From Cyanobacteria bacterium P01_A01_bin.123 (lineage in GTDB: Bacteria > Cyanobacteriota > Cyanobacteriia > Phormidesmidales > Phormidesmidaceae), in contig JBCBZT010000011.1 in NCBI GenBank assembly GCA_039815185.1, positions 96,001 through 160,000 of the forward strand: a DNA stretch of 64,000 nt, written 5' to 3'. Positions 1 through 64,000 of this stretch are shown here, piece after piece; position 1 is the stretch's first letter, and each line of letters opens with the position of its first letter. The position numbers and the translations under genes were made by a program. The notes beneath the pieces were generated by a model. That model made no database searches and was not told the DNA's origin. It was given only the letters and a program-made list of their open reading frames with translations.

Positions 1-281
1 CTTTTAACCTGGCTGGCCTGATTGACAAGGACAAAATCCTCCATATTCAAGAACACCACACGCCGCTGTATACGGTCGAGTCTTTCCACCATCGCGACCA
101 GGTGATTGAGACCAATGGCGAGAATAATACTTACCATGCGGGGGCCTATCTTGGGGATGGCTTGCATGAGGGGGCTGTGACCTCTGCTATGCGAGTGGCT
201 AAGTTGGTGGGCTCTCGGAATTCACCTGATTGGGCGCCATCCCTCTCGACCAGGGCCTTGATCAGATTCTCCATAGGCTAG
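1..281 (+). CDS. 3' end of FAD-dependent oxidoreductase (partial)
   Basis: Frame from nt 3 reads ...HHTPLYT...NTYHAGAYLGDGLHEGAVTSAMRVAKLVG...TAG(279-281); GxGxHExA(V)xSA C-terminal motif of amine-oxidase-like flavoproteins. Not in ORF track (no start in window). Confidence 0.7.
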   Translation, partial: FNLAGLIDKDKILHIQEHHTPLYTVESFHHRDQVIETNGENNTYHAGAYLGDGLHEGAVTSAMRVAKLVGSRNSPDWAPSLSTRALIRFSIG

Positions 282-419
282 CCCATTGGCTTCTGCATAG
301 CGCTGCATAAATCGCAGGCATCGTTCCCAATGATCGTTTCCCTGTCGGGGTACAAGGCTCTCATCTTTTGGGCTGATGATACGCTGCTGACCAGAGTTGT
401 TTTTGCTAGCTTAACCCTT

Positions 420-989
420 ATGGCGTCTTCTTCCTGGCAAACTCAGAATCGCTTTTTAGAAATGCGAACCCAATGGCTGACGCTCATTGGTGAGCACCTG
501 ATCGATAACCAGGGACAAACCTTAGAATACTGGCGGATCGAAAAGGCTGATTCGGTCATCATTTTGCCCATTCATCGTCAGCAGATCCTGCTGCCCCTAC
601 CTACCTATCGGCCCGGTTTGGGCGAAACAACGTGGGATTTTCCGGGTGGGCGTGTATCTCAGGGGCAAACGCCTAGCACCATGGTACCCATGATCTTGAA
701 ACGGGAAATGGGGATTGGGGAAGATGCGATCGCGCCAGCGCTGGCCGGTCAGCTCACATCCCTCAAACCGCTTGACTCAACTGGATGGGCTATCAATAGT
801 GCGTTCTCAAATCAGCGTCTCTACGGCTTTGCTGTCGATCTCAATCCAGCCTTAGAGCTTGATTCAGCGCTCATAGGCAATAGGCTCCCGGCTACTCAGT
901 CGGGCATTCAAGACTTGCTCAGTCTCCTCACCTGCTTGCAATGTCGCGCCGTTTTACTACAGTGGTGGCTGGCCCAAAATATGGCATGA
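420..989 (+). CDS. NUDIX-fold hydrolase (degenerate Nudix box)
   Basis: YRPGLGETTWDFPGG..LKREMGI resembles ADP-ribose pyrophosphatase-type NUDIX; ATG 420 preferred over 330. Confidence 0.7.
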   Translation: MASSSWQTQNRFLEMRTQWLTLIGEHLIDNQGQTLEYWRIEKADSVIILPIHRQQILLPLPTYRPGLGETTWDFPGGRVSQGQTPSTMVPMILKREMGIGEDAIAPALAGQLTSLKPLDSTGWAINSAFSNQRLYGFAVDLNPALELDSALIGNRLPATQSGIQDLLSLLTCLQCRAVLLQWWLAQNMA

Positions 990-1079
990 GGTCAGCATAT
1001 TTGCGATGGTCGTTCACGGGTTTGCTCAATCCGTGACATCATGACCTATTGAATTTGAATGTGGTGGAGAGCGCACACG

Positions 1080-1733
1080 ATGGAGATTGGACAGCTACGG
1101 AAGGAATATGGTCGTCTAGAACTGCATCGAAAGCAACTACCGAATCACCCATTGCCCCTCTTTGAACAGTGGTTTAAGGAGGCCTGCGATCAGGCAGATC
1201 TACCTGAGCCCAATGCCATGACGTTGGCAACCATCTCTCCAGAGGGCATCCCCGCTCAACGCACTGTACTACTCAAATATTTTGACCTGAATGGGTTTGT
1301 GTTTTTTAGCAACTACGAAAGTCGCAAAGCTAAGCATATTGAACAAAATCCAGTGGCGTCGCTATTGTTCCTGTGGTTACCCCTTGAGCGTCAAGTAGAA
1401 ATTCAAGGTCGGGTTGAGCGGGTGCCAACGGCGGAGTCTTTAGCCTATTTCACGTCGCGGCCTCGGGGATCTCAACTAGGGGCGTGGTGTTCCCAGCAAA
1501 GCCAAGTGATCACTTCCCGTAAGCTGCTAGAGCTCAAGCTGGATGAAATGCGACGAAAGTTTGCCAACCGCCAAGTGCCGCTACCGAGCTTTTGGGGAGG
1601 TTATCGGATTGTGCCCCATCAGGTTGAGTTTTGGCAGGGGCGTCCAAATCGGTTGCACGATCGGTTTTTGTATGTGCGTGACCCCGACGCTTCTGGGGTT
1701 AACGATTGGCAGATTCAGCGGTTAGCCCCTTAA
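1080..1733 (+). CDS. pdxH: pyridoxamine 5'-phosphate oxidase
   Basis: EPNAMTLAT, RTVLLK, YFTSRPRGSQLGAW, EFWQGRPNRLHDR, RLAP C-terminus. Confidence 0.95.
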   Translation: MEIGQLRKEYGRLELHRKQLPNHPLPLFEQWFKEACDQADLPEPNAMTLATISPEGIPAQRTVLLKYFDLNGFVFFSNYESRKAKHIEQNPVASLLFLWLPLERQVEIQGRVERVPTAESLAYFTSRPRGSQLGAWCSQQSQVITSRKLLELKLDEMRRKFANRQVPLPSFWGGYRIVPHQVEFWQGRPNRLHDRFLYVRDPDASGVNDWQIQRLAP

Positions 1734-1766
1734 GCGCTTTTGATTCCGTCACGGCTTAGTGCCTCC

Positions 1767-1797
1767 TCATCACTTCCTCAAAGTTTATGTGTAGCGT
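1767..1797 (+). promoter_or_regulatory. island box + -10 (DUF4342 gene)
   Basis: TCATCACTTCCTCA (1767-1780), 11 nt, TAGCGT (1792-1797). Confidence 0.75.
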
Positions 1798-1828
1798 GTG
1801 GGGATAGACCTGTTTTGGACACTGTGCC

Positions 1829-2233
1829 ATGGATATCGATCTTGAAAACACGGCCACGCCTTCAGGCGAACCTCCAGATGAAACCAATGCCGCGATCGCC
1901 CCGACTGAGGCCGAGACCAACGATCAGGAAAAGGTCACCGTAGAAGAATTTAAAGTCTCGGGCGATGCCTTGGTCGCCAAAATCAAGGAGCTGATTCACC
2001 AGGGTAATATTCGTCGCATCATTATCAAAAATCAAAACGGCCATACTCTGATCGAGATTCCGATGACCGTCGGGGTGATTGGCGGTGCCATCGGAGCAGT
2101 CATTTTTCCCGTTGTTGCTGCTGTTGCCGTCATTGGTGCGATGGTCACCCATCTGACCGTTGTGATTGAGCGTCAGGCGTCAAGCCAGTCGAGTGACTCA
2201 GAAGACTATCATGATTCAGAACAAGAAGCATAG
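1829..2233 (+). CDS. DUF4342-like protein
   Basis: EEFKVSGDALVAKIKELIHQGNIRRIIIK..LIEIPMTVG plus hydrophobic segment, typical of DUF4342. Confidence 0.8.
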   Translation: MDIDLENTATPSGEPPDETNAAIAPTEAETNDQEKVTVEEFKVSGDALVAKIKELIHQGNIRRIIIKNQNGHTLIEIPMTVGVIGGAIGAVIFPVVAAVAVIGAMVTHLTVVIERQASSQSSDSEDYHDSEQEA

Positions 2234-2310
2234 AAAATCAGTCTTAGGCTTGATTGAGCCAAACTCACGATGGCTGTTGATCAAAGCGGGCATTTTTTGG
2301 ACACTGCAGT

Positions 2311-2634
2311 ATGGGTCATAAATCTACGGAAACGAATCCAAAAGTTCAGGCAACAGGCACCATCTGGGGTTGTGCTATTGGCATGTTAGGGGTGTGTATT
2401 CCCTTGGTTGCGATTACCAACAGTGGTTTGATACTGCCCCTTCTGGTGATTCTTAGTGCAGTCGGTGGGACAGTTGCAGTATGGCTTGCCCCTGACAAGC
2501 GTCAGCGAGGGGAGGCTCATTTAGCTCAGACTATAAAGGTGTTGGAGGCACGGGTGATGAATCTAGAGACGATTTATGTCAGCCTTCCCGAGGCTGACAA
2601 ACCCCTGCCACTCCCAGAAATAGACAAGCATTGA
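2311..2634 (+). CDS. small two-TM membrane protein
   Basis: Two hydrophobic helices then LEARVMNLETI coiled coil. Confidence 0.7.
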   Translation: MGHKSTETNPKVQATGTIWGCAIGMLGVCIPLVAITNSGLILPLLVILSAVGGTVAVWLAPDKRQRGEAHLAQTIKVLEARVMNLETIYVSLPEADKPLPLPEIDKH

Positions 2635-2688
2635 GCCCCTGATGCCGACCCCACTTCCCTGATGTCTTCATTTTTCTAGGCGGAACTG

Positions 2689-2850
2689 ATGTGCTCAATC
2701 TTCTCTCAAGTTTTGGATGGACAAGTTATTGTCGGACGTAATTTCGATTGGATACAGCTAGGGGTAACGTTTGATATTTTCGCTTTCAAAAGTGAATTAA
2801 GTAAAGTGAATTTCATGATGGAATATCCTAAACAAACCAGGAGTTGCTAA
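2689..2850 (+). pseudogene. N-terminal fragment of choloylglycine hydrolase / Ntn-hydrolase family
   Basis: MCSIFSQVLDGQVIVGRNFDW: Cys2 nucleophile and GRNFDW motif; sequence drifts after about 25 codons and stops at 2850. Confidence 0.55.
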
Positions 2851-3033
2851 TATATAAATGAGGATGTAGTTGATCCTCTTTCGACATAGCAAAGATGTGG
2901 CGACGCCTAGCAAGGCAAGGCCAAACAAGGATCTAGAAAGAGACTTCTATGCGAGGGAAACCGTGAGCACTACATGCTCGTGAGTTCAATATGAAAGGTT
3001 CAGGAGAGAACCATTGGAAAACTCAATAGAGAG

Positions 3034-3076
3034 AATTTGACGGGTAATGTCGAGAGATGGCAGTGCCCGTCAAATT
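3034..3076. terminator. hairpin between convergent genes
   Basis: AATTTGACGGGTA...TGCCCGTCAAATT inverted repeat. Confidence 0.5.
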
Positions 3077-3148
3077 TTACTTTAAATTCTCTTATTTGAA
3101 ATATTTCAGAGGCCAGAAGATCTGAGACTACTAATGTAATTGAGTTGT

Positions 3149-3814
3149 TCAAACCAGGTGTTTTTGGAACCATCGATTGGCAAGCTGGGTGACTTGTGCC
3201 AGAGTGCCGGGTTCTTCGAACAGATGAGTTGCCTTTGGGACAATCTCCAGATGTTTTTCAGCAGGGATATATCGGTAAGCCTTCTGATTCAGGATGATGA
3301 CGGGCGCGTCATTGCCTCCCACAATTAACAGCGTAGGTGTTTTGAGGCGCGTTAGAACAGAACCAACCAGATCGGGGCGTCCACCCCGTGAAACAATCGC
3401 TTTGACCGCATCTGGGCGGGCCACTGCAGCCATTAGTGCAGCAGCGCTACCTGTACTGGCTCCAAAGTAGCCAATCTTAAGCTGGCGAGTGACGGGGTTT
3501 TGCAATAACCAGTCAGTTGCCCCAAGCAGTCGCGCTGCAAGCAAACCGATATCGAAGCGGAGGTGATGGGTTTGTCGATCAATGTTTTCTTCTTCGATTG
3601 TTAGCAGGTCAAATAACAGGGTTGCTAATCCAGCTTGTTGCAGGGTTTGAGCCACATAGCAGTTACGAGGGCTGCGCCGACTGCTGCCACTGCCGTGGGC
3701 AAACAAGACAATCCCCTGAGCACTAGCGGGTACCGCTAGATTGCCGATTAATCGCACTGAATCTGTTGGGATCGAAATTAAGGTGTTATGGTCCTGTTTC
3801 TGTATCGTATTCAT
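3149..3814 (-). CDS. dienelactone hydrolase-family alpha/beta hydrolase
   Basis: LFAHGSGSSRRSPRN, GYFGASTG, VSRGGRPDL, ATHLFEEPG. Confidence 0.9.
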   Translation of the reverse strand: MNTIQKQDHNTLISIPTDSVRLIGNLAVPASAQGIVLFAHGSGSSRRSPRNCYVAQTLQQAGLATLLFDLLTIEEENIDRQTHHLRFDIGLLAARLLGATDWLLQNPVTRQLKIGYFGASTGSAAALMAAVARPDAVKAIVSRGGRPDLVGSVLTRLKTPTLLIVGGNDAPVIILNQKAYRYIPAEKHLEIVPKATHLFEEPGTLAQVTQLANRWFQKHLV

Positions 3815-3832
3815 GGGGTTGACCTCCTGAAT

Positions 3833-4516
3833 TCAGCCAATAGCGTTTGGCATGGTGGGGATGAAGCTGATGTTGTGATGCTGTTGAGCCAACAGTTTAC
3901 GAACTTCTTCATCTGTGGTTTGGTCGAAGTACTCGTACCAAAGACTGATGGCATAAAAGGGAGTTGGGGTAGCTAGACAAGTCATTTGATCGACTTCAGC
4001 TTTTAAGGTTTGGTAAGTGTCTATCGGCGCAACGGGGGTGGCAACAATAAGCTGTCGGGGGCGCTGTGATTTCAGAACGGCGATCGCGGCCTGCATTGTT
4101 GCGCCTGTTGCAATGCCATCATCAACCAGAATGACAATTTGATCGCGAATTTCTGGCTGGGGCCGATTGCCCCGATAGGCACGATCTCGTCGTTGCAGTT
4201 CTCGCAGTTCTCGGGCAGTAACCCGTTCAAGGGTCTGATCAGAAATGCTGAGTGAGCTGAGGATGTCGTCGTTAAGTATCCGAACGCCGCCAAAGGCGAT
4301 CGCCCCCATAGCTAACTCCCTATGATCAGGAACTCCCAGCTTTCGCACCAGACAAATATCGAGGGGCAAATTTAAAGCATGAGCCACCTCATAGGCCACA
4401 GGTACACCGCCTCGGGGCAACCCCAATACCAGCACATCAGTGCGACTGGCATAGGCTTTGAGCTGGTTTGCTAGTAGCTGTCCTGCTTCAATGCGATTGT
4501 AAAATCTAGTGCCCAT
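3833..4516 (-). CDS. phosphoribosyltransferase-domain protein
   Basis: LGLPRGGVPVA, VRKLGVP, ILVDDGIATG PRPP-binding loop; ATG 4516 with AAGGTGAGG RBS. Confidence 0.9.
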   Translation of the reverse strand: MGTRFYNRIEAGQLLANQLKAYASRTDVLVLGLPRGGVPVAYEVAHALNLPLDICLVRKLGVPDHRELAMGAIAFGGVRILNDDILSSLSISDQTLERVTARELRELQRRDRAYRGNRPQPEIRDQIVILVDDGIATGATMQAAIAVLKSQRPRQLIVATPVAPIDTYQTLKAEVDQMTCLATPTPFYAISLWYEYFDQTTDEEVRKLLAQQHHNISFIPTMPNAIG

Positions 4517-4586
4517 AATCCTCACCTTTTTATCTTGCTCATCTTGTCGCTCGAATGGCAAAAGATTTGAGCTTCATCCTGACTTC

Positions 4587-4617
4587 AGGCTAGAGAAATA
4601 ATCTGAGGACTTTATGA
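4587..4617 (-). promoter_or_regulatory. island box + -10 (PRTase-DLH operon)
   Basis: Minus strand TCATAAAGTCCTCA (4617-4604), 11 nt, TAGCCT (4592-4587). Confidence 0.8.
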
Positions 4618-4654
4618 GGGCATCATCCATTGCAGCCCCTTATCAGAGGCGGCT

Positions 4655-4668
4655 TCATAAGTTCCTTA
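4655..4668 (+). promoter_or_regulatory. auxiliary island box (no -10)
   Basis: TCATAAGTTCCTTA between the two divergent promoters; overlaps palindrome TTCCTTAAGGAA. Confidence 0.5.
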
Positions 4669-4731
4669 AGGAAGTTTGGCGGGCCGATTAAACCATTTTT
4701 GTAGCGTTTTGGGTGTATCTGGCCAACGTCT

Positions 4732-4762
4732 TCATAACTTCCTCAAACTCTCTCTCTAAGCT
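4732..4762 (+). promoter_or_regulatory. island box + -10 (nifJ operon)
   Basis: TCATAACTTCCTCA (4732-4745), 11 nt, TAAGCT (4757-4762). Confidence 0.85.
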
Positions 4763-4802
4763 GAAATTCAAAGGTTAGCGAAAGCCGCTCGAGGATTCAG
4801 CT

Positions 4803-7800
4803 ATGACAACCGCTATCTCGCGCCAGTCCACCTTCGCCACCCTAGACGGCAATGAAGCAGTGGCTCGGATCGCCTATGCTCTGAACGAAGTTATCGCCAT
4901 TTATCCCATAACACCTGCCTCGCCAATGGGGGAATGGGCTGATGCCTGGGCCGCAGGCGGTCAGCCTAATCTATGGGGAACTGTTCCCTCTATTGCGGAG
5001 ATGCAGAGCGAAGGGGGGGTAGCTGGGGTTGTTCACGGAGCACTGCAAACCGGATCGCTCACCACCACGTTTACCGCTTCCCAAGGGTTGCTATTGATGC
5101 TACCCAACCTGCATAAGATTGCGGGCGAGCTGACCCCTTGTGTGATTCATGTGGCGGCCCGATCAGTCGCAGCTCAGGCATTGTCTATCTTTGGTGACCA
5201 TAGTGACGTGATGGCGGCACGGGGCACGGGCTTTGGGTTGCTCTGTTCGGCCTCGGTGCAAGAGGCTCAGGACATGGCCGCGATCGCGACTGCAACTTCC
5301 CTTGCCAGTCGTGTCCCTTTCATCCACTTTTTCGATGGGTTCCGGACTTCCCACGAAATTCAAAAAATTAAGCTGCTTGCTGAAGATGATTTACGAGTCA
5401 TGATCGACGATAAGCTGATCGTGCAGCATCGTCAGCGTGCCCTCAGCCCCGACCACCCCGTTATTCGAGGCACTGCCCAGAACCCAGATGTATTCTTCCA
5501 GGCACGGGAAGCGGTGAATCTCTACTATGATCACTGCACCGATGTTGTCGCAAAGGTCATGGATACCTTTGCCCAACTCACCGGACGACAATATCGACCC
5601 TTTGAGTACTACGGCAGCCCGGGTGCAGAGCGCGTGATTGTGCTGATGGGCTCTGGGTGTGAAACGGTTCAAGCCACAGTGGATGCCCTCAACGAGCAGG
5701 GGGAAAATGTCGGCATGGTCAAGGTGCGTCTCTACCGCCCCTTTGACGCCGAGTGGTTGGCCACCGTACTGCCCAAAACCGTTAAAGCGCTCAGCGTGCT
5801 GGATCGCACTAAAGAACCGGGGAGTGCCGGGGAACCCCTGTACTTAGATGTGCTCACTGCGCTACTAGAACAGCGATTTACCACCCCAGACAATGCCTTT
5901 CCGGTAGTGGTCGGGGGCCGCTACGGATTGTCATCTAAAGAATTTACCCCAGCCATGGTCGTGGCTGTCTTCGATAATCTATTGCTCGACGGCTTCCAGG
6001 ACAACTGCCCGGAACCGAAGAACCACTTCACTATTGGCATTGATGACGATGTCACCCACACGAGTCTTCGCTACGACTCCGCTTTTTCCATTGAACCTGA
6101 GCAAACGATCCGGGCTATCTTTTACGGTTTAGGGTCAGACGGTACGGTTGGCGCCAATAAGAACACGATCAAAATCATTGGCGAAACCACCGACCACTAT
6201 GCCCAGGGCTACTTTGTCTATGACTCAAAGAAATCTGGCTCCGTGACCACCTCGCACCTGCGATTTGGTCCCGAACTCATCCATGCGCCCTATCTGGTCA
6301 ATCGAGCAAACTTCGTCGCTTGCCACCAATGGATGCTGCTAGACCAGCTTGACATTCTAGATCCAGCGATCGCGGGAGCTACATTTTTACTCAATTCCCC
6401 CTATACCCCTGAGGAAACCTGGCATCAACTGCCCATAAGGACTCAGGCCCAGATTATCCAGAAGCAACTTCAGGTCTATGCGATCAATGCCTACCAAGTC
6501 GCCCGCGAAGTCGGCATGGGCGGAAGGATCAACACAGTGATGCAAACCTGTTTCTTTGCCTTGTCAAAGATCTTGCCGGAGACAGAGGCGATCGCAGCCA
6601 TTAAGCATTCCATTCGCAAAACCTATGCCAAGAAAGGAGAGGCGATTGTTGCCATGAACCTGCAGGCTGTGGATCAGACCTTGCAGCACTTGTACGAAGT
6701 CTCTATGCCTCAAGCAGCTGCGGACATGACGATTCCGTCCCTTAAGTCCCCGGTGCCTGAAACTGCGCCAACCTTTGTGCAAACCGTATTGGGCCAAATG
6801 ATGCAACGTCAAGGGGACGCCATTCCCGTCAGTGCTCTACCCTGCGATGGGACTTACCCAACCGATACTGCCCAGTGGGAGAAGCGCAACATTGCCCAGG
6901 CGATTCCAGTGTGGGACTCAGATGTGTGTGTACAGTGCGGCAAGTGTGTCATGGTCTGCCCCCACGGGGTAATTCGCAGCAAAGTCTATGACCCCAAGCA
7001 GTTAAAAGATGCGCCTTCCAGCTTCAAACACACCACCGCCCGCGAATGGGTTGGTCAGGCATTCACGATTCAGGTGGCGGCAGAAGACTGCACGGGCTGC
7101 GGTATTTGCGTAGATGTGTGCCCCGCTAAAAACAAAGCCATTCCTCGATTGAAGGCAATCAACATGACCCCGGTCTACCAAACCGCCTCGGCCTCTAAGA
7201 GGTCAGCCTCTAAGACCTCAGCCTCTGAGACAGACCTTTCTGTTCAGAGGAATGGAACCCACCCGCTTCTCGATTTACGACAGCAAGAGAAACCCAACTG
7301 GGACTTCTTTTTACAGCTGCCTAACCCCGACCGACAACAGCTCAATCTGCACAAAATTAGCCAGCAGCAGATGCAAGAACCGCTGTTTGAATTTTCGGGG
7401 GCTTGTGCCGGGTGTGGTGAAACCCCCTATTTGAAGTTGCTGACTCAGCTCTTTGGCGATCGCCTACTCGTGGCCAACGCCACTGGCTGCTCCTCGATCT
7501 ATGGTGGCAACCTACCCACCACCCCCTGGAGCCAAAACGCCGAGGGACGTGGCCCTGCCTGGTCGAACTCGTTGTTTGAAGACAATGCTGAGTTTGGCCT
7601 GGGGTTCCGGGTGTCGATCGACAAGCAGGCAGACTATGCGGCTGAGCTGCTAAAGCAGATTGCTGACGCAGAAGAAGGACAGTCTGCATTGCCCACCCTA
7701 GCGCGGCAAATTCTCCAAGCACAGCAGTTAGACGAATCCGACATTGTTGAACAGCGGCAGCGGGTCACCCAACTCAAAGCCATGCTGACAGAACTGATTC

Positions 7801-8537
7801 GCTGTGGGGTTTCTGAGTTATTGACTGCCCAGATTCGACGGCTCTTGTCTCTAGCCGACTACCTTGTGAAAAAGAGTGTCTGGATTGTCGGGGGTGACGG
7901 TTGGGCCTATGACATTGGTTATGGCGGATTAGATCACGTCCTGGCAAGCGATCGCAACGTCAACATCCTCGTCCTCGACACCGAAGTCTACTCCAACACA
8001 GGGGGTCAACAATCCAAAGCCACCCCTAAAGGAGCTGTCGCCAAGTTCGCCGCCGCTGGCAAAACTACTAGTAAAAAAGACCTGGGTCTGATGGCCATGA
8101 CCTACGGCAGCGCCTACGTTGCCAGCGTCGCCATGGGTGCCCGCGACGAACACACCCTCAAAGCCTTTCTAGAAGCCGAATCTTACAACGGCCCTTCTCT
8201 AATCATCGCCTACGCCCACTGCATTGCCCACGGCATCAACATGGCCACGGCCATGCACCATCAAAAAGCGATCGTCGAGTCAGGCCGCTGGCTACTCTAC
8301 CGCTACGATCCTCGTCGCCGCGCCACTAGCCAAAATCCCTTGGTAGTCGATAGCCGTGCCCCCAACTTGCCTGTGGAGCAATCCATGTATGCCGAAAACC
8401 GGTTCAAGATGCTGACTCACAGCCATCCTCAAACTGCGAAAAAACTGCTTCAGCAAGTTCAACAAGACGTACAGACTCGGTGGCAGCTTTATCAGTCGCT
8501 AGCGGATCTGAATAGTGGGAAAGCGCAGAGGGAGTGA
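4803..8537 (+). CDS. nifJ: pyruvate:ferredoxin/flavodoxin oxidoreductase
   Basis: DGNEAVA, YPITP, two CxxCxxCxxxCP ferredoxin motifs, GACAGCGE, GGDGWAYDIG TPP motif; 1244 aa. Confidence 0.97.
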   Translation: MTTAISRQSTFATLDGNEAVARIAYALNEVIAIYPITPASPMGEWADAWAAGGQPNLWGTVPSIAEMQSEGGVAGVVHGALQTGSLTTTFTASQGLLLMLPNLHKIAGELTPCVIHVAARSVAAQALSIFGDHSDVMAARGTGFGLLCSASVQEAQDMAAIATATSLASRVPFIHFFDGFRTSHEIQKIKLLAEDDLRVMIDDKLIVQHRQRALSPDHPVIRGTAQNPDVFFQAREAVNLYYDHCTDVVAKVMDTFAQLTGRQYRPFEYYGSPGAERVIVLMGSGCETVQATVDALNEQGENVGMVKVRLYRPFDAEWLATVLPKTVKALSVLDRTKEPGSAGEPLYLDVLTALLEQRFTTPDNAFPVVVGGRYGLSSKEFTPAMVVAVFDNLLLDGFQDNCPEPKNHFTIGIDDDVTHTSLRYDSAFSIEPEQTIRAIFYGLGSDGTVGANKNTIKIIGETTDHYAQGYFVYDSKKSGSVTTSHLRFGPELIHAPYLVNRANFVACHQWMLLDQLDILDPAIAGATFLLNSPYTPEETWHQLPIRTQAQIIQKQLQVYAINAYQVAREVGMGGRINTVMQTCFFALSKILPETEAIAAIKHSIRKTYAKKGEAIVAMNLQAVDQTLQHLYEVSMPQAAADMTIPSLKSPVPETAPTFVQTVLGQMMQRQGDAIPVSALPCDGTYPTDTAQWEKRNIAQAIPVWDSDVCVQCGKCVMVCPHGVIRSKVYDPKQLKDAPSSFKHTTAREWVGQAFTIQVAAEDCTGCGICVDVCPAKNKAIPRLKAINMTPVYQTASASKRSASKTSASETDLSVQRNGTHPLLDLRQQEKPNWDFFLQLPNPDRQQLNLHKISQQQMQEPLFEFSGACAGCGETPYLKLLTQLFGDRLLVANATGCSSIYGGNLPTTPWSQNAEGRGPAWSNSLFEDNAEFGLGFRVSIDKQADYAAELLKQIADAEEGQSALPTLARQILQAQQLDESDIVEQRQRVTQLKAMLTELIRCGVSELLTAQIRRLLSLADYLVKKSVWIVGGDGWAYDIGYGGLDHVLASDRNVNILVLDTEVYSNTGGQQSKATPKGAVAKFAAAGKTTSKKDLGLMAMTYGSAYVASVAMGARDEHTLKAFLEAESYNGPSLIIAYAHCIAHGINMATAMHHQKAIVESGRWLLYRYDPRRRATSQNPLVVDSRAPNLPVEQSMYAENRFKMLTHSHPQTAKKLLQQVQQDVQTRWQLYQSLADLNSGKAQRE

Positions 8538-8608
8538 TGGGGAGGAGTGTTGCATTGGTTCTGCCTTTTACCTGCTGTCCTGACAAAACCCATTGAGGAA
8601 TTCAACCC

Positions 8609-9529
8609 ATGAAATTGAATCTGCTGAAATGGAAATCCTTTAGATGGTGGGTAATTGCCCTCCTTGCGCTGCTCTGGGCACTTTGGGTCAGCGGCAGCTA
8701 CCTGCCCGCATTGGCCAGCCCCGCCGACCAAGACAGCTTTATAGTCGGTGGCGATCTCGTTATTACCGAAGGTCAGACGGTCAACGATGCCTTTGCCGTT
8801 GGCGGCAACCTCACCATTCAGGCAAACGCCTCTGTTCAGGGCGATGCCTTTGCCATTGGCGGCAATGTCCAACTGGAAGAAAACGCTCAAGTGGAAAGCG
8901 ATGTTTTCGCCATTGGTGGCCGAGTGATTCGAGCCGAAAGCGCTGTGGTAAACGGCAGCGAATTTACCGTGCTAGAAAGATTCAGTGGTCTATTTGAACG
9001 CTTTGGTGTACTTGGCACTCTCTACCTGGCCAATGTAGTGTTCTGGTTGATGAGTTTTGTGGTAGCTGCGATCGCCGGGTGTCTGCTGCTATTGCTACTA
9101 CCTAGACAGATTAATACGATTACAACCGCTATCCACGTCCACCCCTTGGCTAGCCTGCTCTATGGCATCGGTGGCGTCGCAGCCCTAACCGTGCTGACTG
9201 TCCTCACTTCGGGTAGCGTCCTAGGTGCTATTCTTTTGCCTTTGATCAATCTGGTTGCCCTGCTGACCGGCATCGTGGGTGGCACTGCTATCTGCGTTTG
9301 GCTAGGCAAACAGCCCCAGCGACAAAAGCCTAAGGCCCACTTCCAGCACTTTGGGTTGGGCCTAATGGTGTTGTTCGTCATCAGCTTGATTCCCTTGGTT
9401 GGGGGGCTGCTGGTGAGCTTTGTTTATCTGTTTGGCTTCGGGGCTACGCTGCTGGCCCGCTATGGAACCCAGCCTATCACTGACCGTCCCCCTGCGGCCC
9501 TGGATCGGCTAGATCATCAAACTGAATAG
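8609..9529 (+). CDS. membrane protein with N-terminal beta-helix (bactofilin-like) repeats
   Basis: Signal-like N-terminus, repeats DAFA(V/I)GGN(L/V), then several TM helices. Confidence 0.7.
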   Translation: MKLNLLKWKSFRWWVIALLALLWALWVSGSYLPALASPADQDSFIVGGDLVITEGQTVNDAFAVGGNLTIQANASVQGDAFAIGGNVQLEENAQVESDVFAIGGRVIRAESAVVNGSEFTVLERFSGLFERFGVLGTLYLANVVFWLMSFVVAAIAGCLLLLLLPRQINTITTAIHVHPLASLLYGIGGVAALTVLTVLTSGSVLGAILLPLINLVALLTGIVGGTAICVWLGKQPQRQKPKAHFQHFGLGLMVLFVISLIPLVGGLLVSFVYLFGFGATLLARYGTQPITDRPPAALDRLDHQTE

Positions 9530-9607
9530 AGCATATTCGAGATTTTGGCTGAATTTTAGAGTTTAGATTTTGGATTGTAGAAAGTTCCCCCACTCCCCCA
9601 CTTCCCT

Positions 9608-10624
9608 ATGCTCTCCACCATCTACCTCGGCCTTAACCTCCACTCGCCTTTAGTCGTCGGTGCCTGTGGCCCCCTGACTGAAAATCTCAGTCACCTGCGT
9701 CAGATGGAGGACGCTGGAGCCGGGGCGATTGTTCTCCACTCTCTGTTTGAAGAACAGCTCCAGAAAGACAGCTTCGAGCTGGAATATTACCTAACTCAGA
9801 GCACCGAGAGTTACGCCGAAGCCCTCACCTACTTTCCCCATCAGCCCCTTTTCCATGTCAATGCTGAAACTTATCTAGACCATATCCAGGCAGCTAAGGC
9901 GATGGTCGATATTCCCATCATTGCTAGCCTCAACGGCAATACCCCCGGCGGTTGGACTGACTATGCCGAGCAGATTGAAGCCGCTGGGGCTGATGCTTTG
10001 GAGCTCAATATCTATGCCGTACCCACTAACCCCAACCAGACGGCAGCCCAGATTGAGCAGTCCTATCTCGACATCGTCCGAGCCGTAACCTATGCCGTTA
10101 ATATCCCTGTCGCTGTCAAACTCAGCCCCTATTTCACTAATCTGGCCAATTTTGCCCATCGACTCTCAAATGCTGGCGTTAATGGTCTGGTTCTATTCAA
10201 TCGGTTTTATCAACCCGACATTGACCTGGAAGCACTGGATGTCTCTCCCCACGCCTTGCTTAGTACGCCCCAAGATTTGCGCCTACCCCTGCGGTGGATT
10301 GCAATTTTGTACGGCACGTTGCCCTTAGATTTTGCCGCAACAGGTGGCGTTCATCGAGCTCAGGATGTGATCAAACTGTTGATGGCCGGCGCTAATGTTA
10401 CCCAGATGGTGAGTGCCCTGCTGCGTCACGGTATCGATCACCTGCATACCGTAGAAAAAGACATGCAAGGCTGGTTGCAAGAACACAGATATGACTCAAT
10501 TCAGGATCTCCAGGGCAGCATGAGTCAGATCTACTGCCCCGACCCTGGTGCTTTTGAACGCGCCCAATATGTCAAATCGATTCAGACCTATCAAAGGCAT
10601 CACTTGTCAGGAATGGCAGGTTGA
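9608..10624 (+). CDS. dihydroorotate dehydrogenase-like protein
   Basis: GAGAIVLHSLFEEQ, ELNIY, VKLSPY, LFNRFYQPDID; family usually found next to nifJ. Confidence 0.9.
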   Translation: MLSTIYLGLNLHSPLVVGACGPLTENLSHLRQMEDAGAGAIVLHSLFEEQLQKDSFELEYYLTQSTESYAEALTYFPHQPLFHVNAETYLDHIQAAKAMVDIPIIASLNGNTPGGWTDYAEQIEAAGADALELNIYAVPTNPNQTAAQIEQSYLDIVRAVTYAVNIPVAVKLSPYFTNLANFAHRLSNAGVNGLVLFNRFYQPDIDLEALDVSPHALLSTPQDLRLPLRWIAILYGTLPLDFAATGGVHRAQDVIKLLMAGANVTQMVSALLRHGIDHLHTVEKDMQGWLQEHRYDSIQDLQGSMSQIYCPDPGAFERAQYVKSIQTYQRHHLSGMAG

Positions 10625-10722
10625 AAAGAGACATCAAACATCAGCCCCCCTCTCCCCTCATCCCCCCAACCCTTTGAGAAACCGCTACCACATCTGTACC
10701 CCTCCCTCCCTCTCTCCTGCCC

Positions 10723-12051
10723 ATGCTCCCCTCAACCCTCCTCCCCAAGAAAATTGGCATTCTCACCAGCGGCGGCGACTGTCCTGGCCTCAATGCAGCC
10801 ATTCGAGCTGTCGTTAAATGTGCTACTGGGCGTGGTTGGGAAGTCTATGGCATTCCCTACGGGACACAAGGGTTCATCAACCTAGAACAGGGAAACTGCG
10901 GTGTTCAGGATTTGCGACTAAAAGACCACGGCTTCGACATTCCAGGTATGCTCCACGGTGTCGATATTCTCCAATTCTTGAGTGGCAGCATTCTTGGCGC
11001 ATTGAATAAAGGCGACCCTAGCGATCCCCATATTGCTCAAGAGATTCTCGATGGCTATCGGTTACTCGAACTCGATGCCCTAGTTACCCTGGGCGGTGAC
11101 GGCAGCCTCGACATTATTAATGATTTAGCCGAGCAGGGCAACTGGAACTGGATCGCGATTCCCAAAACAATTGATAACGACGTCCCATTTACTGAGCGCT
11201 GCCTCGGCTTCGATACGGCGGTCGATACGGTCACCCGCGCCCTCTATGACCTTACCTTTACCGCCGCTAGCCACAGTCGCATCATCGTGGTGCAGGTAAT
11301 GGGACGTGATGCCGGGCACCTGGCATTACAGGCTGGCATTGCCGGTGGTGCAGACGTGATTTTGATTCCAGAGCTGACTCCGAGAATTGATGACAGGATC
11401 CTTGATGGAATTTGCCAGCAGATTATGAAACTCCGACAGGCCGATCGTCAGTTTGCGTTGGTTGTCATTGCAGAAGGGGTTCACAATCAGACTGGGGTCA
11501 AAGAAAAATATATTGGCGATTACTTGGCCCAGCAGATTCAACACCATAGCAATCACCTTTGCCAGACGGGGTTGCCCGAATTCTGCTATGCAGAATACTT
11601 TGCCAATCGCTTGGCCCAGCAAATCCAATCCTACGGCAAACAACTGTGTCAGAATGGGTTGCCCGAACTTTGCTATCTCAAAAATTTAGAAACACGAGCC
11701 ACAACCCTAGGCCATATTCAGCGCAGCAGCGTGCCATCCTCCTTTGATCGTCTGCTCGCCGCCGCCTTTGGTCGCAAGGCGGTTGAGTTGATTGCAGCGG
11801 AACAATATCAGCAATTAGTGATTTGGGCCCAGGGTCGGGTCGAGAGCAAACCCCTTGACGCGGTAATGCCGTTAATTAAGCAGCGGCATCAAGCCCATCG
11901 TTGTCCCAGCCCAGTAGAACCTGACGATTCTTGGGTGCAGACAGCCCGTGATTTAGGGATTTATATGGGCGACCCTGTGGATTTATCGATAGACAGGTCG
12001 GCTTTGATCACCCTCCCTTCCGAGGCAACAGGGCATGAAATATGTCAATGA
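10723..12051 (+). CDS. pfkA: 6-phosphofructokinase, PfkA family (copy 1)
   Basis: [35 protein letters not shown]. Confidence 0.93.
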
Positions 12052-13135
12052 GTATCGTGATGAAACACTCGTTCAAGAGTATGTCAGGGCGATCGCATCG
12101 CTGATCACCCAACCCTGGACCCTGATGGAAATTTGTGGCGGCCAGACCCACACCATCGTTAAATATGGCCTCGACCAACTGCTGCCTGCCGAAATCACGT
12201 TGATTCATGGGCCTGGCTGTCCGGTCTGTGTTACCGATACTGCCCTGATCGATCAAGCACTTACTCTAGCAGCCCAACCCGACATCATCTTTTGCTCCTA
12301 TGGCGATATGTTGCGGGTGCCAGGTACCGCCACGGATTTACTGAGTGTTAAGGCTCAGGGCGGTGACGTGCGAATCGTCTACTCTCCTCTAGATGCTTTA
12401 GCCTTGGCCCGCAGTCACCCAGACCGAGAGGTGGTGTTTTTTGCCGTTGGGTTTGAAACCACCGCCCCAGCTACGGCTATGGCAGTCTACCAGGCTCATC
12501 AGCAACAAATTGAGAACTTTTCAGTGTTAATTGCCCATGTGCTTGTTCCCCCAGCAATGGAGGCGATTTTGGCCTCCCCTGACTGTCGGGTGCAGGGCTT
12601 TTTAGCGGCTGGTCATGTTTGTACAGTAATGGGATATGGAGAGTACCATGCGATCGCCCATAAGTATCATGTCCCTATTGTGGTGACTGGCTTTGAACCT
12701 GTTGATATCTTGCAAGGTGTTTATCTCTGTTTACAACAGCTAGAAGCAGGATGTGCTGAGATTGACAATCAATATGCTCGATCTGTTCAAGCCCAAGGCA
12801 ATCTGCTGGCACAACACCTCATGGAGCAGGTTTTTCAGATTGTTCCTCGAGTGTGGCGGGGGCTGGGCAGTCTGACCCAGAGTGGCTTAGGACTTAAGAA
12901 ACCCTATGATTACCTGGATGTCCAGGTGCGGTTTGCAGACCGACTTCGCTTCCAGACTGATCTCCTGAGTGTGGATAACACCTGCATTAGCGGTCTCGTG
13001 TTGCAGGGTTTGAAAAAGCCCCGTGACTGTCCTGCCTTTGGAACGCGTTGCCGCCCCGAACATCCCCTTGGGGCTCCAATGGTGTCTTCGGAGGGAGCCT
13101 GTGCAGCCTACTATCGCTATCGCTCAGCGTCATAA
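12035..13135 (+). CDS. hypD: hydrogenase maturation protein HypD
   Basis: [33 protein letters not shown]. Confidence 0.97.
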
Positions 13136-13143
13136 GTTCCTCG
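13130..13143 (+). promoter_or_regulatory. degenerate island box overlapping hypD stop, no -10
   Basis: TCATAAGTTCCTCG; TAA 13133-13135 is the hypD stop. Confidence 0.45.
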
Positions 13144-13199
13144 CCTTTTTTCGTTTTGGAGGTGAAGCTGAGTTCTGTGGATGCCCCATCCATATCCAC

Positions 13200-13733
13200 A
13201 TGTTTAAGGCTCAGATAATCTTTATTTCATAAGTTGTAACTGGTGTTGCGTTAGTTATAGGATACTTTGGATTTACTAGCCTTTACCAAATACCTAAAGC
13301 TGTTAAAGATGCTGTGCCAGAGGTAATTAATCGTGCCCTGCCAAGAGCTGTTGAAGAAGCAGTTCCAGGGGCAGTTCAAAGCCATTTAGATAGTCAATTT
13401 GGAGATGAATTTAAAGAAATTATAAGAGAGACTGAAAAAACAGTAAGTGTTGCTGTAACGAATACAGCAGAAAGTGCTGAGGAAGCACAAAATCTTGCCA
13501 ATGAATTAAAAGCTCTCGTCGATGAATTAAAGACCAAATCTGAACCATTCACAGCAGCTAATCACGGCTATAGCCAATGTGAGTGGGTTGAAGTGGGCTA
13601 TGACAAGAGTCATGAAAGTACTGAAGACTGGTGTGCAGAAGGATTCTTTATTACCCAGCTCGATTTGAGCGGCGGAGAACGCCCCCCAGGTAGTTGGCCT
13701 GTTGTAGGACAAGCTCTATGCTGTTCACCGTAA
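13200..13733 (+). pseudogene. AT-rich hypothetical gene with premature stop
   Basis: ATG 13200 is in frame with ORF 13314-13733 but TAA at 13230-13232 interrupts a hydrophobic N-terminus; Cys-rich C-terminus. Confidence 0.45.
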
Positions 13734-13780
13734 GGCTCTCAGATCGCGCTTTTAGCCAAAACATCAAGTCTTGACATACC

Positions 13781-14416
13781 CTAAGTATTGCAAATCAAGT
13801 ATTCGCAAGTCCCCACAGTCATCCACTGCTCTAGCACCTCTGAGGAGATTATCAGGGTAGCTGGGGAGCCCGCTTGCATGGGAATTGCTAACTGCAGCGA
13901 TCGCTCATTTTTGAGCTCAGGTAGTAGGGCCTGAATATCATACTGGCAACCAATCGGCTCAGGTAGCACACCGATGAAAAATTGGCGCGTCACATTGGGT
14001 GCGCTGAGTTGCTTATCCAAGACCAGGTTGAGAATCAAGGGTTGGGTTGCATCAAGATGGATAGTCTGCGACTGCGTGATAAGCCGTAAATCAACCCCCC
14101 GACGCCTGCCTTCCATTTGCTTTAAGACGGTCACCTGCCAGAGGTTGCCGTCTGTATCTGGCAAGACGTGTTGGGCTTGATAGACCCACTGATCAGCGTC
14201 TTCTAAAAGCTTTACTTTAGCTAGGGCAACCGGAGTAGACCACCCAACGATCAGCAATAGCGTTAGCCCTAGGATCACGAGCAGCTTCGCCAGCGTTTTG
14301 CAGAGACGAGGCTGCATCGTTATGTGGAGAATTGTCGAAACTGCTGCACTGATCAGGCTTGCAGACTGACGGGTCAGCTTTCTCGCGATCGCGAGAAAGC
14401 TAAGAAGTCGTTTCAT
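13781..14416 (-). CDS. DUF3122-like exported protein
   Basis: Signal/TM then VYQAQHVLPDTDGNLWQVTVLK..LRL pattern of cyanobacterial DUF3122; start uncertain. Confidence 0.65.
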   Translation of the reverse strand: MKRLLSFLAIARKLTRQSASLISAAVSTILHITMQPRLCKTLAKLLVILGLTLLLIVGWSTPVALAKVKLLEDADQWVYQAQHVLPDTDGNLWQVTVLKQMEGRRRGVDLRLITQSQTIHLDATQPLILNLVLDKQLSAPNVTRQFFIGVLPEPIGCQYDIQALLPELKNERSLQLAIPMQAGSPATLIISSEVLEQWMTVGTCEYLICNT

Positions 14417-16370
14417 AGTGCCTGTCTCCTCCCAAATAGCTCAATAGCGGTTGGAGGCTATGCCCTTCCTGATTTAACCAGGCGGTTAGATCAGCTGGGG
14501 GCCGGATCTCCGCCAAGAAAGCTTTTAGAGTTTTGCCTTCAAGACTTTCTGTGTCGAGGAGAGTTTGGGCAATACGCTCCAGAACATCCCGGTTTCGCAT
14601 CAAAATCTCTAGCGCCATCTGATGGGCTTGATCAATGAGATCCTTAATCTCACCGTCGATTACCTCTGACAGTTGAGGACTTACTGTCCGTCGCGGTTGT
14701 GACAACCCCTCCAAAAATTGCGACTGATTGCGATCAACCGCAACCGGGCCGAGGGTTTTGCTCATGCCATAGAGGGTGATGCAACGTTCAGCCAGATCAG
14801 TCGCCTTTTGAATATCATCACTGGCTCCCGTAGAAACTTTGCTAAATACCAGTTCCTCAGCTGCTCGCCCGCCGAGCAAGGTGGCTAATCGACCTCGAAT
14901 TTCATCTTCGATCATCAAAAACCGATCATCTTCTGGAAGCTGCAATGTGTAACCCAAAGCAGCTACCCCACGAGGCACAATTGAAATCTTCTCAACAATG
15001 CCAGCCCCAGGCATCAACGCGCCAACGATGGCATGGCCCGCTTCGTGATAAGCCACCGTGCGTTTTTCAAGCTCGTTGAGGATGCGTGATTTTTTCTCTA
15101 ACCCGGTAAGGATGCGCTCAATCGCCTCATTAAAATCGGCCAGGGTGACTGCGACTCGATTCTTGCGGGCCGCCAGCAGTGCCGCTTCATTCACCAAATT
15201 GGCCAGATCGGCACCCGCAAAACCGGGGGTACGGGCAGCCAGTTTGTCCAACACGACATCGTTAGCTAACTGGACATTTTTGGCATGCACCTGCAAAATG
15301 GCTGCTCGCCCCTGGCGATCGGGGCGGTCTACCACAATCCGTCGGTCAAATCGCCCTGCTCGCAGCAGCGCTGGATCGAGGACTTCAGGTCGGTTAGTCG
15401 CGGCCAGTAAAATCACCCCAGCATTGGGTTCAAAGCCATCCATCTCCGCCAGGAGTTGATTGAGGGTTTGTTCCCGTTCATCATTGCCTGCAAAGGGACC
15501 ATTGGCCGTGCGAGATTTGCCCAATGCATCTAGCTCATCAATGAAGACAATGCAGGGGGCTTGCTGCTTTGCCTGCTCAAACAGATCGCGCACCCGAGAT
15601 GCCCCGACCCCGACAAAGAGTTCAATAAATTCCGATGCAGAAATGCTAAAGAAAGGAACCGCTGCTTCTCCGGCGATCGCCCGCGCCAGTAGGGTTTTGC
15701 CCGTGCCTGGTGGCCCAACTAGCAAAACACCTTTGGGAATTTTGGCACCCAACCGCGTATACTTCGCCGCATTTCTCAAAAAGTCAACAATTTCTTGCAG
15801 CTCGGCTTTGGCCTCATCCACCCCCGCCACATCGTCAAAGGTGATACGGGTGCCCCCCTCTGAATAAATTCGTGCTTTGCTTTTACCCACATTGAGGGCA
15901 GCAGGCCCAGCCTGTGCTCGATTGGTAACCAAGTTCCAGATCAGCCACAGCATCACCAGCGGAAAGAGCAGTCCCATGAGACCACCTAGCCAGCCGCCGC
16001 TCTCAGCGGGTAAAGCGGTAATCTCAACCTCATGATTTCGAAGAATACGGGGTAAGTCTGCGTCTGCTGGCAGGGGGGTAGTAATCTGGGTTTCTGGTGC
16101 AGACGCTTCGCCGACATCAATGGCGGCAGGCGTTGTTTTGAGGGTGTACTCAATGCGGTTAGTCCCCACTTTAGCCGTGGCCACTTGACCACTTTCGACT
16201 TGATCAATAAATTCGCTGTAGGGTATTTCCGCTTGGCGCGGCACCCGAGTTATCGTCAGCATGATTAAAACCAGCCATATGAGCATCAAAGCTAGGCGGC
16301 TAATTTTCCTGACGCTAGATGGATCTTCTTCAGGAGTATTGGAACGACGTCTCAGGGGATGGTTTGGCAT
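14400..16370 (-). CDS. ftsH: ATP-dependent zinc metalloprotease FtsH
   Basis: Two TMs, GPPGTGKT Walker A, FIDELD Walker B, SRH, HEAGH zinc motif. Confidence 0.97.
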
Positions 16371-16408
16371 ATGACTGACGGATGAGCAATAACGCCTGAT
16401 AGCCTTTC

Positions 16409-16442
16409 GGCCAAAAAGGCTTATGTATAAGCCTTTTTGGCC
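16409..16442. other. perfect 16-bp-arm palindrome in ftsH leader
   Basis: GGCCAAAAAGGCTTAT-GT-ATAAGCCTTTTTGGCC. Confidence 0.85.
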
Positions 16443-16466
16443 AGGATTTATTGGTTGACTGTCTTT

Positions 16467-16497
16467 AGTGTAGAGATCAGATTTGGGGAACTTATGA
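16467..16497 (-). promoter_or_regulatory. island box + -10 (ftsH)
   Basis: Minus strand TCATAAGTTCCCCA (16497-16484), 11 nt, TACACT (16472-16467). Confidence 0.8.
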
Positions 16498-16552
16498 GTA
16501 CAGTGAGGTTCCAGCGCCTCCTCTTGTGATGTAGTGCTAGAAACTCAAGTTT

Positions 16553-18910
16553 TCAAGTCGAATATTGTTTGTAGCTATCAAGCCTATTCATGGGGACGTT
16601 ACTACTCCGTTGGTAGTCTTCAAACGTAAACGCATCAACTTGAATGACATCATTGCGAGCAACATCGGCCTCGCACACCAGCTTTATTTCTGCCCCGCTA
16701 ATAATCCCACTTTCACAGGCTAGAGTCAGCAGTTCCTGAGGTTTTCTGTCCGGTAACCGACCTTCCCGGCTAGCCTGCTTGACTTTCTGGAGCACTGCTT
16801 TTGCCCGATGGATCAACTTGAATGCCTGTTCCAGACGGCCTAAGGATTGGTGCGGATCGGTGGGTATATGAATGCCTACCGTCAGGCGATCGCGAGCTGG
16901 CCCCGGTTCTTGTAGCTCCCGAGCCACCTGACTCCCCAACGCATCAGCGGGTAGCTGACTGATTGGATTGAGGCGGAGCATAGGTAGTCCAACCCACCGC
17001 AGCACAGATCCCAATATTGGTACTTGCAGATTCTCTAAAATGCCTTCGACAGCCGGGGACAGCTGAGCTAGGGCATACTGTAGACTCCAATGGATCGAGG
17101 GCAGATCCTCAGGGCGTTGTCCTTCTGCTTCAAAGCGCCGTAGCGTAGCCGTGGCTAAATACATCCAAGACAGCAGATCCGCAAACCGTCCGGTGAGTTT
17201 CTCCTGACGCTTCAAACTGCCACCATAGGTCAACAGCACCACATCGGTCAGAAATGCAAAGATGGCAGAAGCCCAAGTCAGTTTACGGTAGTAATGGGCT
17301 GTTTCCCCCTTCACGGGTGCGGGAACCAGTGCTCCTCGCGTCAGCGTCAAGAGTCCACTCCGCAATCCATTGCTGATCAGAGCACCCAGGTGAGGCCAAA
17401 GGAGTCGATCAAAGGCTGCCACATCCCCCGTACTCAATGCCTGAATTTCTCCATAGACATAGGGATGGCAGCGAATTGCTCCCTGACCAAAAATCATCAG
17501 ACTGCGGGTGAGAATATTAGCCCCTTCTACCGTGATGGCGATGGGCATGGCCGTGTACACATTGGCCAGCAAGTTGCGGGGGCCCCGGCAGATGCCTGCA
17601 CCACCGAGAATATCCATGCCATCTAAGACAATCCGGCGAGCCAGCTCTGTGGTGGTATATTTAGCGATCGCCGACACCACCGCAGGCTGTTTCCCATCAT
17701 CCACAGCGCCACAGGTATAAAGGCGCACCGCATCCAGCATATAGGTGAGTCCGCCAATCCGCGCCAGCGGCTCTTCCACCCCGCCAAATCGGCCAATGGA
17801 GGTGCCAAATTGTTGACGAATCAGGCTGTAATCGCCTGTGACCCGCGCCACCAGTTTGCCGACCCCCGTACAGCTAGCTGGGAAACTAACGCCGCGCCCT
17901 GCCGCCAAAGCTTGCATCAGCATTTTCCAACCCTGCCCAGCTTGGGCCACACCGCCGATAATATGGTCGATAGGCAAAATTACATCACGACCTTCTGTTG
18001 GAGAATTGTAGAAAGGCACACCCATAGGGTCGTGACGGTGGTCAATCACAACGCCAGGGGTGTCGGTGGGCACCAATGCACAGGTAATGCCCACATCCTT
18101 GCCCTTACCCAATAGGTTTTGGGGATCTCGCAGGCGGAAGGCTAACCCTAGCAACGTCGCGATCGTGCCTAGGGTGATATATCGCTTCTTCCAGTTCAAC
18201 CGCAGATAGAGCTTGCCGTCGTCACCACGAAAGACTTCTCCATGGGAGGTAAGACTAGCTGCATCAGAACCGGCATGGGGTTCCGTCAGCGCAAAACAGG
18301 GAATTTCTTCCCCAATGGCGAGGCGGGGTAGATAGCGGGCCTTTTGTTCTGGTGTGCCGTAGCGCAGCAACAGCTTGGCAGGCCCCAGGGAATTGGTCAC
18401 CCCCACCGTGGCGATATGGGTAAACGAGCGGGAAGCCAGTTTGACCATCACAGCACTATAGGCCAAGTTGGAGAATCCTAAGCCGCCATACTCTTTGGGA
18501 ATCATCATGCCCAAGAATCGCTCATGCTTGAGAAATTTCCACAATTCCGGTGGCAGATCCTTACGTTGGTAAATTTCCCAATCGGTTGCCATTTCGCAAG
18601 CTTTTTCCACCGGCCCTGCCAAAAAGGCTTGGATATCTGGCGGTAGCTGGGGATAGCTAGCGTCCAGGATGCGGCGGAAGTTAGGCCGACCCGTGAAGAA
18701 CTCCTGCTCCACCCAGGCGTTGCCTGCTTCAATGGCTGCTCGTTCGGTTTTGGAGATTTTTGGGAGTAGTTTGAAGGTTGCGATCGCTTTGACGATCCAA
18801 ACCGTGATCAGGCTCCGGCGGAGGATTGGCAAGGTGAGAATTAGGGTGAGGGTGGCAATGACGGCAATTGCGGTGAGGAGGGGGGGGGAGATGGGGAGGA
18901 TGAGAGGCAT
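16553..18910 (-). CDS. fadE: acyl-CoA dehydrogenase, long FadE type
   Basis: ISKTERAAIEAG, CFALTEPHAGSDA, RQQFG, ITVEGANILTR; 785 aa with FadE C-terminal extension. Confidence 0.92.
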   Translation of the reverse strand: MPLILPISPPLLTAIAVIATLTLILTLPILRRSLITVWIVKAIATFKLLPKISKTERAAIEAGNAWVEQEFFTGRPNFRRILDASYPQLPPDIQAFLAGPVEKACEMATDWEIYQRKDLPPELWKFLKHERFLGMMIPKEYGGLGFSNLAYSAVMVKLASRSFTHIATVGVTNSLGPAKLLLRYGTPEQKARYLPRLAIGEEIPCFALTEPHAGSDAASLTSHGEVFRGDDGKLYLRLNWKKRYITLGTIATLLGLAFRLRDPQNLLGKGKDVGITCALVPTDTPGVVIDHRHDPMGVPFYNSPTEGRDVILPIDHIIGGVAQAGQGWKMLMQALAAGRGVSFPASCTGVGKLVARVTGDYSLIRQQFGTSIGRFGGVEEPLARIGGLTYMLDAVRLYTCGAVDDGKQPAVVSAIAKYTTTELARRIVLDGMDILGGAGICRGPRNLLANVYTAMPIAITVEGANILTRSLMIFGQGAIRCHPYVYGEIQALSTGDVAAFDRLLWPHLGALISNGLRSGLLTLTRGALVPAPVKGETAHYYRKLTWASAIFAFLTDVVLLTYGGSLKRQEKLTGRFADLLSWMYLATATLRRFEAEGQRPEDLPSIHWSLQYALAQLSPAVEGILENLQVPILGSVLRWVGLPMLRLNPISQLPADALGSQVARELQEPGPARDRLTVGIHIPTDPHQSLGRLEQAFKLIHRAKAVLQKVKQASREGRLPDRKPQELLTLACESGIISGAEIKLVCEADVARNDVIQVDAFTFEDYQRSSNVPMNRLDSYKQYST

Positions 18911-18970
18911 GGTGGGGTCTCCGGGGTGAATGATTTGGGAAAGATGAGGAGAGTAAAGAAGATAGGGTAG

Positions 18971-19354
18971 ATGAGGGAGATGGGGTTAATCAGAAGCCAT
19001 GAGGGTCTGGCAATCTATCAGTTGGCGTTTGGGGCGGCGATGGAGATTTTTAGGGTGACGAAGGTGTTTCCGGTGGAGGAGCGATACTCATTGACGGATC
19101 AGATGCGGCGATCGTCCCGTTCGGTTTGTGCCAACATGGCGGAGGCTTGGCGAAAGCGACGGTATCAGCGAGCTTTTATTTCAAAACTGAGCGATTGTGA
19201 AGCGGAAGCAGCTGAGACCCAAGTATGGTTAAAGTTTGCTGTCAAATGTCAGTATCTAGATCGAGACCAAGCGAAAGCACTCTACAGTACCTACAATCAA
19301 ATCCTCAGTGGCCTAGTCCAACTCATCAACAACCCTAAAACCTGGCTTCTATAA
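18971..19354 (+). CDS. four-helix-bundle protein (23S rRNA IVS-protein-like family)
   Basis: FPVEERYSLTDQMRRSSRSVCANMAEAWRKR..EAAETQVWL signature; opposite strand to flanking operon. Confidence 0.9.
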   Translation: MREMGLIRSHEGLAIYQLAFGAAMEIFRVTKVFPVEERYSLTDQMRRSSRSVCANMAEAWRKRRYQRAFISKLSDCEAEAAETQVWLKFAVKCQYLDRDQAKALYSTYNQILSGLVQLINNPKTWLL

Positions 19355-19376
19355 AATCGCTTCCCCACCTTCCCCA

Positions 19377-20579
19377 TCACCCCATCACCTCAAACACTCC
19401 CGCCGCCCCCATGCCACCCCCAACACACATTGTCACCAGGCCATACTGCACGCCTCGGCGCTTCATCTCATGAAGCAAGGTGGCGGTGAGTTTTGCACCT
19501 GTGCAGGCCAGAGGATGCCCGGTGGCGATCGCGCCGCCGTTGACGTTAACGATGTCCTGATTCAGGCCGAGTTCGCGGATGACGGCGAGGGACTGGGCAG
19601 CGAAGGCTTCGTTAAGTTCGATTAGGCCGATATCTGCTAGTGTGAGGCCGACTTGTTTGAGCACTTTGGGAATGGCGGTGACGGGGCCGATGCCCATGAT
19701 TTCTGGGGCAACGCCGGTGACAGCGAAGCCCAAGAGTCTGCCTATGGGCTGAATTCCCAGGGCTTTAACGCGCGCCCCGCTCATAACAACACAAGCGGCT
19801 GCCCCGTCGGAGGTTTGAGAGGAATTCCCTGCGGTCACGCTGCCATCGGCCCGGAAGACGGGTTTGAGTTGCGCTAGAGCATCCAGGCTAGTGTCACTGC
19901 GGGGGCCTTCGTCGGTGTCGAAGACAAATTCCTGGGTGACGGGTTTGCCATCGATCTGTTGGCTGTGTTGTACAGTGACAGGGATAATTTCGTCTTTGAA
20001 GCGCCCGGCAGCGATCGCGGCTAAGGCCTTTTGATGGGATCTCAGGGCAAAGGCGTCTTGATCGGCGCGGTCAATGTGAAATTGCTCGGCTACCTTTTCT
20101 GCCGTCAGTCCCATGGGGATGTAGGTCGCTGGCATATCTGCCCACAGTTGGGGGTCGGGTAAGAAATGGTGTCCTCCCATGGGAATCAAACTCATGGATT
20201 CGGTGCCCCCGGCCAGAATCACGTCCGCTTGACCCCAGGCCACGGCTTGGGTGGCCATGGCAATGGTTTGCAATCCAGAGGAGCACAGTCGATTGACGGT
20301 GCAACCGGGGACGGTGTCGGGGAGTCCAGCCCGCAGCGCCACAAGTCGGCCTAGGTTAAAGCCTTGTTCCGCCTCGGGCATGGCACAGCCCATGATCACA
20401 TCTTCGACATCATTGGCCGTTAGACCTTGAACCCGCTGTAGGGCACCGCGTAGGGCAACGGCTCCTAAATCTTCGGGGCGAGTGTTTTTTAGCGTGCCTC
20501 GGGGTGCTTTACCGACAGCCGTACGCACGCTGCTGACAATGTAGGCGTTGCCAGGGGTTGTCCGGATAGTCTCTTTCAT
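19377..20579 (-). CDS. fadA: acetyl-CoA C-acyltransferase (3-ketoacyl-CoA thiolase)
   Basis: [30 protein letters not shown] catalytic motifs. Confidence 0.95.
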
Positions 20580-20582
20580 GAC

Positions 20583-22952
20583 TCAGTTCCTCAGCGGCTT
20601 TTTCGTTTTCAACATGTGCAAAATCCGGGCCTGCGTCTTGGGTTCGTCAATCAAGGGTAAGAAAGCATCGCGTTCTAGACCCAGCAGGTAGTTTTCATCT
20701 ACAGGCGTAAGCGCCGTCAGGTCACCGCCGGTTAACACATAGGCGAGTCGATTGGCTAACACCTGGTCATAGGCGCTGGCATAGTGACCTTCTGCCATCA
20801 CGTAGGCCATGTGCTCTAGGGTGGCTCGGGCGGGTGCCCCTAGCACTGGAATGGGATCGCGCGGCGGTGGCACGTAGCCTTGACGAGCCAGACATAATAC
20901 AGATTGCTTGGCAGCATACAGGCGGCGATCGCGGTTTAGAATCACCCGAGTCGTGGGGGGTAAGAATCCCAGTTCCATTGCTTCGTAGGCACTATTAGCA
21001 ACCTTAGCCATGCCAATGGTGGTGAATACCTGTTTCAGATAGGGCAGGATGTCGCTGGTGGTTTTCGTCAGCGCCTGGTGGGCGGCCCAGCGAGCCATCC
21101 GCATCAAGCCACCGCCAGCTGGAATCAAGCCCACCCCCAACTCAACCAAACCAATGTACGTTTCGGCATCGGCCACAACATGGGGACAGGCCATCGCCAA
21201 TTCACAACCACCACCCAGGGCGCGCCCGTGGACTGCTGCCGCAATCGGTTTGTGGAAGTAGTAAATCCGCTGAACCAGGGCTTGGAATTTGCTCAACAGT
21301 TTGGCAATACTGCTGTGGCCATGGCTCAAGGGGTTCAGGTTTTCCCATTGGGCCATCTTGCCCACTTCAGCCAGATTGATGCCAACACAGAAGTTGGGGC
21401 CTTCATTACCAATCACTAAACCGTGATAGGTGTCATGGGTTTCTAGCCAATCCAGTGCCGCAACTAAACCATTAATCACCTTGACCGTCAGGGTATTGGC
21501 TTTAGAGCGGAGTTCGTAGAGGGCGACGCCATTGCCGAGGTCGATTAGGGCCGCGTCAGCATTTTGCCAGAGGGTTGTCTGGGGATTGGCTTTGAGGGGG
21601 CCTAAATGAATCTCATCCGGGGGCAACGGTTGGGGGATATAGCAGCGATCGCTCGGTTGATAAACGGTATGGGGGTCGCCATAGAAGCTCTGACCCCCTG
21701 ACGCCTGCATCGTTTTCACCCAGTCTGGTGCGGTGAATCCAGCTTTTTCCAGATCCTCTAAGACGGTTTCAAACCCTAGGGCATCCCAAATTTGGAATGG
21801 CCCGAGTTCCCAACCAAATCCCCAGCGCAGGGCCTGATCGATGGCAACAGGACTGTCAGCAATCTCGGGAATGCGATGGACGCTATAGGCCAATGTCGCC
21901 AGCATCAACTGCCGGAAGAACTGACCAGCCCGTCCGCGATCGCTATAGAGTTTGCGTAGCCGTGCTTTCAGGGATAGTAGCTTTTTGATGCTGTCCAGAT
22001 TTCCCAGGTTCAGGGGCTGCGGTGGTTCATAGGCCAGGGTTTTAGGATTCAGGGACAAAATTTCCCCAGCCACTTTTTTGTAGAACCCTTGTCCACTCTT
22101 GGCCCCGAGCGTCCCGGTATTCACCAGGGTGTGCAACAGGTCAGGCACCTGAAACATGTCTCGCTGCTCATCCTCGGGAATAGCGGGATACAGGTTCTCC
22201 GATACATACAGCAGGGTATCCAGGCCAACTAAATCGGCAGTGCGGAAGGTGGCGGATTTCGGTCGTCCGACCAGCGTCCCTGTCAGGGTGTCAATTTCTT
22301 CGACGGTGTAGTTCTGCTCGGTGAATGCCTTAATGCCCAGCATGGAAACAAATACCCCAATCCGGTTGGCGATGAAGTTAGGCGTATCTTTGGCAATCAC
22401 AATCCCCTTGCCCAGCCGCAGACGACCAAATTCTGCTGTGCGGGTCAGCACCTCGGGGTCGGTATCGGCAGTGGGAATTAGCTCTAACAACTGCAAATAG
22501 CGGGGCGGATTGAAGAAATGGGTGCCTAAAAATCGTTTGCGGAAACTGGCAGAACGACCATGGGCGATCGCAGCCACAGATAATCCACTGGTATTAGTGG
22601 AAATCACCGTCTTTTTGTCCACAACGGTTTCTACCCTGGTCATCAACTGTTGTTTGATGGTCAGGTTCTCGACCACCGCTTCGATCACCCAATCCACGGT
22701 AGCTAAGCGATCAAAGTGGTCGTCGTAATTGCCTAGGGTAATGCGCTGGGCCATTTTGGCGCTATAGAAAATTGGTGGGGACTGTTTCAGGGCTTTTTTG
22801 AATGCCGTTTCCACGCCCGCGTTTTTATCGCCTCCGGTGGCAGGCAAATCTAGCAGATGAACAGTGAGGCCAGCGTTTGCCAGGTGAGCGGCAATTTGGC
22901 TACCCATGATTCCGGCCCCGAGGACGGCGGCGGTTTTGAAGGGAGTTTGCAT
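20583..22952 (-). CDS. 3-hydroxyacyl-CoA dehydrogenase / enoyl-CoA hydratase fusion (FadN-like order)
   Basis: GAGIMG Rossmann, HFFNPPRY, then crotonase domain ALGGGCE..GLVELGVGLIP; ends KPLRN. Confidence 0.93.
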   Translation of the reverse strand: MQTPFKTAAVLGAGIMGSQIAAHLANAGLTVHLLDLPATGGDKNAGVETAFKKALKQSPPIFYSAKMAQRITLGNYDDHFDRLATVDWVIEAVVENLTIKQQLMTRVETVVDKKTVISTNTSGLSVAAIAHGRSASFRKRFLGTHFFNPPRYLQLLELIPTADTDPEVLTRTAEFGRLRLGKGIVIAKDTPNFIANRIGVFVSMLGIKAFTEQNYTVEEIDTLTGTLVGRPKSATFRTADLVGLDTLLYVSENLYPAIPEDEQRDMFQVPDLLHTLVNTGTLGAKSGQGFYKKVAGEILSLNPKTLAYEPPQPLNLGNLDSIKKLLSLKARLRKLYSDRGRAGQFFRQLMLATLAYSVHRIPEIADSPVAIDQALRWGFGWELGPFQIWDALGFETVLEDLEKAGFTAPDWVKTMQASGGQSFYGDPHTVYQPSDRCYIPQPLPPDEIHLGPLKANPQTTLWQNADAALIDLGNGVALYELRSKANTLTVKVINGLVAALDWLETHDTYHGLVIGNEGPNFCVGINLAEVGKMAQWENLNPLSHGHSSIAKLLSKFQALVQRIYYFHKPIAAAVHGRALGGGCELAMACPHVVADAETYIGLVELGVGLIPAGGGLMRMARWAAHQALTKTTSDILPYLKQVFTTIGMAKVANSAYEAMELGFLPPTTRVILNRDRRLYAAKQSVLCLARQGYVPPPRDPIPVLGAPARATLEHMAYVMAEGHYASAYDQVLANRLAYVLTGGDLTALTPVDENYLLGLERDAFLPLIDEPKTQARILHMLKTKKPLRN

Positions 22953-22967
22953 GGTGGGTTCCTCATT

Positions 22968-23134
22968 GTGGGGGTGGGAGGGGGGGAGTAATGGAGGGAG
23001 GGGGTGATGGCGTAACGGGGTAGGGATGGTGGGGAGGTGAGGGGATGGGGAGCGGGGGAATGGAGAGAGAGGTGGCAGAGCAGTAGACGGGGAGATGGGG
23101 AGATGGGGAGATGGGGAGATGGGGAGATGGGGAG
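22968..23134. repeat. G-rich short tandem repeats (GGGGAGAT x5 perfect at 23089-23128)
   Basis: Direct reading; STRR-like intergenic repeat. Confidence 0.9.
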
Positions 23135-23288
23135 GCTTGTCCTGAGCTTGTCGAATGGGCGGAGTTGAAGGATGGGGAAGATTTGGAGACGTGTTGTTTG
23201 GGGGGTGAGGAACGGGGTTTCTGGGGAGGGTGTTGGGTAAAACCGTGAGGAGCGTGTGAGAAACCCGGTTCCTGTGTGCAAGTGCAGG

Positions 23289-25481
23289 CTAATGATGCAA
23301 AAGGGATTTGGCGTGGATGGGGCAGGTGTGGGTTAGGGCGTTGTTGTTGGGGGCTGGGGTGGTTGATCGGTTAGCGGGACGGGAGGTTGGGTGATATAGG
23401 GCTTCGATGTCGGCGGCAAATTGGGTCAAGGCCCAGGTGCGATTGAGTTGGCCGTTGGGAAGACGTCCGCCGTTATCTAGAGTAGGTCGGGCGTTTTGGT
23501 GGGGGTCGAGAATGCGGAATTGGCGGACGGTGGACCAATAGGGGAGGTGACAGTTGGCGCTGTCGATTAGGGTTTGGTAGTGGGCCAGCAGGGTGGGATG
23601 GTTCCACCAGTAGGGCGCATCAGTGTCGAGCCCGGCAGTTTCGGCGATCGCGTTGAGGTGGCTCAGATCGGGGGCAATTAACATGCCGCAGAACTTGTGG
23701 TTAGCACCGACAGCGATCGCGTAGGCCACTAAAGGAGAAGCCATTACGGCTTGTTCTAGGGGGCGAGGAGAGACGTATTTGCCAGTAGCCAGCTTAAATA
23801 GGGCCTTTTTCACCCCGGTGATAGACAGGAAACCATGGGCGTCGATTTCCCCTAAGTCTCCAGTGCGGAGCCATCCATCTGGGTCAAAGAGGGTCTGATT
23901 TGCATCAGGGTTTTGGTAGTAACCCGAAGTGACAAAGGGGGCTTTGATCAGGATTTCGCGATCTTCGGTTAGGGTTATTGCCACCCCTGGGATTGGCAGA
24001 CCGACGGTGCCAGCCCGATTGTTTGCACCTCGGTTGTAGCAGACGACCCCGCTGGTTTCAGTCAGGCCGTAGCCTTGAAGTACGGGTAGTCCTGCGGCGG
24101 TAAACAGATTGACGAGATCAGCCCGTAGGGCTGCGCCGCCTGAGATCAGCGCCTTGAGGCGATCGCCAAAGCTGGCTCGCCATTTGCGGAAGACCAATCG
24201 TTCTGCCAACTGCAACTGCACGGCATAGAGCCCTTGGGGCGGATGTTCAACATCAAAGCGCTGGGCTAGTTTTAGGGCCCAATCAAAGACCGCCCGATCA
24301 AAACCCTTTAACCGTCTTCCGCGCTCTATCAGGCGCTCATGCACCTTCTCTAACAGCCGGGGCACCGTAATCATCAAGGTGGGACGGACGGTGCGGAGAT
24401 GCTTAAACAGGTGGTTGGGGTCGGAGAGATAGATCGTGTGGCCATAGGCCAAGTGACCGTAGAGAAATACCCGCGCAAAGATATGGGTCAGGGGTAAAAA
24501 CAGCAGCGCCACTTCTGCCGACCCGAATTGGAGTTGGGGATAACTGGTAAATGCTGCCAGCACATTTGCAGAAATGTTTTCGTGGGTTAGCATCACCCCC
24601 TTGGGATGTTGCGTTTCGCTAGCAATATAAATGATGGTGGCTAAATCTTCAGGGGCGATCGCTCGACGTAACTGCTCTACGGCACGCACTGTCCAGTGCT
24701 GGCGTCCTTGCGCGCGCACTTCTTCAAGGGACATGAGCTGAATGCAAGGGGGAACTAGTCTGGGCGAACAGGGCTCCTGGGAACAGGCATCCCCTAACAA
24801 CTGGGGAATATGCAGACATCTCTCAGGCGTTGGCAACACAGGTTCTGCAGAGGCCGCCGAGTTTTCTAGCGGCTGTGCCGATGAATCTTTCTGGGCATAC
24901 CGAGTCAGGTTAGCGCGGACTATGGGCCAATCCTCAGGCACCTCGGCTACGATAATTTGCGCCAGGGTAGTGGCTTCCCAGAGATAGGGGGCTAACTGCT
25001 GCAACAGATCCAGGTTAGACACCACCATTCCCTTGGCTTGGGTGTGGTGCAAGATGAACAGGATATTTTCAATGGTTTGGGTCAAGTCAATCGGTACATT
25101 AACCACACCAGCCAACAAACACCCCATATCCACCGAACAAAAATCCTGGCTATTGTGCATGACCAATGGCAGGCGATCGCCCCGCTGTGCCCCTAGCGCC
25201 AACAACCCCAAGGCAATGTCTTCTGCATCTCGTCGCAAGGCTTGATTCGAAAGCGATCGCCACTGGTGGTGATGCCATTGATTCAACGCCTGGGCATTGG
25301 GCGTACGCCCACAGGCCGCATCCAGCAGGGAAGGCAGGGTGCGCCCTAAAAGCAACGGACTCCTATCGACTACCTGATCGCTGATAATAGCTACATCACT
25401 CGTGCCAGCGTCGGTACACTTAGTAGTGATTGCACCCGAATCAAAAGCGTTGTGATGGGATAATCTTGGAGAACCATTCAT
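23289..25481 (-). CDS. long-chain acyl-CoA synthetase (AMP-binding)
   Basis: PKGVMLTH, QGYGLTET, GWLRTGDLG, GKYVSP; P-loop degenerate (YIASETQHPKG). Confidence 0.88.
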   Translation of the reverse strand: MNGSPRLSHHNAFDSGAITTKCTDAGTSDVAIISDQVVDRSPLLLGRTLPSLLDAACGRTPNAQALNQWHHHQWRSLSNQALRRDAEDIALGLLALGAQRGDRLPLVMHNSQDFCSVDMGCLLAGVVNVPIDLTQTIENILFILHHTQAKGMVVSNLDLLQQLAPYLWEATTLAQIIVAEVPEDWPIVRANLTRYAQKDSSAQPLENSAASAEPVLPTPERCLHIPQLLGDACSQEPCSPRLVPPCIQLMSLEEVRAQGRQHWTVRAVEQLRRAIAPEDLATIIYIASETQHPKGVMLTHENISANVLAAFTSYPQLQFGSAEVALLFLPLTHIFARVFLYGHLAYGHTIYLSDPNHLFKHLRTVRPTLMITVPRLLEKVHERLIERGRRLKGFDRAVFDWALKLAQRFDVEHPPQGLYAVQLQLAERLVFRKWRASFGDRLKALISGGAALRADLVNLFTAAGLPVLQGYGLTETSGVVCYNRGANNRAGTVGLPIPGVAITLTEDREILIKAPFVTSGYYQNPDANQTLFDPDGWLRTGDLGEIDAHGFLSITGVKKALFKLATGKYVSPRPLEQAVMASPLVAYAIAVGANHKFCGMLIAPDLSHLNAIAETAGLDTDAPYWWNHPTLLAHYQTLIDSANCHLPYWSTVRQFRILDPHQNARPTLDNGGRLPNGQLNRTWALTQFAADIEALYHPTSRPANRSTTPAPNNNALTHTCPIHAKSLLHH

Positions 25482-26027
25482 CTGTTTAAGAAGCGTCGAT
25501 ATCGCTCCCTCAAAGACGTCAAAAAGCAGCTTCTCTGCCGCAACTGTCCCTGAAGAGAAGGATCATGGACACGCCAATCACGACCGGAAGTAAGGTCAAA
25601 AAAGGAGAGGAGTAGACGCGATCGCAATGAATGCACCGCAACCTTTTCTCTAAAGATGAAGCGACAGCTATGAATCCAATCTGCAACTCGATGCCTGTGG
25701 CTTAGTCTAAAGGTTTAAAGAAATAGGTGAATTGAATAATCGGCAAATTCTAAACCTTTAATACCTATCAATCTAAATCACTAGAAAAGTTGGTACTAAG
25801 CTAAACAAACACCAGGAGAGTTCATCATTAATGCTGACAAATCAGAGGATTGAGCCAAGCAATAACTTGCAGACAATCAGATCAGAAGCGCTAATTAAAA
25901 GCGCTGTCTGAATAAGCCTTAGTATTCAGTATAACCTTATAGTCGAGTGACTAACCATTTAGATAGCCCCCTCCACCTAGGAGTTGAAAAGAATCTTATT
26001 TTTTCTTCAAAGATTGATTTTGTGACG

Positions 26028-26918
26028 TCAAGGTATTGCTTGACAGCTCCTGAAGTGAGACCTACGTTGATAAACAGATTTCTCTGGCTGAATGTGCTGT
26101 TCCAACCAGAAAAGAATATCTTGAGAAACGGCCAGCGCACAGGTATCATTGTGCAAATCATGATAAGCCCCCAAGTATTCTCGATACGACTTATCTAAAC
26201 ACGGCAGTTTTTCAAAGGCCGTACGTCCGCTTTCATTTAAGGCAACTGGATCACGACTGCCATGCAAAATTAAAATGGGCGTCGTTAGATCAGGTAAATG
26301 AGATTGAATCCATTGCTTTGTTTTGAGGAATTCTGCTGCTAAGCGGGCCGTTCCTTGGCTATGTCGAAGTGGGTCATTGTCATAGGCAGATATAAGGGTT
26401 GGGTCATGTGAACCGCCATCTTTTGCAAGACCAGTATTGAGGGTAAATTGAGGCCAAATCCAAGATAGAAGCTGGCCGATTGCTAGCTTTAAAGGTGAAA
26501 CTCCAACAGATCCAATGGCAGGTGCAAGCGTAATAATTCCCGAGAGGGCTTCAGGATAGTGCAGTGCATAGTCCAGGATAATCACTGCTCCCAAGCTGTG
26601 GCCCAATGCAAAATAGGGGAGGTTGGGGTTTTGGGTCATCATCAGCTGCCAGAACTGATGCAAATCTCCACGAAAGTCTTCCCAATGACTAATGAAGCCC
26701 CGTTGCCCAGGGGACTGACCATGGCCACGCAAATCTAACGCATACACGCCATACCCCTGCTCAACCAAGGGGGCGACCACTCTCATAAACCAACCGCTGT
26801 GGCTACCCAAACCGTGAACAATGCCGATGATAGCCTTCACATGCTGATCGGGGAACCAGCTTTGATAATACAAATCCAGCCCGTCAATGCCGGATAACCA
26901 ACTTTCAATGTGTTGCAT
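26028..26918 (-). CDS. lysophospholipase / monoglyceride lipase family hydrolase
   Basis: IVHGLGSH, DLRGHGQS, GHSLG nucleophile, YHDLH. Confidence 0.9.
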   Translation of the reverse strand: MQHIESWLSGIDGLDLYYQSWFPDQHVKAIIGIVHGLGSHSGWFMRVVAPLVEQGYGVYALDLRGHGQSPGQRGFISHWEDFRGDLHQFWQLMMTQNPNLPYFALGHSLGAVIILDYALHYPEALSGIITLAPAIGSVGVSPLKLAIGQLLSWIWPQFTLNTGLAKDGGSHDPTLISAYDNDPLRHSQGTARLAAEFLKTKQWIQSHLPDLTTPILILHGSRDPVALNESGRTAFEKLPCLDKSYREYLGAYHDLHNDTCALAVSQDILFWLEQHIQPEKSVYQRRSHFRSCQAIP

Positions 26919-26976
26919 GTGGCGTACCTCTCCAAGGGGTTAACTGCGTCTTTAAAGAGATGCAATGATACGCTTG

Positions 26977-28716
26977 CTAAGCGTGTTTGGCAGTTTGGTT
27001 AGCAGTATTACCCTTATCTCTTCTGACATTTTTGGCAGTGACTGTTGGTGAAGAAAACTCTGCCATCAATTGGCTGTCTAAGCACTGCAATTTCTTATCT
27101 AAGGCAGCTTTGGATTTTTCACTGATTAATCCAAGTGCATCGGGAGAATGACTTAAATAGGCGGCATAGTCTGCGCTGAGGTAAGCTTCTATGTCTCTTT
27201 TCTCTGGCTTCAAATACCGATCGAAAAAAGCAATGCTGAGGGCTTTCATGGGCGCATCGACTAAAGCATTTGTTCCGGTAGCGGATACTGATTGGGGTGA
27301 CCAATCGATTTCTAAATTCAAGTCACTCACAAAGCGTTGTAAATCTCGAATATGTGACTTGCCCTGCACTAAAGCTAAGTACTGATTAAACCCGGTTAAG
27401 CCTTGAAAGATGCGGATTTGCTCCAGAACGAGTGGGGCTACCATGTCATGTTCCCCTGCTATTAACATAACGGGAACTTGGATTTGGGCTAGGCCCGTTG
27501 TGCCAAAAATCTCGCTGCCCACTGAGTCCAAACAGAGGATGGCCTGAATCCGATGATCTTGGAGTTGGTAGAGCTGTCGTGGCAACACTAGGGCCTGACA
27601 TTGCAACAGCATTGAAAAATTCGGGTCCGGAGTAGGTAATCCACAGGCTTGTGCAAGTCTTTTGAAGTGGATAGTAGCACCGGCTAGGGCAAACGCACTA
27701 TAAGCCCCAAAGGAATGCCCCATGATCCCAACCCGCTCTAGATTGAGCTTACCGGCCCACGCACTTCCAAAACCTTGAGCGAGTTGATCAAGCAAGTAGC
27801 TGATATCTAAGGGACGATCGATGAATGTTGAGAGCTTAAAGACTTCAGCCCTGTCTCCTGATAGCATGCGACGAATCTGTTCAACATCACTACCAGGATG
27901 CTGGGGCGTCACCACAAAGTAACCATAGGAGGCTAAGTGACGCGCATATAAGTCAACGCCATCTGGCTTCGACGCTAAGCCATGGGACTGAACGATGACA
28001 GGGACAGGTTGGAGAGGCCAGGGATCTGGCTCGTAACAGAGCACTTCCAGTGGACAGGTGTCTTCCTCAAGGCAATCGTCCCGTCTCCTGCCTGGTAAAG
28101 TCAGGTGCGATCGCTGTACTGCAAATTCACCCACGGTTCGCAAATCGGGAAAGGTAGCGAAATGTTGTGCGGGAATCAGTTGGGCCTCTGCCTTTGACAA
28201 CTGGTGAATGGTTTCTGTTGCGATTCGAGTCGCCTCAATCAACCATTCGACGCGTTTTGCCGTGAATAGCAGTTGATCCAGGTTGAATTGCAGCGTTTCG
28301 GGAAAATGACGTAATGCGCTAAGTAATGACAATCCCGCTGGATCCGCTGCCATCTGCACCAAGAGCTCTCTAAGAGACTGTTTGGGATTGTGATGACTCG
28401 GCCATTTGAAAAAGCGTTCAACCCAGTCCAACCATAGCTCTCCTATCGAAGTATGAAAAAAACGATAGAGCTGTTTGGGATTCAGGCTCAGGCGAGTTTG
28501 CAGAACACGCTGACACCTTGCCTGTAGAGCTGCATTACTACCTTCCAAGTAAAGCTCACAGGTTTTTTGAGCTACACGGGGCAGTTTTTGAGCTACGAGA
28601 AGCCCTTTAACTTTTCGCAGGAACCGGATAAATGGAGCAATGACAGTATTTCTGGGTCGCTTGGCGGGAGACAAAAGATTAGGTGGGCGTGAGGGTGCAT
28701 TAGTCATGGCACACAA
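26977..28716 (-). CDS. alpha/beta hydrolase with DUF1400-like N-terminus
   Basis: SHGLAS, HPGSD, FIDRPLDISYLLD, GHSFG; cyanobacterial predicted dienelactone-hydrolase-like family; start uncertain. Confidence 0.8.
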   Translation of the reverse strand: MCAMTNAPSRPPNLLSPAKRPRNTVIAPFIRFLRKVKGLLVAQKLPRVAQKTCELYLEGSNAALQARCQRVLQTRLSLNPKQLYRFFHTSIGELWLDWVERFFKWPSHHNPKQSLRELLVQMAADPAGLSLLSALRHFPETLQFNLDQLLFTAKRVEWLIEATRIATETIHQLSKAEAQLIPAQHFATFPDLRTVGEFAVQRSHLTLPGRRRDDCLEEDTCPLEVLCYEPDPWPLQPVPVIVQSHGLASKPDGVDLYARHLASYGYFVVTPQHPGSDVEQIRRMLSGDRAEVFKLSTFIDRPLDISYLLDQLAQGFGSAWAGKLNLERVGIMGHSFGAYSAFALAGATIHFKRLAQACGLPTPDPNFSMLLQCQALVLPRQLYQLQDHRIQAILCLDSVGSEIFGTTGLAQIQVPVMLIAGEHDMVAPLVLEQIRIFQGLTGFNQYLALVQGKSHIRDLQRFVSDLNLEIDWSPQSVSATGTNALVDAPMKALSIAFFDRYLKPEKRDIEAYLSADYAAYLSHSPDALGLISEKSKAALDKKLQCLDSQLMAEFSSPTVTAKNVRRDKGNTANQTAKHA

Positions 28717-28935
28717 CCTCTAACGAGACAACATGACGTTGTCTACTCCGCTCCCTTCAAATCTATGATGACTTACAGGCTTCATAGTTGTGGAGAGTTG
28801 GCAACCATTAGCAATAAAGAAGTCAGCGACTCGTCTAATGACTATGCCACGCTCTCTCTAGGAACTTGCCAAGCGGTTTGGCCACCCAACTTACCCACCT
28901 TTGTAAAGTATCAATGTCCCCGTTGATAGACCGTT

Positions 28936-29073
28936 TCACCCCGTTGACATTTTGGCTTGACGGGCATAGCGACGATCGACATGGCCAATTTCATAGGCAG
29001 AGAAAGTTGCCATGCCGTGGGAGTGCGATCGCAGCTCGTCGGTAGCGTAGCCAAGCATTTCAGCATCTTTCAC
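28936..29073 (-). pseudogene. short ORF resembling EF-G domain V fragment
   Basis: GTG..AEMLGYATDELRSHSHGMATFS versus EF-G consensus AEMFGYATDLRSxTQGxxxFS; 45 aa. Confidence 0.35.
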
Positions 29074-29135
29074 TATTACCAAGCTTTAAGCGGGCAGGCC
29101 TTTAAATTTGTCTGATGTAGAATTCTTGATTGAAG

Positions 29136-29207
29136 AGTTTAGATGAACAATATGAGGAACTTGTGAACATCACTGACCACAAGTTCCTCATATTGTTTTC
29201 TTAGTAT
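29136..29207. promoter_or_regulatory. back-to-back pair of island boxes forming a perfect 20-bp inverted repeat
   Basis: Minus: TCACAAGTTCCTCA (29166-29153), 11 nt, TAAACT (29141-29136). Plus: CCACAAGTTCCTCA (29177-29190), 11 nt, TAGTAT (29202-29207). Confidence 0.85.
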
Positions 29208-29304
29208 TAATTATAGCTACTTAGAGCTGAATGCCATAAGGTAAATTTTCCGTTGGAAATTTTGCTTGAATTGTTTCTAACTGTATCTTTCTAACAGGAG
29301 TTAG

Positions 29305-29735
29305 ATGATGCTAAGACGTTTTTTAAGTTTATGTATAGGATTGGGTTTATTGATTGTCTGCTGGACTGGGCTGGGATTTGATCAACCTGCAAGTGCTCAG
29401 ATATTGGCAAGCGCACACTTTGATAATCAGCCTATCCTCGCTGAGGTATGACGTAACCCTGTGGATAAGCACCTGACTGAAGTTGGCTCAAAGATTGACC
29501 TGAAAAACTCGAATGTAGGTGCCTTTACACAATATCGAGGATTATACCCAACATTGGCACAGAAAATCATTAGGATGCTCCCTTCAATACAGTCGAAGAT
29601 ATCCTCAATATCCCAGGATTAAGTGATAGCGAGCTTAATATTCTTAAAGCCAATTTGGATCATTTTGTAGTGAATCCACCTGAACCAGCCTTGGTTGAAG
29701 GGGGCGATCGCATTAATCCTGGCATTTACAAATAG
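29305..29735 (+). pseudogene. psbU: photosystem II 12 kDa extrinsic protein PsbU pseudogene
   Basis: Signal peptide; in-frame TGA 29449-29451; [32 protein letters not shown]; 1-nt frameshift near 29572; then [31 protein letters not shown]. Confidence 0.9.
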
Positions 29736-29879
29736 ACCTTTTCCCACTCTGAATTCACAGTTTTCCCTGTCGGAATATAGAGCCTTATCCTCCTGGTCAA
29801 GGATTCTAGATCGGATGTAGTTTAGGGCTGGGTTCATATCAACTTATACCGTCATCGATTTGTAGCATTGGAGGTAATT

Positions 29880-30842
29880 ATGAAAAAAATTCAATTGAGC
29901 CAAACAGGAGTAGAAGTCAGTTGTTTAGCTTTAGGAACGCTGCGCTTTGGCACCCTCAACACATACGAAGAATCAGCCCAGTTAATGGATCTTTACTGTG
30001 AAGCAGGGGGCATATTTATTGATACTGGCAATAGCTATAACCAATGGAGTGCTGGTGGCAAGGGCGGCGAAAGCGAAGTTGTGATTGGGCGCTGGCTTCG
30101 AGAACGGGGAAATCGAGAGGATCTCTTCATTGCCAGCAAAGTTGGGTTTGGTTACGAGAATGTCCCCGATGGGCTGGCCGCATCCACCATTATTTCAGAA
30201 TGCGATCAAAGTCTGAGGCGGTTGGGTATCGATCATCTGGATCTGTACTATGCCCATAAAGATGACCCGAACACGCCCTTAGAAGAAACCCTCACAGCGT
30301 TTCACCAGTTGGTGAAAGCGGGTAAGGTACGGTTTGTTGGGGCGAGCAATTATCGTGCTTGGCGGTTAGTAGATGCCGATGCGATCGCCGTCGCACAAGG
30401 TTGGGCCGGGTTTACCTGCATCGAACAGCGGTTTACCTACCTGCGCCCCAATCCTGGTGCCGACTTTGGCGTTCAACGCTTAATCAATGCAGATCTGATG
30501 AGCTATTGCGATGCCCGGGGCAAAACGATGCTGCCTTACACCCCGCTCCTGCGAGGCGCTTACGTTCGTCCTGATCGGCCTGTCCCCGCGACCTATGTTG
30601 GCCCTGATATGGATGCTCGGATGGCGGCCTTAAGGGAAGTCGCTCAGGAACTTGACGCAACCTTAAACCAGATGGTGTTGGCTTGGATGATGCATCGTCA
30701 ACCACCCCTGCTGCCTGCTTTTTCCGGTGGTAAACCCGAGCACATGCGAGAAAATCTGGGGGCGCTAAATCTAACACTCTCTCCTGAGCAGATGGCCAAA
30801 CTCAACAATGCAGGCCACTGTGTGAATGAGGAACCCAACTAA
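29880..30842 (+). CDS. aldo/keto reductase
   Basis: LALGT, IDTGNSY, IASKVG, DLYYAH, GASNY. Confidence 0.93.
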   Translation: MKKIQLSQTGVEVSCLALGTLRFGTLNTYEESAQLMDLYCEAGGIFIDTGNSYNQWSAGGKGGESEVVIGRWLRERGNREDLFIASKVGFGYENVPDGLAASTIISECDQSLRRLGIDHLDLYYAHKDDPNTPLEETLTAFHQLVKAGKVRFVGASNYRAWRLVDADAIAVAQGWAGFTCIEQRFTYLRPNPGADFGVQRLINADLMSYCDARGKTMLPYTPLLRGAYVRPDRPVPATYVGPDMDARMAALREVAQELDATLNQMVLAWMMHRQPPLLPAFSGGKPEHMRENLGALNLTLSPEQMAKLNNAGHCVNEEPN

Positions 30843-30870
30843 GGGAACTGCACGGAAGTAACCTACCAAA

Positions 30871-30893
30871 GGGGTTTGGTATTGCCAAACCCC
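30871..30893. terminator. hairpin between convergent AKR and MBL genes
   Basis: GGGGTTTGG-TATTG-CCAAACCCC. Confidence 0.6.
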
Positions 30894-31039
30894 ACAGTAG
30901 AAAACTGCACTATTGATAGCAAGCTGTTTCAGCAGGACTTTATCAAGCTGATTCAGCAGATGACTGTCCTAAAGCATCTACGGCTTGAGGCATCAAAAAC
31001 ACTTCTCCTTTTTAGCAATTTCTAGACCAGTAGCCTTCC

Positions 31040-31759
31040 CTAGACAACAACCGTAGCTCGCCCACAAAGTTCATTCGCAGGGACAGCTTCCATCATCTTT
31101 TTGGGATTCGGCAGGTTGAGATCGGTCATAAACTTGATAAAGCTTTGGCGATCGCGCAAGCCCTGATCCGTTGCTTCAAGATTGACAAACCGGGGGTTCC
31201 ATCGCTTTTCTTCACCAATGGTTGAGACCGTATGACCGCGATAGTCGTGGCCTGGGTAAATCAATGCCGTGTCAGGTAGGGTAAACAGCCGCTGCGTCAC
31301 TGAGTCATACAGCGTACCCGCGTTACCGCTTTGGAAGTCAGTGCGGCCACAGCCCCGAATGAACAACGCATCCCCAGTCAACACCCGATTATCGACCTGA
31401 TAAGCCATGTGGCTGTCGGTGTGTCCAGGGGTAGCAATGGCTTTTAAGGTAATCGCCCCTAATGTCAGATGTTCGCCATCGTCAATGTGGCGGTCGGCAC
31501 AGCTGACTTGGGCATGGCTAGGAACAATACCCAAGCAACCTGTCACAGCGCGTAGCTTATCTGCCCCGATAATATGGTCAGCATGGACGTGGGTTTCAAC
31601 GCAGTAGCGCAGGGCTAGCCCTAACTCTTTGAGGAGTTTAAGATCACGCTCAACTTGTTCCAGCACGGAATCGACCAGAATTGCCGCTTTCGAATCGGTG
31701 TCAGCAATTAGGTAAGTGTATGTACATGACTCTTGGTCAAATAATTGCCGGAATAACAT
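31040..31759 (-). CDS. MBL-fold persulfide dioxygenase (ETHE1-like)
   Basis: LFRQLFD..TYTYL, ETHVHADH, TPGHT, GCGRTDFQ, YPGHDY, AVPAN. Confidence 0.9.
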   Translation of the reverse strand: MLFRQLFDQESCTYTYLIADTDSKAAILVDSVLEQVERDLKLLKELGLALRYCVETHVHADHIIGADKLRAVTGCLGIVPSHAQVSCADRHIDDGEHLTLGAITLKAIATPGHTDSHMAYQVDNRVLTGDALFIRGCGRTDFQSGNAGTLYDSVTQRLFTLPDTALIYPGHDYRGHTVSTIGEEKRWNPRFVNLEATDQGLRDRQSFIKFMTDLNLPNPKKMMEAVPANELCGRATVVV

Positions 31760-31815
31760 GAGACTTTCCCCCTTTGCTGCATGACCTGTGAAATGAGTAC
31801 AGGCTATCCATCCCT

Positions 31816-31846
31816 AGACTAGGCAAACAGTTTGAGAAAGTTGTGA
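31816..31846 (-). promoter_or_regulatory. island box + -10 (persulfide dioxygenase)
   Basis: Minus strand TCACAACTTTCTCA (31846-31833), 11 nt, TAGTCT (31821-31816). Confidence 0.8.
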
Positions 31847-31869
31847 GATTTAGATCAACCCTTGAGTTT

Positions 31870-32091
31870 TCACGATGGAGACTGCACTTTAGCCATGGTG
31901 TCAATCAACGCTTCAATCGCCTGCAACGCATTGCCACCCCCCCTTTTTGCCAATGCTGAGAGGTTATGCGCTGACGTAAAATCGCTGGCTGGGACTTCGA
32001 CCCACCAAGCTTGAGGGCAGTGACCATAGACTGATCGAGTCAGTGCCAATAGCGAAGCCGGATCGCACAAGTGGCCCCAAGCTGGTATGAC
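31870..32091 (-). pseudogene. C-terminal fragment of second hydrogenase maturation protease (HoxW paralog)
   Basis: VIPAWGHLCDPASLLALTRSVYGHCPQAWWVEV aligns with HoxW in this window (VIPAGTHSNTPSVLLSLTQQLYGHHPQGWLLQV); N-terminal GxGxxxRGDD half is missing. Confidence 0.75.
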
Positions 32092-32156
32092 TGATCTCTT
32101 ACGCGTGCCAAGGTGTTTGCAACTCGCCAGCCTTGGCGAGTTGGGTTGCTACTTTG

Positions 32157-32250
32157 ATCATAGAAAAACAGTTTGAGGAATTTGTGTGGATTTGCGCTTC
32201 AAGAACGCTTTTAGACTCCTCACAACTTTCTCAATCTTTCTCATTAGGGT
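32157..32250. promoter_or_regulatory. divergent pair of island boxes (hoxW remnant / hypE unit)
   Basis: Minus: ACACAAATTCCTCA (32187-32174), 11 nt, TATGAT (32162-32157). Plus: TCACAACTTTCTCA (32220-32233), 11 nt, TAGGGT (32245-32250). Confidence 0.8.
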
Positions 32251-32350
32251 TGACTCAGTATGAGATCACCATGATCCTCAGCATTGAACCAGGTTCCGGG
32301 AATGAATGCCTTATCTCAGCAAGCCCAGCCGTTAGCAGCTCCCTAGTCTA

Positions 32351-32578
32351 TTGGCAGATAACGCGTTGCAAGTGCCAATTAGTGCTCTGTATCGCTGCGG
32401 TGAGCGCTGGTGCGTCTTCGTGATTGAGGCAGGTCGTGCTGACCCACGTGAAACTACTATTATCGGCCAGCGTAGTACTACGGCCGCCGTTGTCGAATCT
32501 GGCCTCCAGCCTGGAGAGCAAATCATCCTCCACCCCAGTGAGCAAATTGAGGCTGGTGATCAGGTTAAGCCGCGTTAG
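32351..32578 (+). pseudogene. C-terminal fragment of RND/ABC efflux periplasmic adaptor (HlyD family)
   Basis: ALQVPISALYR..W.VFV..GQRS..GLQPGEQIILHPS..GDQV is the typical adaptor C-terminus; only 75 aa. Confidence 0.75.
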
Positions 32579-32646
32579 CACATAGCAAGACCATCTTGCT
32601 CACTCAGAACCCCCATCTAACAACCAATAGCGCCCAACCTAAGCAT

Positions 32647-33684
32647 ATGCCACAATCCCCATTCGTCTCTTGTCCTATACCGCTTCAACATTATCCCCAA
32701 GTACTCTTGGCCCATGGGGGCGGGGGTCGCCTCATGCATCAGCTGATCGAAGACATGTTTTTGGCTACCTTCCAACCCGAACCTGCCTGGCAGCATGATG
32801 CCGCCGTCCTGACGCTATCGAATCAACGTCTAGCCTTTACCACCGATTCCTATGTAATCACGCCCCTGTTTTTCCCCGGTGGCGACATCGGTTCCCTCGC
32901 CGTCCACGGCACCGTCAACGACTTGGCCATGGCCGGAGCCAGACCTTGCTACCTTAGCCTCAGCTTCATCCTGGAAGAAGGGTTGCCCATGGAAATCCTC
33001 TGGCAGGTAGTTCAGTCGGTTCAAGCGGCAGCAAAACAATCCCAAGTGCATATTGTTACCGGAGACACCAAAGTCGTCGATCGTGGCAAAGGTGATGGCC
33101 TGTTCATCAACACGTCCGGGATTGGGACCTTAGAGCATAGTGGTTTCATTGGGCCCAGCAGCATACAGCCAGGTGATGTTGTCCTTCTCAGTGGCGACGT
33201 GGGGTGTCACGGTATTGCGATTCTCTCTGCTCGAGAGGGACTCGCCTTCGAGACCACCATCAAGAGTGATTCTGCACCAATAGCAGCAGCAGTCCTAGAT
33301 TTGCTCAAACAGGTTCCCGTCCATTGCCTGCGCGACCTCACCCGAGGGGGGATTGCTAGTGCCCTCAATGAAATTGCCCTAGCCGCAAAGGTGCATATTC
33401 AGCTAGAAAGCACCACTATCCCCATACAAGAAGAAGTACAAGGAGCTTGTGAATTATTAGGACTCGACCCACTTTATGTGGCCAATGAAGGCCGCTTTGT
33501 AGTATTTGTCCCGGCTGCTGTTGCAAGAACTGCCTTGGACTCCCTGCGGCAATATCATCCGTCTGCCGAAATCATTGGTAGTGTTGTTGACACTCAAAAG
33601 GCTCAGGTAACCTTGCGAAGCCCACTAGGGGTACAGCGTATCCTTGATTTACTTAGTGGCAAACAGCTTCCTCGTATTTGTTAG
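32647..33684 (+). CDS. hypE: hydrogenase maturation protein HypE
   Basis: [34 protein letters not shown]-terminal PRIC. Confidence 0.97.
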
Positions 33685-33783
33685 CTATTCCTTCGCCGGA
33701 GACAACTTCGTTCCCTCCAGTTGTTCGTTCGCTCTAATTGCTTATCGATGAGATTGAGAGGATATTTTCCCTATGCAAAGCTG

Positions 33784-35058
33784 CTATGGATTTTCTTCAA
33801 GGAAGGTCAACTGTTCTTTGATAGCTTCTAACAACTCTGGCTGCTCTTGTGCGATCGCTAGATCTCTAGCTGTTTTCAAAACCTCTAAAGCCTCTCCATC
33901 CCTTTTCATCTGAATTAAAGAAACACCCAGGCTGAAATGAATATTGGCATCCTCTGGAGCTAAATATTTTGCTTCCTCATAATTTAAGATAGCTTGCTCA
34001 AATTGCTCGGTCTCAAACAATGCAAAGGCTAATGCACTATAGGTTCTCGCCTGGAAGGGATTAATTTCTATGGATTGCTGGAAGTTTGCGATCGCGCCGT
34101 AATAGTCTTCTTGTTCAGTCAAGAGGAGTCCCAAATTGTAATAAATAGCGGCTCCCTCAGGATGAATCTCTAGCGCCCGTTCATACTTTGTTGCAGCTGC
34201 CGATAGATTCCCTTGATTTGTTAACGCAACGCCCCAGGCATTATAGGCTGTTGATAAATTCGGATCTAGAGATAGCGCCTTTTCAGCCGCCACAATCGCT
34301 GCATCAAAACTCCCTTGCCTCGCCAGGGCAAAGCTCAAGGTGGCGTAAGCATCGGCATCCCTAGAGTCTTGAGAGATTGCCTCTTCTGCGGCCGCGATCG
34401 CTTCTTCATAACGCTCTTGTTCTGCTAGGACGTTGCTCAGTTCACTGTAGGCTCCGGCAATTTCAGGCGCGATAGAAATGGCCGTTCTAATAGCAGCTTC
34501 CGCCTCAGAAAATCGTCCCATTTGTGTTAGAGCTTCGCCGAGCAGCAGATGCCCTTGAGGCTGCTCGGCATCAGCTTCTAAAGCTTGTTTTACAGCAATT
34601 TCAGCGCGATCGTACTCCTTATTTTCCAAGTAGGTTTGGGCAGTTTGAAAATGGCGTTGATAATCGGATGAGGAATCATTGGCTGAAGGTACCGGAGGTA
34701 TTTCGTCTGATGAGGTTGCCGGAAGCGTTTCGGAAGATGTAAACAGCTTGGGTAATTTTGACCAGTCGATGGTGAGTGCGATGGCAATCACCAGTACCCA
34801 AATCCATAGCGTTGGATCTGTTGGTGAAGGCAGTTTTCTCTTTCTTGAGGTCATGGCTTCAAGGGGGAGTTTAGTTTTGCGATCGAGACTCCTATGAGGA
34901 TTGACGGGCATCGCGATAGCTAAGCGTTCGTTCGAGGTATATTGCTGAGTTCGATCAACCTGGTTGACTGACAAAAGCTGTTTGTCAAATACTCCGAATG
35001 TCTGCAATTCGAAGATCTGAGCGACATGGAAAAACTGGGTAGGAACCTCACTCCTCAC
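33784..35058 (-). CDS. membrane-anchored TPR protein
   Basis: One TM helix followed by many TPR repeats; true start may be ATG 34911. Confidence 0.85.
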   Translation of the reverse strand: MRSEVPTQFFHVAQIFELQTFGVFDKQLLSVNQVDRTQQYTSNERLAIAMPVNPHRSLDRKTKLPLEAMTSRKRKLPSPTDPTLWIWVLVIAIALTIDWSKLPKLFTSSETLPATSSDEIPPVPSANDSSSDYQRHFQTAQTYLENKEYDRAEIAVKQALEADAEQPQGHLLLGEALTQMGRFSEAEAAIRTAISIAPEIAGAYSELSNVLAEQERYEEAIAAAEEAISQDSRDADAYATLSFALARQGSFDAAIVAAEKALSLDPNLSTAYNAWGVALTNQGNLSAAATKYERALEIHPEGAAIYYNLGLLLTEQEDYYGAIANFQQSIEINPFQARTYSALAFALFETEQFEQAILNYEEAKYLAPEDANIHFSLGVSLIQMKRDGEALEVLKTARDLAIAQEQPELLEAIKEQLTFLEENP

Positions 35059-35429
35059 TTTTGCTGACTCAGATCTGACAGTTACCCTGAGTTGGCAAAT
35101 TTTCGATTCGATCTAGCCGGTCGGTTATTGTCGCGATCGCCCCCGTCTTCATCAACAATCCTAGTACATTCGCTCAGGCTTGCAAAGACAGAACCTTAAG
35201 ACTGGTCAGCATGCGATCGCAGCCGTCGTCAGCATCGGCCCCGTTAAACATGCCTGTGCCATCCCCTGCCAGTTTCTTTGGAAGGCTTATCTAGTCCAGA
35301 AAGCCAAGCTGGATCAGGAAAAGATCGAAGTGCTTGTGGCTTAGGTTAGGAAAACGTTATTTAAGAAATTGAACCTACTGCCAATTCTGTTCAATTCGCC
35401 TGGTAGGCTGTGAAACGCTAACAAGCGAG

Positions 35430-36551
35430 ATGAGGATAGAAACGGCCATGGGTGAGGCAACAGGCGATGCTAGACGAATTGGCATTTTGACCAGTGGCGG
35501 TGATTGCGCTGGGCTAAACGCGGCAATTCGTGCCGTCACCCGTCGGGCAATTGGCACCTACGACTGGGAGGTGTTTGGCATTTGCCGAGCAACCCATGGC
35601 CTGATGGCCCGACCCCCTGAGGCAATGCAGTTTAGCCGCCGCCATTCCTATTCCCTGCGAACCATGGGGGGCACTGTCTTGGGGACAACCAATAAGGGCA
35701 ATCCGTTTGCTTTTCCCATGGCGGATGGGTCGGTACGCGATCGCTCGGAGGAGATCATTGCCGGCTACTACGAGCTGGGCTTAGATGCGTTGATTGGTGT
35801 GGGGGGCGATGGTAGTTTGGCAATTTTACGGAAGCTGGCCCAGCAAGGCAATATCAACCTGGTGGCCATTCCCAAAACCATCGACAACGATTTAGGCAGT
35901 ACGGAACGCTCGATTGGATTTGATACGGCGGTAAACATTGCCACTGAAGCCCTCGATCGCCTCCATTTCACAGCAGCTAGCCACTCGCGGGTGATGATTT
36001 TAGAGGTGATGGGTCGTGATGCTGGGCACATTGCCCTAAATGCAGGCATTGCTGGCGGTGCCGATATTATTTTGATTCCAGAAATTTCCTACACGATTGA
36101 GAAAGTTTGCGACGCGATCGCGCGAATTAGTGACCGGGGCCGCAACTTTGCCCTGATGGTTGTCGCCGAAGCAGTGTGCGACGAAAATGGCCAAAAGGTT
36201 AAGCAAAGGGATCGACAGGGCCACAACCGTTTGGGGGGCATTGGTCAGTACCTAGCGGATCGAATTTCTGGGTGTAGCGGGGCAGAGACTCGCGTGACGG
36301 TGTTGGGCCATGTGCAGCGGGGCGGCACCCCATCACCGTTAGATCGGGTGTTGGCCAGTGCTTTTGGGGTGGCCGCCGTGGATTTAATCGCTGAGGGCAA
36401 ATATGACCACATGGTGAGCTGGCAAAACCGTCAGATTGTGAGTGTGCCCATTCAAGATGCGATCGCCCAGTATCGAGCCGTTGATCCAGACGATACGCTA
36501 GTGAAAACTGCGCGGGCAATTGGTATTAGCTTTGGCGATGCAGAATTCTGA
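35430..36551 (+). CDS. pfkA: 6-phosphofructokinase, PfkA family (copy 2)
   Basis: TSGGDCAGLNA, GGDGS, PKTIDND, MGRDAG, LGHVQRGG. Confidence 0.95.
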   Translation: MRIETAMGEATGDARRIGILTSGGDCAGLNAAIRAVTRRAIGTYDWEVFGICRATHGLMARPPEAMQFSRRHSYSLRTMGGTVLGTTNKGNPFAFPMADGSVRDRSEEIIAGYYELGLDALIGVGGDGSLAILRKLAQQGNINLVAIPKTIDNDLGSTERSIGFDTAVNIATEALDRLHFTAASHSRVMILEVMGRDAGHIALNAGIAGGADIILIPEISYTIEKVCDAIARISDRGRNFALMVVAEAVCDENGQKVKQRDRQGHNRLGGIGQYLADRISGCSGAETRVTVLGHVQRGGTPSPLDRVLASAFGVAAVDLIAEGKYDHMVSWQNRQIVSVPIQDAIAQYRAVDPDDTLVKTARAIGISFGDAEF

Positions 36552-36867
36552 AGCGACTATAACGAGTCTCACGTTTTGTCCGACGTAATCTGGCCTTTGC
36601 CAAGACCCTCCGCCCTTGGGCAGATGATTTCATCAGTAAATCTGCGATAGCAACAGAGTTACCGAACCGGATTCTGAATCGGTTATAGCGAAGCATCTTT
36701 GCCGACGCTTTGCGTTCGCAGCAGTAATCTTTTCATTTCAATTGCCTCTAGAAAATCTATAGATAAGACAGAATGGATATATGAGTAGGGCTGTCCGCAG
36801 TGCCCCAACTGTCGATAGGGGATGAGTGATCGCTGTTGAAAGAGGAGTCCTGCACCTCCACAGCACC

Positions 36868-37029
36868 ATGGATGCCTCAATTAAGGAGCAAGAGCTGCTC
36901 CGGAAAAATCAATCTCTACGTCGAGAAAACCAGTTGCTCCGGGACGAAATCGCCCGCCTTAAATCAGATCTAACCCGCCTCCAACGGGTTATCTATCGAC
37001 TAGCAGTAGTGGCTAGACGTCATCTGTGA
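36868..37029 (+). CDS. small coiled-coil protein
   Basis: Leucine heptads LRKNQSLRRENQLLRDEIARLKSDL; start uncertain (36826 or 36868). Confidence 0.5.
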   Translation: MDASIKEQELLRKNQSLRRENQLLRDEIARLKSDLTRLQRVIYRLAVVARRHL

Positions 37030-37189
37030 GGCCGTCAAAGCAGAGCTAGACCAAGCTTGATGGGCGATAGCCTAACCCCGTGACAATTGTTCTTGCAAAC
37101 CCTTTTGACCCAATGACCTTGGCGAGTCAAATTACGGGCTTTTTGGGATGGTAGTTGTGAACTGGATTTTTGCACTAGGGTTGAAATCC

Positions 37190-37220
37190 CCACAACATCC
37201 TCATACTTTCTAGTTATTAA
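37190..37220 (+). promoter_or_regulatory. island box (response regulator gene)
   Basis: CCACAACATCCTCA (37190-37203), 11 nt, TATTAA; followed by 16-bp tandem duplication 37212-37243. Confidence 0.65.
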
Positions 37221-37322
37221 TCCATTAAGTTATTAATCCATTAACTGTGCTTCATGACATGAGAGTAACCTTTCTTACTCCATGAGGGGAAACCCTCATC
37301 AGTAGAGATACTGGGAAAAGAT

Positions 37323-37787
37323 ATGTATGAATTGCAGCTAATACAACGCACTACTCCCAAAGTGTTAATGCAGTCTCATTGCTTACTTCGGTTACTCCTG
37401 CTTCGGTTACTCCTGATTGAGGATGTCGATGACCTCCAGGCTATTATTCAGTTCAGCTTGGAAGCGATCGTGGGATGTCAGCTCACTTCGACTAAATCAA
37501 CCCAAGATTGGTTGAAAGTATTACAAGATAGTGCACCTGACGTGATTCTTTTAGATGGACAATCCAATAGTGCTCATATTTTGTCCCAGCTTAAAAAAAG
37601 TTGGTTGACGCGAGACATCCCCGTCGTTTGCCTGGTTTCGCGCGATCGCATGGATGATCAGTTACAGGCCAAACAAGCAGGAGCCGCTGCCATTGTGGCT
37701 AAACCCTTTGATCCGGGCTTTTTAGTAGAGATAATTTTGAGCATCGTTGGACCGCATTCCCCTCAACGGAATTTTTCATCTTCATAA
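37323..37787 (+). CDS. single-domain response regulator (receiver only)
   Basis: LLIED, PDVILLD, IPVV, AKPFD; no output domain; start may be 37368. Confidence 0.85.
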   Translation: MYELQLIQRTTPKVLMQSHCLLRLLLLRLLLIEDVDDLQAIIQFSLEAIVGCQLTSTKSTQDWLKVLQDSAPDVILLDGQSNSAHILSQLKKSWLTRDIPVVCLVSRDRMDDQLQAKQAGAAAIVAKPFDPGFLVEIILSIVGPHSPQRNFSSS

Positions 37788-37812
37788 CATCCTCATACTC
37801 TCTGGATAATTT
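37782..37812 (+). promoter_or_regulatory. island box + -10 (IF7-like gene / atp region)
   Basis: TCATAACATCCTCA (37782-37795), 11 nt, TAATTT (37807-37812); contains the regulator's stop codon. Confidence 0.8.
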
Positions 37813-37879
37813 AATAGCTGAAAGGAGTTCTCAACCGAATCCACTTTGACTCCGTAGCTATTGATTAAAGGAGAGAGAG

Positions 37880-38125
37880 ATGTCTACTCAGGAAACAGCC
37901 CGTCAGAACATAGCTCAACAGCGGCAACATCAAAAACACCAAACACAATCAATGCTAGAGCGAACCGAAGCGGAATCTGCTGAGATCAACGACGTTGAAA
38001 TTCAAGAAGAAACTCGTGAAGCACTCACTCGGGGACGCCAGAAAGAGCAGCATACCGTCCAGTCTATGCAGCGTCGCTTGATAGATGAAGTCGAAGGTTC
38101 TAAAGAATTAGGTGATCCTAATTAA
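37880..38125 (+). CDS. IF7/GifA-like small protein with two tandem modules
   Basis: AAGGAG RBS; MSTQETAR..Q..K...QSMLER..AE resembles the glutamine synthetase inactivating factor IF7 N-terminus. Confidence 0.6.
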   Translation: MSTQETARQNIAQQRQHQKHQTQSMLERTEAESAEINDVEIQEETREALTRGRQKEQHTVQSMQRRLIDEVEGSKELGDPN

Positions 38126-38262
38126 ATAGCACAAGCGTTGACTCCAGTCAGTGGATAATCTTTTCTGAGCTAAAGACTCAATACTCCGAAGGGGATAAAG
38201 CTTTAGCAATCACTCGATCAATTTTCAAGCCTGAAAGCATAGCATTTCAGGAGGTTTATAAG

Positions 38263-38492
38263 ATGAAAGAAAGAAAATATCAAAATAGCTTCTTGAAGGA
38301 TTTTTTGGCCTATCTTAACCAGCCATTGTTTGATAAAAATAAGCGTACCTACTTCAATCCGCTAACCTTTAGAAAGGTCTCTAACGTTAAATTGCTAGAA
38401 CGATGCTGGCAGCTTGACTATGAGATAGAGGCATATCGTTTACGATTAGAATTTCGTTGGCAAGAGATAGGTCTTTTATTAGGAATATCGCC

Positions 38493-38496
<4 letters not shown>
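38263..38496 (+). CDS. hypothetical protein
   Basis: AGGAGG RBS, 77 aa, ATGA overlap with next ORF. Confidence 0.65.
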
Positions 38497-40036
<1,540 letters not shown>

Positions 40037-40145
40037 TCAAGCAGCATCGCCCCCCACTCCCCTCTGCCTCCCTTACTCCCCCACTCTCTTCTGCCTCCCG
40101 TCCCCATTCCCCTACTCCCTACCTCCCCTACTCCCCCACTCCCCC

Positions 40146-40538
40146 ATGCACCACAAGCTCCTCCTCCCCACCCACGTCCTCATTGACCAACCCGTCACAA
40201 AAGTCATTGCCGAAGCTGAAAACGGAGCTTTTTGCCTACTCCCCCACCACATTGATTTCCTCGCAGCTTTAGTACCGGGTATTCTGACCCTGCAAACACC
40301 TGAGGGAGCAGAAATCTTCCTGGCTGTAGACCGGGGCATTTTGATCAAATGCGGGGCAGAGGTATTGATTTCGACTCGCAATGCCTTTCGGGGAAGTCAC
40401 CTGGAGGCATTAAAGCGGGAGGTTGAACAGCAGTTTTACACGATGGACGAACAGGAGCGTCGGGCGCGCACTGCGATCGCGCGGATGGAGGCTAGTTTGG
40501 TACGTCAGTTCACAGCCCTCGCCACGGAGGCAGGTTAA
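40146..40538 (+). CDS. atpC: N-ATPase epsilon subunit
   Basis: KVIAEAENGAFCLLPHHIDF..LVPGIL; ATG 40146 after C-rich repeat. Confidence 0.9.
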   Translation: MHHKLLLPTHVLIDQPVTKVIAEAENGAFCLLPHHIDFLAALVPGILTLQTPEGAEIFLAVDRGILIKCGAEVLISTRNAFRGSHLEALKREVEQQFYTMDEQERRARTAIARMEASLVRQFTALATEAG

Positions 40539-40832
40539 ATGTCAAAGCCACATCCCGATCAGCATTCTTTTCTAGAGGGCATCGGTGGCAAAGCCGATCG
40601 CAAGCTTAAGGCCCGCCGCACCCGCAAACAGGTGTGGTTTGCCCTGGGGATGTTTGGCATGGTGGGCTGGGCGGTGACGCTGCCGACGATGATGGGGATT
40701 GCCCTGGGGGTTTGGATTGATCGCCAGGTAGACAGCCCATATTCCTGGACATTAATGCTGTTGGCCGTGGGGGTAGGTCTAGGGTGTTGGAATGCCTGGT
40801 ACTGGGTGACGAAGGAGAGTCAACGTGATTGA
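40539..40832 (+). CDS. atpQ: N-ATPase AtpQ (AtpZ/AtpI family)
   Basis: KADRKLKAR..LGMFGMVGW..W.D..SWTL..GCWNAWYWV. Confidence 0.88.
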   Translation: MSKPHPDQHSFLEGIGGKADRKLKARRTRKQVWFALGMFGMVGWAVTLPTMMGIALGVWIDRQVDSPYSWTLMLLAVGVGLGCWNAWYWVTKESQRD

Positions 40833-40874
40833 AGCTGAGTTTACTCTGCCGCTGGAAATGCGGAGGCAATTGGT

Positions 40875-41201
40875 ATGAACAGTGGCTTATTCAGTCTGGC
40901 GCTACTGCTTTTAGCGGGCTTGAGCTTAGGAAGTGTTTACTTTGGAGGGCTTTGGATCACCCTACGGCGTCTGCCCCGGTGGCGTCGCCCTTTCCTGCGC
41001 ATGGGGCTTAGCCTGCTTAGCCGACTGGCTGTTTTACTCGGGGGCGGGGCTTGGTTATTGCAACATGCCATTGCCCCACCCCTAGCGGTGATCTTGCTGA
41101 TCAGCGTTGGGGTTTGGCTCAGCCGGACGCTACTGATTGCTCAACTGTTAACAACCGTAGAACGCTCGACTAAGACTGTTCATCCTGCTGCTCATCATTA
41201 G
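40875..41201 (+). CDS. atpR: N-ATPase AtpR subunit
   Basis: GSVYFGGLWITLRR, SLLSR; position between atpQ and atpB. Confidence 0.85.
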   Translation: MNSGLFSLALLLLAGLSLGSVYFGGLWITLRRLPRWRRPFLRMGLSLLSRLAVLLGGGAWLLQHAIAPPLAVILLISVGVWLSRTLLIAQLLTTVERSTKTVHPAAHH

Positions 41202-41215
41202 AGGGGCGATCGCTC

Positions 41216-41932
41216 ATGAATCTCACTCCCGATCAAATTCCAATTCATTTGGGACCTATTATCCTCAACGCCACCCTCGTATTTACCTGGTTTGTCATGG
41301 GGCTGCTAATCCTATTGTCCTGGTGGGTGACGCGAAATCTTTCTGCTTCAACCCGAATGTCACCCGGGCAAAACCTGCTGGAGGTGTTGGTATTAGGTAT
41401 TGGCAACCAAATTCGCGACATCAGTGAGCAAGAACCTGCCCCCTACCTGCCCTTTGTCGGGACACTATTTATTTTTATCGCCGCCTCAAATCTGCTCAGC
41501 ATTCTGCCCGGCTACCAACCCCCCACCGGGTCGCTGTCAACAACGGCGGCACTAGCCATTTGCGTATTTGTTGCGGTGCCCCTGTATGGCATTCGTCAGC
41601 GGGGTTGGCGGTCGTACCTAAAACAGTATGTGGAACCCACCCCCATCATGCTGCCGTTTAACCTCATCAGCGATGTATCGCGGATTATTTCTTTGGCGGT
41701 GCGGCTGTTTGGCAACGTGATGAGCGGCACCATGATTGTGGCCATTTTGCTCTCCATCGCACCCCTGATATTTCCAGTTGTGATGCAGGCGTTTGGACTG
41801 CTCACTGGGTTGATTCAAGCCTATATTTTTGCGGTATTGGCGATGGTGTTCATTGCAGCGGCGACTGAGGTTCACGCCTCAACTGATTCATCCAATCATT
41901 CAGACAATTCTGTGGAGGTTTCCAATGGATAA
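41216..41932 (+). CDS. atpB: N-ATPase a subunit
   Basis: SLAVRLFGN with essential Arg, IQAYIFAVL. Confidence 0.95.
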   Translation: MNLTPDQIPIHLGPIILNATLVFTWFVMGLLILLSWWVTRNLSASTRMSPGQNLLEVLVLGIGNQIRDISEQEPAPYLPFVGTLFIFIAASNLLSILPGYQPPTGSLSTTAALAICVFVAVPLYGIRQRGWRSYLKQYVEPTPIMLPFNLISDVSRIISLAVRLFGNVMSGTMIVAILLSIAPLIFPVVMQAFGLLTGLIQAYIFAVLAMVFIAAATEVHASTDSSNHSDNSVEVSNG

Positions 41933-42203
41933 TGTGGCGCTTGTCGGCATGGCTTCGATTGTGATTGCGGGGTTAACTATTGCCATTGGCTCCATTGCGC
42001 CGGCTCTTGGAGAAGGGCGCGCTTTAGCTCAGGCCCTGACTGCCCTAGCCCAGCAACCGGACGAAGCCAACACGATTACCCGCACCCTGTTTGTCGGTAT
42101 GGCTTTGGTAGAATCGACAGCCATTTACTGCTTTGTGATTACGCTGATTTTAATTTTTGCCAATCCGTTTTGGGCCTATGTGACTACTCAGGCAGGAGGG
42201 TAA
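41925..42203 (+). CDS. atpE: N-ATPase c subunit with Na+-ligand set
   Basis: GGAGG RBS; ALGEG (Glu in helix 1), QQP loop, ESTAIY. Confidence 0.95.
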   Translation: MDNVALVGMASIVIAGLTIAIGSIAPALGEGRALAQALTALAQQPDEANTITRTLFVGMALVESTAIYCFVITLILIFANPFWAYVTTQAGG

Positions 42204-42206
42204 TCC

Positions 42207-43001
42207 ATGCTGATTGATCCGTTTACCGTTCTGGCGCAAATCGTCAACTTTTTGATTTTGGTGGCGCTGCTGAAGCATTTCCTCTATGGGCCGATTACGC
42301 GCACTATGGCTCAACGAGAACAAACTATTGCCGAACAGCTAGCGCGGGCCGAACAGCAAGAATTAGCAGCCCAAACAGAGGCCGCTCGAATGCAGCAAAT
42401 GCAGCAGGACTTTGCTGCTCACCGAGATCAGCGACTGGCCCAGTTGCGATCGCAGATCGAAGACCAGCGCCTTAACCTGGTAGAGCAAGCCGAAGATGAG
42501 GTCGAGACTGCTAGAACTCGCTGGTACCGAGCTTTAGACCAAGAGAGAACAATGGTCTTACAGGCTTTTCGCCAGCAAGCCGCCTATCAACTGATGCAAA
42601 CAGTTCGCCAAGTCTTGATAGATCTCGCCAATGCTGACCTAGAGCAGCAGGTGGTGGCAAAGTTCTTAAATCGTTTGGGCCAGTTACCAGAGTCAGAGCA
42701 ACAGGCGCTACGGGCCGCGTTGACCCAGGCCGATGGTGCCTCGATGATCATTCGCAGCAGTTTTCTTTTAACAGAAGACACGCAGCATTCCCTCACAGAA
42801 GCGTTGCAGACAGCGGCAAAGGCTCAGCTTGTTCCGATACAGTTTGAAATCAACGCTGCCCTCGGCTGTGGTATTGAGCTTAGAGCTCCCGGCTACAAGT
42901 TGGAATGGACCCTAGCTGCCTACCTCGACAACCTAGAACACAACCTGGCCCTTACCCTAGACCAGCATGTGGAAGTTGAGCCAACCGTTATCTCTGCCTA
43001 G
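42207..43001 (+). CDS. atpF: N-ATPase b subunit (long, delta-like C-terminus)
   Basis: [24 protein letters not shown], long coiled coil, GIEL..W; no separate atpH. Confidence 0.92.
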
Positions 43002-43005
43002 AGCC

Positions 43006-44520
43006 ATGGCATCAGACATTCTCAAGCCGCTACTGACAAACACCTTAAGTTGCTTCGCCCAAGCAGTGGAGCGCAGCCCTTTGGCACTGACTTGTCAGGA
43101 GGTGGGCACCGTCACCTTTGTCGGCAGTGGTATTGCTCGAGCGACGGGACTGCCTAATGTGCAATCGCAAGAGCAGGTTCGCTTTGCTGATGGTGCCTTT
43201 GGGTTGGCATTTAACCTGGACGTGGATCAAGTGGGCTTGGTGTTGCTGGATAACCGCGAGACCTTAAAGGCGGGCAGTGAAGTCCAGCGTACGGGGCGAG
43301 TGCTGGATGCGCCTGTCGGAGAAGGATTACTGGGACGAGTGATTGACGCCACTGGACGCGTTTTAGATGCCGGTGCACCACTGCCTGTTTTGGAACGGCA
43401 ACCGATTGAACGCCCGGCTCCGGCAATTATGGATCGGGCCCCTGTGACGGTGCCCCTACAAACTGGCATTAAAGTCATTGATGCCCTAGTTCCCATTGGT
43501 CGGGGGCAGCGGCAGCTTATTTTGGGTGATCGGCAGACAGGCAAAACCGCGATCGCCCTCGACACCATCCTCAACCAAAAAGACAAAGACGTGATTTGCA
43601 TCTACTGCGCCATTGGCCAGCGTAGTGATGCGGTTGCCAAACTCGTTGCTGATTTGCGCCACCAAGGGGCAATGGGATATTGCATTGTCGTTGTTGCCAG
43701 CGGTGAAGATACCCCCGGATTGCAGTACATCACACCCTATGCTGCCACCACCATGGCCGAATATTTCATGGCGCAGGGCCGCGATGTCCTGATCATCTAC
43801 GATGACTTGATCCACCATGCCAGAGCCTACCGAGAACTGTCCCTTTTGCTGCGCCGTCCTCCTGGTCGTGAAGCCTTCCCCGGCGATATTTTCTATATTC
43901 ATGCCCGCTTGCTAGAGCGCGCCACTTGCCTACGCCCCGAACTGGGGGGGGGATCCCTGACGGCCTTGCCTATTGTTGAAACCGAAGCAGGGAATCTGTC
44001 TGCCTACATTCCGACTAACTTAGTGTCGATTACAGACGGACAAATTTACCTGACCCCTAACCTGTTTCAAAAAGGCATTCTTCCGGCAGTAGATGTCGGT
44101 CGGTCGGTCTCTCGTGTCGGCGGCAACGCCCAACTCCCTGCCTATCGGTCTATTTCAGGCGATCTGCGACTCGCTTACTCCCAGTTCCAAGAGCTTGAAT
44201 CCTTTGCTCGCTTTAGCACCCGCCTGGATGAGTCTACTCAGCAGGTTCTAACCCGAGGTCGTCGCATCCGAGCCGTTTTACAGCAAGACCAGTACCATCC
44301 GCTCACCGTCAGTCAACAAATCGCCCTACTCCTGACTGCCAACGAAGGGGTGTTGGATAACTTGCCCATTGATCAGATTTCTCAATTTGAATCAAACCTT
44401 ACCCAAGCCGTCGAAACCCAGCTCCCTGATATTTGCCAGCGCATTTTATTGGGAGAGCAGTTAGCCGAGGGGGATCGGCAGGCACTGTTGGATATGGCCA
44501 GTGAGGGAGTGGGGGAGTGA
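43006..44520 (+). CDS. atpA: N-ATPase alpha subunit
   Basis: [27 protein letters not shown]. Confidence 0.97.
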
Positions 44521-44699
44521 GGGAGTGGGGGAGTTGAGGTGGAGAAGATGGAGGAGGTGAGGAGGACTTCGCCAACGGTTCTACCCCGACCACCCGATCA
44601 CGCCAACCCTGCGGGATGCCGCTGTCACATCTACCCCATCACTCGATCACCCCAACCCTCTGGGAAGCCGCAATCTCCTCTACACCCCATCACCCCATC

Positions 44700-45608
44700 A
44701 TGCCCACTCCCGAAACCCTCCAGCGCAAAATCAAAAGTGCTGAAGAACTCCAATCCATTGTTAAAACCATGAAAGCCTTGGCTGCCGTCAGCATTCGTCA
44801 GTACGAAAACGCGGTGGTTTCTCTGGCAGAGCATAGTCGGGCGCTGGCAATGGGGTTGCAAATTTTAATGATCAACAATCCTGACGCTTTGATAGCCCAG
44901 CGTCCCAGTCGTCCTCAGCGGCTAGGCATTGTCGTGTTTGGAAGTGATCAGGGGATGTGTGGTCGATTTAACCAGCAGCTGGTTGAGTCTATTGTGAATC
45001 GCTTAGAGCGGTTGCGTAGGGCTCATTTATTGCAGGGGAACACAGCATTCTCACCCGCGTTACTGGTTGTAGGGTCCCGAATTGCTGACGGACTCCTCGC
45101 CGCTGACCAACTCGTGGAAGAATACTTGCCCGTGCCGGGCTCCATCGATGGCATTACGCCGCTGGTACAACGTATCGTGCTACAGCTAGAAGCTTGGCGC
45201 CAAACTGGCCAGGTCGATCACATTTGGGTGTTTCACAACCGCCCTGCTGGGGGAACTGTCTCAACACCTACGTTGTTGCAGCTATTTCCGCTGAGCTACC
45301 TCTATCTGCACAAGCTCCAGCAACAGCCTTGGCCTTCTCGCTGCCGCCCTCAGGTAACAATGGCACGCGATCGCTTATTTTCTGCTTTGTTTCAACAGCA
45401 CTTTTTCATTGGTCTTTATCGAGCCTGCGCTGAATCTCTCGCCAGTGAGAATGCTAGCCGCCTGGCATCCATGCAAATTGCTGAAAAAAACATTGAAGAA
45501 CGCCTGAGCGACCTGAAAGTTACCTTTCAGCAGCAGCGCCAAACTGCCATCACTGAAGAACTGCTCGATATTGTCTCTGGCTTTGAAGCCCTAGCCCAAG
45601 ACCCCTAG
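44700..45608 (+). CDS. atpG: N-ATPase gamma subunit
   Basis: LQSIVKTMKALAA, GSDQGMCG, SENASRLASM, RQTAITEELLDIVSG. Confidence 0.95.
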   Translation: MPTPETLQRKIKSAEELQSIVKTMKALAAVSIRQYENAVVSLAEHSRALAMGLQILMINNPDALIAQRPSRPQRLGIVVFGSDQGMCGRFNQQLVESIVNRLERLRRAHLLQGNTAFSPALLVVGSRIADGLLAADQLVEEYLPVPGSIDGITPLVQRIVLQLEAWRQTGQVDHIWVFHNRPAGGTVSTPTLLQLFPLSYLYLHKLQQQPWPSRCRPQVTMARDRLFSALFQQHFFIGLYRACAESLASENASRLASMQIAEKNIEERLSDLKVTFQQQRQTAITEELLDIVSGFEALAQDP

Positions 45609-45629
45609 CGGATTCTGGTTCCCTTCAAA

Positions 45630-46217
45630 TCAAACGTCGGGATTGATCTGCACAGGCACATCAAGCAACTCATCGGGCAAGGGCAAGGGGGCGCTGGGGG
45701 GCGGCAGTTGCCAAACATCCTCTGGACTAAGAACCGGAAGTTCATTCCCGTTCCATGAATCATCCATACCGCCAATGCTAATTGGGGTACCGACGACTGT
45801 GGCGTCAGCCAAGTTGATGTTCTCCATCGACGCGCCCGCAACATCTACATAATAATAAAGCTGAGCTTGGGCTAAATTAGCGTTGTCCAAATCGGCCATG
45901 GCCAGACTAGCGTTGGTCAAAAAGACCCCTGTTAAGTTAGCTCCGGTAAGATCGGCTTTGGCGAGATCAGCACCTTCTAAATTGGCCCAAGAGAGGTCAG
46001 CCCCCGTGAGCTCTGCCCCGCGCAAATCGGCCCCGATCAGATGGGCACCGCTCAGATCTACGCCAACTAAATTACAACCCGCGCAGTTGTTGGTGACCAG
46101 TAACCGACGTAAATTGGCAGCCCGAGTATCGTCATCAAGTGGCGTTTCCGCAAGGGCGGAACTGGTAAACAGCAACGCTACCGACAAAGACAATGCAGCG
46201 AGATCGCGAATCTTCAT
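45630..46217 (-). CDS. exported pentapeptide-repeat protein
   Basis: Signal peptide, CAGCNL, A(D/N)Lxx repeats. Confidence 0.9.
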   Translation of the reverse strand: MKIRDLAALSLSVALLFTSSALAETPLDDDTRAANLRRLLVTNNCAGCNLVGVDLSGAHLIGADLRGAELTGADLSWANLEGADLAKADLTGANLTGVFLTNASLAMADLDNANLAQAQLYYYVDVAGASMENINLADATVVGTPISIGGMDDSWNGNELPVLSPEDVWQLPPPSAPLPLPDELLDVPVQINPDV

Positions 46218-46456
46218 AGAATCCTCCTTTTAGCATGGCAATTGCGGCGGTTCTTGGAACCATGCTTACTTTGGATAGAATTACAGCCCAGAAGGTGCGT
46301 TTTCTTACTAAGAAGGCATCTTAATTAGAGGTGGACTGTACTAAGTTTAGGGCACTTTGAACAACACTATCTACCCTCTCTAAATTATCGCATAGCTGGC
46401 AGTAAATATTGATATTAGGCAACGATTTTAATGAAACGATACGCGTATCTCAATCC

Positions 46457-46487
46457 TCACAAATTCCTCAAAGTGTTGATTTATAAC
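46457..46487 (+). promoter_or_regulatory. island box + -10-like (usp-usp-hoxEF)
   Basis: TCACAAATTCCTCA (46457-46470), 11 nt, TATAAC; reads TCCTCAC-AAAT-TCCTCAA. Confidence 0.8.
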
Positions 46488-46625
46488 TTTAACTGGCAGC
46501 AACAAAAGAGACTGCCGATTTTTTTTTGATTGGGCTCGTATGGTGCAAACGACATAGCGGAAAACGACGCTTTCGGTAGCGGCGATAGATCAAAGTTTTA
46601 CCGAATCGACAGGAGGTTCTTCATC

Positions 46626-47168
46626 ATGCTGAATAAGATTTTAGTGGCCGTTGATAAATCAGTCGCTAGCCAACGGGCGTTTGAAACCGCCTTAGAACTT
46701 GCGAAAGCACTTGGATCTGAGCTGATTCTGGTTCATGCACTGGATGTGTTTGATCCGGCCAGTCCTGAGCGGCCTACGACGCTAGTTGGCAGCTACTCCA
46801 TGGAGCTGGATGATATCTTACGAAAAAACTATGAGCACCAGTGGGCTGAGTTTGTCAAACACTACGATGCGCTACTTAAACAGAAACAAGCGGACGCTAA
46901 ATCGGTTGGTGTTGAAGCCAGTTATCTCTTGCCCTATGGCAGTCCTGGGTCAGCGATTTGCAAAACAGCTCGAACCAGCGACGTTGATGTGATTGTGGTG
47001 GGCAGTCGTGAATATTCTTCTGGGCTGAGCCAGCTTTTTCTAGGCAGTGTCAGTAACTATATTTTGCACCACGCCCCTTGTTCGTTCATGGTGATTCATC
47101 CGGATGGTGGTGACAGCCATATTTCGCTTGGAGAGCAGTCAAAACTCAGCGCTACCACAATGTCATAG
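46626..47168 (+). CDS. universal stress protein
   Basis: KILVAVD, VVGSR, LGSVSNYILHHAPCS. Confidence 0.93.
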   Translation: MLNKILVAVDKSVASQRAFETALELAKALGSELILVHALDVFDPASPERPTTLVGSYSMELDDILRKNYEHQWAEFVKHYDALLKQKQADAKSVGVEASYLLPYGSPGSAICKTARTSDVDVIVVGSREYSSGLSQLFLGSVSNYILHHAPCSFMVIHPDGGDSHISLGEQSKLSATTMS

Positions 47169-47282
47169 TGCATAGTCAGACGACTTAATAGTCTGGCCGA
47201 ATACTAAGTCATAAGACACCGGATTGTTCAAGGAATATGCAACGCAAATACCTTGAAAGAAAACTTATTCAATAAGGAAACG

Positions 47283-47816
47283 ATGATGTTCAACAAAATT
47301 CTCGTCGCCCTCGATCCTGATGATATCTGTGTGGATCTTTTCGAAAAAGCAGTGGCGCTAGCCCAAGCCGCAGGGGCAAATCTGATGCTGCTTAGTGTGC
47401 TGACGCCAGAAGGCGATGTATCGGCCTATTCTGGATTGGCTTACTACCCCTTAGAGCTGAATGAAAGCGTTTGGAATACTTACCAGCAAAATCGTCGGGA
47501 ATACGAAGTTAAAGGGCTGAAGATCCTCCTCGACCGTACCAATCAAGCTGCAGCGGCAGGGGTACATACTGAGTTCACTCAGGTTTTTGATAGTCCAGGG
47601 CGTGCTATCTGCGATTTAGCCAGAACTTGGCAGGCTGACTTGGTGTTGGTGGGTAGCCATGGCCGCACAGGCTTGAGTGAGATGTTTCTAGGCAGCGTTA
47701 GCAACTACGTGATGCACCATGCGCCCTGCTCAGTGCTGGTTGTCCATGGGCAAACAAAGACTAAGACGATCAATAAAATCTCTGATTTAACTGCTTTAAC
47801 TGCTGTCGAAGGATGA
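47283..47816 (+). CDS. universal stress protein
   Basis: KILVALD, VGSHGRTG, LGSVSNYVMHHAPCSV. Confidence 0.95.
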   Translation: MMFNKILVALDPDDICVDLFEKAVALAQAAGANLMLLSVLTPEGDVSAYSGLAYYPLELNESVWNTYQQNRREYEVKGLKILLDRTNQAAAAGVHTEFTQVFDSPGRAICDLARTWQADLVLVGSHGRTGLSEMFLGSVSNYVMHHAPCSVLVVHGQTKTKTINKISDLTALTAVEG

Positions 47817-48331
47817 TGCCTATTTCCCCTACGGTAGCTAAACCTGACAGCCACACTGCTGAAGACAAGCGGCTACGGCTGCTAGAAGCCGCGATGAAGC
47901 GTCATCAGCATCGCCCTGACGCCCTGATTGAAGTACTGCACACGGCTCAGGAACTGTTTGGCCATCTGAATCCTGGTTTGCTTCTGCACATTGCCCATAG
48001 CTTGCGGTTGCCTCCCAGCCAAGTTTATGGAGTTGCCACCTTCTACCACTTTTTCTCGTTACAGCCCAAGGGCGTCCATACCTGCGTTGTCTGTATGGGG
48101 ACAGCCTGCTATGTCAAAGGCGCAGCGCAGTTACTCAGTACCCTAGCGCAAAAAGCAGGCATCCAGGCTGGAGAGACCACATCTGACAAACAACTCTCAC
48201 TGATGACAGCCCGTTGTCTTGGAGCCTGTGGCATAGCCCCAGCAGTTGTGTTTGATGACCAACTTGCAGGTCTCCAAACCCCTGCTGTTGTTCTTGATCG
48301 TCTTCAAACCTGCCTGTCTGCATCCACTTAA
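47813..48331 (+). CDS. hoxE: bidirectional hydrogenase diaphorase subunit HoxE
   Basis: GVATFYHFF, CMGTACYVKG, RCLGACG. Confidence 0.95.
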   Translation: MMPISPTVAKPDSHTAEDKRLRLLEAAMKRHQHRPDALIEVLHTAQELFGHLNPGLLLHIAHSLRLPPSQVYGVATFYHFFSLQPKGVHTCVVCMGTACYVKGAAQLLSTLAQKAGIQAGETTSDKQLSLMTARCLGACGIAPAVVFDDQLAGLQTPAVVLDRLQTCLSAST

Positions 48332-48346
48332 GCCCCTCAATACGCA

Positions 48347-49951
48347 ATGGATCTGCACGAACTTCACCAGCGCTCAACCGCAACCCAGAAGCCTTATCGT
48401 ATTCGCTGCTGCACCGTCGGGGGCTGCCTTTCTGCCAATGGTCTTGCTGTCAAGACTCAACTCGCAATAGCTGTCGTCAAAGCCGGACTTGATGATCAAG
48501 TCACTGTCTCCAGCGTCGGCTGCATGGGCCTTTGCAGTCAAGGCCCGCTCGTGCAAGTCGACCCTTCTGGCAACCTTTACCGAAAAGTCATCCCCGACCA
48601 AGCTCCCCAAATCGTCTCCACCCTCCCCATCACCTCATCACCCCCACTGCCCCTCGCTCCATCCCCCCGCCCCCTCGCTCCCAATCAGCCCTTCTTTACT
48701 TGCCAACATCGGATTGTGCTTGAAAACAGCGGTCACATCGACCCAGAACAGATTGAAGACTACATCGCTGTGTCCGGATATGAAGCCCTACACCGGACGC
48801 TACGGGAGATGCAACCGGAAGAAGTGGTAGATATGATCACCCGTAGCGGTCTGCGGGGGCGGGGTGGGGCAGGATATCCTACTGGCCTGAAGTGGGCAAC
48901 AGTGGCCAAAATGCCCCCTGGACAAAAGTATGTGGTGTGCAATGCCGACGAAGGCGATCCTGGCGCTTATATGGATCGTAGCGTGTTGGAGAGTGACCCC
49001 CATCGCGTGCTAGAAGGCCTTGCGATCGCAGCTTATGCTGTCGGGGCCAATCAGGGATACATTTACGTGCGGGGAGAATACCCCCTAGCCATTAGCCATC
49101 TACAGACGGCAATTCGTCAGGCTAAGCACTACGGTCTTTTGGGCAGCCAGATATTTGACTCCCCCTTTGACTTTCGCATTGATCTTCGCATTGGGGCAGG
49201 TGCTTTTGTCTGCGGTGAAGAAACTGCCCTAATGGCTTCTATTGAAGGTAAACGGGGGATTCCCCGCCCCCGCCCCCCTTACCCGGCTGAGTCGGGGTTG
49301 TGGGGTTGTCCAACGTTAATCAACAATGTAGAAACCTTCGCCAACATTGCCCCCATTATTCGTAACGGGGCTGATTGGTTCTCAGCTATTGGTACGGCAC
49401 ACAGTAAGGGCACCAAAGTCTTTTCGCTAACCGGCAAGGTTCAGAACGCTGGATTGATTGAAGTCCCGATGGGCATTACGCTGCGCGAGATTGTTGAAGA
49501 GATAGGACAGGGTGCTCCCGATGGGGGCCAAGTAAAAGCAGTACAGACCGGGGGACCATCAGGCGGATGTATTCCAGCGGCGGCATTTGACACCCCCGTA
49601 GACTACGAATCGCTGAAAAAACTAGGCTCGATTATGGGCTCTGGTGGCATGATCGTGATGGACGAGCAGACTTCCATGGTAGATGTGGCGCAGTTTTTCA
49701 TGCAATTTTGCATGGATGAATCCTGCGGTAAGTGTATTCCCTGCCGCGCAGGCACCGTTCAGCTTTATCAATTGTTGACCAAGTTTAAAGAACGCCAAGC
49801 CACGCATAACGATCTAGAACAACTTGAAACACTTTGCGACATGGTTAAGCACACAAGCCTCTGTGGTTTAGGGCAGGCTGCACCTAATCCGGTTTTGAGT
49901 ACCCTCCGATATTTCCATAATGAATATTTGGCGGCGATGAATGCCTCCTGA
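48347..49951 (+). CDS. hoxF: bidirectional hydrogenase diaphorase subunit HoxF
   Basis: [36 protein letters not shown]. Confidence 0.96.
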
Positions 49952-50065
49952 ACAGTGCTCAGAATAGAGAAGTCTGAATGTATCTGCCCTCTGACTTTTG
50001 CCCTCTTTATTTTTGACTCCTTCGACAACGAATTTTCTTAGATTAAATCAACCGCTAATCCATCC

Positions 50066-50096
50066 TCATAGTTTCACCAAATTGTTGTCTTAATCT
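50066..50096 (+). promoter_or_regulatory. degenerate island box + -10 (Hsp20)
   Basis: TCATAGTTTCACCA (50066-50079), 11 nt, TAATCT (50091-50096). Confidence 0.6.
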
Positions 50097-50190
50097 AAAA
50101 GTAGAGGGTCTTGATCAACACCCACCACATTCCAAATTGTTGTTTCAAGACCAGTCAACTTGTTATTTCTAGAACCTTGGAGGCAAGACA

Positions 50191-50658
50191 ATGGCGATTA
50201 TGCATTGGAGACCTTTTCACGATCTGAAACACTGGGAACCTTTTGGCGAAGTAGACACGCTTAGAAAAGAGATGGACACTCTATTCGAGCAGTTTACCTC
50301 TGGTTTAGGTCGAGAGACCAATGGATTGACGTTTATTCCATCGGCAGAAATCGATGAAACAGACACTGAAATTCACCTGAAGCTAGAAGTGCCGGGTATG
50401 AGTGCGGAAGACCTGGATATTGAAGTAACCGATGATGCGGTTGCTATCACAGGCGAGCGCAAATCCGAGACCCAGTCGGAAGAAGGCGATACATTGCGCT
50501 CCGAATTCTACTATGGCAAATTTGAACGATTTATTCCTTTACCGCATCGAATTCAGCGAGACAATGTGGCAGCTGAATACAAAGATGGCATTCTAAACCT
50601 GACACTACCTAAATCCGAAGAACAGAAGGAGAAGATAGTTAAGGTTAAAGTCTCTTGA
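50191..50658 (+). CDS. small heat-shock protein (Hsp20)
   Basis: EVPGM, ITGERK, SEFYYGKFER, AEYKDGILNLTLPK. Confidence 0.95.
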   Translation: MAIMHWRPFHDLKHWEPFGEVDTLRKEMDTLFEQFTSGLGRETNGLTFIPSAEIDETDTEIHLKLEVPGMSAEDLDIEVTDDAVAITGERKSETQSEEGDTLRSEFYYGKFERFIPLPHRIQRDNVAAEYKDGILNLTLPKSEEQKEKIVKVKVS

Positions 50659-50738
50659 TTAGGTAGGCTGCAAATCCAATGAGTTGCTGTTTTGTAGAGA
50701 CACTGCAAAATAACCTTGATGAGCTATGACTGGGCATG

Positions 50739-50763
50739 GGCTGGGACACGGCATGTCCCAGCC
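50739..50763 (+). terminator. hairpin after Hsp20
   Basis: GGCTGGGACA-CGGCA-TGTCCCAGCC. Confidence 0.5.
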
Positions 50764-51114
50764 ATAGGCTTACAGGAAGATTAAAAGCGTTAGACGATAC
50801 TGTCTTCTTCAGGAATCGTCAACGATTTTGGACTGCACTTTCTGGTAGTCGCAATGATACCCAGGGCACCTTCCTGAACTAAATCAGTGACGTATCCACT
50901 TTGCTGGTGCCGGGCTTCTTGGACACTCTCGAAAGGACCGAAGTAATAGGTACAACGAGGAGCTGCTGTACAAACTTCGATCCACCAAGGAGATTGGGCA
51001 TCAGCGTCACGATTTTGCTCGCCGCATTAGGGTTGGGCCTAGCGGTTGTGGTGTGGACTCAATTCGCGGTCGTCTCGGTCTGAAGTTTGTCAGTGTCTTA
51101 GCTTAACTACCCCC

Positions 51115-51145
51115 TCACGAGTTCCTCAACTTTGTGACGTAGCGT
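51115..51145 (+). promoter_or_regulatory. island box + -10 (hoxU unit)
   Basis: TCACGAGTTCCTCA (51115-51128), 11 nt, TAGCGT (51140-51145). Confidence 0.8.
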
Positions 51146-51191
51146 GAGAGTAACCTAAATTGGCATCTTCATCGCTATGGGTTAGGAGGAA

Positions 51192-51320
51192 ATGATGAGC
51201 CAAGAAATTAACCCAGATTTGAAACATCTACAAGTGCTTTCAATCTTCCACTATGTTTTGGGCGGCTCGATGGCAGTTTTTCGATTACCTGGGGATTACA
51301 TTAGAACACAACTGCAATGA
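51192..51320 (+). CDS. 42-aa ORF, probably truncated membrane protein
   Basis: AGGAGG RBS; MMSQEINPDLKHLQVLSIFHYVLGG..; TGA overlaps next ATG. Below ORF-track cutoff. Confidence 0.5.
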   Translation: MMSQEINPDLKHLQVLSIFHYVLGGSMAVFRLPGDYIRTQLQ

Positions 51321-51802
51321 GACCTAATACGAAGCCTAAAGCCACCCCCATTAATCTTCGGCGACTGGTGTTGATCAGTGCCTTTCGCCTCAGTATGGTT
51401 TGGGACTTGCTGACGACGTTTCTAGGCACCCTAATTATTCTGGGCAGCGCTGGTTTTATTGCTTTGGGGTTGAGTTTGGTGGGTACGTTGACGGTCGGTG
51501 CATTTAATTTTTCTACTAAGTCGATTTGGAAGTGGCGACGCATAAGACAGCCCGAGGTTGCCCTATTGAAGGGAGTCTGGATATTTGCGATCGCCTTTGA
51601 TTTTTGGACATCCTTGACCTGCAACGTGACCTACGTCGCCCTGAAGCAGTTTGAATTAGGCCGTTCGGAAACGTTATCTCGGCTGTTCACTCAGCTTACA
51701 CTTGGCCAAATTTTAATTGTTTTATTTGTCACTATCCTAACCACCATTGGACCGATGATGGTGGGCTACATCAGAGATCGAGATTTGGATTTTTTAACCT
51801 AA
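51317..51802 (+). CDS. hypothetical membrane protein
   Basis: About four hydrophobic helices; 15 nt before hoxU. Confidence 0.7.
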   Translation: MRPNTKPKATPINLRRLVLISAFRLSMVWDLLTTFLGTLIILGSAGFIALGLSLVGTLTVGAFNFSTKSIWKWRRIRQPEVALLKGVWIFAIAFDFWTSLTCNVTYVALKQFELGRSETLSRLFTQLTLGQILIVLFVTILTTIGPMMVGYIRDRDLDFLT

Positions 51803-51817
51803 TCGGTGTTGAAGACA

Positions 51818-52537
51818 ATGGCTGTCAAAACGCTAACAATTGACAATCAGCTGATCAGCGCTCGACAGAGGGAAACGTTACTGGATGCCGCGAAAGATGC
51901 TGGTATCTCCATTCCCACCCTCTGCTATTTAGAAGGGTTATCTACGGTAGGGGCTTGTCGACTTTGCTTAGTAGAAGTCGAGGGTAGTGCCAAACTTTTA
52001 CCGGCCTGTGTGACCCCAGTTGAAGAAGGCATGGTGGTGCAGACCCAAACGGAGCGCTTACAGCGCTATCGGCGCATGATTGTGGAACTGCTATTAGCTG
52101 AAGGCAACCACGTTTGTGCCGTTTGTGTCTCTAACGGGGATTGTGAACTGCAAGATCTGGCCGTAGAAATGGGGATTGATCATGTGGGGTTAGCCTATCA
52201 GTTTCCAGACCGCAGGGTAGATATCTCCCACGAGCGCTTTGGGCTTGATCATAATCGCTGTGTCCTTTGCACCCGATGTATCCGTGTTTGCGATGAACTA
52301 GAAGGGGCGCACACCTGGGATATGGCTGGTCGCGGTCGCATGTCCCAGGTGATTAGTGACCTCAATCAGCCTTGGGGAGAGGCTTCTAGTTGCACGTCCT
52401 GTGGCAAGTGCGTCAATGCTTGTCCCACGGGGGCGTTGTTCCACCGAGGATCAACAGCGGGAGAAATGCGGCGAGATCGCGACCAGCTAAGCTTTATTGC
52501 CACCGCTCGCCAGCAAAAGCAGTGGTTTAGAAAATAA
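51818..52537 (+). CDS. hoxU: bidirectional hydrogenase subunit HoxU
   Basis: [26 protein letters not shown], two 4Fe-4S motifs. Confidence 0.96.
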
Positions 52538-52643
52538 ACTACATCCGATTTGAAAACTTGTTCACGTAGCGTCTCCGGAGGAGAAATTTTTAGATTAAAG
52601 AAAAACTATGGGTCTGAATGTAATCAAGGCTTAATCGCCTACT

Positions 52644-52674
52644 CCACAAGTTCCTCATACTTTTTATCTAGGGT
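52644..52674 (+). promoter_or_regulatory. island box + -10 (pstB-hoxY)
   Basis: CCACAAGTTCCTCA (52644-52657), 11 nt, TAGGGT (52669-52674). Confidence 0.85.
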
Positions 52675-52703
52675 TTAGGTGTGGAGAAATAATATCTATA
52701 CAG

Positions 52704-53519
52704 GTGCTTACAATGATATCTAAAATTGCGACTATAGCACCGCCTAAAACTGCTCTGACTGTCCGAAATACCACCGTGTATTATGGCTCAGTTTTAGGCG
52801 TTTATGACGTTTCTTTTGACATTCCAGAACGTGAGATAACGGCTCTAATTGGCCCATCGGGATGCGGTAAAAGCACGTTGATTCGATGTTTTAACCGTCT
52901 CAATGATCTCATCCCTAGGACTCGCATCCAGGGCGAAATCTTATTCTATGGCAGAAGTATCTACGAGCGAAACTTGGAAATAGGCGTATTGCGTCGACGG
53001 ATTGGCATGGTGTTTCAAAAACCAAATCCGTTTAACACTTCCATTTACGAAAATATTGCCTTTGGAGCCCGCATCAATGGCTATCTAGGTGATTTAGATG
53101 AGTTGGTCGAGACCTCGCTGCGTCGGGTTGCCCTATGGGATGAGGTCAAAGATAGACTCCATAAGGGCGGTGTTGACCTATCTGGTGGTCAACAGCAGCG
53201 GCTTTGCATTGCCCGCTGCATTGCGGTCGAACCCGAAGTGTTGCTCATGGATGAGCCTTGTTCTGCGTTAGATCCCATGGCGACCCGACACATCGAAGAA
53301 CTCATGCAAGAACTCCGCGAGCACTACACGATTGTAATCGTCACCCACAATATGCAACAGGCCTCGCGAGTTTCCGACAGGGCGGCATTTTTCAATACTA
53401 AAACCGACGAGAAGGGGCATCGCTATGGTTATCTCGTCGAATATGACTCGACAGAAGTGATCTTCAACCATCCCCAAGAAAAGCTGACCCTGGAATATGT
53501 CAGCGGTCGGTTTGGTTAG
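52704..53519 (+). CDS. pstB: phosphate ABC transporter ATP-binding protein
   Basis: [53 protein letters not shown]. Confidence 0.93.
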
Positions 53520-53541
53520 CACGGTATAGGAGAGGCGGCAG

Positions 53542-54084
53542 ATGACACGAATCAAGTTGGCTACGGTTTGGCTGGGGGGATGCTCTGGGTGCCATATGTC
53601 GTTTCTGGATTTAGATGATTGGTTGTTTGAGTTGGCGAGTCAGGTCGATCTGGTCTATAGCCCCTTGGCTGATATCAAGACCTATCCAGAGGGCGTAGAT
53701 GTGGCACTGGTAGAAGGGGCGATCGCCAATCAAGATCATCTCAACATGATTTATCAAGTGCGCGATCGCACCCGATGTCTAATCTCCTTTGGCGATTGTG
53801 CCGTGACGGGCAATGTCACTGCCCTCCGCAATGTGAGAGACACTGCCGAATCTGTGCTGACGCGGGCCTATATCGAGGCGGCTGATGTTGAAGCCCAATT
53901 GCCTAAAGGAGATCTGGTACCCAAGCTATTAGACCGGGTGATGCCCGTTCACCAGGTCGTTGATGTCGATTGCTATCTGCCAGGTTGTCCACCCAGCAGC
54001 GATCGCATCAGAGCCGTTGTGGAGCCTCTAATCAAAGGCGATCAGCCTACCCTGTCAGGTTCCGATCTGATCCGGTTTGGATAA
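53542..54084 (+). CDS. hoxY: bidirectional hydrogenase small subunit HoxY
   Basis: WLGGCSGCHMS, FGDCA, LPGCPP. Confidence 0.96.
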   Translation: MTRIKLATVWLGGCSGCHMSFLDLDDWLFELASQVDLVYSPLADIKTYPEGVDVALVEGAIANQDHLNMIYQVRDRTRCLISFGDCAVTGNVTALRNVRDTAESVLTRAYIEAADVEAQLPKGDLVPKLLDRVMPVHQVVDVDCYLPGCPPSSDRIRAVVEPLIKGDQPTLSGSDLIRFG

Positions 54085-54136
54085 AAGAAATAGCAGAAAA
54101 TAGTTTGAGGAAGAAAAGGTTGATGAGGAATTGATC

Positions 54137-54616
54137 ATGACCACCTATTACCAAATTCGTTGCGCCCAGGGTAATTCAATATACGCAGGTAATGGCACTT
54201 TTGTTAAAGAGCCAGAATGATTGAAGGGTTCCTTCTTTTCAAACATTTCTGCTGCTAGTTTAGCTGCTGAAAAACTTAACGAGCAAGGCTATGGCAATGG
54301 CCAATGCTCAGCAGTTGTTCGTAGAATTGGTTGGTTCTCTGACCCAGTTTCTGGTGTTTTGAATTTTGATCATTCTGAAAGAGATAACTTTGTAGAAACG
54401 AGTAGCATTAAAGACTCTGTTAGCAAACTTGCAGAAGAAACCAATAAAAATCTGATATTCAACCCTGATCATCCTGCAACAACGCTATGCGTGATTTCGT
54501 GGAATGACTGTGCTCATCCCCATGAAAGGAATACAGTCACACTAAGGCAAGGAGAGACTTTTTACTACCATGATTGGGATGGCAGTAAATGTGTTTTCAG
54601 AACCTATGACTGTTGA
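54137..54616 (+). pseudogene. AT-rich hypothetical gene with one in-frame TGA
   Basis: GAGG RBS + ATG 54137 in frame with ORF 54221-54616, interrupted by TGA 54218-54220. Confidence 0.55.
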
Positions 54617-54770
54617 TGTCAGTTTTTCATGCTGCAAAAATAATTTCAGAGCGCCAATCTCACGCTGGCCAGATTGCTTAATACCCTGAGCGTTACTGGG
54701 ATGCTGAGCATACAGGCAATCTGGCTTGCAGTATCCGCAAAGCTGTGTAGCGACACTACTATATTCCTCT

Positions 54771-54801
54771 TCACAAGTTCCTCACGCTTTTGATTTACAA
54801 C
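54771..54801 (+). promoter_or_regulatory. island box + -10-like (CBS-hoxH)
   Basis: TCACAAGTTCCTCA (54771-54784), 11 nt, TACAAC. Confidence 0.8.
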
Positions 54802-54863
54802 TGGTTTGTCCATAGCAATAGTGCATCTATTGCCAATAGTTCGATTTACCAGGGAGTTTGATC

Positions 54864-55292
54864 ATGTTAACCGTCAGAGACATTATGACTCGATCCGTGG
54901 TGATGATTCGCAGTTCAGCCACGGTTGAGAATGCGATTTGGCTCATGCAGGCTAAGGGGGTGCGATCGCTGATTGTAGATAAATGTCATGCCGAAGGTTC
55001 CTACGGCATCGTCACCGAGAAAGACATTGTTTATAACGTGATTGCTCGGGGAGAAGACCCCACCCATGTTCGGGTTCTCAGTATTATGCGGCAACCCTGT
55101 ATTCAGATTCCGATTAGCGCCACCGTACAGGAAGCAGCACAAATTCTTGCAGATGCTGGGATTCATAGGGCTCCGGTAATTGAGAATCATGACCTATTGG
55201 GTATCGTCTCCGTAACCGATATTTTGACGAAGGGCAGTTCTGTTAACCCACCGCAGGATGACCTTGCCTCAATGGATTTGAACATGGTCTAA
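54864..55292 (+). CDS. CBS-domain pair protein
   Basis: TVRDIMT, YGIVTEKDI, HRAPV, LLGIVSVTDIL. Confidence 0.9.
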   Translation: MLTVRDIMTRSVVMIRSSATVENAIWLMQAKGVRSLIVDKCHAEGSYGIVTEKDIVYNVIARGEDPTHVRVLSIMRQPCIQIPISATVQEAAQILADAGIHRAPVIENHDLLGIVSVTDILTKGSSVNPPQDDLASMDLNMV

Positions 55293-55316
55293 CACAGCCA
55301 AGGAAAAACAATTTTC

Positions 55317-56756
55317 GTGAACAGAATCGTTATTGATCCGGTGACTCGGATTGAGGGCCACGCCAAAATCTCCATCTACCTCGACGACCAAGGTGAAGTT
55401 GCCGATGCCCAGTTTCACGTTACCGAATTCCGCGGATTTGAGAAGTTTTGTGAGGGGCGGCCCTTCTGGGAAATGCCAGCCATTACCGCCCGCATCTGCG
55501 GTATTTGCCCAGTTAGTCATCTGCTGGCTTCGGCTAAAGCGGGCGATCGCCTTTTGGCCGTACAAATTCCCCCAGTAGCAGAAAAGCTGCGGCGGCTGAT
55601 GAACTTGGGGCAAATTATTCAATCCCACGCCTTGAGCTTTTTTCATCTCAGCAGCCCAGATTTGCTGCTGGGTTGGGAGAGTGACCCAGCCGAGCGCAAT
55701 CTCTTTGGCCTGATGGTAGTGGAACCAGAACTGGCTCGGGGTGGCATTCATCTGCGCCAGTTTGGGCAATTGGTGATCGAACAGTTGGGCGGGCGTAAAA
55801 TTCACCCGTCATGGGCAGTGCCCGGTGGCGTCCGATCTGCCCTGTCTAAAACTGGGTGTGATGATATTTACGCGCATCTGCCCCAAGCCAAAGCTATCAT
55901 TTTGGCCACCCTGGATCGGTTTAAGCACTTGCTTGATGGTTTTCAACAGGAAACCCATATCTTCGGTAACTTTCCCAGCCTATTTATGGGGCTGGTAGCT
56001 GATGATGGAACTTGGGAGCACTACGATGGCCATCTGCGCTTTGTCGATAGCGGCGGCAACATTATCGCCGACCGACTCGATCCTAGCCACTACCAGCAGT
56101 TTATTGGTGAGGCGGTACAGCCAGATTCCTACCTAAAATCACCCTACTACAGACCATTAGGCTATCCCGACCAAGCCCAGCACTGTCGTTTGGAGAGTGG
56201 CCTGTATCGGGTCGGGCCGTTGGCGCGGCTGAATATCTGCGATCGCACCGGCACGCCCTTAGCCGACAGGGAATTCCGAATTTTCCGTCAACACGGCACG
56301 GTGAACAGCTCCTTTTTCTATCACTACGCCCGCCTGATCGAAATTCTCACCTGTATCGAGCGAATTGAAACCGCCCTACATGATCCAGACTTGCGGGGTG
56401 ACCCTTTGCGATCGCGAGCTGATGTCAATCAACGCGAAGCCATTGGCGTGGGGGAAGCCCCCCGAGGCACGCTATTTCACCACTACAAAATCGACGAAAC
56501 TGGTCTGCTCACCCAGGTCAACCTAATTATTGCCACCGGCCAAAACAACCTGGCCATGAACCGGACGGTTGCTCAAATTGCTCGCCACTATATTCACGGC
56601 CTAGAAATTCCAGAGCGTATGCTCAACCGCGTAGAAGCAGGCATTCGCGCCTTTGACCCCTGCCTCAGCTGTTCTACCCATGCTGCTGGACAGATGCCTT
56701 TGCACCTGCAACTGATTGGGGCCGATGGTCAGGTGTTGCATCAGGTGTATCGGTAA
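55317..56756 (+). CDS. hoxH: bidirectional NiFe hydrogenase large subunit HoxH
   Basis: [25 protein letters not shown] plus cleavable C-terminal tail. Confidence 0.97.
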
Positions 56757-56760
56757 AGCC

Positions 56761-56791
56761 TCACAAAATCCTCAACTCTACTCCCTAGGCT
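56761..56791 (+). promoter_or_regulatory. island box + -10 (hoxW-hypAB)
   Basis: TCACAAAATCCTCA (56761-56774), 11 nt, TAGGCT (56786-56791). Confidence 0.85.
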
Positions 56792-56831
56792 TAAAGGTGA
56801 ATACCTCTATCCCCAAGGAGACTTACCCCTA

Positions 56832-57362
56832 ATGCTTGCTTCCCCAAAAACTCAGGTCTCTACCCAATACGACTTTTTGATCATTGGTTACGGCAGCGAA
56901 CTACGAGGGGATGATGCCGTGGGTCCTCGGGTTGCGATGGCTGTGGCTGAATGGCAACTCCCGTCAGTTAAATCGCTGGCAGTTCACCAGCTGACACCAG
57001 AACTGACCGCCGATATGGCCCAAGCCCACTACGTGATTTTTGTGGATGCCTGCGGTAGAAGCTGCGCCCAAACGATTCAAATCGATCCGATTGGGGTTAG
57101 CAAATCGACATCTGATGTTATCCCCGCTGGGACTCACAGCAATACCCCCTCGGTCTTACTCAGCCTGACCCAGCAGCTCTACGGTCACCATCCCCAGGGC
57201 TGGCTGCTGCAAGTTTCCACTGAATGTTTTGATTTGGGTAGTCAGCTTTCTTCAACGGCTTGTCAAGGTTGCGATCGCGCCCTCAGAACCATTGAACAGT
57301 TCTTCAAAACCTATCGACGGCCATTCTTAATGGGCCAAGCATCATGCATGAAATCAGCCTGA
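56832..57362 (+). CDS. hoxW: hydrogenase maturation protease
   Basis: IIGYGSELRGDDAVG, HQLTPEL (HoxW-type), IFVDA. Confidence 0.92.
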   Translation: MLASPKTQVSTQYDFLIIGYGSELRGDDAVGPRVAMAVAEWQLPSVKSLAVHQLTPELTADMAQAHYVIFVDACGRSCAQTIQIDPIGVSKSTSDVIPAGTHSNTPSVLLSLTQQLYGHHPQGWLLQVSTECFDLGSQLSSTACQGCDRALRTIEQFFKTYRRPFLMGQASCMKSA

Positions 57363-57685
57363 TGCAGGCAGCGCTATCTGTCGCGATAGATCATGCCAAA
57401 GCAAACGGAGCCAGCAGAATCCACCGGATTCAACTGCAGGTCGGCGCGTTATCCGGCGTGGTACCTGATGCATTGGATTTTGCTTTTGATGTCGTTAGCG
57501 CTGGCACCCTGGCAGAAGACGCTGAGCTAAAGCTAGAAACCATCCCCACCTTGTGTTACTGCGCCCATTGTCAGCAAACCTTTCAGCCATCAGGCTGGGT
57601 TTATGACTGTCCTCATTGCCATCAGCTCAGCACTGATATTCGCCAGGGTCAAGACTTAGAACTCACATCGCTGGAGGTTTCGTGA
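57344..57685 (+). CDS. hypA: hydrogenase nickel metallochaperone HypA
   Basis: MHEISL, CxxC..CPxC. Confidence 0.96.
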   Translation: MHEISLMQAALSVAIDHAKANGASRIHRIQLQVGALSGVVPDALDFAFDVVSAGTLAEDAELKLETIPTLCYCAHCQQTFQPSGWVYDCPHCHQLSTDIRQGQDLELTSLEVS

Positions 57686-57686
57686 C

Positions 57687-58457
57687 ATGTGTGGAAACTG
57701 TGGATGCCAAACTGATCAATCACCGTCAATGGAAATTGATGCTCGACAGATCCTGCATTTACATCAAAACGTGCGGGCTAAAAATGACCAGTATGCAGTG
57801 CAAAATCGGGTTTTGTTCCGCCACCTGTTAGCGCTGAATGTGCTGGCTTCCCCTGGTGCAGGCAAAACTGCGTTAGTTCAGCGCCTGCTGCAAGATCTGC
57901 ATCTGATTTCGGGGGCTGACCCACTGCATAGTCGAGATGTGCCAATACGGGCTGGGGCGATTGTCGGCGATCTTGCCACCGATCGCGATGCTAAGCGATT
58001 GCGCCAAACCGGAATTCCAGTCGTGCAAATTACGACGGATAATCTCTGCCATTTAGATGCCCACAGCATCGCCCAAGCCGCCCAAAAGCTCGATCTCGCC
58101 AACCTCGATCTATTGATTATTGAAAACGTGGGTAACCTGGTCTGTCCTGCTGCCTACGACCTGGGAGAAGACCTCCGCATTGTGCTGATGTCGGTTACCG
58201 AGGGAGAAGATAAACCACTGAAATATCCCACCATGTTCAAGTCGGCCCACGCAGTCGTGATCAGCAAAATCGACCTCAGCGAGGTCGTCGGGTTCAAGCG
58301 GGATGAAGCCCTGCATCACCTGAGTTTGGTTGCACCCCAGGCGCTAATTTTTGAGCTTTCTGCTGTCACGGGTCAGGGATTGGCAAATTTTTACGCCTAT
58401 CTAGGACAGGAGATCTTTCAATGTCAGGCGAAGCAGGATCCGGTTCCAGCGTCATAA
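57687..58457 (+). CDS. hypB: hydrogenase nickel-insertion GTPase HypB
   Basis: MCGNCGC, SPGAGKT, CHLDA, ENVGNLVCP, EGEDKPLKYP. Confidence 0.96.
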   Translation: MCGNCGCQTDQSPSMEIDARQILHLHQNVRAKNDQYAVQNRVLFRHLLALNVLASPGAGKTALVQRLLQDLHLISGADPLHSRDVPIRAGAIVGDLATDRDAKRLRQTGIPVVQITTDNLCHLDAHSIAQAAQKLDLANLDLLIIENVGNLVCPAAYDLGEDLRIVLMSVTEGEDKPLKYPTMFKSAHAVVISKIDLSEVVGFKRDEALHHLSLVAPQALIFELSAVTGQGLANFYAYLGQEIFQCQAKQDPVPAS

Positions 58458-58482
58458 CTTCCTCAAACTCTTCGCTTATTCT
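58452..58482 (+). promoter_or_regulatory. island box + -10 (kinase-hypF-hypC)
   Basis: TCATAACTTCCTCA (58452-58465), 11 nt, TATTCT (58477-58482); contains hypB stop. Confidence 0.85.
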
Positions 58483-58518
58483 CAAAATTGAGACCATTTC
58501 TTCATCGGAAGGAGGAAG

Positions 58519-59001
58519 ATGGAACTTCGATTAGTTGACATCAAGCTGCCCCCTGAGAGCAACCTGATTTTGGGCCAGAGCCACTTCATTAAAACGGTGG
58601 AAGACCTTTACGAGGTGATGGTCAATGCCTCTGCCCAGCTTCAATTTGGGCTGGCGTTTTGTGAAGCCTCTGGCCCTTGTCTGATTCGAGCGGCAGGTAA
58701 CAACGAGGTGCTCCAAACCGCAGCGGTCGAAAATGCAGAGGCGATCGCCGCGGGTCACAGTTTCATCATTTTGATGAAGCAGGGGTTTCCAGTGAATGTG
58801 CTCAACGCTATCAAGCAGTGTCCAGAAGTTTGCCGCATTTATTGTGCGACGGCTAATCCGGTACAGGTGGTGGTTGCCGCTAGTGATCAAGGACGCGGCA
58901 TTTTGGGGGTAATTGATGGTGCTGCACCGGTGGGAGTTGAAGGAGCCGAGGACGTTGCTGAACGCCAACGGTTCTTACGACAAATTGGCTATAAGCTTTG
59001 A
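58519..59001 (+). CDS. adenosine-specific kinase family protein
   Basis: NLILGQSHFIKTVEDL, FCEASG, CATANP, GRGILGVIDG, IGYKL. Confidence 0.9.
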   Translation: MELRLVDIKLPPESNLILGQSHFIKTVEDLYEVMVNASAQLQFGLAFCEASGPCLIRAAGNNEVLQTAAVENAEAIAAGHSFIILMKQGFPVNVLNAIKQCPEVCRIYCATANPVQVVVAASDQGRGILGVIDGAAPVGVEGAEDVAERQRFLRQIGYKL

Positions 59002-59007
59002 TTTGTC

Positions 59008-61317
59008 ATGGCAATCGCATCCCCAACTCAACATCGAAATCGTCTGACCTTACAGGGAACCGTGCAAGGCGTCGGATTTCGTCCCTTCGTGTATCGGTTG
59101 GCAACGATGCTGGAGCTCGTTGGTGGAATTAAGAATACGTCCCAGGGGGTGGTCATTGAGATTGAAGGTTCCGAAAAAAAATTAGAGTCGTTTCGGCAGA
59201 GGCTCCTGCAGGAGCTACCACCCCACGCCACCATTCAGACACTAACGCGACAGGAGTTGCCCACCCAGGGGTTCAGTCAGTTTCAGATCTGGTCTTCTGA
59301 GACTAATGGGGATGAGTGCAAGGTGCAGATTCTCCCAGATCTGGCCACCTGCCCCGAGTGTTTGCAGGATATCTGCAGGGCTGATAATCGCCGCTACGGA
59401 TATGCATTTACCAACTGTACCCACTGCGGCCCCCGCTTTAGCATTATCACGGCGTTGCCCTATGATCGCCCACACACAACGATGGCAGCCTTTTCAATGT
59501 GTTCAGACTGTCAGGCAGAATATGCCGACCCTCGCGATCGTCGTTTTCACGCCCAGCCTAATGCTTGCTCCAAATGTGGGCCACAGCTAATCAACCGGGT
59601 TTCTTCTCATATTCATCTAGCGGACTGTCAAGTCCGCGATCGCGCGATCGCGGCCCTCCAGCAAGGCAAAATTGTTGCCCTCAAAGGACTTGGCGGTTTT
59701 CAACTGCTGGTAGACGCCCAGAATCCCGCTGCGGTTAACCACCTGCGACAACGCAAGGGGCGGCCAGATAAGCCGCTGGCGCTGATGTATCCAACGTTGG
59801 CGCAGGTACGTTGTGACTGTCTTGTATCAGAGACAGCGGCAACAGTACTAACCTCGGCCCAAGCCCCGATTGTGCTGCTGCCGCAACGCGCTGATGGCTC
59901 CGCCCTAGCAGATGGTATTGCACCGAAAAATCCCTATTTGGGCGTCATGTTGCCAACGACGCCACTCCATCATCTGCTTCTACGGCAATACGGTTCACCC
60001 CTAGTCACCACGAGCGGCAACCGTTCGGGTGAACCCATTTGCATTGATGAGCAAGAAGCCCACGAGCGGCTTAACTCGATCGCAGATGAATTTTTAAGCC
60101 ACAACCGCCCTATCCAACGCCCCGTTGACGATAGTGTCGTGCAAATCATACAGGGGCGGCCTCAAATTTTGCGCCACGCCCGGGGCTACGCACCGCAGGC
60201 AATTCAGCTTGCTCATCCGATGGCTGCCGATACTCGAATTTTAGCTGTCGGTGCCCATCTCAAGAATGCAATTGCCTTATCCCTAGACGATCAGGTGGTG
60301 CTCAGCCAGCACATTGGTGATTTGGATACCCCACAGGCGATCGCGCAGTTGCAGCAAACCGTCACTGATTTCCTTGCCCTCTATGCTTGTCAGCCGACCG
60401 CCATTGCCTGCGATCGCCATCCAGACTATGGTTCAACTCAACTTGCCCGGACCTTAGCCCAGCAATGGGATATACCTCTGATTCCTGTACAGCATCACTA
60501 CGCCCATGCATTGGCGAGCATGGTTGAACATCAGCTGTCTGCACCCGTCCTTGGTATTGCCTGGGATGGCACGGGCTATGGCTTAGATCAAACCGTTTGG
60601 GGGGGAGAATTTCTGTGGATTACGGAGCAGGGCTTTGAACGGGTCGCTCACTTGTTGCCCTTTCCCCTGCCGGGAGGAGATGCATGCAGCCGAGAACCCC
60701 GACGGTCAGCCCTCGGCCTACTTTACCGCTGTTATGGTCAAGCCGCTTTTGAGATGACGGATTTGGCTCCTGTTCAGGCCTTTACAGCGACCCAGCGCCT
60801 TGTCTTGCAACAAATGCTCAGCGGCGGGATCAACACGCCAATGAGTTCTAGCATGGGGCGGCTATTTGATGGCATTGCAGCGCTGCTTAATTCGCATCAG
60901 TTGGTCAGCTTTGAAGGCCAAGCGGCAATGGCGCTAGAGTTTGCGATCGCCGAAACGACCATTGAACAGGGCTATCCGTTTACGATTACTGGAATTCAGC
61001 CTTACCTGATTGACTGGCGACCGATGGTGCAAGCTATCGTATGTGACCATCGCCAGGGAATACAAACAGCCGCCATCTCGGCTAAGTTTCATCGCACCTT
61101 GTTAAACATCATGCTTGCGATCGCCCAACGCATCAACATTCCTCAAATTGTACTGACTGGCGGCTGTTTCCAAAACCGACACCTTAGCGAGCAGGCGATT
61201 CAACACCTCGGTGTCGAAGGCTTTATCCCCTACTGGCACCAGCGGATCCCTCCCAATGACGGCGGTATTGCCGTGGGGCAAGTGCTTGCTGCTTTACGCC
61301 ATCTTACTCACACCTAG
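59008..61317 (+). CDS. hypF: carbamoyltransferase HypF
   Basis: GTVQGVGFRPF, two CxxC-x18-CxxC fingers, QHHYAH, PPNDGGIAVGQ. Confidence 0.97.
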   Translation: MAIASPTQHRNRLTLQGTVQGVGFRPFVYRLATMLELVGGIKNTSQGVVIEIEGSEKKLESFRQRLLQELPPHATIQTLTRQELPTQGFSQFQIWSSETNGDECKVQILPDLATCPECLQDICRADNRRYGYAFTNCTHCGPRFSIITALPYDRPHTTMAAFSMCSDCQAEYADPRDRRFHAQPNACSKCGPQLINRVSSHIHLADCQVRDRAIAALQQGKIVALKGLGGFQLLVDAQNPAAVNHLRQRKGRPDKPLALMYPTLAQVRCDCLVSETAATVLTSAQAPIVLLPQRADGSALADGIAPKNPYLGVMLPTTPLHHLLLRQYGSPLVTTSGNRSGEPICIDEQEAHERLNSIADEFLSHNRPIQRPVDDSVVQIIQGRPQILRHARGYAPQAIQLAHPMAADTRILAVGAHLKNAIALSLDDQVVLSQHIGDLDTPQAIAQLQQTVTDFLALYACQPTAIACDRHPDYGSTQLARTLAQQWDIPLIPVQHHYAHALASMVEHQLSAPVLGIAWDGTGYGLDQTVWGGEFLWITEQGFERVAHLLPFPLPGGDACSREPRRSALGLLYRCYGQAAFEMTDLAPVQAFTATQRLVLQQMLSGGINTPMSSSMGRLFDGIAALLNSHQLVSFEGQAAMALEFAIAETTIEQGYPFTITGIQPYLIDWRPMVQAIVCDHRQGIQTAAISAKFHRTLLNIMLAIAQRINIPQIVLTGGCFQNRHLSEQAIQHLGVEGFIPYWHQRIPPNDGGIAVGQVLAALRHLTHT

Positions 61318-61327
61318 GAGCTAAACC

Positions 61328-61633
61328 ATGTGCCTTGCGGTACCGGGAAAAATCATCAGTATTGAAGGAAAAGACTTGGCGTTTAGAGGCCGAGTCAGCT
61401 TCGGTGGTGTGGTTAAAGAAGTCAGTCTGGCCTATGTGCCGGAAGCTCGGGTAGATGATTATGTTGTGGTTCATGTGGGCTTTGCGATTAGCAAGCTCGA
61501 CACCGATGAGGCGGAACAGACACTTCATTACCTCGAACAGATTGTGAATAACATTGACTCAACAGAGCGTCATAGTAGAGTCGCAGCTCGCTCCGCTAGT
61601 TTAGATCGCTCCCCTTTGAGCAAGGTCATATGA
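61328..61633 (+). CDS. hypC: hydrogenase chaperone HypC
   Basis: [18 protein letters not shown]-terminus runs into the convergent phoH remnant. Confidence 0.95.
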
Positions 61634-62048
61634 CCGCCTAAGGGGTCTGCTTTAAATCGTTCGACGACATAGGTCAGCCCATTACTGGCAGCATCCAGAT
61701 AGGGGCTATCAATCTGATCTATATCCCCAGTTAGCACAATCTTTGTTCCCTCTCCGGCCCGCGTCAGGATTGTCTTGACCTCATGAGGGGTTAGGTTTTG
61801 GGCTTCATCGATGATCAAAAATTGGTTGGGAATACTGCGCCCGCGAATATAGGTCAGGGGTTCAATTTGGAGTAATCCCATTTCTAGTAGTTCTTCGTGT
61901 CCCCACCCACCATTTCGGGCTGTTTCTTGAACCGATCGAGTTCTTCAACCACCGTGATGGGCAGAACCACGTCGTTATCTTCAAATCGCAGCATGGCCTG
62001 GGGGTCATGCAGCAACACATTCGTATCTAAGATAAAGATCTTTTTCAT
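61570..62048 (-). pseudogene. PIN-PhoH (PhoH2-like) gene with large internal deletion
   Basis: [26 protein letters not shown] (PIN start, 62048) joined out of frame near 61905 to PhoH C-terminus [23 protein letters not shown]. Confidence 0.85.
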
Positions 62049-62159
62049 GTATGTTTCGACCGTTGCTCTATTCTCGACGCAGAGGATTTCGTGGCTTTGT
62101 TAAGCAATAACGGTAGCAGCGCGGCAACAACAATCACCAGGTAGTCCATTCCTTTGAGG

Positions 62160-62545
62160 GGTTCTGTCGCAAACAGCAGGTAAAGCTGTAGCAATCCCAT
62201 AATATATTTCAGATGTTACGCTGCTAGGTCAAAGATGCGATGAATGAAAGAGAGCTGCCCTGCCCTGCGATGTCGTTACGCTTGACATCTTGGAGCTGAC
62301 CTTTATGAATCATGGCCATCGCCTCATCCGCCTTGAAGGGTACGCCTAGCTCTGTGGAATGAGCCAAAGCCTAACCCTGACTTGACTGAGCGTTTGATGT
62401 TGCGATGGTCTTGCTCCGCAAGATTGTTGAGATGTTTGTTTTGTCGGAATTCAGTTGCCACGAGCAATTCTCCCTCGCACTTGAGTTCCTCGACTACGGC
62501 GGGATAAGCGGCATGTTTATTGACATTGATTACACGCGGGTGCCA
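62160..62545 (-). mobile_element. IS6-family remnant
   Basis: PRVINVNKHAAY..NNLAEQDHRNIKR..GFGSF IS6 transposase C-terminal part; end sequence GGTTCTGTCGCAAA at 62160. Confidence 0.8.
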
Positions 62546-62802
62546 TGCCAACGGGCGAAGAGGGGTACTTTGCTGGGCTGTACTGATAAGTCCCCCTTAC
62601 CATATAGCCCCACATAAGGCTGCCCATCTTGAAGCTGCTGCATGCAAATGGGACGGAAAGCTATTGTGTGGTCATTGCTGTAGTTAACGTCGCATTCCCC
62701 CGGCGGATGCGCGAATTGTGCCACTCGAATGTTGTCCCAGTGGTGAGTTTGGTCAGTTGGGCTTGGGGAATGGGGTGAGCTGATTGGACGGGTTGCTGGC
62801 AT
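62545..62802 (-). pseudogene. N-terminal fragment of AraC-family regulator
   Basis: WDNIRVAQFAHPPGE..HTI..DGQPY.G...GDLSVQP..LFARW typical of cyanobacterial AraC N-termini; HTH absent, abuts the IS6 remnant. Confidence 0.55.
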
Positions 62803-63151
62803 TGTGTCAAGTCTATGCAGACTAATCCGATTCTAGTCACGTCGTACTGGGCGATTCAAAGCTCTGCCACATTCCGAAATCTTTCTGATATGACACTTAC
62901 AATTAGATGATGCTCACTTTTCATTTGGGGGATGGTTATACTGAATTTTTCTACCTAACTACCCATATAACATTAGGCTGATAATTTTCTACCTAATCAC
63001 CTCTAGAAGGGTATTAGGTTGTAGTTAGACAGCTTTCGTTAGAGATGTAACAGCTCTGGAATTTTGAGTCAGTGTATTTATCCAGTTAAAATATTTGTTC
63101 CTGGAGAATATCCCAGCTTAGGAAATGGTTGCACTTAATTTATAGGCTAAC

Positions 63152-63679
63152 ATGAAAAAACCAAGTCATCAAATCTTAATCACACGCTTTTTATGGATTA
63201 TTTCAGGTTTTCTTGCCCTTGGCACATTCCTCGACGCAGTTGCTAATGCTATCAGCTTAATTACACTTCCCATTGCATTATTTGGAACAGCTCTTATTGT
63301 AGTTTCGTTATTTTCTGTACAGTTTTATTTGAGCCGAAACCCTTTAAGCTGGGTAGCGAACGGGTCATCTGTCAAAATTTCTAAACTGAATTTAGGCTTA
63401 GTATTACCTTGCCTGGGAATGCTTGTGTTGCTTTGGATTCCTCCGATATTTAATGATGGTTCCAAATCTCAATCGACACAACTTTCTGTTCCATGTGTAA
63501 ATGGGAGTGGCTCAGGCGGATGGATGTATGAGGACTTGCCTACTCACTATTTCCCTTTGGGCTTAATTACTGTCAACGAGTGGCCATTACGCTCGATCCC
63601 AGATCACCCAATGTATGATACAAATGCTTCATGGAGTACCTATGGAACTTGTATCATTATTCCGGCTAAATACCCATAA
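63152..63679 (+). CDS. AT-rich hypothetical membrane protein
   Basis: About three TM helices; no recognised family. Confidence 0.55.
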   Translation: MKKPSHQILITRFLWIISGFLALGTFLDAVANAISLITLPIALFGTALIVVSLFSVQFYLSRNPLSWVANGSSVKISKLNLGLVLPCLGMLVLLWIPPIFNDGSKSQSTQLSVPCVNGSGSGGWMYEDLPTHYFPLGLITVNEWPLRSIPDHPMYDTNASWSTYGTCIIIPAKYP

Positions 63680-64000
63680 TCTGTTGTAGGCATCCAATAT
63701 CAACCTTTAAAGCTAGCAAGTGGTGTAAAAAATGACCTTTCAGGTTCTTCTAGCAGCAGCCAAAATTCTTAGCACGATCGCTTTCGTTGAGTAGAGTAAG
63801 TCGCACCGATCAATTCAAATATTCCAAAATATTGCAAACATTTCCAGTCCAGTTCCACCACCCTTATCTAATAGATAAACACCATTTTTAACAGATTTAT
63901 GCAAGTGCGAATCCATATTTTAGCACTCTGCATTAAGTTACTTTACAGTTGCTATTAAGGCTGTGGTTTAGAGTTGATAGTTAAGGTAACTAAAACCCAG

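Follow-up and report, generated by a model that had tools for sequence, protein, structure and literature searches.

A 22-nt direct-repeat promoter box across cyanobacterial hydrogenase and fermentation genes and a candidate RcaC-type, heme-PAS phosphorelay that may read it

The described systems nearest to the one considered here are the hypoxia switches FixL-FixJ, DosS/DosT-DosR and ArcB-ArcA, together with the relays RcaE-RcaF-RcaC and RfpA-RfpB-RfpC. FixJ is a LuxR-type regulator that works through FixK; DosR, of the LuxR type as well, recognises palindromic sites and is served by GAF-heme sensors; ArcB is a membrane-bound quinone sensor; and the L box reads TTGCACA-N4-TTGCACA. The induction of hox and fermentation genes at O2 loss is an open question in oxygenic bacteria. 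The accessible sections of two sources attribute known hox and nifJ control to cyAbrB1/2, SigE and LexA in Synechocystis 6803 and to RpaA in PCC 7942, and that of low-O2 tetrapyrrole genes to ChlR (PMC11368403, PMC13421787). As named there, the controllers of hox (cyAbrB, SigE, LexA, RpaA) are global or nucleoid regulators and, with ChlR for pigment genes, all come from unicellular models; the same sections mention neither the present box nor an RcaC-type or heme-PAS regulator, and the 2026 review contains 0 occurrences of 'FixL' and 'RcaC'. The targets of these controllers and their microoxic or dark physiology are those of the regulon proposed here.

The proposed system would be a FixL/DosR/Arc-like form of hypoxia control. 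Common to it, FixL-FixJ and E. coli DosP is a PAS domain with the heme-pocket His, and mostly the Arg, ahead of HisKA-HATPase, whereas here the predicted output runs through an OmpR-type winged helix whose protein adds Hpt and further receivers and in many cases is continuous with the kinase. It would act in an oxygenic phototroph, on genes for fermentation, H2 and the photosystem. FixL-FixJ proper was rejected, the linked DNA-binding domain being Trans_reg_C and not LuxR-type. The Rca and Rfp systems share the REC-wHTH-Hpt-REC regulator, single-domain receiver and kinase, but their sensor is a bilin photoreceptor where this one is heme-PAS-like; they also share an 11-bp-period direct-repeat site, with a different helix and site sequence. 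In the genome of locus L148 the L box precedes genes for phycocyanin and a pcyA-like protein; no exact copy was found in the genome under study (G000), where two other paralogues lie in a phycocyanin/pcyA cluster (C84) and a far-red cluster (C95). RcaC proper and RfpB proper were rejected, since other paralogues occupy those clusters and the PAS of the partner kinase is of the heme type. As generally described, DosS/DosT-DosR has a similar regulon content (USPs, Hsp20, CBS proteins, a phosphoribosyltransferase with a hydrolase, and pfk), and ArcB-ArcA has a similar His-Asp-His-Asp relay that ends in a winged helix acting over pfl and hydrogenase genes.

The window, the whole 64-kb stretch of DNA that was analysed, lies on contig C6 of G000, and all sequences were read computationally. 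The initial annotation had listed 20 copies of a promoter box, giving the low end of the site for minus-strand copies, and all 20 were found in place. The consensus YCAYAANWTYCTCA is matched exactly by 12 of them and within one mismatch by 19, against a mean of 1.25 and a maximum of 5 in 100 dinucleotide shuffles; the weakest, 50066+, scores 12.6 bits. A TAnnnT hexamer begins 11 nt past the core in 15 boxes and TA stands there in 18, a recount identical to the earlier one, with 4655+ and 13130+ lacking a -10. Eighteen boxes lie outside called ORFs; 32174- and 32220+ overlap called ORFs, yet sit among remnants between real genes. The piece ahead of 32220+ belongs to a deleted ABC-exporter operon with an intact copy on C49, and the other remnants ahead of boxes appear with all sites in Table 1.

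Table 1. Promoter boxes of the window and the N-ATPase operon, with the hexamer found at +11 and the genes ahead
Feature	Position	Strand	Hexamer	Context
Box	1767..1780	+	TAGCGT	ahead of DUF4342 ORF 1829-2233
Box	4604..4617	-	TAGCCT	ahead of phosphoribosyltransferase 3833-4561, hydrolase 3149-3814
Box	4655..4668	+	none	upstream partner of box 4732
Box	4732..4745	+	TAAGCT	ahead of nifJ 4803-8537, then pyrD-like, pfk, hypD
Box	13130..13143	+	none	overlaps hypD stop; next ORF 13314-13733 without family; promoter role doubtful
Box	16484..16497	-	TACACT	ahead of ftsH 14400-16370 and DUF3122
Box	29153..29166	-	TAAACT	divergent with 29177; nearest gene 450 nt off (hydrolase 26977-28716)
Box	29177..29190	+	TAGTAT	toward broken psbU-like gene, then aldo-keto reductase 29868-30842
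Box	31833..31846	-	TAGTCT	ahead of MBL-fold (sulfur dioxygenase-like) gene 31040-31759
Box	32174..32187	-	TATGAT	toward hoxW-like remnant
Box	32220..32233	+	TAGGGT	toward ABC-exporter remnant, then hypE 32596-33684
Box	37190..37203	+	TATTAA	ahead of receiver-only protein 37323-37787
Box	37782..37795	+	TAATTT	ahead of 81-aa ORF 37880-38125; ~900 nt before N-ATPase operon
N-type ATPase operon (beta, epsilon, AtpQ/gene1, AtpR, a, c, b, alpha, gamma)	38675..45608	+		probable target
Box	46457..46470	+	TATAAC	ahead of USP, USP, hoxE, hoxF (46530-49951)
Box	50066..50079	+	TAATCT	weak, 3 mismatches; ahead of Hsp20 50191-50658
Box	51115..51128	+	TAGCGT	ahead of ORF 51317-51802, hoxU 51806-52537
Box	52644..52657	+	TAGGGT	ahead of lone pstB 52704-53519, hoxY 53542-54084
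Box	54771..54784	+	TACAAC	ahead of CBS protein 54858-55292, hoxH 55317-56756
Box	56761..56774	+	TAGGCT	ahead of hoxW, hypA, hypB (56832-58457)
Box	58452..58465	+	TATTCT	overlaps hypB stop; ahead of adenosine-kinase-family gene, hypF, hypC (58519-61633)

Applied to the rest of G000 as a hold-out, the window-trained matrix returned 19 sites scoring 18 bits or more, 15 of them intergenic (13% expected) and 13 with TA at +11 (6.1% expected, p=3e-12). Across 80 other hox loci, a comparison that left out PCC 7120, 212 boxes were counted, with TA at +11 in 201 and TAnnnT in 144. Boxed genes across cyanobacteria include hox, hyp, nifJ, pflAB, ppsA, pfk, USP, Hsp20, N-ATPase and rogue D1; the boxed psbA of six named loci encodes this Group 2 (rogue) D1, which is induced by dark in four species according to the accessible part of PMC4408414. 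The N-ATPase is not always a member, because 50 kb of its region on pAQ7 of Picosynechococcus 7002 contain no copy of the box. The island-wide regulon of the initial annotation holds for nifJ, hox, hyp, USP, Hsp20, ftsH and the N-ATPase region, but it is not confined to the island: the regulon spans the cyanobacterial class, is partly plasmid-borne, and exceeds both island and genome. No description of the box or of the regulator discussed below was found in the literature searched, exact 14-mers included, with most subscription journals outside the search, in keeping with the presentation of the box as undescribed. Also boxed is the PAS kinase operon at C6:89-93 kb, which encodes no DNA-binding domain.

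The box is a direct repeat, (TCYTCAMAWKT)x2, of 22 nt with an 11-bp period over the -35 position, and its self-match is maximal at 11 bp (6.5/11 against 2.8-5.0 at other offsets, 318 pooled sites). From the 7-4-7 Pho-like layout proposed earlier, an OmpR/PhoB-type direct repeat replacing the -35 is retained, while the repeat itself is redrawn as this 11-bp unit. Both the tandem-repeat period and the fixed position over -35 are those of an OmpR/PhoB-type class II activator site, and boxed promoters have no recognisable -35 and weak -10s, as expected for activation. The box would accordingly be read as a class II activator site whose 14-nt core ends 11 nt before a weak TA-led -10, bound by a head-to-tail pair of OmpR-type winged helices predicted to recruit sigma70-type polymerase. 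In A. marina, two coarse coverage-based 5' ends map 13 and 18 nt past the predicted +1. An alternative, in which the box serves a repressor or is the promoter recognised by its own alternative sigma factor and activates nothing through a bound regulator, would suit the almost invariant box-TA spacing (201/212 at +11) and the group 2-like sigma gene on pREB4; it is highly improbable given a 22-nt two-fold direct repeat of 11-bp period, a missing -35 and weak -10s as activation predicts, and a wHTH helix that predicts the presence of the box. Two further readings, a CRP-type palindrome and an opposite-strand ECF -35, were rejected for lack of any conservation upstream of position -3.

PhoB/SphR sites and the TTTCAT-type CopR/ManR sites likewise consist of two repeats 11 bp apart that replace the -35, with a different repeat sequence. 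The initial annotation had rightly set the box apart from that of SphR, and it differs from the E. coli Pho box too: the window holds 0 E. coli-type Pho boxes, and no SphR half-site lies ahead of its pstB. A Pho regulon was rejected, as the repeat differs and the targets are fermentative except for one lone pstB. The reverse complement of the box presumably bears a loose resemblance to the ManR direct repeat, and no manganese-transport target was seen among the annotated genes.

The suggestion of an OmpR-family regulator next to the window failed: no OmpR gene was found within its 64 kb, where the sole regulator-like gene encodes a receiver-only protein, and all 26 Trans_reg_C genes that pass the cut-off in G000 lie on contigs other than C6. 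The best candidate, on C101 (107766-109586), is an RcaC-type REC-wHTH-Hpt-REC protein of 606 aa, with two Pfam Response_reg domains, Trans_reg_C and Hpt, in which the phospho-Asp (D51) and the Hpt His (AHKLAGS) are kept. Its recognition helix, AVRTHIKGLR, is the only pattern match in G000 (C101:108330). The OmpR/PhoB-family activator proposed at the outset survives as the OmpR-type winged helix, while the likely reader is RcaC-type with a heme-PAS kinase, not a simple PhoB-like protein. Its wHTH is 64% identical to the Nostocales form, with which it groups under weak support, and no box stands ahead of its own gene.

Among 201 genomes, at least three boxes occur in 34 of the 44 helix-positive and 9 of the 157 helix-negative ones, and the 154 genomes unused before give 23/32 against 9/122; the association has p=5e-5 by within-family permutation. 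Four of the nine helix-negative exceptions carry helix variants of one or two residues, strict boxes number one at most in 7 of the 44 helix-positive genomes, and G104 (7 boxes), G197, G177 and G205 (5 each) are box-rich without a clear orthologue. In 9 of the 80 hox loci the wHTH gene lies back to back with the boxed USP-hoxEF promoter, and its Acaryochloris pREB4 copy, AM1_D0171, is itself boxed. The helix-box link was put to a prediction test on Stanieria pSTA7437.01, whose regulator is, among those on plasmids, the closest to the C101 protein: it lies among 11 boxes spread over 40.7 kb, each of them with TA at +11, the reversed matrix gives 0, and a plasmid regulator with a different helix has 0 boxes in 20.7 kb. 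Linkage on a mobile island could also be a source of the co-occurrence. The predicted reader is an RcaC-type REC-wHTH-Hpt-REC(-REC) protein with AVRTHIKGLR, which in G000 would act in trans on the window.

It is improbable that another OmpR-family protein reads the box and the AVRTHIKGLR protein merely rides on the island. Candidates for such a role are NblR, Rre28-like L017, CopR/Rre34, RpaA and a sister RcaC-type paralogue (helix AVTTQIKGLR), the last of which adjoins TCATAAWWTCCTCAT-type boxes in two genomes. The accessible sections of PMC11368403 suggest Rre34 as an aid to nifJ transcription in Synechocystis, and those of PMC13421787 list RpaA as a hox controller in PCC 7942. Against such a reader, the kaiB contig C93 shows no match of at least 15 bits. 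NblR occurs in 11 hoxU-positive genomes with zero boxes. With 37 candidates scored per genome, six genomes that have 6-12 boxes yielded no L017 orthologue, and L017 is present in many genomes without boxes; L022 shows the same misfit, and all three were rejected on profiles that do not fit the box distribution. The pSYSX operator of CopR is TTTCAT-N5-TTTCAT, the 6.7-kb region around it scores at most 8.5 bits, and the CopR helix, NVVAAQVRLLR, differs; with the repeats upstream of pSYSX copM and copB also unlike the box, a CopR/Rre34 regulon was rejected. The pSYSX CopR itself is RppA-like and nearer L031 than L022.

A soluble kinase in G000 (C101:118798-121920) combines a FixL/DosP-like PAS with CBS and GAF domains and adjoins a single-domain receiver (C101:121972). 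Regulator and kinase form one polypeptide in many Nostocales, and the PAS lies within 5 kb of the helix in 22 of the 44 helix-positive genomes, the heme-type PAS being the sensory domain common to the fused and separate kinases examined. All PDB sequence matches of the PAS at E<=1e-5 are FixL, DosP or the heme-PAS of 10jx, with E of 1e-13 to 1e-18 against FixL/DosP and FixL at the top. A fold search with a structure predicted from the alignment placed FixL first (Z 16.6, rmsd 2.6, 120 aligned), non-heme PAS domains also scoring Z 14-16 on the general PAS fold. With this fold come a proximal His aligned with the FixL heme ligand in 14/14 sequences and a distal Arg aligned with FixL R220 in 12/14, as in FixL/DosP. 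A single PAS of this kind occurs in G000, and in 5/5 tests the kinase domain that goes with it was the closest G000 sequence to the fused Nostocales kinases. The putative heme-PAS kinase and the single-domain receiver would pass phosphate to the RcaC-type regulator, and O2 leaving the heme, mainly in dark anoxia, would switch on fermentation, H2 release, N-ATPase, stress proteins and rogue D1. Taken together, the AVRTHIKGLR protein with its heme-PAS kinase relay probably reads the box, with O2 loss, mainly dark anoxia, inducing the regulon.

About as likely as not is a broader reading, in which many filamentous and some unicellular cyanobacteria would place hydrogenase, PFOR, pyruvate formate-lyase, N-ATPase and rogue D1 under one master switch: a FixL-like phosphorelay that senses O2 directly by heme, is often fused into a single sensor-transcription factor of 1200-1700 aa, travels on mobile islands and plasmids, and is undescribed in its site, its regulator and its sensor role. 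A regulator tied to a heme O2 sensor would account for the switch of O2 producers to anoxic life and would tie rogue D1 and N-ATPase to the same circuit. A site, a candidate regulator and a candidate sensor are now named, each directly testable, and may offer a handle for H2 production engineering or an anoxia-inducible promoter.

The sensor domain and the targets favour the signal first proposed, low O2 or darkness, but the sole expression dataset examined, one transcriptome of lit Acaryochloris marina MBIC11017, shows no low-O2 induction in the light. Under N2, continuous light and microoxic conditions, 8 of the 11 changed, directly boxed genes were down at least 2-fold, against 10 of the 49 other listed plasmid genes, and hoxE, hypD and the pyrD-like gene were up 2-4-fold (PMC5295598 Table S3). 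Such a response would suit the same box and RcaC-type reader answering to darkness, energy charge or reduced plastoquinone and not to heme-bound O2, by an ArcB-like logic through CBS, GAF or other PAS domains. CBS and GAF domains are present in the G000 kinase, and rogue D1 responds to darkness and DBMIB in the accessible part of PMC4408414; the heme-type PAS common to fused and separate kinases, with its invariant His, nevertheless makes this signal rather unlikely. The missing induction could also be because pREB4 lacks the heme-PAS kinase pair: strain S15 carries a 3.6-kb heme-PAS kinase plus REC-kinase pair between hypE and ppsA, making S15 with the pair and MBIC11017 without it a natural experiment.

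The box is a real feature of the window, where all 20 sites of the initial annotation were recovered, 12 as exact matches and 19 with at most one mismatch, against a chance expectation of 1.25 ± 1.13 sites at that tolerance (100 shuffles of the window). The spacing claimed for them was confirmed, with TA exactly 11 nt after the 14-nt core in 18/20 sites and TAnnnT in 15/20. Boxed window genes encompass fermentation and hydrogen functions (nifJ-pyrD-like-pfk-hypD, hypE, USP-USP-hoxEF, hoxU), further hox and hyp genes (pstB-hoxY, CBS-hoxH, hoxW-hypAB, hypF-hypC), and ftsH, a phosphoribosyltransferase with a hydrolase, an MBL-fold gene, a receiver-only protein, the N-ATPase region and Hsp20. Three boxes aim at broken genes (psbU-like, hoxW-like and ABC exporter); elsewhere, intact homologues of these genes carry a box. 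With a matrix built from the window sites, the rest of the assembly (8.09 Mb, 133 contigs; cut-off ≥18 bits) yielded 19 sites; the whole-genome scan proposed in the annotation found the box mostly intergenic (15/19) and the TA spacing kept, at +11 in 13/19 versus 6.1% background (p=3e-12). Genes boxed outside the window include cyclopropane synthase with a desaturase, Hsp20-CBS, an ABC exporter, a PAS kinase operon immediately left of the window, and neighbours of a sulfide:quinone reductase-like cluster. Upstream of a crtI-like oxidoreductase the site is weaker, at 16.5 bits. The box is almost certainly a functional regulatory site.

Across 301 genomes of the phylum, the strict pattern followed by N11-TA occurs up to 29 times per genome inside the window's class; among the 168 genomes outside the class, 23 had a single match and none had more, similar to the reversed control. 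Scoring of 80 named hoxU loci (1.48 Mb, ≥16 bits), a scan that the annotation had proposed, extended the box to other hox islands, with 212 matches in 74/80 loci against 6 with the reversed matrix. Intergenic positions account for 166 of these matches, the next ORF runs in the direction of the box in 192, and TA stands at exactly +11 in 201, the loci being mostly from Nostocales and related genomes and therefore not independent. In the consensus of 318 distinct pooled sites, (TCYTCAMAWKT)x2 is followed by a T-rich spacer and TA, and self-similarity is highest at 11 bp. Further targets came from sixty loci of seven box-rich genomes, representing 60 of their 114 sites: pflB, pflA-like activating enzymes, ppsA, pyruvate kinase, glycogen phosphorylase, CBS-CP12, a cation ATPase, psbA and a DUF305 protein. 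Among other N-ATPase islands, the Acaryochloris plasmid pREB4 has the same gene set boxed, including atpD, hoxW, nifJ, ftsH and USPs, but the N-ATPase region of pAQ7 has no box. The strict box is missing from many hoxU-positive genomes; the box is therefore one of several cyanobacterial ways of hox control. In genome G203, six contigs carry box-like copies, six in all, that are identical and share their spacer; these are probably a repeat element, not regulon sites.

The annotation had suggested looking for an OmpR-family regulator next to the window, but contig C6, of which the window is positions 96001-160000, holds no winged-helix regulator gene. Protein clustering identified a REC-wHTH-Hpt-REC hybrid in 11/80 hox loci; nine of the 11 share a near-invariant wHTH and are divergent from the boxed USP-hoxEF promoter. 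AM1_D0171 carries the same wHTH, with its own box just upstream. Across 80 genomes, 22 had a wHTH match at E≤1e-48, all with at least three boxes. Forms of 600-640 aa that share the recognition helix, AVRTHIKGLR, occur in box-rich genomes that do not belong to Nostocales (G101, G277, G279); the G101 gene lies within a box cluster, and the forms of G101 and G277 cluster at 99% with the candidate regulator on contig C101, the only gene of the studied genome matching the helix pattern. When 201 genomes of the class were newly drawn, three boxes or more were present in 34/44 helix-positive versus 9/157 helix-negative genomes, and in 23/32 versus 9/122 of the 154 genomes not used before (p=5e-5 with labels shuffled within families). 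Four of the nine helix-negative exceptions have variant helices (AVRTHVKG or AIRTHIKG). Against the assignment stand seven helix-positive genomes (of 44) with no more than one strict box, and G104, G197, G177 and G205, which have 5-7 boxes but no clear regulator orthologue. The assignment was also tested forward on plasmids: there the C101 regulator's closest relative, on Stanieria pSTA7437.01, neighbours USPs, ftsH, pyrD-like, ldh, ppsA and petC-psbA, and 40.7 kb hold 11 boxes, each with TA at +11; two further relatives have 2 and 3 box matches nearby, and two comparison regulators with other helices 0 and 1. Also counting against this assignment, boxes near a paralogue with helix AVTTQIKGLR, in two genomes, are very similar to the window box. 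The AVRTHIKGLR protein very probably reads the box. NblR, CopR and the regulator profiles L017 and L022 fit the box worse.

The Nostocales hybrids carry a PAS domain directly N-terminal to the kinase core, whose PDB matches at E≤1e-5 are all to FixL, DosP or the heme-binding PAS of 10jx; the PAS of a second hybrid gave the same picture. A model from a 13-sequence alignment (pLDDT 81) retrieved FixL first (Z 16.6, rmsd 2.6 over 120 residues), in a search where unrelated PAS domains also score Z 14-16. All 14 sequences retain the His that aligns with the heme ligand of FixL (H200), and 12/14 the Arg aligned with FixL R220. The studied genome has exactly one FixL-type PAS, in a soluble CBS-PAS-GAF-PAS-PAS kinase 9 kb from the regulator; its core is the genome's best match to the fused hybrids' cores in 5/5 tests, and the single-domain receiver after it is the one that follows the fused genes. 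Among the best 21 candidates per genome of the 201-genome draw, a search that missed the studied genome's own copy, a heme-type PAS lay ≤5 kb from the helix in at least 22/44 helix-positive genomes, and a PAS match also occurred in at least 12 helix-negative ones. Given the AVRTHIKGLR protein as reader, heme-bound oxygen is likely the main input.

Low oxygen or darkness is favoured as the signal because of the heme-type PAS, the oxygen-sensitive targets (PFL, PFOR and hydrogenase) and boxed Group 2 psbA. Boxed psbA genes in six loci (L260, L108, L109, L113, L125, L186) encode Group 2 (rogue) D1, with D189, A333 and no D342; among them the Stanieria gene forms a plasmid petC-psbA and has S170 in addition. 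According to PMC4408414, darkness induces Group 2 D1 in four species, and DBMIB does so in A. marina. In Table S3 of PMC5295598 (7 days, N2, continuous light; all 60 AM1_D01xx/D02xx rows, changed genes only), at least 2-fold drops affected 8/11 directly boxed genes versus 10/49 others (p=0.002), and several dropped genes were also lower at high O2; the article itself describes the plasmid ATPase as slightly up. These data support co-regulation of boxed genes but not microoxic induction in light. Between hypE and ppsA, the plasmid of another A. marina strain, S15, has 3.6 kb that pREB4 lacks, with genes for a heme-PAS hybrid kinase and a REC-kinase; among the matches listed for this PAS, none is on pREB4, the plasmid being the part of MBIC11017 covered. 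The missing kinase pair possibly reconciles the absent microoxic induction with an oxygen switch. The mechanism as a whole, each biochemical step of which we infer, is on balance probable: O2 leaving the heme would activate the kinase, phosphate would reach the regulator's N-terminal receiver by way of receiver and Hpt modules, and two winged helices on the repeats over the -35 would recruit polymerase to a weak -10 for transcription.

The proposed system resembles FixL-FixJ, DosST-DosR and ArcBA in mode of working and its parts are RcaC-type, while it falls outside the Pho, CopR, RcaC, RfpB and FixJ systems proper. No description of the box or the regulator was found in the literature covered, which did not extend to figures, bioRxiv supplements or papers behind subscription. 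In its accessible part, a review of redox signalling in cyanobacteria from 2026 (PMC13421787) gives only cyAbrB, SigE and RpaA as hox regulators, with no mention there of FixL or RcaC. Database names of the proteins are only 'response regulator', 'histidine kinase', 'PAS domain S-box protein' and 'multi-component transcriptional regulator'. Older work reportedly treated heme-binding PAS motifs in Anabaena, and earlier description of some part of the system, for example there, is possible.

Coordinates of regulatory candidates and accompanying features (C, contigs of the studied genome; L, loci)
Feature	Location	Strand	Remarks
Divergent box pair	window 29136-29207		gap 10 nt
Divergent box pair	window 32160-32250		gap 32 nt
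fadD-fadB-fadA-fadE	window 16553-25481	-	no strong box
Four-helix-bundle ORF (23S rRNA IVP/Avd-like)	window 18971-19354	+	between fadA and fadE
Lone pstB	window 52704-53519		strong box in front; no SphR-type half-site
Candidate regulator	C101:107766-109586		606 aa
FixL-type PAS kinase	C101:118798-121920		
Second island gene set	C101 end, C100, C49:108-114 kb, C59 start		fragmented
pREB4 position lacking the kinase-pair segment	L042 31017-31068		
Kinase-pair segment, S15 plasmid	L267 8390-12013		
AVTTQIKGLR system	L291 4707-12569; L292 292-8909		RcaC-type regulator
Far-red photoacclimation cluster	C95:120-148 kb		chlF-like D1, RfpB/RfpA-like pair
Phycocyanin/pcyA cluster	C84:37-48 kb		own RcaC-type pair

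The back-to-back layout of the two box pairs also occurs in other genomes. No pstSCA accompanies the lone pstB, an insertion between hoxU and hoxY, and the beta-oxidation cluster inside the island is of a kind unusual in cyanobacteria. The sister system with helix AVTTQIKGLR also includes a 1400-aa kinase and single receivers; a box of the TCATAAWWTCCTCAT type is next to it, and similar boxes are conserved in genomes of family f3. The second gene set, with near-identical promoters, holds USPs, ppsA, Hsp20, CBS, ADH, an ABC exporter and a pentapeptide protein; its mixed origin is possible because assembly contamination is 6%, and the remnants in the window are decayed copies of some of its genes.
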